Positions 1 through 64,000 of a stretch of 64,000 nt of DNA are shown piece by piece. Under the pieces are notes generated by a model. The model ran no database searches, was not told where the DNA came from, and saw nothing but the letters and a program-made list of their open reading frames with translations. Source of the DNA: Chiloscyllium plagiosum. Lineage: Eukaryota. The stretch covers positions 8,816,066 through 8,880,065 of the forward strand of contig NC_057719.1 in NCBI RefSeq assembly GCF_004010195.1, given 5' to 3'. The position numbers and the translations under genes are program-made. Position 1 is the stretch's first letter. Each line of letters opens with the position of its first letter.

Positions 1-90
1 TTTCCACACAGACAGTGGCCTGAGGTTGGAGTTGAACCTGGGTCCTTGGCACTATGAGGCAGTAGTGCTAACTACTGATCCACCATGCTA
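1..90 (-). mobile_element. HE1-type SINE, 5' part (cut by window edge)
   Basis: Reverse complement of the tRNA-like head (GGTTAGCACTACTGCCTCA...GGTTCAACTCC) shared with full copies such as 26366-26670. Confidence 0.8.
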
Positions 91-224
91 CTCATGGAGG
101 AAGGCTACTCTGTCTGCAGTGTTTTAGCACTTCTGATGCAGTAAGCCATCTAAGGGTGCATCACAGGAACATAATCAAGCAGTTTCTCCATTGAGGAGCC
201 TTGTTGGGTTTCTTCTAGGGGGAA

Positions 225-500
225 GCTGATGGTTTTATCACGAGCGTGTTAATACTGAAACTCAGGTTAGGGTCAGGGCCAGCCAGACCTGGGGTCAAAT
301 TCCATCATAGCACATGGTTGAATTTAAATTCAATAAATATCTAGAATGGAGCATCTAAATGATGACCACTGGGGGACTTCTGCCATCCTTACCCGGTCTG
401 GCCTACATGTAACTCCAGACCCACAGCAAACTGGTTGACTCTTCACTGCTCTGGCCAATTAGGGATGGGCTATAAATGCTGGCCTAGCCAGCAATCCCCT
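225..500 (+). mobile_element. tRNA-like SINE 'family B' with CR1-like family-2 tail, degenerate
   Basis: GGCCTACATGTAACTCCAGACCCACAGCAA core and CAATTAGGGATGGGC...AAATGCTGGCCTAGCCAGC tail recur at about 8 loci in the window. Confidence 0.75.
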
Positions 501-1089
501 CCTCCACCCACCCCCACCACCGCGCAGCTTATAAATGAAACTGAAAAAAAAAATTAAGTTGAAAATCCAGAGGCATGAAATAACATCTCTTGACTAGTTG
601 CTTAGAAATATCTGGAAAAGGCTCTTTGGCCCATCAATTCTGTGCTGACCTATTTACACTACTCCACTTTCCAGTACTTGGCCCTTGGCTTTGAATGTTC
701 TCACATTTCATGCACTGATCCATATATTCTTAATCTTAAGAACAGCTTTGGTGAGAGAGGTTGGAAATTTCTATTTAACACGATTGAAGTTTAGTCCCCA
801 CTCTTGCAATTTGATTTGAAATGTCAGTAATATGGTACTTTTAAGTTATTTCAACACACACACACTCACACACACACACTAGGAAATTCAAGAAAATCCT
901 ATATTCTCACAAGAAGAGAGATTTTATCCAACTTCCCTTCACATTAAATGGCATGACCATTGCTCAATCTCTCATTACCAACATCTTCCAGGTTACCATT
1001 GACCAGCCACTTCACTAGACCAGCCAGGAAGAACATTCCTGGTGGTGGGTGAGTTCCAAACCAGGGATCATTGTTTATGGATAACAAGT

Positions 1090-1330
1090 CACCCTTTAGG
1101 ACTGAGATGAGAAGGAATCTTTTCACCCAGAGAGTGGGGAACCTGTGGAATTCAGTACCACAGAAAGTGGTTGAGACCAAAACATTGTGTTTTCAAGAAG
1201 GAGGTAGATATGACTCTTGTGGTTAAAAAGATTATGGGATGTGGGTGAAGGCACGATTAGGGTATTGAGCTTGATGATCAATCATGGTCACTGAAGCAGT
1301 TGAACAGCCTAACCCTATCTTATACATTTC
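1090..1330 (+). mobile_element. CR1-clade LINE 3' fragment
   Basis: GAGATGAGAAGGAATCTTTTCACCCAGAGAGTGG...TGGAATTC encodes a CR1 ORF2 C-terminal FTQRV..LWNS motif. Confidence 0.7.
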
Positions 1331-3130
1331 TACATTTCTAATTATATTCTGTGGCTGTAAGGTGGGAATTGTGCAGCAGGTAACTCATCTCCTGACTCCT
1401 CCAAATCTGTCTGCAGTCTACAAGGCACAAGGCAGGGGGGTACGGCACAGGTTCAAGTGGAAACGGATTACTGTCTGTAAAGGAAAGATATGGAGATGGT
1501 GGGGGAATGTCACTGTTATTTTGGAGAGCAGGAACGATGGGCGTAATGGCGTCCTTCTGTGAGTACAATGTGGAAGTCACAACCGTTAAGTTGAATATCA
1601 TTTCGGTTCTTCGTAAATAAGTGTGTGAGGAGAGTCAAGGAAGGTGAACTTCAGTGGGAGATGGCTGCATGGCACCAGTTGTGGACAAGCTGGGCCAGAT
1701 TCACTGTGTTTGTTCTGAAGTTCAGTGCCATGGTGGACAAAAACATGATACATTCACTGCCACCAGGGCACAACGGAGAAAGAGCACTACCTGAGGTCTT
1801 CCTGCTAAAGGTAAATGGGGTCTACTCAGTTATCAGGCTCTCTTAATGCCTCAATGCATGGAGATAAAGTCTTGCATGTGTAAGAGACATCCTTAGTTTA
1901 TTTGCATAGAGTCTGTTTGTTTGTTTCATTGATATACTGTGCAGAACCAAACTCCGTTTGTAACTATGTATGTATGCAAAGATTTTTGGTTTATGAGTAA
2001 AGCATATTTTTGAATTTAAGAAAATATGTTTTACCAGGGAGATGATGATGTAACTGGGCTCTGAGAATGTGTATTTGAGTGAACTACACATTGATATTAA
2101 CAAATTATGATATTCCTGTTCAGAATAATGAACAGCCACAAGCAAGATTATGAGGCACTTAAACAATTGAAGGTGTTGGGAGAATATCGTACATTATTTA
2201 AGAGCTTGTCAAGTCATTTGAACCCTGAGATTGCACTGCTCTCTTGATCTCCCTCCTGGATATCTATCAGATTTTGTTTTAATAATATACAATACACAAT
2301 TTTTAATTAAAATTAACTTTTAATGCTGTGGTGCTCCTGTTGTCAGTACTGATAATGTCAATGTTTGAGATATACGTGTGACAGTTCTTGTTTCGAAGCT
2401 CTATTACAGCAAGATCTTACAAGTTGTTGAATGACCTGATTCGAGTTATACTGGTACTCATGTATTCACCGCGCCCTGCCTCAAGAGAGATGTGTTGGTT
2501 ATAACTGTGGCTCAATGTAAGATCCTGTGACTGAAGATGTTTATGAACAAACTCGATTATAACCTGTAACTAGTGGACAGCCACAGTTCATCCATTTTAC
2601 TAACACCTTCCACCCCGACCTCAAATTTACCTGGACCATCTCAGATTCCTCCCTCCCCTTCCTAGACCTCTCCATTTCTATCTCGGGCGACCGACTCAAC
2701 ACAGACATTTACTACAAACCGACCGACTCCCACAGTTACCTAGATTACACCTCCTCCCACCCTGTCCCCTGTAAAAACGCCATCCCATTCTCCCAATTCC
2801 TTCGTCTCCGCCACATCTGCTCCCAGGAGGACCAATTCCACTACCGAACAACCCAAATGGCCTCCTTCTTCAAAGACCACCAATTCCCTTCCGATGTGGC
2901 CGACGAAGCTCTTCACCGCATCTCCTACACTCCCCGCACCTCTGCCCTTGAACTCCGCCCCTCCAATCGCCGCCAGGACAGAACCCCACTGGTCCTCACC
3001 TACCACCCCACCAACCTCCAGATACATCGTATCATCCTCTGTCATTTCTGCCATTTCCAAACAGGCCCCACCACCGGGGATATATTTCCCTCCACACCCC
3101 TATCAGCGTTCTGGAGAGACCACTCCCTCC

Positions 3131-3564
3131 NNNNNNNNNNNNNNNNNNNNNNNNNNNNNNNNNNNNNNNNNNNNNNNNNNNNNNNNNNNNNNNNNNNNNN
3201 NNNNNNNNNNNNNNNNNNNNNNNNNNNNNNNNNNNNNNNNNNNNNNNNNNNNNNNNNNNNNNNNNNNNNNNNNNNNNNNNNNNNNNNNNNNNNNNNNNNN
3301 NNNNNNNNNNNNNNNNNNNNNNNNNNNNNNNNNNNNNNNNNNNNNNNNNNNNNNNNNNNNNNNNNNNNNNNNNNNNNNNNNNNNNNNNNNNNNNNNNNNN
3401 NNNNNNNNNNNNNNNNNNNNNNNNNNNNNNNNNNNNNNNNNNNNNNNNNNNNNNNNNNNNNNNNNNNNNNNNNNNNNNNNNNNNNNNNNNNNNNNNNNNN
3501 NNNNNNNNNNNNNNNNNNNNNNNNNNNNNNNNNNNNNNNNNNNNNNNNNNNNNNNNNNNNNNNN
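3131..3564. other. Assembly gap (434 N) inside the PLE
   Basis: Run of N. Confidence 1.
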
Positions 3565-3610
3565 CCCCCGTACCCTTTATCTCAGCCCGCTTGGCACACC
3601 AGCCTCATTC

Positions 3611-3638
3611 CTGAAGAAAGGCTTATGCCTGAAACATC
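3611..3638 (+). ncRNA. Minimal hammerhead ribozyme motif (PLE family A)
   Basis: CUGAAGA-A-AGGC-UUAU-GCCU-GAAA-CAUC: core plus 4-bp stem II. Confidence 0.7.
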
Positions 3639-3894
3639 GATTCTCCTGCTCCTCGGATGCTACCTAGCCTGCTGTGTTTTTCCAGTACCACATTTTTCAG
3701 CTCTGGTCTCCAGCATCTGCAGTCCTCACTTTCTCTTGTCACAAATGGCAGCCAAGCATAATTGAGGAATATCAGTTCAGCCATGAACTCATGAACGGTG
3801 CAGCAGACTTGATGAGCTGAATGACCCTACTTCTACTCTGAATGGTATGGGTCCACCGAACTTGCTGCTAGACTTTCCTTTACAGGAAGAGAGA

Positions 3895-4122
3895 TCAGAT
3901 TAGATTCCCTACAGTATGGAAACAGTATAAATCCACATCGACCCTCCAAAGAGTAACTCACCAGACCCATTCCCCTACCCTATATTTACCCCTGACTTAA
4001 CAACTTAGCATGGCCAATTCACCTGACCTGCACATCTTTGGATTGTGGGAGGAAACCGGAGCACCCGGGTCCCTAGTGCTGTGAGGCAGCAGTGCTAACC
4101 ACTGAGCCAGCATACCACCCAA
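3895..4122 (-). mobile_element. HE1 SINE, internally deleted
   Basis: AGATTAGATTCCCTACAG tail and V-domain CATGGCCAATTCACCTGACCTGCACATC. Confidence 0.85.
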
Positions 4123-4155
4123 AGGATTTAAGAGGAAAGGATTTGCATTTCCTCT

Positions 4156-4418
4156 GGGCGGCACGGTGGCATAGTGACTAGCATTGCTGCCTCACAGCAC
4201 CAGAAACCCAGGTTCAATTCCCACCTCAGGTGACTCTCTGTGTGGAGTTTGCACATTCTCCCCGTGTCTACGTGGGTTTCCTCCCACAATCCAAAAATGT
4301 GCAGGTCAGGTGGATTGGTCACGCTAAATTGCCCATAGTGTTAGGGGAATGAGTCTGGGTGGGTAGGTGTGGACTTGTTGGGCTGAAGGGCTTGTTTCCA
4401 CACTGTAAGTAATCTAAT
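4156..4418 (+). mobile_element. HE1 SINE inserted into the tail of a SacSINE1-like element
   Basis: GGGCGGCACGGTGG head, box B GGTTCAATTCC, TAATCTAA tail. Confidence 0.9.
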
Positions 4419-4420
4419 TC

Positions 4421-4822
4421 TATAGCTCCTTCCAAGGGCCCACAGTGTTTTGCAACCAAGGAAGTATATTTGAAGTGCAGGCGGGGTTAGAACGCTGGCT
4501 GCCAATTGCACAGCAAGCTCCCACAAACACCGATGCGATAACGATTGGATAATCTGCTTTTGCGGTGCTGACTGAATTTTGGCCTTACCACCCAGGGTAG
4601 CTCTCCTTTGAAACAGTGACTGCAGGATGTTCAACCATAAGGGCAGGCAGGGCCCCAGCTTACCATCGCATCAGAAAGACTGCAACCCTTTAACGGTGCA
4701 ACATTCCGTCAGTAGTGGCACCGGAATGCCAGCTTTTGACTGTTATGTTCAGGCCCTAGTGTGGTGGTTGAACCCACAGGGCTCAGACACACAGGAGGAC
4801 ATGTTAAACACTGAGTCAAGCT
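4421..4822 (-). mobile_element. SacSINE1/DeuSINE-like ancient SINE
   Basis: Reverse complement contains TGTTTGTGGGAGCTTGCTGTGCAATTGGCAGCC and a tRNA-like head GCTTGACTCAGTG...GGTTCAACC. Confidence 0.7.
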
Positions 4823-4869
4823 CATACCATACTGGGACGAATGCACTCACACAGTATGAGGCCAGGAAG

Positions 4870-5400
4870 GGTGAATGGTATTATTGGTGCACCGTTAATC
4901 TAGATAACCCAGGTAATGTTCTGGGGACCTGGGTTCAAATCCTGCTACGGTGGAATTTGATATTATAGTAAATAAAATCTGGAATTAAGAGTCTAACTAT
5001 GGATGTATGACCAAATCCATTGCTGATTGGTGGAAAAATTCACTGATGTCGTCTACTGCCATCCTCACCTGGCCTGAGACAAAAATAACTGCAGATGCTG
5101 GAATCCAAAGTAGGCAGGCAGGAGGCCAGAAGAACACAGCAAGCCAGGCAGCATCAGGAGTTGGAGAAGTTGATGTTTCGGGTGTAACCCTTCTTCAGGT
5201 TACACCCGAAACGTTGACTTCTCCACCTCCTGATGCTGTCTGGTTTGGTGTGTTCTTCCAGCCTCCTGCCTGTCTATCCTTAGCTGGTCTGGCCAACATG
5301 TGACTCCAGACCCACAGCAATGTGGTTGACGCTTAACTGCCCTCTGGGCAATAAATGCTGGCCGAGTTAGCAACACACACATATCTTGTGAATGAATTAA
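4870..5400 (+). mobile_element. SINE family B interrupted by a fold-back PLE derivative
   Basis: Head at 4870-5060, resumes at 5276 with GGCCAACATGTGACTCCAGACCCACAGCAATG. Confidence 0.75.
5077..5275. mobile_element. Fold-back PLE derivative with hammerhead motif (family A variant)
   Basis: Inverted arms. Minus-strand CUGAAGA-A-GGGU-UAC-ACCC-GAAA-CAUC. Flanking repeats 5061-5076/5276-5291. Confidence 0.8.
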
Positions 5401-5594
5401 AACATAAGAAGCAGGTACACAGTACGGAAGGTAAAGTAGGTGTGCTGAATGCAGAGTTGCATGCAAGGTACACTTTAAAGGACACATTCTTTGCTAAAAT
5501 GTGGGCTCAATGCGTTTTGAAAGTGTGGCTTCCAAATTTCCAGAGCTCCAGCTGTGAAACTGCTTAATATGTAAGCTGTGCCTTATCCCACTTG

Positions 5595-6062
5595 CAGTCT
5601 GAATGCACTCAACATGGATGTCGCTGGTTGGGCCAGAATTTATTACCTGTCCCTAGTTGCCCCTTGTGAAGGTGGTGGTGAGCTGCCTTCTCGAACCGCT
5701 GCAGTCCAACTGCTGTGGGTTGTCCCACACTGCATTAGGGAGGGAATTCCAAGATTTGGATCCATTGACAGTGAAGAAACGGCGATATATTACCAAGTCA
5801 GAATGGTGAGTGGCTTGGAGGGAAAATTGCAAGTGGTGGCGTTCCCATGTATCTGCTGCCCTTGTCCTTATAGGTGGAAGTGGCTGTGGGTTTGGAAGGT
5901 GCTGCCTAAGGATCTTTGGTGAATTTCTGCAGTGCGTTTTGCAGTTAGTACACACTGTTGCGACTGAGTGGTGGAGGCAGCGGATACTTGTGGATGTTAT
6001 GTCAATCAGGCAGGCTGCTTTGTCCTGGATAGTGTCAAGCTTTTCGAGTGTGGTTGGAACTA
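5595..6062 (-). mobile_element. CR1-like LINE family 2, ORF2 C-terminus and 3' tail
   Basis: PTTLEKLDTIQDKAACLI...FFTVNGSKSWNSLP; tail shared with SINE family B. Confidence 0.8.
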
Positions 6063-6729
6063 CACCCGACAACCAATTGTCCATTCACCACTGCCTCCCC
6101 CCTCCACCATCACTACCCTCATCCCCACCTGCCTCCCCAAGACTTGCGTCTCCTTGACACTGAACATCCGCCTTTGCTGGGCTGATTCCTAGCTTCCCGA
6201 TCATTCCTTGTGCATCTGAGTGTCAGCTGCAGCAGCGACTCACCGAATCCATGGAAATGAGGTGCTACGTGAGCTACACCTCATCCTGAGGGTGCAGGGA
6301 CTATCCTGTACCTGCCAGAATTTCACAGCTCCTACCTGTAAGCTCACTGTCTAGGCATTGTGTAACGAGGCTTTTTCAAATGCTCAGTGACCTTATCAAA
6401 GAGTAATACCATCAAGATTACAATGAAAAGTCAAGCATGAAACAGTGGCTCTATCGAACACAGCCAGTGCTGCCTTTTATGTAACCCTCCCCTCTCCTGC
6501 TTTCTTCTGAAAGTATGATGTAATCCGAAGCCAGAAGGGCAGCAGAAGTACATGGTGACAAGCCCAGCTTCGAGTTCAGTAAACAAAAGATTTTAGGTCT
6601 TACACTCCATGTTCAATTGAATACGATGGATCTTTCTGGTTGAATCTGAAGCTGGTTGAAGGAACAGGAGGAAGCCATTCATCCCTTTGAGAGGGACTGA
6701 TCTACGTCTAAATTCACATCTTGGGAAGG

Positions 6730-7012
6730 AACATAGGGAATAGGAGAAGGAGTCGATCATTCGGCCCTTGATCTGCCATTCAACATGATCACGGCTGATC
6801 TTCTACCTCATTTACACCCTTATCCCTCCTTAATATTGTTAATATCTAAAATTCCATTGATCTCTGTCTTGAGGATACTCAATGATTAGGTTTCCACAAC
6901 TCTGCGGCAAAGAAGTCCAAAGACTCACCCCACTCTGAGTGAAGAAATTGCTCTTCAACTCATTTCTAAATGGTCTACACTTCTTCTGAGATTGCGTCCC
7001 TGGTTCTAAATA
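6730..7012 (-). mobile_element. CR1 LINE 3' fragment
   Basis: Encodes FRNELKSNFFTQSGVSLWTSLP, followed by the CR1 3' UTR. Confidence 0.75.
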
Positions 7013-7549
7013 CCGTGGATAACTACCTCCCCCACTCCCTCCCTCACCCCGACCACCATCCCTCAAACCTCCCCCCCCACAAACAGCCAACACCGTCCAG
7101 AACAAAGCAATTCGCTGATTTGCACCCTATCCACCATGTTAGGCATTTCATTTCTCCATCACCAGCACACAGCCGTGATAGTGTGCACCACCTAAAACTG
7201 TTCACTCGGTACCAGCTCTCCAACATAATAGTGCCTTCCAAACCTGTAGCCTCTACCAAGAGGGACAAGGTGAACAGAATGTATGGGAATACCACCAGTG
7301 CCAAAAACCTCCCTCAAGTCACGCACCAACCCAATCCACGGGTCCAACTCCATCTGAACGTTTTACCAAGGATATTCCTCCACCACTTTTACCCAAGTCA
7401 TGCTTGAGATTTCCAATCTCTACAATGTTTGAAATTCTCACTCTTTTGCTCACATCTCTAGATTGCCTCAAACCTGTCTAACCTCTACAATCTCTAACAG
7501 TTCCACAACCCTATGGGATTGCTGCATCCCTCCAAACTTGGCATCCAGA

Positions 7550-7845
7550 TGATGGCCGAATGGCATAATCACTGGACATTAATCTAGAGACCCAGGTAAT
7601 GTTCTAGACAGCTGGATTTGAATCCTGATACTTGAATTTAAAATAAAAATGGAAGTTAGAGTTTCATTTTGACCATGAAATCATTGTTAGGAAACTCTAT
7701 CTGGTTGATGAATGTCCTTAATGGGCCTACATGTGACTCCAGCCCCACAGCAATGTGGTTAACTCATAGCTGTCCTCTGGGGAGTTAGGGATGGGCAATA
7801 TATGCTTGCTTAGCCAGCGATATCCACAACCTCTGAATAAAAAAG
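7550..7845 (+). mobile_element. SINE family B
   Basis: GGCCTACATGTGACTCCAG core and TAGGGATGGGCAATA tail. Confidence 0.75.
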
Positions 7846-7954
7846 ACCTCATTCCTGAACCAGAATCTTTATCAATTCTACCTGCACTGTACCACCATTC
7901 AATGGATTGCATAATCTCACCATTTTATCTTCCATTGAGTCTAACATTGCACTT

Positions 7955-8527
7955 AGAATATAGAACCTAGAACAGTACCGAACAGGAATGGTCCCTTCGG
8001 CCCACGATGTTCTGCTAAATATGACACCAAATTAAACTAATCCATTCTGCCTGTTCTCCATTCCTTGCATATTCATGTGCTTATCTAAAAGTCCCTTAAA
8101 AGTCCCCAGTCACTGGCAGTGCCACTATTTGTGGTCACCACCTTTATCTATTCCAAGAAGCGATCTTATGTGCCTTCACCATTCCCCCTGGCAGCACACT
8201 CCAGACTCTTATCACTCTCTGTGTAAAAAGACCTGCCCCTCATATCTCCTTTGAACTTTTCCCTCTCTCACCTTAAATGCAGACCCCCTAGTTTTAGATA
8301 TTTCAACTCTGAGAAAGAGATTCTGACCGTCAACCCTATCTGTGCATCTTATAATTTTATAGATGCCTATCAAGTCTCCCCTCAGTCTCTGCTGCTCCAG
8401 AGAAAACAACCTGAGTTTTTCTTGCCTCTCCTTATAGCTCATACCTTCTGATCCAGGCAGTATCCTGGTAAACCTCTTATGCACCCTCTCCAAAGCCTTT
8501 GTGTAGTGTGGCGACCAGAATTGAACT
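7955..8527 (-). mobile_element. CR1/HER1-related LINE 3' fragment
   Basis: LERVHKRFTRILPG...LFSLEQQRLRGDLI..YKI. Confidence 0.85.
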
Positions 8528-9819
8528 CTATGGGTGGCCGAAGGTAAGCCTTATGGCATTTTTCTGCTATTAAATTTCACCTGGTACTGTTGTGCCCAGT
8601 TACAGTGTTACAAAGGTCATACTGGCCTTGGTTATATTATGTGTGTTTCAGCAGACGAACTATGAGCGAGTTTAGCCAGCCAGTGAAACTTGCACTTTAT
8701 GACAGAGAACAGCCGATCCAATTTGAAAACTCTTAGAGGTCTCTTAGATTGGACTCATTCATCCTCAGCTGGGGAGAAGCCCTGGTTCCTTCAGCTCATG
8801 TTTTTTTTAGGGCCTGCCTTCAGGAGTGCAAGTTCCGAAAGATCAATAGAGTGAGCGCATCTTGCAATTACTTGCTCAGCCATTCTCCAGGCTGGAAGTG
8901 AAGTCTGGCCTTCTTTAAAGGGACCAGATAATCAGCCTCAAGAGCTATCCATCATCTGACATCTGGTAATGGATCCCATCAAAACAGACTCATTTATTTT
9001 TTTTGTTAACCCGCATCGATAGATTGCATATCAAGGCCAATCTATTTGCAGCGTTGCCTTGGAAACTATATTCCTCACTCGCTCTGAAGTGATATAGAGC
9101 ACACACAGAGGCTGAAAGTGATTCTTCCTCCTCTGGATTTGGAATGTTGTCCTTTTGCCATGCTCCCTAGTCACTGTCGGTGCCACCATTATTGGTTGCC
9201 ACCTTTATTTATTCGATACAGCACACTGGCTTCTCAGCTCACTCTGGAGCGACAAAAGTGAGTTTTCGCCATAAAGGCGGACAGCCCAAAAGGAGGCCAT
9301 TTGGCCCACCCAACGTGTGTGAGTTCTTTCAAGTAGTCATGCACTTTTTCCTCTAATAGGAGATAAGATGCAAATTGTTGACATTGTGCCTTCCATGCTG
9401 GATTTGTGAATATGCCTTTAGATAAGCCCGTGAATATGCAACGAATGGAGGGATAAGGACAAAGGACAGGGAGAAGGGTTTAGTTTAATTTGGCGTCATG
9501 TTCAGCACATCATTGTGGGCTGAAGGACCCATTCCTGTGCTGTACTGCTCTATATTCTACGTTTTAAGAGCAATGTTAGATAAAATGGCAGATCTGAAAA
9601 TGGGCAAGAAATGCAGCCTTGCTTGCAACAGCATTGCTGACAGGACAAATCACAAAAAACTGGAACTCAATTATAGGCTCAAACAGCACAAAGGGAGGAA
9701 CTTATTTGGTCCATTTTATCTATACCAGCTCTTCAAAACAACTATTCAATTGACATCACTCTTCTGCATTTTCCCCATAGCCCTGCAAGCATTTCCCCTT
9801 CACATTGGGTGGTTTTGCT

Positions 9820-10720
9820 AATACATGGCACCAATCAGACCATAGCTGGAATACTATGAACAGTTTTTAATCGCTTAATCTAAGGAAAGATACAGAGATG
9901 TTGGAGACAGTCCAGAGAAAGCTCAATAGGTGATACCAGGTATGGAGGGACTGTGTTATGACAGAGGCTGAGTAGATTTAGATTAGATTAGATTACTTAC
10001 AGCGTGGAAACAGGCCCTTCGGCCCAACAAGCCCACACCGACCCTCCGAAGAGTAACCCACCCAGACCCATCCCCTACATTTACACCTTCACCTAACACT
10101 ACAGGCAATTTAGCATGGCCAATTCACCTGACCTGCACATTTTTGGACTGTGGGAGGAAATCAGAGCACCTGGAGGAGATATCCCCACACAGACACGGGG
10201 AGAATGTGCAAACTCCACACAGACAGTTGCCTGAGGTGGGAATTGAACCCGGATCTCTGGCGCTGTGAGGCAGCAGTGCTGACCACTGTGCTACTGTGCC
10301 ACCCAAAGTGCATGTTGGGCCTGCACTACCTGGAATTTAGAAGACTGAGATGCGACCTCATGAAACATAGAAGATTCTTAGGGGTCTTGACAGGGTAGAT
10401 GAGGAAAGGTTTCCCTTTGTGTGGGAGTCGACAACTGGAGGGCATTATCTCAGAATAAGGGGTTGCTCATTTAAGACAGAAATGAGGAGGAATTCCTTCT
10501 CTCAGGAGGAGTGAATCTTTACCACAGAGGGCTATTGAAGTTGGGTCATTAGGAATATTCAATGCCGAGGTAGACCGATCTTCAATCAGCAAGGGAATTA
10601 AAGTTTATGAAGAAAAGTCCAGAAAGTGGTTTCTCGGATCATCCATGATCCCATTGAATAGCAGATCAAACTCAAAGGGCAGAATGGCCTACTTCTGCTT
10701 CTGGACGTTATGGTGTTATG
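9820..10720 (+). mobile_element. CR1 LINE 3' fragment interrupted by HE1 SINE
   Basis: LGLHYLEFRRLRCDL; CR1 3' UTR at 10640-10715. Confidence 0.8.
9975..10304 (-). mobile_element. HE1 SINE, full length
   Basis: (AGATT)n tail, V-domain and tRNA-like head. Confidence 0.9.
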
Positions 10721-10879
10721 ATCAGCTCAGCTCAGCTCAGTTAAATACTTACCAAGTTCCCTTTCGAACGTCTTCTGTGAATCCTAACTCACGCTCTAAC
10801 TCGTAGCATGTCCTGTGCCCCTATGATCCTCGTGCTCATTGACATCTGCTGGTTCACAGGCAATGCATTAAGAAAATTG

Positions 10880-11220
10880 TTTTCAAATCCCTCCATGTCT
10901 CTGTGATCGCCTTCAACCATACTTCCCTCAGTGATCCCTGTGCTCCTCTAAATCTGGCCTCTTGAGTATCTCTGATCACTCCACTCCCAACGTTACTTTC
11001 AGCTGCTGAGACCTCATGCTCTGGAATTCTTTCCCTCCACCTTGTCATCTTTTGAATTCCCTTTCCTTCTTTAAGAACCTCCTTAAAACCTCTTGGATCA
11101 AGTTTGGGTATCATTTGATCTTCCTGCTGTTGCACTTTGTTTTGCAGTGATGGCCTCTGGGATGCCTTGAGAGGCTTTATTTATGACATTAGAACTGCTA
11201 CACTGATGTGAGTTGCTGTC
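10880..11220 (+). mobile_element. L2-like LINE 3' fragment
   Basis: TTTTCAAATCCCTCCATG...CTCTGGAATTC...CTCCTTAAAACCT (FKSLH...LWNS..LLKT); similar remnants at 7390-7545, 42960-43230 and 59660-59860. Confidence 0.6.
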
Positions 11221-11884
11221 AATTTAGCAGGCAATTATGGAAGAGGAGTAGTAGATTCACAGAATATGTGTGCAAAAGCCCTTTATGCTAAAGTCTCAAC
11301 CATAACACACCACAGGAAGCTGACATAAGCTGGCTGCAAGAAGCAAAGTACTTCTTACTTAATTTGGGGGAGGATTTGGGCTAGTCTCAGACTCACAGAG
11401 TCATACAGATCCTTCGGTCCAGCCAAACTAAACTAGTCCCACCTGCCTGCACAGCACTATGGTCTGGTAAAATGATGGCAGCTTTGCCTTTGGAGATAGG
11501 GCTGCACAGTTGTAGGAAGAATTTTATTAAACTGGAGAGAGTTCAGAAAAGATTTACTGGGATGTTGCCATGAATCGAGGGTTTGAGATATAAGAATAGA
11601 TTGGAAGGGCTGAGAATTGTTTCACTGGAGCACCAGATTTGGTAGGCTGTACTTCATATGTAAGAGTCAGTACTTAGGCCTCAATAGTATACACAATCAT
11701 CAATGACTGAAATGGTGGGAGCAGGTAGAATTAGCCCAGGATTTTAAATAATGCAAAGCTAAGTATGGAGATAAGCTGCATCGAAGGTGCAAAGGAGCTG
11801 CAAGGAATGGTGAAAGGGTCAAGGGATTAGGCATGAACTTGGCAGGTGGAGTATAATGTGACAAATGGTGACTGCTTAAGCGAC

Positions 11885-12012
11885 AAAACGAACCCCAAAG
11901 AACTGCAGATGCTGGAAATCGGAAACAAGAACAGAAATTGCTGGGAAACCTCAGCATCTGTGGAGAGAAAGCAGAGGTAATGGTTCGGGCTCAGTGAGCC
12001 TTCTTCAGAACT
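11885..12012 (-). mobile_element. PLE-derived short element, family B hammerhead (degenerate)
   Basis: Minus strand CUGAAGA-AGGCUCACUGAGCCC-GAAC-CAUUA, followed by the CCAGCATCTGCAGTTC tail. Confidence 0.65.
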
Positions 12013-12489
12013 CTTCCTTCACATCATTTACACGGTGGCGGTGTAAGCAGCACTTCGTGCCTTCACCAATTGTTCCTGAAGAAGTAGTGCAGAACCACCT
12101 TTTCTGGAATTCAACAAAATAATTTGTTGGACAATTGCAGAGGTTAATTAATACTCTGTGTGCCTACAGTCACATATAAACCAGGCTGAGAAAGGAAGGC
12201 AGGTTCTTTCTTCTGAAGCACATTATGGATTAATGGTTTTTACGAAAAAACAAACCTGGCAGTTGTGATAACTTCCCCTGACCTTTTCAAATCTCTATTT
12301 ATTTAATTTATTTAAATCCCCAGATGCTGGGGTGATCTCACCTGCTTAAATCACAAACCTAGACATCTAGATAATTAGTCTAGACATATAAACGCTAGGC
12401 TATATGCCATAACCAGGTTGGTAGGAAAAGAGAAATATTTTTGAAACAACGAGGAATTCCAAAATGTTGGTATTTACAGGGACCTGAGA

Positions 12490-12862
12490 CCTGACAGAAG
12501 TTTCTAAAATAATGAGGGGTACAGATAGAGTTAATGTTAGTTGTCTTTCCCATAAGATGGGGAATTTCAAGTCAAGGAGACACATTTTTAAGATGAGAGG
12601 AGAGAGATTTAAAAAAAAGCAGGCAAACTTTTCACACAGAAGGTGGTTCGAGTTGGAGTGAACTTCCTGAGAAAGTGGTGAATATGAATGTAATTACAAC
12701 CTTTAGACAACATTTGGTTGGATATACGAATAGGAAAGGTTTGGAGGGAGAAGGGCCAGGAGCAAGCAGGTGGGACTAGTTTAGTTTGGGATTATGTTTG
12801 CCATGGACTAGTTGGGCCGAATGGTCTGTTTCCATGCTTGTATGGCTCTGTGACTCCATGAC
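12490..12862 (+). mobile_element. HER1/CR1 LINE 3' fragment
   Basis: GAAGTTTCTAAAATAATGAGGGG...TGGGACTAG...GGTCTGTTTCCATGC...TGACTC tail. Confidence 0.8.
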
Positions 12863-13537
12863 TCCGGGAATAAATAAATGTACCTCACAGGTACAACAGA
12901 GGGATTACAGAAGCAAATGGTATGTTGAGTTATTTCACAGAGTGGTTGGAATATAATTGGATCAATTGGTGAGATTTGACCTGGGAATTCAGATTTCATC
13001 TCCTTAATTAAGCATGAACACACATGCCTTTGAATGGGATCAACAGAGGTTCACTAGTTTGACCCCTGAGATGAGGGAATTGTTTAATGAGGAGAGATTG
13101 GGTCTATATTGTTTAGACTTAAGAAGATTAAAAGACATCCTCATTGGAACATATTTATTATTTAAAGAGTTTTGAAGTGTAAGGGTTGGGAGGAGCACTC
13201 TTATGACACACTGGTAATGTCCCTATCTCTGAGCTGGGGGGGAGGTTAGGTTCAAGTCCCACCTGCTCCAGAGGGGTGTAATAATATCCCTGAATATGCT
13301 GATTAGAAAATACCTAGAGATTGGGAAGATGCCTCCCTGGATCAGTCCCATCTTTTTTGATCAAATTATACTTTATCATTCCTGCCTCAAATACTCACTC
13401 TCATTGCTGCAGCGCATTTTTAGCTCACAGGTTAATCTTTTTAATAAGTTTTCATCATATCCCACAACCTCATCCCTCCTCTAGGTCCTTTACACAAACA
13501 TTGTGTTTCTCTGAAGGGAAGGGGCAAAACTCCCATT

Positions 13538-13875
13538 GGGATGCATCACAGCTTGGTAAGGCAACTCCCAAGAAACTACACAGAGTTGTGTACAAAGCTC
13601 ACTCCATCACACAAACCAGCCTTCCATCCAGCCTTGACTCCATCTACTTCCTGCTGTCTCAGGAAAGCAACCAACACCATTTATACCTCCCACCCCAGTT
13701 ATACTCTCTTCCACCCTCTTCCGTCGGACAGAAGATATAAAAGTTTGAAAACATAGACCAACAGATTCAAGAACAGCTTCTTCCCTGCTGTAATCAGACC
13801 TGTGTATGGACCTCTCAAAACTTAATTCTGATCTCTCTCTCTGCACCTTCTCTGCGGCTGCAACATTGGTTCCTG
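13538..13875 (+). mobile_element. Rex1/Babar-clade LINE 3' fragment
   Basis: Frameshifted GCITAW.GN...KKLHRVV...SHPSYTLFHPLPSDRRYKSLKT..NRFKNSFFPAVIR. Confidence 0.8.
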
Positions 13876-13877
13876 CA

Positions 13878-14110
13878 AGAAAGTGAGCACTACAGATGCT
13901 GGAGATCAGAGTTGAAGGGTGTGGTGCTGGAAAAGCACAGCCGGTCAGGCAGCATATGAGGAGCAGGAGTATTGACGTTTTGGGATAATGAAGGGCTTAT
14001 GCCTGAAACATCAATTCTCCTGCTCCTCGGATGCTGCCTGACCGGCTGTGCTTTTCCAGCACCACACTCTTGACTCTGATCTCCAGCATCTGCAGTGCTC
14101 ACTTTCTCCT
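13878..14110. mobile_element. Fold-back PLE derivative (family A), both arms complete
   Basis: 13878-13985 is the inverted repeat of about 14000-14110; central ATGAAGGGCTTATGCCTGAAACATC. Confidence 0.85.
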
Positions 14111-14134
14111 ACTTCATCCAGCACTGGATGGCAA

Positions 14135-14360
14135 TGGAAAACTGAGAGCAAAGGGATATCGTGGAAGTCTGGGAGGTTAGGAATCGACAGGATGGCTGAG
14201 AGGAGATGGATCCTGTGAAGTACTGTGAAAAACATGGATCTGGTGGGAGACTGAGGGGAAAGGGATCATGTGGAAGACTGGGACATCAAGGATAGTGTGG
14301 ATGACTGACAGGACATGATCCAGTAAAATATGGAGAGGACATGGATCCAGTGGAATTCAG
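14135..14360. repeat. Degenerate minisatellite, about 27-28 bp subunit with 110 bp higher-order period
   Basis: ACTGAG..AAAGGGAT..GTGGAAG at 14140 and 14250; ATGGATC recurs. Confidence 0.6.
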
Positions 14361-15037
14361 GCAGGTTTGGTGAGGGTGGTGAGGGGGAGATGCTAATGGT
14401 GAGAACATCCATACTGAAGCAGACTCAGATAATGTCAGAACACATCCGAGCATTCTAGAAATGGTAAAATACTGGGACAGGAGTGCGAGTCGAAAACAAA
14501 TTAATCCACAGAGTTTACTTGCCTGTATTTATGGAATGACAAACTTATTTTAGGAGAGAGAGAGGGAAAATAACACCATTTAAAATTAGCAGTGAAAAAG
14601 AACTGCAACCAAATATTAATCCAAGATGACATTGAAACACCAAAATGTACAGACATAAAAAGGCAGTTAACCTCAGTAAACTGCTTATTCAAATAAATGT
14701 AAAACATTAATAACATATAATTTATTTACAATGTGTGCAATTAAGAAGTAGTTTTACTTTCCCGCTGTAAAATATCCAAAAATTAATGAGCCAATAAATA
14801 AACAAACAGCAATTAGAGAAGGTAATAAATTTTACCCGAAAATTATTTCTTCTATTTACAGAATGTTTGTGGTGACTGACAGCTGTGCCTCACAAGGATT
14901 TGGAAAGGTCCATTGTGGGGTCATCCACTGGATTGGAAGGCACATCAGAAATGTCAGTTAATACAAAAATACCAAGAAACAACCCTGGACCATCAGCCTC
15001 CTAAATAAGAAGACCATGTACGTTTGATGACTGTAAA

Positions 15038-15360
15038 GGTGGCGGCACTGTGGCTCAGTAGTTAGCACTGAAGCCTCACAGCGCCAGGGGCCCAGGTTCG
15101 ACCACAGCCTCGGGCGACTGTCTGTGTGGAGTTTGCACATTCTCGCCGTGTCTGCATGGGTTTCTTCCGGGGGCTCAGGTTTCCTCCCACAGTCCAAACA
15201 TGTGATGGTCAGGTGGATTGGCCATGCTAAATTGCCCATAGTGTCAGGTGCATGACTGAGTGGGGAATGGGTCTGGGTGGGTTACTCTTTGGAGGACCAG
15301 TGTGGACTAGTTGGGCGGAAGGACCTGTTTCCACACTGTAGGGAATCTAGTCTAATCTAA
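15038..15360 (+). mobile_element. HE1 SINE, full length
   Basis: Box A/B head, V-domain, TCTAATCTAA tail. Confidence 0.9.
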
Positions 15361-16019
15361 AAATGACAAAGTTATTTGAAAGTCATGTAGGGTCAAGGTA
15401 CAAATGAGCTGAGGAGCTCCCCCTGCCTATCGAACAGGTTAGACTCCAAGACTTAGCCAAAAAAAAGGCACATTTTCAAGACATGGCCAATGGGATAAAC
15501 ACAATCTTGCAAATCCTTCCAATTTAATAGTGAATAACGAACTGAATAATGGAGTAGGCTCGAGGGGCTGAATGGCCTCCTGAGAAGACTTGTCTGCTCC
15601 CTGAGGGATGCCAACCATCTCCCTTTCCAGTAATAGCAGATAGTATTGGTGGGAAAGATTCCTGATCAGTTGGGAGGAATGACAAATTGGAACCTTTGCC
15701 GTAGCTCCAGGTTTCATGTTGCCATAGCAACTCGGACTCCTTGAGTGAACTGTTACACAGCATAAATCAGATGGGTGCTTAAAAAAGGGAATTGCGTAAT
15801 ATATCTTTCATACCTTCCCCTTATCAGTTAATTACATACTTTGGAAGTCATGAAGTGCGATTTCTGTAATGGTTTAATGAAATGTGGCAACCAATTTGAG
15901 TACAGTAAGTTTCCACAAACAGTAATCATTGGATTGTTTGTTTCTCAGTAATGATGGTCGAGGGTTAAATATTGGTCAGGGGGTCTGTGGAGAGTACCAC
16001 ACAGGTCCATAGAACATTA

Positions 16020-16652
16020 CTCCTTGAAAGTGGCATGACAGGGTGGTGAAGAAGGCACTTGGTACACTTGCCTTCATTGGTCAGAGTGTAAGGGTCAGGA
16101 CATCATGTTATGGCTGTACAAGACATTGGCAAGTCCACATTTGGAGTACTGTGTATAATTATGGTCACCCTTGCTACAGATGTTATTAAACTGGAATGAG
16201 TGCAGGAACGATTTACTCAGATGTTATCGAGATTGGAAAGTTTGAGTTATAAGGAGAGGCTGGATAGCCTGGCAACTTCTTTCACTGGATTGTAGGAGAT
16301 TGAGCGGTGACCTAATTGAGGTTTATTAAAATCATGAGGGGTATAGATAAGGTGAGGAAGGTCTTTTCCCCAGGGTCGAGGGTATGTTTCACACTCGTGT
16401 CGTGACAAAATGAGAGCTGAGGGGCAACTTTTTCACACAGAGGGAGATACGTGTATGGAATGATCTGTCGGAGGAAGTGGTAGAGGTGAGTGCAATTACA
16501 ATGCTAAAAAGAAATTGGACAAGTACATGGATAGGAACTATTTAGATGACTATGAGTCAAACACAGGCAAATGGGACTCCTCCAGTTTAGGAAACCTCGT
16601 CAGCATGGATGAACTGGGCTGAAGGGCCTATTTTTGTGCTGTTTGACTCTAT
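16020..16652 (+). mobile_element. HER1/CR1 LINE fragment
   Basis: TTGGAGTACTGTGT (LEYCV), GGTGACCTAATTGAGGTTTA (GDLIEV), 3' tail. Confidence 0.8.
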
Positions 16653-16904
16653 GTGGATGTTTGGTCCAAGATTTATGAATGTACAGTCTCAAAGGACACC
16701 CTCGTGGTGGTGAGACAGCCTTGGGGTCAGAGCTCCGGAACATGGGTAGCAAATGCACCCAGAGGTGAATGTGACACCCACTGAGCCACTGCTGGCATGA
16801 ACTGAATAATGGACCAGGCTTGAGGGGCTGACTGGCCTCCTGAGAAGTCTTGTGTGCTCCCTGAGGCATGCCAACCATCTCCCTTTCCTGTAAAACTGAG
16901 GTTT

Positions 16905-17068
16905 TGGGGGTTAGTTTAGCTCAGTTGGTCACATAGCTGGTTTACCAATGGGTTTAATTCCCACACCAGCTGAGGTTAACGCGAAGGACTCTCTTTTCCC
17001 TTTGCCTGACCATCAGGTTAAACCACCACCAGTCATCTCCCTCAAATGAGAGAGCAGGCTATGGTGAC
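16905..17068 (+). mobile_element. tRNA-derived SINE family C
   Basis: TTAGCTCAGTTGG head and GAGGTTAACGCGAAGGACTCT...AAACCACCACCAGTCATCTC; second copy at 49975-50535. Confidence 0.6.
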
Positions 17069-17079
17069 CTCAGTAATCC

Positions 17080-17572
17080 GATGGCTCAATGGTTATCACT
17101 GCTGCCTCACAGTGCTAGGGACCCGGGATTGATTCCAGCCTTAAAGGCATCTGGATGGGTATATGAGTAGGAATGGTTTAGAGGGATATGGGCCAAGTGT
17201 TGGCAAATAGGACTAAATTAGGTTCGGATATCTGGTCAGCATGGACCAGTTGGATTGAAGGGTCTGTTCCTGTGCTGTACATCTCTATGACTCTGCGACT
17301 GTGTGGAATTTGGCCATTCTCACCGTGCCTGTGTGCGTTTCCTCTGGGTGCTCCAGTTTCCTCCCAGAATCCAAAGATGTGCAGGTTGGGCGAACTGGCC
17401 GTGCTAAATTGCCCGTAAGTGTTCAGGGATGTGTAGGTTAGGTGCATTAGTCAGAGGTAAATGTAAAGTAATATGGGAGGGGGGAATGAGTTTGGGTGGG
17501 ATACTCTATGGAGGGTCGGTGTGGACTTGTTGGGCTGCAGGGCCAGGTTCCACACTGCAGGGATTCTATGAT
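17080..17572 (+). mobile_element. HE1 SINE interrupted by a HER1 3' fragment (about 17141-17294)
   Basis: Head ends at CCAGCC, HER1 tail GGCATCTGGATGGG...CTATGACTCT follows, then HE1 resumes at GCGACTGTGTGG. Confidence 0.85.
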
Positions 17573-18744
17573 TTATTCAGTCTGACATTAAAAGGCTAAA
17601 TGTATCAGAAGAAATTAAGCAGCAGAGAGGAAAAATGTAAAAACACACACAAGAATAGATGTACGGACAAGTGCTTTGCAATAACCACAACAAAGTGCTG
17701 AATATTTTGCTATTTTTCCTTGCTTTTCTAGTCTGATTCTTCGCAGACTGTAATGCTCATCACTGAACACATTCCGACACACCTTCAAATCACCAAACCC
17801 AACACATCATCAAACATCGAGCGATGGCTTTGCAGAGAAAGAAGAAAAAACATTTGAAAATTGACTTCTGCTTGGATTATTGACAAGAAAGGCGTGATGA
17901 ATTGGACTCGCTGAAGTGATAAAATGAACATTAGAAATAAATCTAGTGGAAAAATCTATTTGTGCTCACTCTGTTACCAGAGAGGCAATCGGCTGGTGGA
18001 ATTTATCCCCTTCATTTAGACTCAGTCCATCCCTGTGCCCACCATCCCCAGAGTGGTGGGAGGCAGTTTGCAGAGAGAGACAGTGAGTTGATGGGATACC
18101 CAACCGGATTCAAACCTCACGTCCGACGATCGCCAAGTTACCAAGAATTTCTTCAACACAGAATTTCTCCAGCTGCTTTCTCTGCGTTGGCTACAAGTTG
18201 CCCCGGTTGCAAAATTTTTATTTGACCCCATTGATTCTGCCCCTCCCAGCCTCTACCCAATCCACTCAAGCCTACAATCTGCTGAGATCTCATCTGTGCT
18301 CCTGCAACAGTGATACCCCCAAAGTCCCTTGCAATGCCAACCCTTCCCCACCTACTGGCTGTGGCAGAGACCATCACAGACATTCTTCATGATCTGGGTA
18401 ATCTCCTCGACTCTTTTCCCTTTTCACACCTGGGGTGTAAGTGTCACTAGCTGGCTTGCCATTCATCATCTGCCCCTACTTGCCCTTGAAAGATGCCCCT
18501 GACACCAAAATGTAGGGTAGGAGAGACATTCTGTTGTGCGCCTGACAGTGTCCAAGCGACAAAAGGGCAGCACTGAAACAATAAGATGCTTTGCTCATTT
18601 GTTACATTCCTTTTCACGGGGAACATGGCTGGTCCAATTCTGACATTACAACAGTTCAATCAAAAGTACAGCACGTTGGGAAGTTTCGAGGTTACATAAG
18701 GCACTGTAGAAATGCATTTCCTTCCCTGAAGGGCGTTTAAGGTC

Positions 18745-18962
18745 CTCAGACATAGGGGCAGAAATTAAGCCAAACGGCCCATCGAGTCTGCCCCTCCATT
18801 CAATCATGGCTGATAGTTTCTCAACCCCATTCTCCCGCTTTCTCCCCATTACCTTTGCTCCCCTTAACAATCAAGAACCTATCTATCCCAGTCTTAAATC
18901 TACTGAATGACCTGGCTTCCACAGCCTTCTGTGGCAACAAGTTCCATAGGTTCACCGCTCTC
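18745..18962 (-). mobile_element. CR1 LINE 3' fragment
   Basis: CCATTCAATCATGGCTGAT UTR motif; minus strand encodes ..WNLLPQKAVEA. Confidence 0.75.
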
Positions 18963-19556
18963 TTGTTTACCTTGGAGTATTGACACCAAGATAATTCACA
19001 TCACTGTTAACTATGGATGGGGTAGTTGAATTGTTCAACTGCCTTTGGGGGTCAGTAATAACTTCTTAAATAGTGCTCACATAAACACACACACGCGCGC
19101 GCACACATACACACATATATAGTATATATATAAAATTTGAATTGTCACATTATTCGTGTGAAATATCGTCCCTCTAAATAAAACAGTGGGCTCCATTGGA
19201 AAAGAAACAGTCCCTGAGGCTATTCTCTGATAATGAATGAACACAGATTTACATTCCATCACCTGGACTGAACACGTTCTGATTATGTCTCTAATTCAGA
19301 TCGGCACAAACCAAGACTCGTGTTTTTTTATTACTCTAATTCATCTTTCTGATATGTTGATAACTTGCAGAAAGTTGAGAGCATTCAGACCATTAATTAT
19401 CTTGTGACATGGAGGAAGTATTCCTCTCGCAGGGTATATGTTCGCCGCACCTGCGCTTTGCAAATGAAGCACACAGTCACTGGCATAAAGCCTCGGTTGG
19501 GATAACTTTCCCGAGCTCCTGTCTTAGCTGAGCTGCCAGGGAACCAACTCTGGTTA

Positions 19557-20078
19557 CTTGGAATACTGCGTTCAGTTCTTGTTTCCCTCCTATAGAAAAG
19601 ATGTTGCTAAACTTAAAAGGGTGCAGAAAAGATTTACAAGGATGTTGCCAGGGTTGGAGGATTTGAGCGATAGGGAGAGGCTGAACAGGCTGGGGCTGTT
19701 TTCCCTGGAGCGTCAGAGGCTGAGGGGTGACCTTATAGAAGTTTATAAAATCGTGACAGGCATGGACAGGGTGAACAGTGAAGGGTAGGGGATTCCAAAG
19801 CTAGAGGACAATGGTTTAAGGTGAGAGGGTCAACATTTAAAAGGGACCTAAGGGGTAATTTTTTCACGCAGCAGGTGGTGCGTATATGGAACAAGTTGCC
19901 AGAGGAAGTGGTGGAGGCTAGTACAATTGCAACATTTAAAAAGAATCTGGATGGGTATATGAATAGGAAGGGTTTAGAGGGATATGAGCCATATGCTGGG
20001 AAATGGGACTAGATTAATGTAGGATATCTGATTGGACTGAAGGGTCTGTTTCCGTGCTGTACATCTCTATGAGTCTAT
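19557..20078 (+). mobile_element. HER1 LINE 3' fragment
   Basis: LEYCVQF...RVQKRFTRMLPGL...RLRGDLIEVYKI; FKRDLRGNFFTQQVVRIWNKLP. Confidence 0.9.
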
Positions 20079-20305
20079 GAGGAGAAATTTCTTTTTTCAG
20101 AGAGTGGGGAGCCTGTGGAAGTCTCTGCCACAGAAAGTGACTGAGGCCAAAGCATTGAATGTATTCAAGAAGGTGTAAGATATTGTTCTGAGGGGTGGGA
20201 ATCAAAGAAAGCAGGAATAGTGGACTGATTTAGATGGTAAGCCATGATCATATTGAAAGGCGGAGCGGACTGGAAGGGCTGAATGGCCTACTCCGGCTCC
20301 TCATA
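20079..20305 (+). mobile_element. CR1 LINE 3' fragment
   Basis: AGCCATGATCATATTGAA...GGGCTGAATGGCCTACTCC UTR. Confidence 0.75.
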
Positions 20306-20689
20306 TCCAAGTTTCTCTGTTCAGGCATGTGGTTGGAACTGAAGAGATCTCTCTTCTCAAGGGTAACATGGAGGTCAAAGGACAGCAGAAGGAGGGCTCA
20401 ATCCAGGGTGTAGTTGGACGATGGGTGCCACAGAGCAGCTGCAGCCAAGCTGCAGTGGGCGAGCGAGGGTGGCACAAGACCAAGGAGCATGGTGTAGCAT
20501 GGCAAGAGATCTGCTGGTTGGGGTAGTCCCAAACAAGGTGGGATTGGATGCTTGTGCTAATGGGACAAATGGGCATTATGTGAAACATGGCCAGTCTCTC
20601 CCCTCATCGGCCTGAACTTCAACAACCAGTCAACGGGGAGTGCCAGGAAATTCCAATTATGGACCGGCAAACAATGCAAAACATGGGAA

Positions 20690-21170
20690 AGAGTGCAGAA
20701 GAAATTTACAAGCATGTCACCAGGACTCAAGGGTCTGAGTTATAGGGAGAGGTTGGACAAGCTAGGACTTTTTTCTTTAGAGAGTAGGAGAATGAGGTAA
20801 GACCTTATAGAGGTGTATAAGATCATGAGAGGCATGGATAGGATGAATGCACTCAGTCTTTTTCCCAGGGTTGGGGAATCATGGACTAGAGGGCATCAGT
20901 TTAAAATGAGAGGGGAAAGAATAAAAGGGAACCTGAGGGGCAACTATTTTTTTACACAGAGGGTGGTATACATATGGAATGAGCTACCAGCGGAACTGAT
21001 TGAGGCAGGTACATTAACAACATTTAAAAGACATTTGGACAAATACATAGACAGGAAAGGATTAAAAGGATATGTGCCAAGTGCAGGGAAATGAGGTTAG
21101 CATGGATGGACATTTTGGTCAGCATGGACCAGTTTGAGCCAAAGGGCCTGTCTTCGTGCTGTTGGACTCA
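20690..21170 (+). mobile_element. HER1/CR1 LINE 3' fragment
   Basis: YKIMRGMDR...FFTQRVVYIWNELP...FKRHLDKY. Confidence 0.88.
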
Positions 21171-22055
21171 TCGAGGATGCTATGGTTTATCAGAACCAGG
21201 CCAATGCTTGGGGAATCATGTCCCCTGTCTGTCTCCGATTCTACAATTAAAAAATAACTTAGATACAAGTACTCAGCTCTCATGCAATCCCTACTGCTCT
21301 CATCTGTCCCTCATCAATGCATCAAAGTCTCTCCACTGGTGGGGTGGCTAACATTACACACAGCGCTGCAGCTCAGTTCTGCTCAATGATAGATGAGGGT
21401 TACCAAGAGTGAGCTTACTGCTGGTTTTTGGTGCCTGACGCAGGACCTTCACACAGTTACTCCTGCCACTTAATTAGCTGAAAACAATCTCCCAGGGGTT
21501 TCAGCACAGAGAAGGCCAGCATCCTCATTAAAACTAATGCGAGGAGCAAGCAGCGTTTTGATCTCAACCACCCTAACATTCCCTTTCCTGGAAAACCCTA
21601 ATGGGCTTCTTACTTTTAATGAAGCTATGTGTTAGTGTTGGTGAGGCTATCGCCACATCAAGCAGAGGGAGAGCGAGAGAAAATAAACTTAGCCCCCCCC
21701 CCCCCGCCGAGGTGCAGTTGTCACTGAATTAAAAGAACTGTTTGCATCTCAATGTTCAGCCAGCAGGCAGTGATGCCTCTACAAGTGAATGGAATTTGTG
21801 CTTTGATGAGGTTAAAACTACAGCCATTATCTCTGTGGCCTTGCTGTGACAATTACTGCTAAACCCCTCATCTGCCCCTTTGTTACCTCTCGTCCTGACT
21901 CTTTGGTCACATGCGTTTTATGTTCACATCCACGAGTTTGGGCTCAATGTCAAACGCGTCAAGGACGAGGGGCAGGTGAGGTCAAGAGTTGTGTTCAGCT
22001 TCTTTATAACACTCTGAATTCCATTTCAAGACTGCAATATATGGTTACTCAGCGA

Positions 22056-22270
22056 TACACAGGAGGTTCTGCTATAACGCACGTTTCTTCAACGCAAATT
22101 GGCTATGACGCGATTGAAGAATTTAGCTGTTGTTTGAACTTTCCTTAGCTGTATTGGCTACAGTGCGATTCCAGTCCCATTGGTTTAAATGATACAGCTA
22201 TTACACGATTTTCCTATACAGCAGGATCACGCACGAATGCAACTATCGTGTTATAACAAACCAGACTCTC
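22056..22270. mobile_element. Tigger/pogo-like MITE
   Basis: CAGGAGGTTCTGCTATAACGCACG ... CGTGTTATAACAAAC imperfect terminal inverted repeats; related copy at 41511-41716. Confidence 0.6.
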
Positions 22271-22359
22271 AACTCACCATGCATTGTTTGAGAAACTCAT
22301 CTTGCATTCTTAAATTGAACTGAAGCTTAGAGATCAAAAACAAAGTGCGCCAAATAAGG

Positions 22360-22655
22360 GAGGTGATGGCCTAGTGGTATTATCACTGGATTGTTGACCC
22401 AGGTTCAAGTCCTACCTTGGCAGGTGGTAGAATTTGAATTCAATAAAATAATCTAAAATTGAGAGCATGACCATGAATCTAATATTGGGAGAACCCATCT
22501 GGCTCACAAACACCCTTTCAGGAAGGAGAGTGCCATCCTTACCTGGTATGTGATACTAGACCCATAGCGATTTGGCTGACTCTTAATTGTAAGTGCAATT
22601 AGGGATGGACAATAAATGTTGGCCGAGCCAGTGGCATCCTCATCCCATGAATGGA
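22360..22655 (+). mobile_element. SINE family B
   Basis: TGGCCTAGTGGTATTATCACTGG head and CAATTAGGGATGG tail. Confidence 0.75.
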
Positions 22656-23433
22656 TGTTGAGACAGCATTATTTGCATAGCAACTTTGAAAATAAAATCC
22701 TCAAAGCCAGTGGACATGAAGTCCATGCCCCATCAGAGAGCGTCAACTCAGAACATTCAGAGGCCTAGTGCTGGATCTCACTCAATGCTGACAGGTCAGT
22801 CGTCAACTTTATCGGGATTGGAGAGTAATGCAGGATGGATTATCAGGCCACGGAGGGGAGGCTGGGAGCTTGCTTGTTAAATAAATAACCTTGTGGGGTA
22901 GTTGGTAGCGCCCCCTGTCTCCTGGGGAGATTCAAGTCCCACTTTAGGACTTGGTGACCATGGAGAGTGCAGCCATTCAGCTTGAGGATCAAGACCATCA
23001 GAAATAGGAACAGGAGTAAGCCATTCAGCGCCTCCAGCCTGTTCCACCATTCAATAAAATCATGGCTGATTTGATGTTCCTCATGCCCATCTAGAGTTCT
23101 AATTTTCTTTTTAATTTAAGTTCAATATTCTCAAAAGATGGGAAACTCTACTAATGTATGCCAATGTGTAGTTAAAGCTGTTCATCATTGGGTCAACAGA
23201 ACTGAACAATTATTCTCAATACTTTTATGGCTCAATGGTATATTTGGGAAACATAAGTAGGCTTTATAGGAAATAGACTGGTACAAATATTCAGATACAT
23301 TGTTAACAGAATGTGTCTTTGTTTGTCCAACAGAGAACGTTGCATTGACAAAACAGCAAGCTGCCTCACCCAAGGATGGAAGTTAGTTACAAAAAGAAAT
23401 ACTTCAACTATAGACTAAACATTTTAGCAGGCA

Positions 23434-23577
23434 GAAGTGGGTACTGCAGGTGTTGGAGATTAGAGTCAAGATTAGAGTGGTGCTGGAAAAGCACAGCAGG
23501 TCAGGCAGCATCCGAGGAGCAGGAAAATCGACGTTTCGGGCAAAAGCCCTTCACCAGGAATGCTCAATCTTGACTCG
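23434..23577 (-). mobile_element. PLE derivative family A with hammerhead and 17-bp flanking repeats
   Basis: Minus CUGGUGA-A-GGGC-UUUU-GCCC-GAAACGUC; AAACATTTTAGCA(G/A)GCA at 23417 and 23578. Confidence 0.85.
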
Positions 23578-24129
23578 AAACATTTTAGCAAGCAACTCTT
23601 TCAAAACTGCCAAATATACTCAGGGTCTCGCATTTACATTTCTTTCAAGTCTCAGAATTAACAAAGATATAGCTTTCATTTTACTTCATTTTTCCTGCCC
23701 ATCCCCCATCACCCTTGATTCCCCTCCTGGTCAAGAATCAATCTATCTCAGTCTTAGATATAGACAAGGACTCTTGCCTCACACCTCTCTACGACAAGGA
23801 GTTACAATGACTGAGAGAAGAAATTCCTCCTTATCTCAGTCTTAAATTGGTGTCCCTTTCAGCTGAGACTCAGCTCTCTGGTCCGAGATTCTCCCACAAA
23901 GGGAACCATCCTCTCAGTATTTACCTTGCCAAGTCCCCTAAAAAAATCAGCCTATGAATCATTTCAATGTGTTTGGTTCTGGATCCTGGGATGCCCCTGT
24001 CAACCTATAGCCTCTGACTTCAGACGAGCGCCATTTCCCAATGGTAAACATTCCAGAAAACCATAAGTATATCGTTGGACTCACATGGCTCTAGATGTGG
24101 GAAGTCTTCTTTGGTTTTGGGAAAGGAAG

Positions 24130-24732
24130 TGGGGTGGTGGTTTTGTCACTGGGCTAATAATCCAGGGCCCTAGTGGTCTGTGAACATGGGTTTTAATTCC
24201 ATCACCACCCATGGTCAAATCTGAAACCACTAAGAAAATTCTGGAATAAAATGGCAACCACGTAGCCACAGTCAATTATCGTTAAAAACCCATTCAGTTC
24301 ATTCCTGTCCTTATCTGGCCCAGCTTACAAGTCACTCCAAATGGACTGGTTGACCACTCCAAGACTGAAAACACCTCTTGGCCTTGCATTCTCTTAGATC
24401 ACTTCATCTTGAACACTAACTCATGGATGTGAAATGGAAACCAAAAATGCTGGAGAAACTCAGCAGGTCCGGCAGCATCTGAGTTAAGGATTCGAAGCCA
24501 GTGACCCTTTGTCAGAACTGGACTTGAAATGTTAACTCTCCTTCCCTCTCCACAGGTGCTGCCAAACCTGCTGAGTTTCTCCAACACTTTGTTTCAGATT
24601 TTCAGCATCTGCAATTCTTCGTTTTATCTCATGGATATGAAATGTGGTTAACTCAAAACAGCCTCTCGGCAATTAGTGATGGGCAATAAATGCTGGCCTA
24701 GCCAGAGACACTCTTATCCCATGAATAAATTA
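24130..24732 (+). mobile_element. SINE family B, degenerate, with nested fold-back element
   Basis: Head at 24130-24210; tail GGCAATTAGTGATGGGCAATAAATGCTGGCC. Confidence 0.6.
24437..24627. mobile_element. Fold-back PLE derivative family B
   Basis: Inverted arms (TGCTGGAGAAACTCAGCAGG / CCTGCTGAGTTTCTCCA); flanking repeats CTCATGGAT(G/A)TGAAATG at 24420 and 24628. Confidence 0.8.
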
Positions 24733-24745
24733 AAACAAAACTGTC

Positions 24746-25053
24746 ATAGAATTCCTACAGTGTGGAAACAGGCCATTCAGCCCAATTGGCCCTCCAAGGA
24801 GTAACTCACACAGATCCATTCCCCTACACTTATCCCTGACTAATGCACCTAATGCACACATACCTGAACACCAGGGCAATTCACCTAAATTGCACATCTT
24901 TGGATTGTGGGAGGAAACCAGAGCATCCAGACAAAATCAGCACCGACACGGGGAGAATGTGCAAACTTTACACAGACAATTGCCCGAGGCTGGAATTAAA
25001 CCCAGGTCCCTGGCACTGTCAGGCAGCAGTGTTAACCGCTGAACCACTGTGAC
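24746..25053 (-). mobile_element. HE1 SINE
   Basis: V-domain and head on the minus strand. Confidence 0.85.
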
Positions 25054-25107
25054 ATCTCCCTGAATGTCCATGCTGAATACTGGATTAACAATGTTTTAAA
25101 GAGGTTA

Positions 25108-25553
25108 TAGAGTCATAGAGATGTACAGCATGGAAACAGACCCTTCGGTCCAACCCATCCATGCTGATCAGATATCCCAACCCAATCTAGTCCCACCTGC
25201 CAGCACCCAGCCCATATCCCTCCAAACCCTTCCTATTCATGCCATCCAAACGCCTTTAAATGTTGTAATTGTACCAGCCTCCACCACTTCCTCTGGCAGC
25301 TCATTCCATACTCGTACCATCCTCTGAGTGAAAAAGCTGCCCTTTAGGTCTCTTTAATATCTTTCCCTCTCACCCTAAACCTATGCCCTCTCGTTCTGGA
25401 CTTCCCGACCCCAGGGAAAAGACTTTGCCTATTTACCCTATCCATGCTCCTCATAATTTTGTAAACCTCTACAAGGCCACCCCTCAGCCACCGATGCTCC
25501 AGGAAAACAGCTCCAGCCTGTTCAGCCTCTCCCTATGGCTCAAATCCTCCAGC
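25108..25553 (-). mobile_element. HER1 LINE 3' fragment
   Basis: Reverse complement of the 44200-44630 type sequence. Confidence 0.9.
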
Positions 25554-25865
25554 TCATTTGGCCAGGGATTTTCAGAGATGGAAATATGCATTTCCCATAT
25601 TCAGCAGGACCCAGCCATTTACAGCTGGAGAACAGACCCAGGCACTGGGGGCTGGGTTGGATGTCATGCCATCACTTTTCAGCCACACTGGTGCAGGGAA
25701 AAAAATAAGGTGCTTTCAGTTACTGAAACAAAATCGGAAAAGTGCTGGAGAAACTCAACAGGTCTGGCAGCAATTTTGGAGAGAGAAACAGAGTCAATGT
25801 TGCACATCTGAAATAACTCCACAGATGTCGCTATCCCATCATCAAGTATCCTCTCTTTACATTTG

Positions 25866-26043
25866 TGTAGTACTTGATAGTGGTCCAGCTTCCTGTGAGC
25901 CAGCTCTGGGAGTGAACTGTACCTCTGACACTCCTGTTTATATCTGTCAGCCAGAGCTCCCTGATTGGACCAGATTAACAGCTCCAATCAGGGAACTCAT
26001 ATTCTCTGCGATCCACCTGGCTGACCACGTTACAATCACTACG
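25866..26043. mobile_element. Possible small solo LTR remnant
   Basis: TGTAGT...ACTAC(G) termini and internal inverted repeat TCCCTGATTGG/CCAATCAGGGA; no target-site duplication seen. Confidence 0.35.
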
Positions 26044-26365
26044 ACGTCCAGTGGCCCTTTGTCAGAACAGTGCCCACAGTTCTCTGTTTTGCTTCCAGTC
26101 ACTTTCTGACAGGATGGAGCTGAAGGACAAACTACCAATGATTCTTTTGACAAACCAATGGCTTCTCCTCCTCCGCTATTAGCATCACCCTCTGAGGCAC
26201 ATTCAGAAAGCAGATCCGAGAATAATTCCAACTAGCTGGCAGCAGCTGAGGAATGGACTGTCGCGAATCAGCAAACCATTTCTAACTCGCATTCAATTTA
26301 TGTCAATGGGAAAGACAAGTCAATGATTTGTGCAGATGTGCACTGCTATGGACCAAGACGGTGGT

Positions 26366-26670
26366 GGGCGGCACGGTGGCACAGTGGTTAGCACTGCTGC
26401 CTCACAGCGCCAGAGACCCGGGTTCAATTCCCGACTCAGAGTGTGGAGTTTGTACATTCTCCCCGTGTCTGCGTGGGTTTCCTCCGGGTGCTCCAGTTTC
26501 CTCCCACAGTCCAAAGATGTGCGGGTCAGGTGAACTGGCCATGCTAAATTGCCCGTAGTGTTAGGTTAAAGGGGTAAATGTAGGGGTATGGGTGGGTTGC
26601 GCTTCGGCGGGTCGGTGTGGACTTGTTGGGCCGAAGGGCCTGTTTCCACACTGTAAGTAATCTAATCTAA
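26366..26670 (+). mobile_element. HE1 SINE, young full-length copy
   Basis: CpG-rich; box A TGGCACAGTGG, box B GGTTCAATTCC, (TAATC)n tail. Confidence 0.95.
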
Positions 26671-27189
26671 GTGTATAATCTAAGACTTAAAACTGCCCTC
26701 AGAGAATCTGTTTTCGGAACAGACATGGAGGGGATGGGTTTGCAAGAGTGTCGACTTAGGATTTAGAAATTATTTTATCCTGTGTGGGACATATTCACCA
26801 CATTAAAAAACAGAAATCAGCATCATAGCCTGCCTGTTCTTCAGGTAGGCAATGACAATAAAGATTGAGCAGGTCAGGCCTATACCCAAGGGGACGTTTA
26901 GGAAAATGAGAGGTGATCTTATTAAAACATGTAAAACTGTGGGAGGTTGATTGGGTGGATGCTGGGATGTTTAGGGAAGGGGGTGGGGGGTTGGAGACTA
27001 GAACTACAGGACTTGACAATAAGAAGTTTCCCATTTAAAAGTGAGATTAGGATAATCCTTTTCTCTCAGGGGACTACCTGTATCTACCTCAGAGACCATT
27101 GCAGGTACATCATGCAACATGTTCAAAAGGAGACTTGGGCAGATTATGGATCAACAAATCAGGTAAGGACAGAGTCAGGGCCACCATCA

Positions 27190-27426
27190 GATCAGCACAG
27201 TGGGTCAGGCAGCATCTGAGGAGCAGAAGAGTTGATGTTTCGGGCATAAGCCCTTCATCAGGAATGTGCAGGGGGAAGGGTGATGAGAGATAAATGGAGG
27301 GGTGGGTTGGTAGCTGGGAAGATGATCGGATGGATGCGGGTGGGAGGGGTGACAGTGATAGGTCAATGGGGAGGGTCAAACAGACAAGTGGGAAGGAAGA
27401 TGGACAGGTAGGGCAGGTCAAGAGGG
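27190..27426 (-). mobile_element. PLE 3' region with intact hammerhead core (27234-27261)
   Basis: Minus CUGAUGA-A-GGGC-UUAU-GCCC-GAAA-CAUC; runs into a 17-N gap (27427-27443). Confidence 0.8.
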
Positions 27427-27443
27427 NNNNNNNNNNNNNNNNN

Positions 27444-27890
27444 TTGGAATGTTTAACAGAATAATAGATACAATAACTATTATGAATTAACCATTCCAAC
27501 ATGCTAACATCCCATAAACACACCCTTCGCAAAATGCAAGCTTAGTAAAATAGATTGCCTCACAGGCAGTTCTCAAGTCCAGGAAGAAAATCATCAAGAG
27601 AAAACTCTGAGAGAGCGTAGCAGGCAGGAGAGATTTACTTGCAGCTGCTAAACCCTGCTGAGACCCAGGAACAACTGCTGAAAACTAAATCTAAAAATCC
27701 TGGCTCTGTGGGAGCTTGACCACACCCATTCAGCCTGCTTCTACTGTTCCAACTTTGAAAAAAAAAACTCAAGGCCTCATAAGCTGTTTACTCTATGAGT
27801 TTACAACAGACAGATTGTCATCTCTGCCTTAAAATCTCTCTTCAAAAAACAAGGATAAGATACACTTCTTGATGTCATAGCACTGTCACA
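27444..27890. mobile_element. Probable LTR remnant
   Basis: Ends in TGTCACA with LTR-like composition; other end lost in the gap. Confidence 0.4.
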
Positions 27891-28359
27891 TTTGTACAGT
27901 TGCAGCAACACGTCTCTACTTTTAATCTCTACTCCTTCAGATTTTCATAGCATCTGGAAACCCCTCAGTGTTGATTTAATGCTGCGCCTGTCATTACTAC
28001 TGTCAATGTAGCCGCTATTGAGCCTGAGTGCACCCACTCCTCATAACTCTCCAATTGCGTTTTGTTTTCTTTTGGAATTCCGCCTTACAGCATTTGAACT
28101 CTCTGTGACAGTGAACGATCACCTTTACAGTCTCAAAGGCTGCAGCTGGGGCCACCTGAAAGCTTTGTGGCTTTTTGTGAGAAATCCAGAAAGTATTCAC
28201 TGAAGGCAGAAGGGCCTGCTTCAGTTTGTCTTTCAACCCTTTTGCTGGAGGGCTTTGAAACAATGAGCACACTCCAGGTAGAGTTGCTCAATGTTAGTTT
28301 GACAACATATATTCCTGTATAATAACTGGAAAATCATATCAGATAACACATCAGACATG

Positions 28360-28532
28360 CAGACAGTAAGGAGAGTCAATGGATGTGAAGTTGGAAAAGC
28401 ACAGCGGGTCAGGCAGCATCAGAAGGTCAACGTTTCATCCCGAAACCCTTTGGCAGTCCTGAAGCATTGACTTTCCTGCTCCTCGGATGCTGTCTGACTT
28501 GCTGTGCTTTCTAGCTTCACATCTATTGGCTC
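28360..28532. mobile_element. Fold-back PLE derivative family A, degenerate
   Basis: Inverted arms; flanking repeats ACACATCAGA(C/T)ATG at 28346 and 28533. Confidence 0.8.
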
Positions 28533-28717
28533 ACACATCAGATATGATTCTGTTTATGAAGAAATGGAAGCAACTAAGCTGCTAAGTGCCTGTAAGTAAT
28601 CAAGTCTAATGCTGTAAATAAGCTCAAGTACAGGGTAACTGGGTTGTTCAGGGAATGACGTTTGGGGGATTGTATTGCATTCTGTGAGTAGATGTCAATG
28701 GACTGCAGTGACTCTGG

Positions 28718-29208
28718 CATAGAGTCATGCAGATGTACAGCATAGAAACAGATCCTTCGGTCCAACCTGTCCATGCTGAACACATATCCCAACCCAATCT
28801 AGTCCCACCTGCCAGCACCCGGCCCATATCCCTCCAAACCCTTCCCATTCATATACCTATCCAAATGCCTCGAAAATGTTGCAATTGTACCAGCCTCCAC
28901 CACTTCCTGTGGCAACTCATTCCATACACGTTCCACACCCTCTGTGTGAAAAAGTTGCCCCTTAGGTCTCTTTTATGTCTTTCCCCTCTCACCCTAAACC
29001 TATACCCTCTCGTTCTGGACTCCCCGACCCCAGGGAAAAGACTTTGTCTATTTATCCTATCCATGCCCTGCATAATTTTGTAAACCTCCATAAGGTCACC
29101 CCTCAGCCTCCGACGCTCCAGGGGAAAACAGCCCCAGCCTGTTCAGCCTCTCCCTATAGCTCAAATCCTCCAATCCTGGCAACACCCTTGTAAATCTTTT
29201 CTGAACTC
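28718..29208 (-). mobile_element. HER1 LINE 3' fragment
   Basis: EVYKIMQGMDRINRQSLFPGVGESRTRG...RGNFFTQRV. Confidence 0.9.
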
Positions 29209-29750
29209 TTGTGGTGGCTGTTTTCGACAGTTATCTGAATGGTTTTGTGATATGATCTAAGTTTCAAATCTGCATAGTGCCCACTCTTGTTTGCCCTGCC
29301 CGAACACATTGCCCTTTTCCTGCCAACCTAGAAGGTCACTCAAACTTTGCCCTTGGTCTCAAGGGTGTTCATTGCCTTTTGACACCAACAACATGAATTT
29401 GGTTAACACTTTCCACACAAGAAAACACACCAGCAGCTTTCTCGCAGGAGAGATTATGAAACAAACTACAACTCTGAGTCACCCAAGGTGTGATTTGGAG
29501 AGGTGACTGATTGCTCACTGATACGGTCTTTAATTTCTGACGTGAACATAGCAGAATTAGACTGGTCTGCCACCATTGATCTGATTGCATGTTGACTCCC
29601 ACATTCTTACCAAATGCCCCTCATAAAAACATCGCTTTCGAGAAGGTGGTTGTGAGCTGTGTTCTGGAACTGTTGTAGTCCTTGTGATGTAGGGATGCCC
29701 ACTGTCTTATAAGAACATAGGAGCAGAATTAGGTCATTCAGCCCATCTAG

Positions 29751-29865
29751 CAGAAAGTGAGAGCTGCAGATGCTGGAGATCAGAGTTGAGAGTGTGTGAT
29801 GCTGGAAAAGCACAACAGGTCGGGCAGCAATCGAGGAGCAGGAGAATCGACGTTTCGGGCAGGAG
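29751..29865 (-). mobile_element. Single-arm PLE derivative family A inserted in a CR1 tail
   Basis: Truncated within stem II (GCCCGAAACGTC retained); flanking repeats ATTC(A/G)GCCCATCTAG at 29736 and 29866. Confidence 0.8.
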
Positions 29866-30084
29866 ATTCGGCCCATCTAGTCTGCTCTGCCATTCAATGA
29901 GACCATGGCTATTCAGGTAATCATCAACGCCATCTGCCTTTTCCCCATAACCTTCGATTCCCCTTAAAACTCTGTCAACCTCAACCTTGAATATATTTCA
30001 TGACTCAATCTTGACCTACCTCTGTGGCAAAGGGTTCAGCAGATTCACTAAGGTCTGGGAGAAGAAATTACTCCTTGGAGATAA

Positions 30085-30675
30085 AGGCAGCACAGTCACT
30101 CAATGAGTGGCTCGGTGGTTAGCACTGCTACCTCACAGCGCCACGGACCTGGGCTCAATCCCAGTCTTGGGCAACTGTATGAGTGGAGTTTGCACATTCT
30201 CCCCGTGTCTGTCTGGGTTTGCTCTGGTTTCCTCGCATGGTCCAAACACCTGCATGTTAGGCGGACTTGCCATGCTATATTGCCCATACTGTATAGAGAT
30301 GGATAGGCTAGGTGAGTTAACCATGGGAAATGCAGGGTAGGGGGCTGGGACGTCCTTCTGAGGACTTGTGCAGACTCAACAGGCCAAATGGCCCCTTTAC
30401 GCATGTAGGGATTAGATTAGATTCCCTACAGTGTGGAAAAAAGCCCTTCGGCCCAACAAGTCCACACCGACCCTCCGAAGAGTAAACCCAGACAGACCCA
30501 TTTCCCTCTGACTAACACTATGGGCAATTTAGCATGGCCAATTCACCTAACCTGCACATCTTTGTGACGTGTGAGAGGAAACCCACACAGACACGGGATG
30601 AATGTGCAAACTCCACATTGACAGTTGCCCAAGGCGGGAATTGAACCCAGTTCCCTGGCGCCCCAAATTCTATGA
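30085..30675. mobile_element. HE1 (+) with a second HE1 (-, about 30411-30661) inserted in its tail
   Basis: GTAGGGATT|AGATTAGATT junction; host tail resumes at TTCTATGA. Confidence 0.8.
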
Positions 30676-31536
30676 CTTTGACATAACCTTCTTCTGAGAT
30701 TATGCCGTCTAGTTCCACACTCTTCACCATTTTGGAGTTAGTTAATTATAGATTGCAGATTATTAAATACCTAATTTCACACCGGCCCCTCAGTACATTC
30801 CCAAACTTTGTAACCATGTGTGGATTTTCTCTTTCTTTAGCTCATCACTCAGTCATTTTGGAATGGTTGACAGGCTACTGAATCACACGCTCCCTTTGTC
30901 CCTCTGAGAATAGGGAGATCGATGTGATAGTGGCGTATCATCGATATCTTCACACCTTAGTTTTTTTTACAGGAGGGATGGGGGGTTTGATGGAGGGGAG
31001 GGAGGAAGGAGGTGGGGGTGCTGTGTGCTGTCTTCCCAATTTACAGTTTATAAAGTCAAGCCCCGCTCTGGTCTGAAATGGTCTCAGACAGGACAGCAAG
31101 CATTGCAGTGCTAAAGCCTGGCAGTCCTGTTGTGTGTCAATAAAGATTGCACTCTCAAAATGCATGAGCCATTCCTTCCCCAAGGATACAGATAAATTAT
31201 TTAATTATACTGGGAACTTGCTGGTATCTACCTCATGGGCTAGTCATGACATCAGCTTCCAACAACAGTCTGCAATCAGATCACACCTGATACTCCACAG
31301 GCTACTTTGCACCATCTTAGTGACCATAGCAACGTGATTACTATCCATTACCCTCATACGACAAGCTCCAGTCAAACTGTGCCTTCGATCCCATATGTCG
31401 AAGCAGCTCCATTTCTCACACACACACTGCTGATGTCACTCAACCAGTTTGGAGGCTGGTTGTTTGGTAAATCACGAAAGAAGCAGAAATGTGAGGGCAA
31501 GAGATATGGGCAGAGGAAGAATGAAAGCAACACTGT

Positions 31537-31851
31537 GGGGTGGCACAGTGGCAAGCATTGCTGCCTCACAGCACAAGGGTCCCAGGTTCGATTCCAGCCT
31601 CGGGCAACTGTCTGTGTGGAGTTTGCACATTCTCCCCGTGTCTGCGTGGGTTTCCTCCAAGTGCTCCAGTTTTCTCCCACAGTCCAAAGATGTACCAGTT
31701 ATGTGAATTGGCCATGTTAAATTGCCCATAGTGTTAGGTGCATTAGTTAGAGGGAAATGGGTCTGGGTGGGTTACTCTTTGGGAGGGTCAGTGTGGACTT
31801 GTTGGGCCAAAGGGCCTGTTTCCATACTGTAGGGAATCCAGTCTAATCTAA
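31537..31851 (+). mobile_element. HE1 SINE
   Basis: Head, V-domain and TCTAATCTAA tail. Confidence 0.9.
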
Positions 31852-32299
31852 AAACCTCTGCCTTTGTGTGGCCATACCGATCAAAACATCTCTGATTGTT
31901 TTCAGAATGAAGGGTTGCACATAAACTCCACTTAGTTTGACTACAGATGATTTTGCCCATGATGTAAATTTAATCCGTATAAAATGTACAACCTGTTGAG
32001 TACAAATCAACAACATGTACTTTGATTAAGACAGAGATGAGGAATTTGTCAGAGGGTAGGTAATCTGAAAACCTGTTCACCACAGAGAGCTGTAGGAACT
32101 GGGTCATTAAATATATTCAAGGCAGCGTTAAACATATTTTTAATCAGGTAGGGAATCAAGGGAAAAAAGGCAGGCCTGTGGAGTTGAAGGTGATTGGATC
32201 AGCCATGATCTTATTGAATGATGAAGTAGTCTCGATGGGCTGAATAGTCTATCTCTGTCTGATGGTCTCATTTCACACAATGGAAAGGAGGCACAGACT

Positions 32300-32842
32300 T
32301 TTGGAAATATTGCGTCCAGTTCTGCTCTCCCTCCTATAGGAATGATGTTGTGAAACTTGAAAGGGTTTAGAAAAGATGTTGCCAGGGTTGGAGGGTTTGA
32401 GCGACAGGGAGAGGCTGAATTAGCTGGGGCTGTTTTCCCTGGAGCATTGGAGGCTGAGGGGTGACCATATAGAAGTTTACAAAATCATGAGGGGCATGGA
32501 TAAGGTAAATCGACAAGATCTTTTCCCTGGGGTCAGGGAGTCCAGGACTAGAGGACATAGGTTTAGGATGAGAGGGGAAAGACATAAAAGGGACCTGAGG
32601 GGCAATGTTTTCACACAGACAGTGTTGTAAATATGACATGAGATGCTAGAGAGAGTGGTGGAGGCCAGCATAATTACAGCGTTTAAAAGGCATCTGAATG
32701 AGTATATGAACAGGAAGGGCTTAGAGGGATATGAGCCAAATGTGGGCAAATGGGACTAAATTAACTTAGGATATCTGGTCGGCATGAAGGACTTGGACGA
32801 AGGGTCTGTTTCTGTACTGTAAATCTCTATGGCTGTATGATT
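32300..32842 (+). mobile_element. HER1 LINE 3' fragment
   Basis: TTGGAAATATTGCGTCCAGTTCTG...GATGTTGTGAAACTTGAAAGGGTT...tail. Confidence 0.88.
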
Positions 32843-33074
32843 TGCATTTTATACCACACCAGGATATTTCAAAGTGTCTGACAGGCAATTAATACCTTTT
32901 GAAGTGGGGTCACTGGTGGGGAATCAGAGCAACCACTTTACAAACATAAGCTCCATGAATAAATGCAAGATAATGTGCAGTAGATCTGCAAATAAACGTG
33001 TAAACGAGGTCCTGAAGTTGGCTATTTGGCCTTCAAGCCTCCTCCACCATTCAAGCAGATCAGGGCTGACCTAA

Positions 33075-33367
33075 TGGCTGGCACTTGGCTCAGTGGTTAG
33101 TATTGCTGCCTCACAGTGCCAGGGACCCGGGTTCAATTCTATCCTTGGGCAACTGTCTGTGTGGAGTTTGCACATCCTCTTGGTTTCTACACAGATGTTC
33201 TCCTCATGCTCTGGTTTCCTCTTACACGATCCAAAGATGTGCAGGTTAGGTGGATTAGCCATGGGAAAGGAAGGGTTATGGGTTCAATCTGCTTTGGATG
33301 CCCTTCAGAGACATGATGTGGACTTGGTGAGTCAAACGGCCTGCTTCCACACTCTTGGGATCCTATC
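33075..33367 (+). mobile_element. HE1 SINE, diverged
   Basis: GGCTCAGTGGTTAG head and V-domain. Confidence 0.8.
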
Positions 33368-33799
33368 GTTCGAATTGTGCTCCAAATTCCATATTCCCAA
33401 CTATCCTCAGTTACCTCAGATTGCGTGTCTAACGAGAACCTATCCACTGCTGCTTTAAAAAAATATTTACCCAGCCTGCCTTCTGTGGAACTGTTCCAAA
33501 ATCATACAACTGTCAGTGTAAAAACACAACCCTCTCATCTCTGTCCGATACCAATGACCTCCTAGTTTTATCACAGTGTCGCCTAAATCTGGACTGACAC
33601 AAAGGAGGAAAAATCTCTTCCCCATCCTGATGGCCAAAGCCATTCAGAATCATATACACCTCAATCTCATCGCCTCCCCCCTCCCCCCAACTCTTGTAAT
33701 CCTCAGTGGAACCAATTCGAGCCTGTCCAATCCTGTGTCATGAGACTTCTGACTTGTTCCAACTTTCATGCTTTGAACCACCTCCAATGCTTTTCCTTT

Positions 33800-34135
33800 T
33801 AATTCATTCATGAGAAGAGGGCATCACTGGCAAGGTGGCATTTATTGCCCATCCCTAATTGCCCACAGTGTAGTTAAGAGTCAACCACATTGCTGTGGGT
33901 CTGGAGTCACATGTAGGCCAGACCAGGTAAGGTTGGCAGGTTCTTTCGCTAAAAATCATTAGTGAACCGGGTGGGTTTTTCCAACAATCAACTCATAGTT
34001 ATCATTAGATGATTAATTTCCTTTTTTCACTGAATTCAAATGTCCACCATGGCTGGATTCCAACCCAGGTCCGCAGGACATTATCTGGGTCTCTGGCTTA
34101 ACAGTCCAGCAATAATACCACTAGGCCATTGCCTC
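33800..34135 (-). mobile_element. SINE family B, near full length
   Basis: Reverse complement of the head (TAATACCACTAGGCCATTGCCTC) and tail (GCATTTATTGCCCATCCCTAATTGCC). Confidence 0.85.
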
Positions 34136-34159
34136 ACCTGTAACCTGCCTTAAGCAAGG

Positions 34160-34376
34160 GGGAGAAAGTGAGGACAGCAGATGCTGGAGGTGAGAGTCGA
34201 GGAGTGTGATGCTCGAAAAGCCAGCAGGTCAAGCAGCATCCGAGGAGCAGGAAAATTGATGTTTCGAGCATAAGGTCTTCATCAGGAATGATGGTATTAT
34301 GCTTGAAACGTCGATTCTCCTGCTCATTGGATGCTACCTGACTGGCTGTGCTTTTCCAGCACCACACTCTTCGATT
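34160..34376. mobile_element. Fold-back PLE derivative family A
   Basis: Inverted arms meeting at CATCAGGAATGATG; flanking repeats CTTAA(G/A)CAAGG at 34149 and 34377. Confidence 0.85.
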
Positions 34377-35414
34377 CTTAAACAAGGAGACCAAAACTGC
34401 ACACAGTATTTGAGATGCAGTCTCCTCAAGGCCCTGTTTTGACATTGCACACTGAGATTCAAATGTTGCCCGGGACGTTGGAAAGAAAGCTACTTCAGCA
34501 ATGCTTTGGATCTTCTGGTTCCACTCAGATCAGCAAGTGAGCCCTCGGAAAAGCAGCAGCTGAGGCACTGAAGAAATCCCTTGATGATGCACTCAAATAT
34601 CTGCCAAATATTTCACTACCTTGGTGTATATTCTTTTGATTTAATTTCCTATTTCCTCTTGGCTTTCTTAGGTATTTTCTAACTCCGAAAGAGTCTGGTA
34701 GACTTCTCTCTGGCCTCATGTTTCCCCTTGACACGCTTTTTCCTGCAGTCCAAAAGAAATCGAAACATGCCCAAGGTTTTTACAAGCCCTTTGGAGATTG
34801 ATTGGGAGCTGGCAAGAGATGGTGAATGGCATTGGGAACAAAGCGTGGTGCATTTTCCACCGAGAGTGGCTATTCCGAGCTGTGGCAATGACAGCGGAGA
34901 GATTGCCCACCCAATGACCCCAGGAAACAGCCAATCGGCAGGCCGGGCCACCAAGCCGTTATCAGTCCCACAATGGCATCTTACAGGAAGTGAGCCTGCC
35001 CGCAAGATGAAGAAAGTGTCTCATTGATTTCATGGTGGTGGAGGAATGGGGGGGGGTTGAGGGTTGGCCTTATAATCCAGACACCCACGGCCCACATCTC
35101 GATGGCACGCAGCGACAATGGCTGCCTATGGTTCTGGCACAGTTTCTTGAACAGCCACCCCAACAATCGGGCTCTACCCACCTTCCTGGCACATCCTTAT
35201 TCTCTTCCCAGTCCGATCAGAGCATCTAAAGATAGAAATACCCTCCGGCTTCGCTAGTGACCACTTCACTTACCAAGGTTAGAACTCATATCCTCCCTTA
35301 CCTTCAATTTTCCCATGTGGCTATATTCTGATCCCTTATTGGTATTTTACTTTCTGTTTGTTTCTCTGTGGTGCACATTTCTTTGCATTCTGTCAAAATC
35401 CTTTTTATGCGTTG

Positions 35415-35620
35415 AGGGTGAGCTTCTTCTCCCAGAGGGTTGTGAAACTGTGGAATTCCCTGCCCAGTGAAGCAGTTGAGGCTACCTCGTTGAATGTTTT
35501 TAAGGCAAAGGTGAATAGATTTTTGAATAGTAAGGGAATTGAGGGTGATGGTGAGCAGGTGGGTAAGTGGCGATGCGTCCATGAAAAGATCAGCCATGAA
35601 TCTATTGAAAGGCGGAGCAT
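35415..35620 (+). mobile_element. CR1 LINE 3' fragment (continues at 36285-36330 after nested SINEs)
   Basis: FFSQRVVKLWNSLPSEAVEATSLNVFKAKVNRFL. Confidence 0.8.
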
Positions 35621-35635
35621 GCACCATGGTTATAT

Positions 35636-36284
35636 GAGATCCCCTACAGTATGGAAAGAAGCCCTTTGGCCCAACAAGTCCACACCGACCGTCCGAAGAG
35701 TAACCCACCCAGACCCATTCCCTTACCCTGTATTTACCCCGATGAATGCACCTAACACTATAGGCAATTTAGCATGGCCAATTCACCTGGCCAGCACATC
35801 TTTGGGCGGCACGGTGGCACAGTGGTTAGCACTGCTGCCTCACAGCGCCAGAGACCCGGGTTCATTTCCCGCCTCAGGCGACTGACTGTGTGGAGTTTGT
35901 ACGTTCTCCCCGTGTCTGCGTGGGTTTCCTCCGGGTGCTCCGGTTTCCTCCCACAGTCCAAAGATGTGCAGGGTCAGGTGAATTGGCCATACTAAATTGC
36001 CCGTAGTGTTAGATAAGGAGTAAATGTAGGGGTATGGGTGGGTTTCGCTTCGGCGGGTCGGTGTGGACTTGTTGGGCCGAAGGGCCTGTTTCCACACTGT
36101 AATCTAATCTAATCTAATCTAATCTTTGGATTGTGGGAGGAAACCAGAACACCCAGAAGAAACCAATGCAGACACAGGGAGAATGTGCAAACTCCACACA
36201 GTGAGTCACCCAAGGCAGGAATTGAACCCAGGTCCCTGGAGCTGTGAGGCAGTAGGACTCACCACTCAGCCACCCTACCACCCA
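35636..36284. mobile_element. HE1 (-) host with a young HE1 (+, about 35806-36121) nested inside
   Basis: ATCTTTGG on both sides of the insert; (AATCT)n tail. Confidence 0.9.
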
Positions 36285-37364
36285 CAGGTCAGATGGTCTA
36301 TTCCTGCTCTTATTTCTTATGTTCTCTTATATTTTTGCATCATTGTTTGCCAATATTGCTACTCAAATTATTTTGCCAAGTTCCATCCTTATCCACTTTA
36401 CTTTCCCGTATTGCCATGCTGGATTTGCGATGGCTTTCTCAACTATTGTCATGAAGCAAATTATATTATGATCACTATTGTCGAGGCATTCCCTGACCTT
36501 TAATTCTCTTATCTGTGCTGGTTTTTGCCTCATCATTAAATCCAATAATAATTGGATTTGTTGGATCTTTAATAATTGTTGAACCTTTTGCATACAAGAT
36601 CAGGAAGAACCCCTGTAAACATTTAGGGAACCTAATTCCTACATCTCAATTAATTCTTCAGGGTAGCTGAAATCCCTCACACTTATCATTCTTTGTCTTT
36701 TATATATTTCACCAATGTACGTTTTGCTCCGTCCTTCTCTCCCCACCCCCCACTAAAAGACTACACAAACTACTGCGACTGATCATTTGTTATATTTTAT
36801 TTCTCATCAGATGAATTCTATTTTTATCTCACTGGCAGCTTTGTGACATTCTCTACTGTCATTGTGTTATCTCCAGTAAGTTCAGTTACTCATCTCCTCT
36901 TTTTCGCTGTCTGTCTTTTTTAAATATTTTATACCCTGCAATGTTTAATTCTCAGTTCTGATATTTCTGCAGCTGTGTCCCAGTAATCCCTACCTTACCT
37001 GGTTCCTCATTCCTCTGGCCATTTATAATTACCTCCAATTTCCCTGTTGTGCACAGACTGTTGAATAGCTCTGCTCATTTTTTACCACTGGTCCCTTGCT
37101 TTACTTTCAGCCATTTCCTGCCCATTTATGTCCTTACTAATTGCAGTTTTGTCTCAGACAGGTCTCACCAGTCTCCTGTATAAAAAAGGCCTGTTCATTT
37201 CTTGTCGATCTCGAAAACAGATGGAAGGAAAAGGATGGCAATCAAAGTTCTTTTGAATTCCACTAGTATACTATTTTTCGACCACCATTACCAGGAAGAA
37301 TACAATTCATACCTCATCAATTCTTCCTGTGAAAGAGCAAAGTCTTCTTTTTATTTACCCATGG

Positions 37365-37984
37365 TGTCACAAAGCTAGTCCTTTTTTTCCGAAAAGCTGT
37401 TCCGTGGCTCAAGGTTACTCTGTCTTTGATTCTTTTCGGAGGGGTAATAAACCAATCCGGGCTCCAATCAGACTGGTTTGGTACAGAGATGAGAAAGGAT
37501 TTTGAGCGGCCTTTTGTTTATATGTAAACAGGTGAGATCTCAGGCCAAAGTGGTCATGTTTTAGAAGTGAGTTCTAAAAGAAGCTGAACAGTTTAGTTCA
37601 ATCCAGAACTGGTTGGGAGTTCAACAGTGAGCTATGTGGAAACTCTCTTGTCTGCCCTTCTAACTTCAACCTGTAGGCATCTGACCCTTTTCTGAACTGT
37701 GTTTTTAAGGGGGTTTGCTTATTGCGACTGTGGTGTATATTTGGAACAGCATAATTAAATCTAGTTTGGATAGACTGAGTTCTGTAGGGGTTCTTCATTA
37801 TCTTCTTCGTGTTTCACTGTGTAATTTTGTGAATAAATTGTTTTGTCTGTTTTATACCTGGTAGTCAACCTCAATAACTTACTCCGGGTAATTTTCACTG
37901 TACACTTACCAAAACAAATTGCAAAGTTATGGTTGAGGCTGCATGCTCCAGAATGTTTTGAGTAGTCTGGCCTAGTCCATAACA
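37365..37984 (+). mobile_element. Solo LTR (620 bp), probably Ty3/Gypsy-type
   Basis: TGTCAC...ATAACA termini, 4-bp duplication ATGG (37361-37364 and 37985-37988), AATAAA at about 37832. Confidence 0.8.
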
Positions 37985-37988
37985 ATGG

Positions 37989-38985
37989 GCATCATTGGCC
38001 AGGCCAACACTTATTCCTTAAAACAAAGTGGCAGTGAGCTGCCTTCTTGAATTGCTGCAGTTCAGTTGCTGGAGGTAGATCCATGATGCAATCAAGGAGC
38101 AAGTTTCAGGATTTTGACCCGACAACATCAATGGAATGGTGATATATTTCCAAGTTAGGATGGCGTGGTGCTGGAGGGGAACCTGCAGGTGATGGGGTTC
38201 CCATTTATCTACATCCCCTGTCCTTCTTGATGGAAGTGGTGGTGAATTTGGAAGGTGCTGACGACAGAGCCTTGGTAAATTACTGCAGTGCACCATGTGG
38301 ATAGTACACACTGCTATGACTGAAGGGATTGGGATGTTTGTGGATGTGGCACCAATCAAGCGAGCTGTTCTGTCCTGGATGGTGTCAAGCTTTTTGAGTG
38401 TTGTTGGAACTGGGAATGTTCCATCACACTCCTGATTTGTGTCCTGTAGATGGTAAGTTACTTAGATTAGATTCCCTACAGAGTGGCAACAGGCCCTTCG
38501 GCCCAACAAGTCCATACTGACCCTCCGAAGTGCAACCCCCCCAGACCCATTCCCTTACATTTACCCCTTCACCTAACACTACGGGCAATTTAGCATGGCC
38601 AGTTCACCTAACCTGCACATCTTTGGACTGTGGGAGGAAACCCACACAGACACGGGGAGAATGTGCAAACTCCACACAGACAGTTGCCCGAGGCAGGAAT
38701 TGAACCCTGGTCCATGGCGCTGTGAGGCAGCAGTGCTAACCACTGAGCCCATACTTGCGTCAAGATTCCTAACCTCTGACCTATTTCTTGTAGCCACAGT
38801 ACTTAGATGGGTCAAGTTCATTTCTGGTCAATTTTAGGATATTGATAGTGGGGGAAATCAGTGATCATGATACCATTGAATGTCAAATGATGATGGCTTG
38901 ATTTTCTCTTGGAATCTGAAAATGGCTATTGTCAGGCACATATGTGACATTGAAGTTACTTGCCAGTTGTCAGCCCAAACCCTTG
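37989..38985 (-). mobile_element. CR1-like family 2 LINE fragment interrupted by HE1 (-, about 38455-38750)
   Basis: PTTLKKLDTIQDRTARLIGATST...LPNSPPLPSRRT; homologous to 5595-6062. Confidence 0.8.
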
Positions 38986-39119
38986 TAGATACTTTCTGAA
39001 AATGATAATGCCCTTTGATGGTAGAAACTCTGGGTCAATTGTCGATACATTTCACAAATGCTCAAATTTCATAACTATTGCAGAAATCGATTATCACAGA
39101 AAGGAAAGGAACGTTTCTC

Positions 39120-39255
39120 CCTTCCTGGTGAAGGGCTTATGCCCAAAATGTCGACACTCCTGTTCCTTGGATGCTGCCTGACCTGCTGTGCTTTTCCAGC
39201 ACTGCACTTTTCAACTCTGACTCTCCAGCATCTGCACTCCTCACTTTCTCCTCCC
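39120..39255 (+). mobile_element. Single-arm PLE derivative family A, mutated hammerhead
   Basis: CCTGGTGAAGGGCTTATGCCCAAAATGTCGAC...CCAGCATCTGCACTCCTCACTTTCTCC. Confidence 0.8.
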
Positions 39256-39496
39256 AATGCAATCATACCAAATTTCGGACAATCACACCAAAAGAAAAGT
39301 GCTGACTGGCTGTCAGGTCGACTTGAATTGGCCAAGATGTTAACCTTAGGGAATGCAACAGAGAAACTCAAAGGCTCCCTGTGCACTCGAATCACTCATG
39401 GAAGATTCAAAGCTTGAACTTATTCCTTTTGTTTGCAGAACATCTTTTCTCAGGAGTATATTGTTGTGAGCGACTGAAATTTGATACTCTTGCTTT

Positions 39497-39530
39497 TGCC
39501 CTGATGAGTGGAAGTTGAAAAGCTTTAGTA
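39497..39530 (+). ncRNA. Candidate degenerate hammerhead motif (family D)
   Basis: CUGAUGA-GUGGAAGUU-GAAA-AGCUUU with palindromic AAGCUU; stem II weak. Confidence 0.35.
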
Positions 39531-41510
39531 ACTCGTCCCTCTTTTCAGCGGGATTCTTTAGAACCTCTGTGAGGCAACTGTGAAGTTGGTTGTAAAGAGG
39601 GTTCTCAGGATTTGAATACAGTCATCAATCCGATTTACCAGATAGCTTGAAATGCAAGCAGAACCTTAAGACAACTGAGCACAGACTCTGGATTGGAGCA
39701 CCCCATTCAAAACTGAGGGGCTGCTGCACTCTTGAAACTCTGGTCTTTTGTACACCCTGCCGCTTCCTCAGGCAGGATGGAAAGATCCCACAGTCTCTAA
39801 TTTCACAGGAGAGGGGGGCCAACGCAATTTATTCGTCAGTTAAATCAGTTTACTCGGTCATTACGATGCTGCCTACTGTGGGAAGATGGCTCCTGCAAAC
39901 TGGAGGTTATATTTCCCAGACCGACGACAGAGATTCAGCACATCCTGTGGTTGTGATAGGTTACAGATAAAGACAAGCTCTTTGTTTTCATTTTTTAAAA
40001 TATGGCGGTCTGTAGGATCTGCATCACTCGCTCGGAAATGCCTTAGTCCGCTGTCTGGAAGCTGGCTTAGCAGGGATGTACTCTATCAATCAACGCACAG
40101 CTAGCCTCTTGGTCGATGTAGCTCTTACCTAAATTAACAATGCCTTGAGGGTAACTCCATCACACAATCTGGCTGCAGTGACATTACTGCAGATGAGCTG
40201 CACTATACCATATTGGTAATATTCCCCACTGATGAACATGAAATACAGTCTCTCTCCACAAGTGTTGCAATTCATCAAAATCTGAATGAGACTGCTGACT
40301 AGACAGGGCATTTTGCAGCCATCTATTAGCTATGGCATCATAGAAACTTACAGCACAGAAGGAGGCCATTTGGCCCACAATCTTGTCCCAAACCCACATA
40401 AACTAAATCTCTTTGAACACACACTTAGTGGCCATTTGGAAGCTCCTGCTGCTAGTTAAATAATATGGCAATGGGGAAGTGGTGGGCACTCCATCACTGC
40501 CTTCCTTTGCCTTTTCGCAAATCTTCACCTTAACCTGTCCTTAGACTGTCAATAATTCTAACTTCACTATCATCTACGTGGGATGAAAGAACCCAGTTTG
40601 AGTCTCGCCAAGGCTTGACTGTTTGGCCTCTGTTTGGTCCCTGAGCTGCAAGACCCCGCCCTCCACTCTTAATTGGACAGTCAACCTACCTCCATGCCAA
40701 GTCTGACTGCTGCCCAGTCAAACATCACAGGTTCAAGACCCAGAAATGCCTTGCTTCTCATCTCCTGCAAACTCCCTCAACAAAAAAAATCAACTCACAC
40801 TGTTTGAGCTCTTTGTGCTTTATGTGGGAAAAGAATATTTAAAATTCATTTCATTTAGAAGGATTTCTCTAGTGAGGCAAAATAAAATTTTGTTTCAGAG
40901 CAGAGAGACAGATAAACACTTGTCCAGATTTCCTCTCTTTGTCAGGTGCCAGAAGTAAAAACAGAAATGAAGTAACCACTATATACTCAATCAAAAGCAT
41001 ATTCTATAGTGAAATATTAATCAGCCTAGAGGCTTTCAGCACCTTACTGACCAAAGCAGCTTAGTAATTATGGCTATTTGTAATGCAAATCTTACTAAGC
41101 ATTGTGAATTTTGGATGCCAGCATCGTTCTGAATTATTCATTCGATTTAATGCCATTACTTGCATAGAGGTAAAACTTGGCTCCTGTGTGAAGTGTACAT
41201 GAGCTGGCCAAGCATTCACACCTAGTGAATGCAGCATTGCTGCACATTTCCTATGGTGTCTTGACAATATTGTCACTGAGAGCCCTGCTTGGTGTCAAAG
41301 GAAGAGGTCAGTTACAATGTTAGGATTGCAGGGCAGTGACAACTGAGTCTGGTCTATCAACGTCACAGTGTCACTGAGCTAAATACAGCAAAACAAATAC
41401 ATGGCGCTTGGACTAGGAGGTCTTCCCAAAATCCTGGATATACTTTGTGATTTTAGGCCACTGTCAAAAATTCTTCTGTTCCGTGCTGCCTTCAGGCAGT
41501 GCATGCCATA

Positions 41511-41716
41511 TTATGGGTCATTCTGTTATAATGCACGTTTCGTCAATGCAAATTCACTGCAACGCGATTGGCGAACTGGGGACACTCTTTCTAAGGCGTG
41601 ACCTTTTCAAATGTGTGTTGGCTGTCACGCAATTACATCGCCAACATTTGAAGCACTGTTTCTAAAGTGGAGGTTGCACAAGAATGCACCCATCACCTTG
41701 GAGAGGAACTGACTGC
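41511..41716. mobile_element. Tigger/pogo-like MITE, degenerate
   Basis: TTCTGTTATAATGCACGTTTCGTCAATGCAAATT matches 22067-22100. Confidence 0.55.
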
Positions 41717-41747
41717 ACAACAAACTTAGCCAACTATATAAAGTGTA

Positions 41748-42128
41748 AATCTAACCCTAACCTTAACTCGAACCTTAATCCGAATCCTAACTCGATCCTA
41801 AACCCAAACCTTAATCTTAATTCTAACCTTAGCTCTAACCCTAACTCTAACCTTAATCCTAATTCTACCCCTAACCTTAACCCTGACCTTAATTCTACCT
41901 CTATCCTTAACCCTAACTCTAACCTGAATCCTAATCCTACTCTAACCTTAACCCTAACCCTAATCTTAACTCTAACCTTAACTCTAACCCTAACTCTAAC
42001 CTGAATCCTAATCCTAACTCTAACCTTAACCCTAACCCTAATCCTATTTCTAACCTTAACTCTAACTCTAACTCTAACCTTAACCTTAACCCTAACCCTA
42101 ATGCTAATTTTAACCCTAACCTTAACCA
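41748..42128. repeat. Interstitial telomere-like hexamer array (CCCTAA/CCTTAA/CTCTAA variants)
   Basis: About 380 bp of period-6 repeats directly visible. Confidence 0.9.
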
Positions 42129-42199
42129 ATCCAAGTAGATTGTTTTCTCTCAGATGTAAGTGGTTCCTAGGATGAGAGTGAAATTGACATTCGGACCTT

Positions 42200-42760
42200 C
42201 CTAATAGCCAGGGAGTCCAGAACTTGTGGTCACAATGCAAACATGGAGAGTTAGACTGAGCTGAGGAGAATTTCTTCATCCAGACAGTGCTGAGCCCATG
42301 GAATTCACTGCCACAGGAAACAATTGAGGCTGAAATATTAAATATTTGCAAGAATGAGTTAGAGATAGTTTTTAGGGGCTAAAGGCATGAAAGAGAGAGA
42401 ATGGAACAGGCTACTGAGTCTGAAGATCAGCTGTGATCATACTGAATGAGGAGGAGATCAGCTATGACCTTACAATGGGGGGGGGGAGGTCAGCCATGAT
42501 CACACTAATGGGGAGGGGGGTGGAGATCAGCGATGATCATACTGAATGGGGAAGATCAGCGATGATCATACTGAATGGGAGGGAGATCAGCTATGATCAT
42601 ACTGAAAGGGGGGAAGATCAGCTATGATCATACCGAATGGGGGAGAGATCAGCTATGATCATACTGAATGGGGAGAGATCAGCTATGATCATACCGAATG
42701 GGGGGAAGCAAGTTCAAAGGGCCAAAGGGGCTGCTCTTGCTCCTATTTTCTATGTTTCAA
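42200..42760 (+). mobile_element. CR1 3' fragment with its UTR hairpin expanded into 9 tandem copies (42425-42706)
   Basis: GATCAGCTATGATCATACTGAATGGGG repeated, then the normal tail AAGGGCCAA...TGCTCCTATTTTCTATG. Confidence 0.85.
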
Positions 42761-43519
42761 TTCTGCTCACTCGCCTGATTCAATCTGTCATCTAGCACAA
42801 GCTGAATTCATGTGTTGGATTTAGTAACATATGTTTGACTTTCATTACTGGGCCCTGCCAAATTATCTTGGCCTCAATGTTGTGTGTGTGTTGGGTTCAA
42901 TGTGTTCCTTGTCCAATGTTGTGTGTGTGTTGGGTTCAATGTGTTCCTGGCTAGCCTCCTGCTTTGTCCACTCCAAGACCACTGGCATCAGAAACTGTGC
43001 TGCTCACGTCCGAATTTACACCACATCCTTATCACGCATCCTCTGTGTGCATTCTGACCCACAGTGCCTCCTATCTTTCATTATAAGATATACATCACGG
43101 TTCACAAACTCCATCCCACTGTGACGTTGCGCCCCTCCCTGCATCCTGTCTCTGTAATTCCTCCACCCGCTCACAACCCTGCAAAGTTACCTGAACTCCT
43201 GCAGTTCTGATATCAAGTACCCTCAATTCCTTTTTCCTTTAGTCTTTTATGAGAATGTGGGTGTCGCTGGCATGGCCACCACTTCTTGTTCATCCCTAAT
43301 TGCCCTTGAACTGAGTGGCTTGCTGGACCAGTTCAGAGGTCAGTTGGAAGGCAAGCACGTTTCTGTGGGTCTGGAATCACATGTAGGCCAGACCAGGTAA
43401 GGATGGCAGATTTCATATAATCATGCAATCCCTACATTAAATGTTTTCAAGAAGGAGTTAGAGAAAGTTCTTTGTGGCTAAAGGCATTAAAGGGAGAAAA
43501 TGGAACAGGCTACTGAGTC

Positions 43520-43812
43520 AGACCATTCAGCCCATCGAGCTCACACTGACCCTCAAAAGAGCATCCCACCTAGACCCATCTCCCTGTGCCAATCCACCTA
43601 GCCTGCACATCCATGGACACTACGAGCAATTTAGCATGGCTGACCCACCTAACCTGCATATCTTCAGACTGGGGGAGAAACCAGAGCACCCGAAGGAAAC
43701 CCATGTAGACATGAGGAGAATGCGCAAACTCCACACAGACAGTCAGCTAAGGCTGGAATTGAACCTGTGCCCCTGGTACTGTGAGGCGGCAGTATTAACC
43801 ACTGAGCCACCG
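43520..43812 (-). mobile_element. HE1 SINE variant
   Basis: V-domain and head on the minus strand. Confidence 0.8.
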
Positions 43813-43877
43813 TTTCCTTCTCTAAAAGGGAATAATTGAACCAGATTTATTTTAAACAATGATGGTTTTAATTGCAA

Positions 43878-44630
43878 ACACACTTAATGGTAAGGTCCTA
43901 GGGAGTGTTGCTGAACAAAGAGACCTTGGAGTGCAGGTTCACAGCTCCTTGAAAGTGAAGTTGCAAGTAAATAGGATAGTGAAGAAGGAGTTTGGTATGC
44001 TTTCCTTTATTGGTCAGAGTATTGAGTACAGGAGTTGGGAGGTAATGTTGCGGCTGTACAGGACATTGGTTAGGCCACTGTTGGAATATTGCGTGCAATT
44101 CTGGTCTCCCTTCCTATCGGAAAGATGTTGTGAAACTTGAAAGTGTTCAGAAAAGATTTACAAGGATGTTGCCAGGGTTGGAGGATCTGAGCTATAGGGA
44201 GAGGCTGAACAGGCTAGGGCTGTTTTCCCTGGAGCGTCGGAGGCTGAGGGGTGACCTTATAGAGGTTTACAAAATTATGAGGGGCATGGATAGGATAAAT
44301 AGACAAAGTCTTTTCCCTGGGGTCGGGGAATCCAGAACTAGAGGGCATAGGTTTACGGTGAGAGAGGAAAGATATAAAAGAGACCTAAGGGGCAATGTTT
44401 TCACGCAGAGGGTGGTACGTGTATGGAATGAGCTGCCAGAGGATGTGGTGGAGGCTGGTACAATTGCAACATTTAAGAGGCATTTGGATGGGTATATGAA
44501 TAGGAAGGGTTTGGAGGGATATGGGCCGGGTGCTGGCAGGTGGGACTAGATTGGGTTGGGATATCTGGTCGGCATGGACGGGTTGGACCGAAGGGTCTGT
44601 TTCCATGCTGTGCATCTCTATGATTCTATG
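43878..44630 (+). mobile_element. HER1 LINE 3' 750 bp, low divergence
   Basis: TLNGKVLGSVAEQRDLGV...LVRPLLEYCVQFWSP, one frameshift, then RLRGDLIEVYKI...FKRHLDGYMNRKGLEGY. Confidence 0.95.
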
Positions 44631-45695
44631 ACCTGGTGGGATTTGAACCCATATCCCCAGGGCATTAGATTAAACCTCTGGCACTGATATTCCCGCAACA
44701 CTATTATCCACCCTTATCACTGCAGTAATAATAGTCATACATTCAACCTCCTGCCTCCTAAACATGGGATTTCCCTCCCTCACCCTCCTCAGCTCTCTGA
44801 CTCTTTCGCTTTGTTTAAAATACTCCTCAAAAGCTGTCCCTTTGCCCCAGCATTTGCCTTAATATCACCTTCTATGACTCACTGAGACACTGAAAGGGAA
44901 TGAAGACGGGAGTGTTTGGAGGCACTGCGAGCAGTCTCGATTACTGCACAACATCCCGAGGGAACCTCCTGTCATACAATTTCACAGATATGAAAAAAAC
45001 ATCAAGTGATTCAGTTTCCAGGCATAATTGGACATGGTGACCTCCCTGCCCTGTACAATGCTGAGTATTTATTGCAGTCTAGGAAATTAATTAATTATCG
45101 TCTCCATCCTGTTTTCACATAATGTGGCAATTAAATATTACACAGCTTGAAATAAGTGTTCAGGATACTATGAAACGATCTTCATTTTAAGCCAAGGCAA
45201 AGATAATAAACGCTGCTCTTCAATGGAGGAATAATTAATTTTGAACGCAAGGCTTTGTTAACCCCTCCATCACCTCATCATTTATTTCTCTTCAGCCTAC
45301 AAATTGTCATCAATCAAACAAAGATTTGAGCGGTCTGCACTTGATAATGAGCAGTGGCCAGTGGATGACACTGTGCTGTCTTTGAGGGCATCCACACGTC
45401 AATGCGCATGTCTGTGTTTATCTGTGTCTCTCCATGCGAAAGGGGGCTTTTGGGATTGAGCTTCTTAACTTAAAGCAGTAAATGTAGGCAAGTCAAGAAT
45501 GGGGCAGGTGGGGCAAAGGTCAACGGTTGCCATCCAATTATGTCAAACAGCACATCCTGCTATCAGCACACTCTCTCCATTCCCCGACACACTTCTATAT
45601 TGGTCAGTGGATTGAGTGGAGGAGTTGGGAGGTCTTGTTGCAGCTGAACAGGATAATGATTTAGGCCATTTTTGGAACACTGCATTCACAGAAAC

Positions 45696-46377
45696 GGAGA
45701 AAGTGAGGACTGCAGATGGTGGAGATAAGATTCGAGAGTGTGGCGCTGGAAAAGCACAGAAGGTCAGGCAGCATCCGAGGAGCAGAAGAATCGACGTTTA
45801 AGGCATAAGCCCTTCATCAGGTATGAGACTTGTGGGCCAGGCCATTGAGAGATAAATGGGAGGTTGGGGGGTGGTGGGACTGGGGGGAAGGTAAATGGGA
45901 ATGCAATAGGTAGATGAAGGTGGCGGGTGGGAATCGTGATAGGTCGGAGAGGAGGGTGGAGTGTATAGATGGGGTAGGTGATGGACAAGTCAGGAGGGCA
46001 GTGCTGAGGTGGAGGCTTGGGACTGGGACAATGTGGGGGGGAGGGGAAATGAGGAAACTGTTGAAATCCATTTTGATCCCGTATGGTTGCAGGGTCCCAA
46101 GGCAGAATATGAGGCGCTCTTCCTCCAGGCATGAGCGGTAAGGGTTTGGCAGTGGAGGAGGTCCAGGACCAAAAGTATGGTGCTGGAAAAGTGCAGCAGG
46201 TCAGGCAGCATCCGAGGAACAGAAGAATTGATGTTTTGGGCATAGGAACTCCTGATGAAGGGCTCATGCTCAAAACGTCGACTCTCCTGCTTCTCCGATG
46301 CTGCCTGACCTGCTGTGCTTTTCCAGCGCCACATTTTTTGACTCTGATATCCAGCATCTGCAGTCCTCACTTTCTCC
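45696..46377. mobile_element. Composite PLE: minus-strand 3' end with GIY-YIG C-terminus plus a fold-back repeat
   Basis: Minus 46055-46170 encodes VLDLLHCQT../LEEERLIFCLGTLQPYGIKMDFNSF; hammerhead motifs at about 45793-45820 (-) and 46252-46279 (+). Confidence 0.85.
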
Positions 46378-46384
46378 GAGTGCA

Positions 46385-46727
46385 TTGAACAGTACAGCAG
46401 AGGAACAGGCCCTTCGGCCTACAATGTTGTGCTGAACATGATGCCAAATTAAACTAATCCCATCTGTTTGCCCTTGTTCCATATCCCTCCATTCCTTGCA
46501 TATTCTTTTGCGCACCTAAAGGTCCCTTGAATGTCCCTATCGTATCTGCTTCCAACACAACTCCTGAAGCATGTCCCTCTCTGTGTAAAACTTACCCTGT
46601 ACATCTCCTTTGAACTTTCCCCCACTCACCTTAAATTCATGCCCCTTTTATGAGGCATTTCAACTCTGGGAAAAAGATTCTGACCATCAACCTTATCTAT
46701 GCATCTCATAATTGTATACACTTCTTT
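46385..46727 (-). mobile_element. CR1/HER1-related 3' fragment
   Basis: Same family as 7955-8527. Confidence 0.75.
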
Positions 46728-46747
46728 CATTTCTATCACATTCTTTC

Positions 46748-47232
46748 AATTCTGGTCTCCCTCCTACATAGAAGGATGTTGTGAAACTTGAAAGGGTTCA
46801 GAAAAGATTTGCAAGGATGTTGCCGGGGTTGGAGGGTTTGAGCTATAGGGAGAGGCTGAATAGGCTGGGGCTGTTTTCCCTGCAGGCTGAGGGGTGAGGT
46901 TTATAAAACTATGAGGGGCATGGATAGGGTGATTAGACAAAGTCTTCCCCCCAGGGTAGAGGTGTCAAAAACTAGATGGCATAGGTTTAGGGTGAGAGGG
47001 GTGAGATTTAAAAGGACCTAAGGGGCAACATTTTCACACACAGGGTGGTACGTGTATGGAATGAGCTGCCAAAGGAAGTGATGGAGGCTGGTACAATTAC
47101 ATCTAAAAGGTATCTGAATGGGTATATGAATAGGAAGGGTTTGGAGGGCTATGGGCCAAATGGGATTAGATTGATTTAGAATTTCTGGTCAGCATGGGCG
47201 AGTTGGACTGAAGGGTCTGTTTCCGACTCTAA
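46748..47232 (+). mobile_element. HER1 LINE 3' fragment
   Basis: GATGTTGTGAAACTTGAAAGGGTTCAGAAAAGATTT...tail. Confidence 0.9.
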
Positions 47233-47588
47233 GACAGCATGCTGTGGAAACGCTCATGTGAAATGTAGAATGAAGGTAACATTTGATCAGTCAGAAGACA
47301 ATTGGCATGACTTCCCACAATAAGCAACACCATTCCCCAGCACTGAGATAGCTGTTCTCATCTCCAATATTGAAGAGATGTTTAAATCACTGCAGCGTCA
47401 GACAGCACATTTCCCACACTGCTTGTGATACTGCGTACAACAGCAGACACTCAACCTGCTCCTCCTGTCAGACAATAGTTCAAAGTCTACCCAGTCCTGG
47501 GTGCCACACTCCAGGGAAGATAATAATGCATGAAACAGAATGCAGAAAATATTCATGGGAATAGACCCTGTGATGATGCACATCAGTT

Positions 47589-47684
47589 TCTGGATTAGTG
47601 GTGCTGGAAGAGCACAGCAGTTCAGGCAGCATCCAAGGAGCTTCGAAATCGACGTTTCAGGCAAAGGCCCTTCATTTACCTCCT
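47589..47684 (-). mobile_element. Short PLE derivative family A variant
   Basis: Minus AUGAAGGGCCUUUGCCUGAAACGUC; perfect 15-bp flanking repeat TGATGCACATCAGTT (47574 and 47685). Confidence 0.8.
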
Positions 47685-48071
47685 TGATGCACATCAGTTG
47701 CCGACTTTGATCGGAGAGGTTGGGACTATCGAAAAGAGAAGATTGAGAGCAGATTTGGTTGACAAATTCAAAATCAGATTAGAGAGGGAGCATAACTGCT
47801 CCCACTGCTGGAAGGTTCAAGAACGCTTTGGGGCATCGTTTTAAGGTAATTTGCAAAAGAAGCAATGAAGACAGAAACTTCTCATGCAGTGAGTAATTGG
47901 GATCTGGAATGCACTATCTAAGAATCTGGGTGAGGCAGGTTCAATTGACGCATCCAAAAGAGAATCCAATATCAAAGGCTATCAGGGAAAGTTGGGAAAA
48001 TAGTACGAGGTGCATTGCTCATTCAGAGAGCCAGCATTGGAACAATAGGACAAATGGCCTCCTTCAGTGTA

Positions 48072-49036
48072 GTAGAACATAGAACAGTACAGCACAGGCC
48101 CTTCGGCCCACCATGTTTGTGCTGACTTTGATGCTATTCCAAACTAATCCCATCTGCCTGTACTTAGCTCATATCCTCTATTCCCTACCTGTTCATGTGT
48201 CTGTCTAATCGCCTCTTAAGCTTTGCTATCGTACCTGCTTCTACCGTTTCCCCTGGTAGCAGGCACCTACCACCCTCTGTCCAAAAAAGTTTCTTTAAAC
48301 ATCTCCTTTACACTTTCCCCTTCTCACCTTAATCCATGCCCCTAGTACCTGGCATTTCCACTCTGGGAAAAAAGACTATCCACCCTATCCATGCCACTCA
48401 TAATTCTATATCCTTCTATCAGATCACCCCTCAGCTTCTGACGCTCTTGCAAAAACAATCCAAGTTTGTCCAACCTCTCCTATAGCTAGTACTCTCCAAT
48501 TCAGGTAGCATCCTGGTAAACCTCTAATGCGCCCTCTCCACATCCTGCCCAAAGTGTGGTGACCAGAACTGCACACAATACTCCAATGTGGCCAAACTGA
48601 AGTTTTATAGAGCTGCAACATGACTTGCTAATCTTTCTGTTCAATGCCCTGACCGTTGAAGACAAGCATGCTGTATGCCTTCTTTCCCACCTCATCCACT
48701 ATGTTGCCACTTTCAGGGAGCCATGGACTTGGACTCCTAGATCTCGCTTAACACTCTTAACGATCCCACTATTTACTGTATACTTGGCTCTTGCACTGAT
48801 CTCCCAAAATGCATCACTTCACACTTCCATTTGCCATTTTCCCACCCAAATTTCAAATGATATATATCCTGCTGTATTCTTTGACAACTTTGCTCACAAT
48901 CCACAACTCCACCAATTTTTGTGTTGTTTGAAAACTTACTAATCTGACCACAGACATTTTTATCCAAATCACTTACATTTATTACAAACAACAGCGGTTT
49001 AAGCACTGATTCTTGTGGACCACCACTGGTCACTGG
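48072..49036 (-). mobile_element. CR1 LINE ORF2 fragment, degraded
   Basis: PVTSGGPQESVLKPLLFVINVSDLD...ISKFSNNTKIGGVVD...CEVMHFG. Confidence 0.85.
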
Positions 49037-49268
49037 TGTTGCACCCATTCTTTTACTCTATGGTATATAAAGATTTCAGCACAAGTTAAGATTCTGTTGC
49101 CTTTTTATTTGTAAGGGGAGCAGTTCCCGACTTCAACTCGATGAAATTATTTAAAAACGCACAGCTGTTCCTGGCTGATGTGCACCAGGAATTAAATGAA
49201 GAAGTGTTCACATTGACTTGTGTGTGCGTGATGGAGCATAGGCTTCCCTAGGATTTTACCTTGAGGAG

Positions 49269-49428
49269 AGAAATGGGGACTACAGATGCTAGAGATCAAA
49301 GTTGGAAAGTGTGGTGCTAGAGAACCACAGCAGGTCAGGCAGCATCTGGGGAGCCGGAGTGTCAACCTTTCAGGCATAAGCCCTTCATCAGGAATGAATG
49401 CTGTGCTTTTCCAGCGCCACGTTTTGAC
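49269..49428. mobile_element. Fold-back PLE derivative family A
   Basis: Minus CUGAUGA-A-GGGC-UUAU-GCCU-GAAA; flanking repeats TTTACCTT(G/T)A(G/A)GAG at 49255 and 49429. Confidence 0.8.
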
Positions 49429-49974
49429 TTTACCTTTAAGAGTTTGATGTGAGTCTTGGGCTGCTCAGTTTGTTTTGCCCAGTGAGCATGTGCCCTCTGA
49501 ATACACATGGGCGAGAAACTGAACTGCTCAGGTCCCATGGTATTGTTCTGAGAAGACCAAGGCATGGTCCTGGTGAATATTTATCTTTCAACTAACGTCA
49601 CAGTGATCCTGTTGCTGGATCTGATTTTTCTTCTTATATCAATTCATATTAACAAAAGACATTATTGAGTATAAAGCATGTTGGGACGTTGTGTGCTTTT
49701 TTAAAGACACTACGTAAATGCAAATCAATCTTCATGGCACAAACTGCTACAGTATGAGTAGTAAATGTGAAATCTCATTCAGAGATGGGAGCAATGCTAC
49801 TCTGCAGCAGCAGAAAGCGATTGCACAGATAATAGTCGAGTCATATTTTGGAATAGTACAAGTTACAGGTTGACTGTGCTCTAAATGGATCTGTGACCAC
49901 TTAATGCTGACATTTAAGAAAAATGCCGAGGACTGCACTCTATACCCCAGCACTAAAACTACTAAACGTACTGC

Positions 49975-50535
49975 ACATTTACCTCATTAGCTGGTTTGCA
50001 GTGCAAAGTGATGCCAACAATGAGGGTTCAATTCCCACAGCAACTAAGGTTACCATGAAGGACTCTAAGATGTTGTGAAACTTGAAAGGGTTCAGAAAAG
50101 ATTTACAAGGATGTTGCCAGGGTTGGAGGATTTGTGATGCCAACAATGAGGGTTCAATTCCCACAGCAACTAAGGTTACCAAAAGGACTCTAAGATGTTG
50201 TGAAACTTGAAAGGGTTCAGAAAAGATTTACAAGGATGTTGCCAGGGTTGGAGAATTTGAGCTATGGGGAGGGTCTGAACAGGCTGGGACAGTTTTCCCT
50301 GGGATGTCGGAGGCTGAGGGGTGACCTTATAGAGGTTTACAAAATTATGAGGGGCATGGATAGGATAAATAGACAAAGTCTTTTCCCTGGGGTTGGTGCT
50401 GTACATCTCTATGACTCTATGACTATGACTCTCCCCTCGCCTAAGATTTGGCAATCCTCGGGTTACACCACCAGTTGTCTTTCTCTCCATTGAGATAGCA
50501 GCCCTATGGTCCAGTTGGACAGTGGTGATTTTACC
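49975..50535 (+). mobile_element. SINE family C disrupted by a HER1 fragment, with a 126-bp tandem duplication across the junction
   Basis: 50008-50133 repeated at 50134-50258; SINE resumes at GACTCTCCCCTCGCC (about 50427). Confidence 0.85.
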
Positions 50536-50619
50536 TCATTTTTTTGAGTATATATTTAAGGTGTGCTAATTTTAACTAACAAGCAGCAAACACAATATAA
50601 CCAAAAAAAGGAGGATACA

Positions 50620-50815
50620 GTAAATCAGAAACAAAAACTAAAATTGCTGGAAAAGCTCAGCAGGTCTGGCAGCATCTGTGGAGAGAAATCAGAGCTCATG
50701 TTTTGGATTCCTTCCTCAGAACCTCAGAGGAAAGGACACTCAACCCAAGCATTAGCTCTGATTTCTCTCCACAGGTGCTGCCAGACCTGCTGAGCTTTTC
50801 CAGCAATTGTGGTTT
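50620..50815. mobile_element. Fold-back PLE derivative family B, degenerate
   Basis: TTGCTGGAAAAGCTCAGCAGGTCTGGCAGCA inverted with TGCTGCCAGACCTGCTGAGCTTTTCCAGCAA. Confidence 0.75.
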
Positions 50816-51644
50816 GCTGCAATTTACACAGTTGGGTCACTCACGGGCTCTGTCTTCTTTTGGGGAGGAATTTGATATTTCGTTTCCTGTTGACTTTCCG
50901 AGCAATCTTCCCACTAAGGGAAGCTTGAAGAATGAAACACTGAACCGAAAAAGTCCACCTGGAGCTAATACCTCATTGAATGTTATTATTCACTCATTGG
51001 TTGTTGAACGAAGCAGCAAACACAATCAGGAATACAAATCTGAATTCTTCAGGGCCAGCTATGAGCTGGAACAATCTCGGTAAATCCTACTCCCTCATAG
51101 ACAAACCCCGGCATAATTCTGCCCTTGGGATATGGCTATACTTCCACATAGATTCTATCAATGCAAGTGAAGCAAAGACCATCATTTTAAAAGTCATTGT
51201 TGAAGGTATGCACAGCACCAAGCACTAAAACTGATTTGATTTTCTGACAGGGGTAAAAAAAAATTACTTCAGTGGAACAAGTAATAGAAGAATTTTCCTT
51301 TCAGCTGATATTTGACATTTCAATGCATAATCTATCTTGGACTCAAGAGACTGAGAGCTAATCATAGTCCATTAGAAGCATCCAGACATCAATATGTCGG
51401 TGTGTGTTATATTACTGTTCTAGCATTCACCCAAACCTTGCCAGTTTGCACCTTCCCAGGTCCTAGAGCTGTAGGTTTTAATTATATGGTCCACAGCTGA
51501 GGCTGAGCCTTTTGAGTTCATGGTTACTTTAAATAGTCATGTTGCTTCTCATTTCTTAATTTTACAGCAACCTTTCAGCCTTGAAAAAGCACAGCTGAGC
51601 CTCTAAAAGAATGTAAGCTCCAGAGAAATGGGCTCTGAGGGGTG

Positions 51645-51955
51645 TGGAGGCAATTGCCTTGCGGTATTGTCACTAGATTATTAACCCAAAGACCCAGGTA
51701 ACGTTCTGGGGACCAGGGTTCAAATCCCATCCTGGTAGAACGTGAATTCAATAAAAATTGGGAATTAAGATACTAATAATGACCATGCCACTATTGTCAA
51801 TCAGTGGGGGAAACCCCATCTGGTTCATTCATGTCCTTCAGGGAAGGAAACTATCATTCATACCTGGTCTGGCCTACATGTGACTCCAGACTGTGGTTCT
51901 CTTAACTGCCCTATGGACAGTAAATGCTGGTCTAGTCAGTGAATAAGTAAAAAAA
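51645..51955 (+). mobile_element. SINE family B
   Basis: GGTTCAAATCCC box B and GGCCTACATGTGACTCCAGAC core. Confidence 0.8.
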
Positions 51956-52424
51956 GAATCCATTGATAGCCATATGCCCTTAGTTGTTTGTCCAGACTCT
52001 AGGATTCCTGCCACAAACTTCTCCAGCTCACCCTCTCTTATCCCTTAAACCTCTGTCTGTTACCAATTTGGCTTTGGCGTTTGGGTACCTATCTTAAAAT
52101 GCACTGTGGCATTAAGTCTTGGCTGATAATTGCTTGCATGAAGTGCTTTGAGAAGGTTTACAGTGTTAAAGGTGCTACATAAAATGGGCTGTCATTGTAA
52201 TCAGTTACAACTGCCCTCACGTGTTGCCTCTGTTCTGTTCTCAACTAGACAGACATTCAGTTGCGATCAGTTTCACCTGAGGCTAAACATGTGGGCTCCA
52301 ATCCTATGCCCGGATTTAAGTATATACATTGGCACAGGCCCTGTGTGATGCAGTGGTTGTGCCCCTACCTCTGAGCCTGAATTTCAACCCTCAGACATAT
52401 GTGTAACATTGGCTAATAGTTCAA

Positions 52425-53370
52425 TCACAGAATCACAGAATTGTTCTGGTGTAGAAAGAGGCCATTCAGCCCATCATGCCAATTCCAGTTCTGTTCCTTA
52501 GTGTGAAACTCTTACCCTTTTCCCCACATCCCTACACACCATTTCTATTCAAATAATCATCAAAACCCTCTTGAATGCCACACCTGAACCTGCCTCCTAC
52601 ACATTTCCAGGCAGTGAACTCCATACGTACTCTGTTTGAAAAGATTTTACCTTACCCCACTTTGCTTTGCTTGGACATCACTTTAAGTCATTCTTTTACA
52701 AACACAAACAGCCTCTCCCTATTTACTCCAACCAGCCTACTCATGATTTTGAAAACCTCTATCCAATCACCTCTCAGCCTTCTTCTCTCAAAGGAGAATA
52801 GTCCCAATTTCTTCAATCCATCTTCATCCCTGAAATTTCTCATTCCTGGGACGATTCTGGTAAACCACCTCTGTACTCTCTCCAATGTATTCACATCTTT
52901 CCCACAACCTGGCATCAACAAACAGGCACAATATTCCAGGTCTAACAAGTGTCTGCTACAAATTCAACATCATCTCTTCTCCTTTGTATTCTGTGCCTCT
53001 ATTAGTATAGCCACTGAATGGTTTATTAACTGGTCTCTCACCAGATCTGCCATATCTGTGCATATATACACCCAGGTCACTCGGCTCCTGCACCCCATTA
53101 GAACTGTACCCACTTTTTTATATTGCCTTCCAGTGTTCTTCATATTAAGTGCATCAACTCACACTTCTCTGCACAACTTCTGCCACCTATCTGCCCACTC
53201 CACCAACTTGCCAATGTCCTTTTGGGAGTAGCACACTGTCCTCCTCACAGTCTACAATTCATCTACATTTGGTGTCATCTGCAAACTTTGAGCCTGCTCT
53301 CTGAACACCAACTTATTAATATTAACCAGGAAATGCAAAGGTCCCGAGAGTAATCCCTGGGGAACACCAT
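52425..53370 (-). mobile_element. CR1 LINE ORF2 fragment (another subfamily)
   Basis: LEYCA...LERVQRWFTRIVPG...RRRLRGDWIEVFKI; TTTGCAGATGACACCAAA (FADDTK). Confidence 0.85.
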
Positions 53371-54464
53371 TTCATTACTGTATTGCAGCGTTCCCTGTGA
53401 GCTACATTGTTGCATAACTGCTCAGAGACTCTGTGCATGCCATGCTAAGGTGGGTGCCATACACATTAACTTCTGGTGCATGGAATGCACAGTTGGGGGG
53501 GGGGGGGGATAGCTGCATTATCAGAGTCACGGACATCACCCCAAGTTCACCGTGACAGGTGGATGTACAAGGTTCATGAAAAGGGCAGGAATTTTTCTCA
53601 GCTTTTCAGTCAAATGTTCCTTTCTCAAGCAGGTACTGATGGAGGGATAAATGTTGGCCAGTCACTGTAAGCAATTTTTATGGGGATGTGAAATGCACGC
53701 AAAGAGTCTGTAATGTTTAGAATATGGAAGGAGCTCATTTGCCCATTGTGCTTCTGCCAGTTTCCAAGAGGGTGTTTAAACTAACCCCACTTTTCAGTCC
53801 TGTAGGTTAAGTGTCTTCAAGTGTATATCTAAGTACATCTTCTACATGTTGAAGTTTTCTGCCTTGACATTCTTTCCAGCACCACACTTTTCGACTCGGA
53901 TCTCCAGCATCTGCAGTCCTCACTTACTCTTTCAAGAAGCTCAAAAAAGGCTCAATACAAAAGGTATTCAATGCAAATATCTCTCTCCCCAACGATAAGC
54001 AACCTCCATACAAGTAACAGTCAAGTAGAGGCTTGATACAGTGCTGAAATACTGTCAGCGGGAACTGCTTTGCAACGAAAAAACTTGGAGAATGAAAATA
54101 TGGCTCATTTTGTCCTCGTGGATGACTCATTTTGACTGCCAATGTACTCATCAAATGTTTAGCACAAACGTAGTTGTGTAAAAGTTGACCTTTTGAACCA
54201 AAAGTTTCAAGCAATAAATTGGGGCATTATTGTTTTAATAATGCCGAGAAATTGAAATCCATGTCGGATATTTGGAACTACCGAGCCGCCAATGTTGACA
54301 CCTCATGCTGGTTGCTAGCCATGGTCCTGAATTCAACAGACCTCGGCTGCCTCCGATCTGATGTTTGAGAAGACCAATTTTGAACCAGATTCACTGGACT
54401 GTCCACAGTAATCCAGTACCCAAAACTAATACAAAGTACAAGAAAAATGAAGGACTTCTTGGGT

Positions 54465-56212
54465 GAAATGTCAGGGCAAGTCGTTGGAGGGAATCCTGAG
54501 GGGCAGGATTTACATGTATTTGGAAAGGGAAAGGCTGATTAGGGATAGTCAATATGGCTTGTGGGAAATCATGCCTCAGTAACTTGATTGAGTTTTTTGA
54601 AGAAGTAACAAAGAGGATTGATGAGGGCAGAGTGGACATAATCTTACACTTAATTAGATTACTTACAGCGTGGAAACAGGCCCTTTGGCCCACACCGACC
54701 CATATATTTACCCCTTCACCTAACACTACCGGCAATTTAGCTTGGCCAATTCACCTAACCTGCACTTTTTTGGACTGTGGGAGGAAACCGGAGCAAACCC
54801 ACGCAGACACGGGAAGAATGTGCAAATTCCACACGGTCGCCTGAGGCGGGAATTGAACCCGGGTCCCTAGCACTGGGAGGCAGCGGTGCTAACCACTGTG
54901 CCACCGTGCCGCCCATGCTGTCAGTAAGGCATTCAACCAGGATCCCCGTGGGAGATGGTTAGCAAGGTTAGATCTCATTTGTATACAGAACTGGCTCAAA
55001 GGTAGAAGACACAGGGTGGTAGTCAAGTGTTGCTTTTCAGACTGGAGGCCTGTGACCAGTGGAGTGCCACAAGGATCGGTGTTGGGCCCACTACTCTTCA
55101 TCATTTATATAAATGATTTGAATGTGAACATTGGAGGCATAGTTAGTAAGTTTGCAAATGGCACCAAAATTGGAGGTGTATGGACAGCAAAGAAGGTTAC
55201 CTCAGATTACAATGGGATTTTGATCAGATGGGCCAATGGGCTGAGGAGTGGCAGGTGGAGTTTAATTTAAATAAAGGCGAACTGCTGCATTTTGGAAAAG
55301 CAAATCTTAGCCGGACTTATACACTTAATGGTAAGATCCGAGCGAGTGTTCCTGAACAAAGAGACCTTGGAGTGCAGGTTCATAGCTCTTTGGAAGTAGA
55401 GTCGAAGATAGATAGGATAGTGAAGAAGGCGTTTGGTATGCTTTCCTTTATTGGTCAGAGTATTGAGTACAGGAGTTGGGAAGGATAGTGAAGAAGGCGT
55501 TTGGTATTATTTATTGGTCAGAGTATTGAGTACAGGAGTTGGGAGGTCACGTTGCAGTTGGTTAGGCCACTTTTGGAATATTGCATGTGGTTCTGTTCTC
55601 CTTCCTATGGGTGGGATGTTGTGAAACTTGAAAGGGTTCAGAAAAGATTTACAAGGATGTTACCAGGAGTGGAGGATTTGAGCTATAGGGAGAGGCTGAA
55701 CAGGCTGGGGTTGGTTTCCCTGGAGCATCGGAGGCTGAGGGGTGACCTTATGGAGGTTTACAAAATTATGAGGGGCATGGACAGGATAAATGGACAAAGT
55801 CTTTTCCCTGGGGTGGGGAAGTCCAGAACTAGAGTGCATAGGTTTAGGGTTAGAGAGGAAAGATATAAAATGGACCTAAGGGACAACTTTTTCATACAAG
55901 GGTGGTGTGTGTAAGGAATCTGATGAAGGTCTTTTACCCGAAACGTCGATTTTCCTGCTCCTCAGATGCTGCCTGACCTGCTGTGCTTTTCCAGCACCAC
56001 TCTAATCTAGACTCTCAATCATTTACTGGCTGCTTCTCTCAACACAGGTCTTGATCAAGAAATCTGTAGACATGAGTACAAGAGTGCAGAACAAATTATT
56101 CTCTCCTAGTTTTCTGCTCTCCCTCTGTAATGGGACTAGATTAGGTTAGGATATCTGGACGGGTTGGGTGGAAGGGTCTGTTTCCATGCTGTACATCTCT
56201 TTGACTCTCTGA
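54465..56212 (+). mobile_element. HER1 LINE RT region with nested HE1 (-, 54652-54914), internal duplication and templated insertion
   Basis: GKSCLSNLIEFFEEVT...VTSGVPQGSVLGPLLFIIYINDL...SKFANGTK...RLRGDLMEVYKI. Confidence 0.92.
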
Positions 56213-56302
56213 TTTAATTTATTCACAAGATTGATTATGACATGGGCCTGTACAGCGTGTTCCTATTCTTATCAATTAGCATTGAAACGCTGATAAACGA
56301 CT

Positions 56303-56405
56303 TGTTCTGAGGAAGGGGCACTGTACCCAAAATGTTAACTCTGATTTCTCTTCTCTGTCAGACCTGTTGAGCTTTTTCCTGCAATTTCTATTTTTGTTTC
56401 TGCCC
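56303..56405 (+). mobile_element. PLE derivative family B arm
   Basis: TTCTGAGGAAGGGGCACTGTACCCAAAATGTTAACTCTGATTTCTC. Confidence 0.65.
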
Positions 56406-56545
56406 TGTTCTAATAATTTTATGATAAAATGAAATTAGCATCTGGGCGGCTTATTGCAATCCGATGGGATTGGGCATGGGGAAATGAAAATGGACAAGTG
56501 GTTAAATGGAATTCAGACTCACACATCTTGCTCAATCATTACTGG

Positions 56546-56770
56546 GTGAAAGTGAGGACTGCAGATGCTGGAGGTCAGAGTCTAGATTAGAGTGGTGCTG
56601 GAAAAGCACAGCAGGCCAAGCAGCATCCAAGGAGCAGGAAAATCAACGTTTCAGACAAAAGCCCTTCATCAGGAATCTGATGAAGGTCTTTTACCCGAAA
56701 CGTCGATTTTCCTGCTCCTCAGATGCTGCCTGATCTGCTGTGCTTTTACATCATCACTCTAATCTAGACT
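56546..56770. mobile_element. Fold-back PLE derivative family A with two back-to-back hammerhead motifs
   Basis: ...CTTCATCAG-GAAT-CTGATGAAG... centre; flanking repeats CTCAATCAT(T)TACTGG at 56531 and 56771. Confidence 0.88.
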
Positions 56771-56940
56771 CTCAATCATTTACTGGCTGCTCCTCTCAAC
56801 ACAGATCTTGATCAAGAAATCTGTAGACATGAGTACAAGAGTGCAGAACAAATTATTCTCTCCTAGTTTTCTGCTCTCCCTCTGTCATATCGAGGAAGAG
56901 GCTTGGCTCAGTATGCTGTTGTGTTGATCTATAAACAATT

Positions 56941-57020
56941 GACAGATACATAGAGAGACAGACAGACAGAGAGACAGACAGACAGAGACAGACAGACAGA
57001 CAGAGACAGACAGACAGCAA
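56941..57020. repeat. (GACA/GAGA)n microsatellite
   Basis: Directly visible. Confidence 0.9.
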
Positions 57021-58139
57021 ACAGAAAGACTGCTCACAAATTAGTGTTGAACCTTGACGTTTTGACAGAGAACAATATGAAGACATCATTGCAGATCTTT
57101 TGAATGATAATAATTGCCAGAAACTTGAAAACCTGACCATAAGGGGTTTAGTTAAGGTACATTATGTTACCTGTAAGATGGTTTTCTTATTGTGAATTGA
57201 AGGCAGTATTTCAAAACAGGTTCAGGCACAAATATCATTTCATGAGTCGTCACTCTAATGGTGTAGCATTCAGTACCAATACCCTTCGTAGTGATAGCAA
57301 GTGCCACCAACTTTATGTAGGACCAGAGAACTCCTCTGCTGTTGACCCTCCAGCTGGGTCAGCACGTGTCAGCTGGATGCTCAATACAGTCAAAGGCTAT
57401 TCCACTAAATTCTTTTCCCGAGCTCCTCCCACTGTCCAGCTAGGCAAGAGTTGGCTTTCCTCACTTCATTATGACTATATTCAAATCAAGAGACTGTACA
57501 TCATCTCTAATTCGGTCTAATTCTTGCCCCTGTCCTTTAAACACCTCAGCCACAGTCCACATTCTAGACAGTAAGTCTTGAAAATGGCCCAACGTTTGTA
57601 AATTGACAGGATACAAAAGAACAGTCCTCCCCATAAGAGCCAATCTTGATTAAAATATTTCTTCTCTACTTTATTTGTCATTGCAAAGATGAGACAGTTT
57701 TTCAGGGAACAAAGATCCAAATACATACTATCCTATATTCTCTTTTCATTCTTTGTTTTCCTGAAGGCGATGAAATCAAGATCAATCACTTAGTCCAATT
57801 CAGTGTTCCTCAGGATCCTAAACTTTCGCCTCGCTCATTTTCTCTCCCTACAATCCACAGACTAATGAGATACAGATTCAACCATTTCTAACCATTCATC
57901 TTTGAATCACCCCATTTTCTGACTTAATCTTTCAGCCATAAAGGTGTTCAATACCACAGGCCACTGTCCTTCAGCTGGGGATATCCCTGCTAATGTCATA
58001 TTCATGAAAAAGGTTTGAGCTCCCCCCAGTTTCTATAATAATTATATTATTAAGCAAGTCTGAATATATCTGTGGGACACCTTTCAATGTCATGGGTTTT
58101 TATTGTATCATGTACTATACGGTACAGCATTAGCCTTCA

Positions 58140-58540
58140 CATAGAATAGAAGCTCTACAATTCAGAAAGAGACCATTCAGCCCATTGAATCTGAACCGAC
58201 CCTCTGAAGAGCATCTCACTCAAACCTAGCCCTGACCCTATACCCAAATCCCTGCATTTACCATGGCCAATCCACCTAACTTGCCCACCCCTGAACACTA
58301 CAGACAATTTGACATGGCCAATCCACCTAGCCTGCATATTCGTGGACACCATGGGCAACTTAGCACGGCCAATCCACCCTAACCTGTGCATCTTTTGCCC
58401 ATAGGAGGAAACTGGAGCACCCGGAGGAAACCCACACAGACACAGGGATAACATGCAAACTCCACACAGTCGCCTGAGGTTGGATATTGAACCTGTGTTC
58501 CTGGTGCTATGAGACAACAGTGCAAACCACTGAGTCACCT
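58140..58540 (-). mobile_element. HE1 SINE with internally triplicated segment
   Basis: Three CA(T/C)GGCCAATCCACC units at about 58262, 58312 and 58364. Confidence 0.85.
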
Positions 58541-58769
58541 GCCATCCTTTTCATAGGGATGACAATGTCTTCTTTTCTTTTTGACAATGGATTCCAGCTA
58601 ATACTGATCCTGACTCACCATACAGCATGGGTCCCTACAATAGTGTTCAGGAACAGGAACCTCAGCTCATTTTCACAGCTTCCCCAGCACTCCACCTCAC
58701 TGCCTTGCCCAGCCTGGGTTACTGATCCCAGTTATAAGGAGAAGAATGTTTGCCTTTCACTTTACTTTA

Positions 58770-59020
58770 CTTTACTTTACACCTCATGAAGAGTTCCTCT
58801 GAAGTGTAGTCAATGATGTATGATATACACACAGTGAGCTCCAACAAACCAGAATGTGATAAAGGACCAAATAATCTGCTTTTAAAGATGTTGAGGTAGG
58901 GATAAATATTGGCCAGGGCACTGGGAGACTTTCCCTTACCCTCCTTGAAACGCTTCAACAGGATTTTTCTGTCAATTGATGCAGCAGACAGGACCTTGGT
59001 TTACATCTCATTTGAAAGGT
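58770..59020 (-). mobile_element. SacSINE1/DeuSINE-like fragment
   Basis: GGGATAAATATTGGCCAGG and ATAATCTG motifs; related remnants at 15830-15990, 39650-39960 and 49540-49730. Confidence 0.65.
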
Positions 59021-59419
59021 ACCTTCATCCTGAAACATTAGCTCTGTTTCTCTCTGAGCTGCTGAGTATTTCCAGCATTTCCTGTTGCTGGTTTATATTT
59101 CCAGCATCTGCAAAATTATGCTGTGGTTCTGTTCTTGTGATTCAGGTGGATCATTGCACCGAATGAAGTAGACTTCAGCTGCTGCGGTTCTAATCTCAGA
59201 GTCACGGACATCGACAGCGCAGAGAAAAGGCCAGTCATCCATCCCATCCACACCGGTCAAAAACAGCCACCAAACTAATCTAATCCCAATTCCCAGCTCT
59301 TGGCCCAGTACTCACTGACTCTCAATGCGCTTGGATCCGTCTGTACCTGGACTTAGGAATCAGATCTTTTCCTTCAAATCCATCGACCCTTTTGTCAACA
59401 ACTTTCCTGCTGTGTCCTC

Positions 59420-59660
59420 CCCCAAACATACCACCCTTTGTGACATCTACAATCCCCCATTCCCAGTGTCCTGTACATCCCCAAACATACCACCCTCTGT
59501 GATATCTACACTCCCCCATTCCTGGTGTCCTATACATCCCCAAACATACCACCTTTTGTGATACTTACAATCCCCCATCCCTGGTGTCCTATACATCCCC
59601 AAACATACCACCTTTTGTGATACCTACATTGCCCCAGTTCTGATGTCTTGCACATCCCCA
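59420..59660. repeat. Minisatellite, 59 bp x 4
   Basis: CCCCAAACATACCACC at 59420, 59479, 59538 and 59597. Confidence 0.9.
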
Positions 59661-60439
59661 GTTGAACTGCTCATCCATTAATAGTCGTGCATCAGCTGTA
59701 TGGGCCCCAAGATCTGAAACCGTCTCCCTGAATCTCTCCACCTCCCCCTCTTTATGTTGCTCCAAATCATCTACCCATCTGACTCAGATTCCGAGCACTC
59801 TTATTCATATTTCCTTCTCTGGGTGTCAATTTTGTTCTGATTATGTTCTCCTATGAACCACCGTTTGCTATGTCACTGTATGACAGTAAATGGAATCTGT
59901 TGATGATGATATAAGATGTCTCCGAAACACTGCACTGTTCCTATGAGTTCTTCCAATGAGGATGAAATGAACCAAGGAGACTTTTATCTTGACCTTATTT
60001 GACTTCTTCCAAGCTCTACTCACTGATATCAGTTTCCATTCACACTCAAACAAACTGTCAAGCGAGATGGCTTTTGTACAGTGGGCTCATGTCAATTAAG
60101 AGTCTGGGGACCAGAGCACAAACCACCAATACTTCTCCTCTCTTCTGACCCTGAATCAGGGTTAGGTTACATAAATGAATTGTTAATGGTCGCTCAGCCC
60201 GAGCAGACAGAATTGTCATTCGGTCTGTTTTTGTGGCTTCTGAAGATCGACCAGAATGTTACTGTTGGCTACAATTTTACAGAGACACTCTTTAAACTTC
60301 ATAAAAGGCATGAACTACGGTGGATTGATTATTACTATTCATAAACCATGGACCCTAACTGCTTTGCATGGCATGGAAACACACTCTTTATGTGAGTAAT
60401 GACCAAGTCATCACCATGATGCATGTTACAGAGCTGTAC

Positions 60440-60725
60440 TTTCAAACCCATGACCCCTTCCATCTGGAAGGACAAGGATGGCAGGTACATGGGGACACCA
60501 CTCCCTGCAGGTTCCTCTCTCAACCACTCACCATCCTGACACGGAAATATATCGGTATTCCTTCACTGGCTCAAAATCCTGGTTCTTTCTCCCTCAGGGC
60601 ATTGCGGGTCAACCCACAGCACATGGACTGCAGCGGTTCAAGAAGGCAGCTCACCATCTTCTCAAGGCCCACAAGAGACAGGCAGTAAATACTTGTCCAG
60701 TCAGAGACAGCTGCATAGCATGAAC
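60440..60725 (+). mobile_element. CR1-like family 2 3' fragment
   Basis: HHPDTEIYRYSFTGSKSW...GLQRFKKAAHHLLK. Confidence 0.8.
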
Positions 60726-61023
60726 AAGTTCAAAAATCTATGAGGCAAAATCAAATCCTGATGCTTACAGTCTTCTTTCAAACAAAGTCCAATGCTTTCC
60801 CTCAAAGTGGAGTTGAGGCCACAATTCGATCTTAATCAATGGCACAGCAGGCTAGAAGGGTTGAATGGCCAACTCCTGCTCCTAATTTTTTAAATATTTA
60901 CACAAGCACAGAAATAATTCATTGACTCATTAGGTAGATTGAGTTCTACGCTCAAAAGATGTAAGAAGGCTTGAAGTTTGCAGCCTGCTAGGATGAGAGA
61001 GCCATGCAAATAGATGAGGCCAT

Positions 61024-62038
61024 TGTCATGTCAGGAGTCTGCAGACCCCACCTTTCTATTGCTCTGTATTTTTGATTGTGGACTGAAATGGCCAAAAAAG
61101 GATTGCTTTAAACCCAAGGATTGTGGAAATAATTGCTGCGCTCTTAAAAAACAAGTTGCTGGAGCTTGTTGTGTTTACACTGGTCTTTGTTGAGTTAGTG
61201 GGGGAGGAGAGTTAAGTCAGAAAGTGAGATTCAGCCAGCAACGTGTTGCAGATTGGTTTGTGCAATTGTTACCAATTGTGGATACCAGGGTCATAAGCCT
61301 AACAACAACTCTATTTCCTGCATAGCTGAACTGTGTGTGAAAATAGCACAGTGGCAGAATGCTTCCAGACTGGAAAAAGCAAGGACTGTCTCTACACCTC
61401 TGCAGCAGTCAGGCAGCATCTGAGGAGCAGGAAAATCGACATTTCAGGCCGGAGCCCTTCATCAGGAATGAGCAAGGCTCCTGTTGTGCTTCTCCAGCAA
61501 CACACTCTCAATTCTGATGTCCAGCACCTGCAGATCTCACTGTCTTCTACACCTCTGCAGCCAAGTCACTCAAGCCTAAAGACAGTCAGCCATTTTCTTC
61601 TACCATTTTTTGTAAGCTGTTACCTCTAACCAGCGACTGTAAAACTGGACAATGAACATGTAAACTCCCCGTGTGTTCAACAAAGAACTAAAAGAACCTG
61701 GCAGGAAGGAGAAAAAAAAATCTCATCCTATTGAACCCTGTGAACTGGTGCTATTGAACTGTGAATTCTCAGTACTGTTTCCTTTCACCATGACACCCTT
61801 TTTTTTGTTTGTATGTGTGTGTAGAGTTTTAATGAGAGTTATATGTTGCTAGTTAATAGCTCTGTTTACCTTTGGTGAGAGTTAGTTCACTCGTTATGTG
61901 AAGAACACTGGTTGAGTGTTAATCTGGGTTGATTAGACAAGAAAACTGGGCTCTTTCAATACTTCGATTAAAGCATTAACTTTTGTGGCAATCCCAGGAC
62001 TAAGAGGTTTGCAAAGCAGTGCACTCTGGGTCACGACA
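61024..62038. mobile_element. Probable solo LTR with nested PLE derivative (61407-61545)
   Basis: TGTCATG...CACGACA inverted termini, no clear target-site duplication. The nested element has a perfect 16-bp repeat TCTACACCTCTGCAGC. Confidence 0.45.
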
Positions 62039-62591
62039 GGAGTCACAAGTCATGGAGCACTTTAAAACAAAGCTGGGTGGGTGATTGGCCATCATTAACC
62101 ACAACTAAGGATCAGCTGGGTCCAGGAGCCAGGTTACGGTTTAATCACACTAACAGTTTCCAGCTCGCCTTTCACAGTTTCTGGCTCAAGAAATCTGAAT
62201 TAGTGAAAGCAGGTGCTGTGGTGATAGCTGGATGATTAGCTTGGATAAAGGTTTGCTGGGGATCACTGGAGAGCATTTTGACAGTAAGTAACATTGAGCC
62301 TATTACTGGAATCATTTTGCCTGTGCTTTCAGTAAACTTCAAATAAGTACCTGAATGATGCTGGTCAGCAGGATTATTACAAATGCAGTGGGCCAGATAA
62401 TCAGGAAAAAAGACAGCTCGAATTTATACTGCAGACTACTGCCTTGGTAATCCCCTGGAAAATAAGCCGCTGCAGCTTGAACATTATATTCTTTTATTAA
62501 TTGATTTTTGCGTTAGATGAAGTTTTTAAATGTTTTGTTCAATTCTTCTTATCCAAATCCTCACATCCTTAATTCCGCTTGCCTGTTTGTT

Positions 62592-62882
62592 GGGTGGCAC
62601 AGTGGCACGGTGGCTCAGTGGTGAGCACTGCTATCTCACAGCAGCAGGGACTCGGGTTCAATCCCATCCTCAGGCGACTGTCTGTGAAAAGTTTGCATGT
62701 TTGCCCATTGTCTTTGTGTGTTTCCAACAGGTGCTTAGGTTTCTTCCCACAATCTAAAGATGTGCAGGTTAGGTGGATTGGCCATGGGAAATGCAGGGGG
62801 TAGGGTGGGTCTGGGATGGATGCTCTTCGGAGGGCAGGGATGGGCCAAATGACCTTTGCCCACACTGTAAGGATTCTACGAT
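62592..62882 (+). mobile_element. HE1 SINE
   Basis: Head, V-domain and GGATTCTA tail. Confidence 0.85.
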
Positions 62883-63084
62883 CTTCTAACCACTTCTTGT
62901 CCCATCTACCCATCCCCTAACACCATCCTAGTAACCTTTTTGACTTGGCAATGTTGCATTGTATTTACAGGGTACCTTACCCAGCAGATCCTGATTAAAA
63001 AAAAACAACATATTTTCTGTCCGAGACTTTGCCTCTTCGTGTTTATCTTAAATCTCGTTTTTCATTTCTCATTTGGTACAACAG

Positions 63085-63164
63085 ACTGAGTCATAAGTCG
63101 CTTCCATACCTCACCCTGAAACAATTCCGTTCCCTTTCAACCTCCCCTTCTTTGATTAAGGCTG
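63085..63164 (+). other. Candidate 80-bp exon (unidentified)
   Basis: Pyrimidine tract with ACAG acceptor and CTG|GTGAGT donor; one frame reads LSHKSLPYLTLKQFRSLSTSPSLIKA. Confidence 0.25.
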
Positions 63165-63407
63165 GTGAGTCACACTGAAGTATGGTCTCGCTGCTTGTCA
63201 GCACGGCCCTGTTGCTCATTACCTCAGCTCTGACCACTGGTCACACTCAGCAGCTATAGAATTGTCTGTGGCTCTCCAGGAATCGAACATCAATCTCAAT
63301 ACAATCCTGAGAGCAAGATCGAGGAGAAAAACTACTCAGGCATAAAGATATCCAATCGTTCTTCATTCTCTTTTCTTTGATGTTAATTGTAAATATATAG
63401 AAATGCA

Positions 63408-63954
63408 AAGACATTTTTGAGATTTGTAGCTCAGATTAATGATAAGTCTATAAGTTAGCTCGCTGAGCTGGAAGGTTTGTTTTCAGATGCTTTGTCACCA
63501 TACTAGGTAACATCATTAGTGAGAGTCTCCAGTGAAGCTCTGGTAGTATGTCCTGCCTCTCTATTTGTAGATCTTGGTTTCTTAAGGTGGGTCATTTCCT
63601 ATTCTTCTTTTCAACGGAAAGTAAATAGGATCTAAATCGATGTGTTTATTGATGAGTTCTGGTTAGAACACCATGCCTTGAAGAATTCTCGATTTTGTCT
63701 TCCTTTTATCTGTTCTGGATGTGTGTGTTGTCCCAGTCAATAAACATATCGACTTACCCATCTACTTTCCCTTCAAAAACAGAACAGGAAATGACATCAC
63801 CCACCTTAAGAAAGCAAGACCTATAAATAGAGAGGTGGGACATACCACCAGCGCTTCACTGGAGACTCTCACTGATGATGTTACCTCGTCATGGTGACAA
63901 AATGTCTGAAAACAAGCCTTCCAGCACAGCGAGCTAACTTATATACATATATTG
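63408..63954. mobile_element. Fold-back PLE (family C) with GIY-YIG C-terminal remnant and hammerhead motifs
   Basis: Arms about 63450-63650 and 63737-63943 inverted; minus centre DWDNTHI...REFFKAWCSNQNS/INKHIDLDPIY; CUGAUGA-U-GUUACC..GGUGAC at 63872; 17-bp flanking repeats at 63391 and 63955. Confidence 0.85.
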
Positions 63955-64000
63955 AAATATATAAAAATACATATAGATAACTATATAGTTAAATTGGCGC

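Follow-up and report, generated by a model that had tools for sequence, protein, structure and literature searches.

The 64,000-nucleotide stretch of the Chiloscyllium plagiosum genome analysed here (contig NC_057719.1; the window) contains many short elements that carry a hammerhead-like motif, and the question is whether these form a family in their own right or are pieces of something longer. A sequence-only reading of the window had taken them for a separate, non-coding, retrozyme-like family. The copies are instead insertions of one end, the one bearing the hammerhead, of a Penelope-like element (PLE) of the Neptune type, and the short ones (stubs) probably arose as run-off cDNAs at the 5′ end of that element's mRNA.

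The hammerhead motif

A scan with the motif given in that reading finds 14 copies in the window at up to four mismatches, and still 14 at up to seven, against a mean of 0.03 at six mismatches in 30 dinucleotide-matched random sequences. The dispersed copies it described are therefore real, and all the coordinates it named are among them. Genome-wide, CTGANGA-N13-GAAACGTC occurs 118,554 times as compared with 32 for the reversed control, which bears out the claim of a very high copy number; family C has 41,100 intact cores, and the combined number of intact-core copies in the genome exceeds 150,000. Among 166 copies of family A, 164 have an extra A between positions 9 and 10.1, the pair 10.1/11.1 is G–C in 138 and G–T in 21, and the palindromic helix III ACGT is found in 137. 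The core, the extra base, G10.1–C11.1 and the palindromic helix III all match those of the published minimal hammerhead of PLEs and support this assignment of the motif. Because the hammerhead and its tie to truncated PLEs have both been published, the finding as first written is an ordinary one.

Neither of the two stem II variants that had been put forward stands. AGGC/GCCU, at 3611, is a single decayed copy rather than covariation, because the pair 10.1/11.1 within family A is G–C in 146 of 181 copies, G–T in 28 and A–T in none (a count that omits copy 3611 itself owing to an N gap); the 28 G–T copies do confirm the CpG-type decay that had been suspected. GGGU/ACCC, at 5175–5198, belongs to a related but different family, B. 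The suggested check on stem II covariation is negative within family A, where the 181 copies show no paired changes, and positive between families A–D, where the core is fixed and helices I, II and the palindromic helix III vary in pairs. Helix III is ACGU or AGCU; the third pair of stem II is G–C or A–U and the fourth C–G, U–A, G–C or A–U; the helix I pairs are C–G/A–U and U–A/A–U/C–G. These pairs were counted by position, since a MAFFT alignment of 16 copies misplaced the family C core by one column.

Several observations would fit a chance or dead look-alike with no selected hammerhead. A search of the window with Rfam models, which the sequence-only reading had suggested, gave 17 matches at E ≤ 10, none of them a hammerhead and most of them hairpin look-alikes from palindromes. 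When five natural copies were folded, stem II formed in all five and helix I in one, the z-scores (0.2 to −2.3) lent no support to a strong global fold, and in most the lowest-energy monomer fold differed from the hammerhead. In the window, one copy of the 14 (56645–56672, minus strand) is intact in its core, its stem II pairing and its palindrome, and the other 13 are damaged. Against a look-alike stand the fixed core and the co-changing paired bases across four families, together with the five subfamilies of family A, in which none of the eight stem II columns differs (two of four loop columns do, as does N7) and the three CpGs inside the motif are retained. A Fisher test on variable columns (0 of 22 versus 22 of 66) was set aside, as the search pattern itself had kept 14 core columns constant and the subfamilies had been defined by some of the columns downstream. 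We regard a look-alike as highly improbable.

The parent element and its copies in the window

Judged from their sequence, the stubs are 95–130-base pieces of the terminal repeat of a PLE with reverse transcriptase (RT), zinc-finger and GIY-YIG domains. As in endonuclease-bearing PLEs, a single ORF holds the RT together with, at its C-terminus, a GIY-YIG endonuclease; in two natural copies RVT_1 is above the cut-off (E = 1e-8) and GIY-YIG just under it (E = 3e-4), and the DKG and YIDD motifs are present. The terminal repeat, partial tandems, inverted 5′ copy and one-sided 30–40-bp tail of PLEs are all found. Between RT and endonuclease lies a CX4CX2C linker (residue 597 of a natural copy). A CX2-5CxxC zinc-finger linker in this place is a feature of the Neptune clade, common to Nematis (PMC8557442), and by this linker the element would be of the Neptune type.

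An RT-encoding PLE had been placed at 2584–3737. What is found there is a 5′-truncated piece of a PLE ORF (2584–3129, plus strand) in which Pfam detects no family and which aligns at 82% identity with residues 394–575 of a natural copy that is longer and has its catalytic YIDD at 377, upstream of the aligned part; the PLE assignment holds, but the piece lacks the RT core and is followed by an assembly gap of 434 bases (3131–3564). The terminal repeat of this copy (3565–3735, plus) has the hammerhead motif at 3611–3638 and its 3′ end at about +125, with 0 denoting the first C of CUGA (C3 of the hammerhead).

Two further copies extend beyond a stub. That at 45696–46170 (minus) is a long copy with the endonuclease C-terminus (46036–46125) and terminal repeat, its motif at 45793–45820; that at 27194–27306 (minus; motif 27234–27261) has upstream terminal-repeat sequence, runs toward an N run at 27427 and is cut at +67 at its 3′ end. 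Stubs are found at 39122–39252 (plus; solo, about −3 to +125), 47589–47684 (minus; starting inside the core and ending near +90, with a 15-bp target duplication), 23430–23577 (minus; −4/−5 to about +125, with a short inverted remnant and a 13-bp duplication), 49264–49425 (minus; −6 to +125, with an inverted remnant of +59 to +85) and 61402–61548 (about −6 to +64 on the minus strand, with an inverted arm of +57 to +125 and a 16-bp duplication). Four loci are head-to-head pairs: 13878–14110 (arms +12 to +122, minus, and +5 to +125, plus; the 5′ core is lost, and this is one of two long/long exceptions), 34161–34372 (−6 to +124, minus; +12 to about +81, plus), 46172–46377, adjoining the long copy at 45696–46170 (+13 to +85, minus; −2 to +124, plus), and 56545–56770 (−4 to +124, minus; 0 to +95, plus; target duplication of at least 10 bp). 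The copy at 55920–56000 (plus) repeats the arm at 56677 with its flank, the shared flanks marking one local duplication, and 5129–5262 is a palindromic copy of family B with stem II GGGU/ACCC and a 3-base loop. Overall, target duplications of 8–17 bp flank 17 of 41 solo stubs as against 2 of 398 mismatched controls, in agreement with the earlier proposal of insertion by PLE machinery.

Ends of the stubs and the start of the RNA

Ends were mapped on samples drawn largely from one contig's first 3 Mb, with intact cores favoured; 222 copies, less 19 with N or short flanks, left 203. In twenty 10-kb stretches taken arbitrarily, long copies numbered 10 of 15. The 5′ ends of family A stubs pile up sharply at −4, four bases before the motif. 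Among 101 stubs, a set that takes in three long copies (L067, L071 and L073), 90, 81, 73 and 68 agree with the long copies at −1, −2, −3 and −4, and then 41 and 36 at −5 and −6 (background 0.27); of 80 long copies, 71–79 match at −1 to −6. The edge is frayed, with about a third of stubs starting at −3 to 0 (31/101 match fewer than three bases). For one core counted genome-wide, 24,047 of 40,338 copies keep bases −4 to −1 and 12,688 keep −8 to −5. The boundary sequence, YY-A-TTCC, is initiator-like. In 70 of 78 hits among the 80 long copies a TTTAT word starts at −35 to −37, 31–33 bases upstream of −4; this word is only TATA-like, and copies were called long partly on the strength of its conservation. 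In family C, 29 stubs drop to background beyond −8, and TATAAA lies at −38 to −41 in 20 of 27 long copies, 30–33 bases upstream. A splice acceptor was rejected as the cause of the boundary, because neither family A nor family C has an AG at the junction.

We infer that the A at −4 is the first transcribed base and that the promoter lies in the upstream terminal repeat; the hammerhead would therefore form the first 32 bases of the mRNA. With −4 as the likely first mRNA base, the stubs are likely copying by-products of the full element and not a separate ribozyme-driven family. The Penelope promoter of D. virilis, reported as internal and TATA-less (PMC2377424), counts against an upstream promoter. 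An added G at −5, a possible trace of a copied cap, is seen in 13 of 47 cases and is not distinct from the flank. A single-cell RNA run from a related organism showed no pile of molecule starts or ends. The sequencing data covered were the raw reads of two runs and the contigs of two; one raw run gave 2,726 reads, from both strands, among which 163 loose ends fell at −4, which we put down to genomic stubs in host transcripts, and the other gave 0.

At their 3′ ends the stubs stop at +90 or +125, and the sequence behind +125 continues into the N-terminal coding region of the element, with an ATG near +162. Of nine copies holding the hammerhead plus 5′ coding sequence, seven start at −4 to +8. 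The GAAA before the cut site is kept in 48,266 of 54,579 copies anchored behind that site (88%), and 5′ ends at +26 to +28 number 4 of 111, three of them from one duplicated locus.

The stubs, or downstream promoters of truncated long copies, might themselves make short non-coding RNAs that are copied in trans by the PLE protein, as in retrozymes or SINEs. The fixed 5′ end, the target duplications and the very high copy number would all suit such a family, at least 12,688 copies, which extend upstream beyond the start, could be transcribed, and retrozymes have been proposed to derive from PLE terminal repeats (bioRxiv 2026.07.22.740005). It is nevertheless unlikely: each of the four marker-defined subfamilies among the 203 copies has both stubs and long, partly ORF-linked copies, and none, as far as these coarse markers go, has variants confined to short copies. 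Moreover, the upstream promoter-like word is missing from stubs, the window holds no head-to-tail stub arrays, the 5′ ends lie before the ribozyme and not at its cut site, and RNA with coding sequence begins at the same base. The separate retrozyme-like family of the earlier reading therefore finds no support here.

Alternatively, −4 may not be an RNA end at all, and the RT, copying a long RNA from its 3′ repeat, may stall just past the hammerhead at a structure or bound protein. PLE insertions are mostly 5′-truncated (PMC8557442, PMC4209133), and the family A boundary falls where helix I ends on its outer side, with fraying across several bases. In family C, however, the boundary lies at −8, with TATAAA 30–33 bases upstream, although helix I there is three pairs long; once the 3′ strand of helix I has been copied, no helix should be left to block at −4; and 5′ units with coding sequence end at the same base. 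Such a truncation hot spot is improbable.

Paired arms and comparison with known systems

The two arms of head-to-head pairs differ in length. In 37 of 40 classifiable pairs one ends at +90 and the other at +125 (binomial p = 1e-8 against 0.5); a further class of pairs, 5 of 45, has one unclassifiable arm. Unpaired copies comprise 68 long-end and 53 short-end copies, +90 ends making up 53 of 131. Where long copies visibly carry a short inverted arm, 9 of 10 are also complementary in arm class; no such arm showed up in this test in 43 of the 53 long copies whose 5′ end is visible.

The second arm may have arisen by fold-back self-priming, on the cDNA or on an antisense template (PMC3846280), with endonuclease trimming at +90. 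Head-to-head junctions have been read in this way in print (PMC3846280), the one-sided tail has been ascribed to endonuclease resolution (PMC8557442), and pair arms share subfamily variants, with many centres overlapping as palindromes. Since +90-ending copies are common alone, however, fold-back should also yield +90/+90 or shorter pairs, of which there is 1 in 40. We consider it a possible but doubtful account of the pairs. The arm asymmetry points rather to priming from both DNA ends on sense RNA, unlike the published account.

In the run-off model that we favour, the endonuclease would make a staggered cut in the target, giving the 8–17-bp duplications, and both DNA ends would then act as primers for reverse transcription, each engaging one of two internal sites on an RNA that has not been cleaved. 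Where these sites lie near the mRNA 5′ end, cDNAs of 95 and 130 bases would stop at the first RNA base, to be joined head to head, or one arm would be lost. Long copies would result when priming takes place at these sites in the repeat lying downstream on a read-through RNA, or else from a template jump off the −4 end. At 8 of 20 loci a 5′ coding piece (ends +256 to +535, all different) is joined directly to a stub starting at −3/−4, and direct pairs are partial tandems with coding sequence between. Subfamily chimeras crossing over at the hammerhead, expected of strand transfer in trans, gave no clear case among long copies. The hammerhead may be a slow, dimer- or protein-dependent ribozyme, selected in master elements and not used to cut most copied templates.

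More tentatively, and with somewhat less than an even chance in our estimation, PLEs in general may integrate by obligate twin priming, in which a single protein dimer would serve each target end from its own internal start site, both sites lying on the same uncleaved, capped sense RNA. The stubs, in their hundreds of thousands, would then be integrated strong-stop cDNAs, and jumps from the 5′ end would build partial tandems that restore the promoter. If so, one rule would cover palindromes, the one-sided tail and pseudo-LTR renewal without an antisense template; both pseudo-LTR renewal and the formation of head-to-head palindromes are stated as open in the accessible text of PMC2377424 and PMC3846280. 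The stubs are of value as an insertion record: from the ends of more than 150,000 intact-core copies one would expect transcripts capped at −4 or −8, a template left uncleaved, and separate start sites for the two target strands. Neither shark PLE stubs nor twin priming or strong-stop products in PLEs were found in the openly readable literature; subscription papers and supplements may describe part of this.

The nearest relatives of the motif are the minimal hammerheads of metazoan PLE pseudo-LTRs (Cervera and De la Pena 2014, PMC4209133), which share the CUGANGA and GAAA core, the extra base between 9 and 10.1, G10.1–C11.1, the palindromic 15.2–16.2 without loop 3, and a layout in which most copies are solo or near opposite-strand pairs from truncated PLEs. 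There 4,000 and 9,000 minimal motifs are called remarkable, as against the 118,554 plus 41,100 intact cores here. In the accessible text the 5′ ends are unmapped and cleavage with circularisation is proposed as the route, a misfit with the −4 starts of most copies here. Endonuclease-bearing PLEs (Arkhipova et al. 2013, PMC3846280; Craig et al. 2021, PMC8557442) likewise have an inverted 5′-truncated copy beside the 5′ end, a one-sided tail, 8–10-bp target duplications, TATA and initiator-like words in the repeat and partial tandems; their junctions are explained by antisense-template self-priming and the tail by endonuclease resolution. In the Poseidon element PAc of Anolis (Frangieh et al. 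2024, PMC11167929), two adjacent internal RT starts bound a tail of 30–40 bases (35 here, ~37 in family C), both strands are cut and extended, a dimer is predicted and uncleaved RNA is used, as we propose here. PAc is of another clade, and its ORF starts inside the hammerhead rather than ~162 bases behind; as far as the accessible text goes, its two starts are not linked to the two DNA ends and no stubs ending at the transcription start are described.

Animal non-LTR retrozymes (PMC7229834; bioRxiv 2026.07.22.740005), of which the axolotl has up to 120,000 motifs, are also non-coding, hammerhead-bearing and kin to PLE terminal repeats. They form head-to-tail arrays of ~170–400-base units; their hammerheads are of the canonical type I, and cleavage at the ribozyme yields circular RNAs. 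Unlike these, the stubs are solo or head to head, their hammerhead is minimal and the part before the cut site is kept, so that they are neither head-to-tail units each with a hammerhead nor bounded by the cleavage site. In retroviruses, minus-strand strong-stop DNA is a short first cDNA that ends at the RNA 5′ end and is able to jump, and in the twin priming of LINE-1 two target ends prime one RNA. The likeness of both to the stubs is only functional; here there is neither a tRNA primer nor poly(A) priming, and it is the short product itself that is integrated.

Abundance and identity of the hammerhead

The motif that a sequence-only reading had described in the window occurs there in 14 family A copies, including all positions that it named, against a random expectation of 0.03 at six mismatches in dinucleotide-matched sequences. 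They are decayed; all core bases, stem II and the palindrome are intact in one of the 14. The 3.56-Gb genome contains 118,554 exact matches to CTGANGA-N13-GAAACGTC versus 32 for controls. Twenty arbitrary 10-kb stretches (185,726 bases) held 16 copies and, as the strict core occurs in seven of these, the genome total is roughly estimated at 0.3 million. The repeats of this genome resemble those of sharks.

An Rfam search of the window did not detect the motif. The features of the minimal hammerhead of Penelope-like elements (PLEs) listed in PMC4209133 all apply to it. Besides A there are three more hammerhead families: B, part of 2,012 matches with a 12-base spacer that are mixed with deletion copies of A; C, with 41,100 intact cores in the genome count; and D. 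Counting pairs by position in 166 A, 12 B, 28 C and 6 D copies, the first stem II pair is G-C in all four families and the later pairs co-change, as do those of helix I. Helix III carries the palindrome AGCU in C and ACGU in the other three families. Covariation, which the earlier reading proposed to test for stem II, is seen between masters; within family A there is none, the changes being those of CpG decay. Five subfamilies differ in N7 and the loop but in none of the eight stem II columns, with three CpGs kept. By its features and paired changes the motif is the PLE minimal hammerhead, a predicted ribozyme. Published minimal motifs cleave weakly and as dimers only (PMC4209133), or with the element's own protein (PMC11167929).

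Family C (L197–L226) also has a clear TATAAA, two 3′ ends ~37 bases apart and an upstream endonuclease-like sequence with 28–42% identity to family A. Family D (window 63486–63519, minus strand, and genomic copies L135, L141 and L146) has a 6-bp stem II and TATAAAT ~50 bases upstream of the core.

The 5′ boundary

Position 0 is hammerhead C3, the C that opens CUGA, and the predicted cut falls between +27 and +28. Of 222 family A copies found, 19 were dropped and 203 were usable: 101 stubs (95–130-base copies) with the core, 80 long copies reaching further upstream and 21 starting within the core. Stubs agree with long copies at −1, −2, −3 and −4 in 90, 81, 73 and 68 of 101, dropping near background (0.27) at −5 (41/101), −6 (36/101) and further out. 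One exact core with 40,338 genomic copies is preceded by −4 to −1 in 24,047 and by −8 to −5 in 12,688; allowing for mutation, slightly more than half end within 7 bases of the core. The stubs do not begin at the hammerhead cut site: GAAA at +20 is kept in 48,266 of 54,579 copies anchored at +29 to +53, and four of 111 mapped ends, three from one duplicated locus, fall at +26 to +28 in a partly motif-selected sample.

The stubs thus begin at the A within YY-A-TTCC, a sequence in keeping with the initiator consensus. The majority of long copies have a TATA-like TTTAT word beginning 31–33 bases ahead of this A (70 of 78 matches). Family C is an independent check of this boundary: its 29 stubs fall to background past −8, and TATAAA lies 30–33 bases ahead of −8 in 20 of 27 long copies. 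In family B, three stubs are informative and all begin at −3/−4. Of nine copies that combine the hammerhead with 5′ coding sequence, seven have their start between −4 and +8. We infer from the sequences that −4 would be the first base of the mRNA and the beginning of helix I. A single-cell RNA run of a related organism gave no accumulation of read starts or ends. At L139 2500–2580 (minus strand) loop II contains an AUG, in UAU- or CAU-loop subfamilies, that starts a ~26-codon frame before the main ATG; in the remaining subfamilies this triplet is GUG or UUG.

PMC4209133 already describes minimal hammerheads, derived genome-wide from truncated PLEs, as solo copies or on opposite strands, and an inverted copy and one-sided tail are described in PMC3846280 and PMC8557442. 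A link of stubs to transcription start, or of pairs to twin priming, was not found in the openly accessible literature searched.

3′ ends, head-to-head pairs and joins

The 3′ ends cluster near +90 (short) or +125 (long), 35 bases apart. They resemble the two reverse-transcription start sites that bound the tail of PAc, the Poseidon element of Anolis (PMC11167929). Target duplications of 8–16 bp flank 17 of 41 solo stubs versus 2 of 398 mismatched controls, and most head-to-head inverted pairs have duplications of 8–17 bp. The 45 distinct pairs divide into 37 with a long and a short arm, two long/long, one short/short and five with one unclassifiable arm; unpaired copies comprise 68 long-end, 53 short-end and 10 other. 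Independent arms would be of the same class in half of the pairs, and fold-back from a +90 cDNA predicts short/short pairs. Priming from both target ends, each at its own start site, fits best as an inferred mechanism. Two points limit this reading: the arms may instead come from a fold-back product trimmed at +90, and a short inverted arm, sought in long copies, was absent from 43 of 53.

At 20 loci picked by the presence of a 5′ coding piece, this is joined, at varied points, straight to a stub starting at −3/−4 in eight, to a copy with upstream repeat in five and to a copy beginning within the unit in two; five were not assigned to a class. Such joins would form if the cDNA reached the RNA end and then carried on along another template.

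Stubs L032 and L054:498, on different contigs, share a downstream flank that is a family C copy, and may be a composite of two families moved together. Window 55920–56100 and 56677–56860 form a local duplication including one stub arm and flank; we take the LINE fragment ahead of the former to be CR1-like. Other fragments of these or related repeats, decayed or without the core, lie at window 24448–24613, 28383–28522, 50644–50806, 29749–29861 and 53873–53929; three are arranged as inverted pairs. The window also holds minisatellites of period 31 (42424–42703), 59 (59420–59636) and 125 (50008–50259), and ~63 degenerate CTAACC units (41751–42127) resembling an interstitial telomeric repeat.

The parent element

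The proposal of a new non-coding family is unsupported: long copies occur in all four marker-defined subfamilies, some ORF-linked (26 of 80 long copies), and a search of the window for tandem arrays of the stub gave none. Two defining features of retrozymes, tandem units and ends at the cut site, are lacking. Short RNAs from the promoters of truncated copies could feed some stubs. The repeats are real, abundant and of a known kind, and the mechanistic record lies in their ends.

The window ORF piece (2584–3129), with 83,145 first-look candidate matches across the genome, maps behind YIDD. Natural copies with long frames have RVT_1 and GIY-YIG domains, DKG, YIDD and a CX4CX2C linker, a type that is a hallmark of Neptune and Nematis elements (PMC8557442). 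The motif lies ~180 bases past the ORF end on the same strand, and the continuation beyond +125 in some copies, used as query, runs on to an ATG at about +162 and into an N-terminal coding region. One 130-base stretch therefore both ends the element and starts the next unit, a sharing between element end and following unit that resembles the partial tandems of PLEs.
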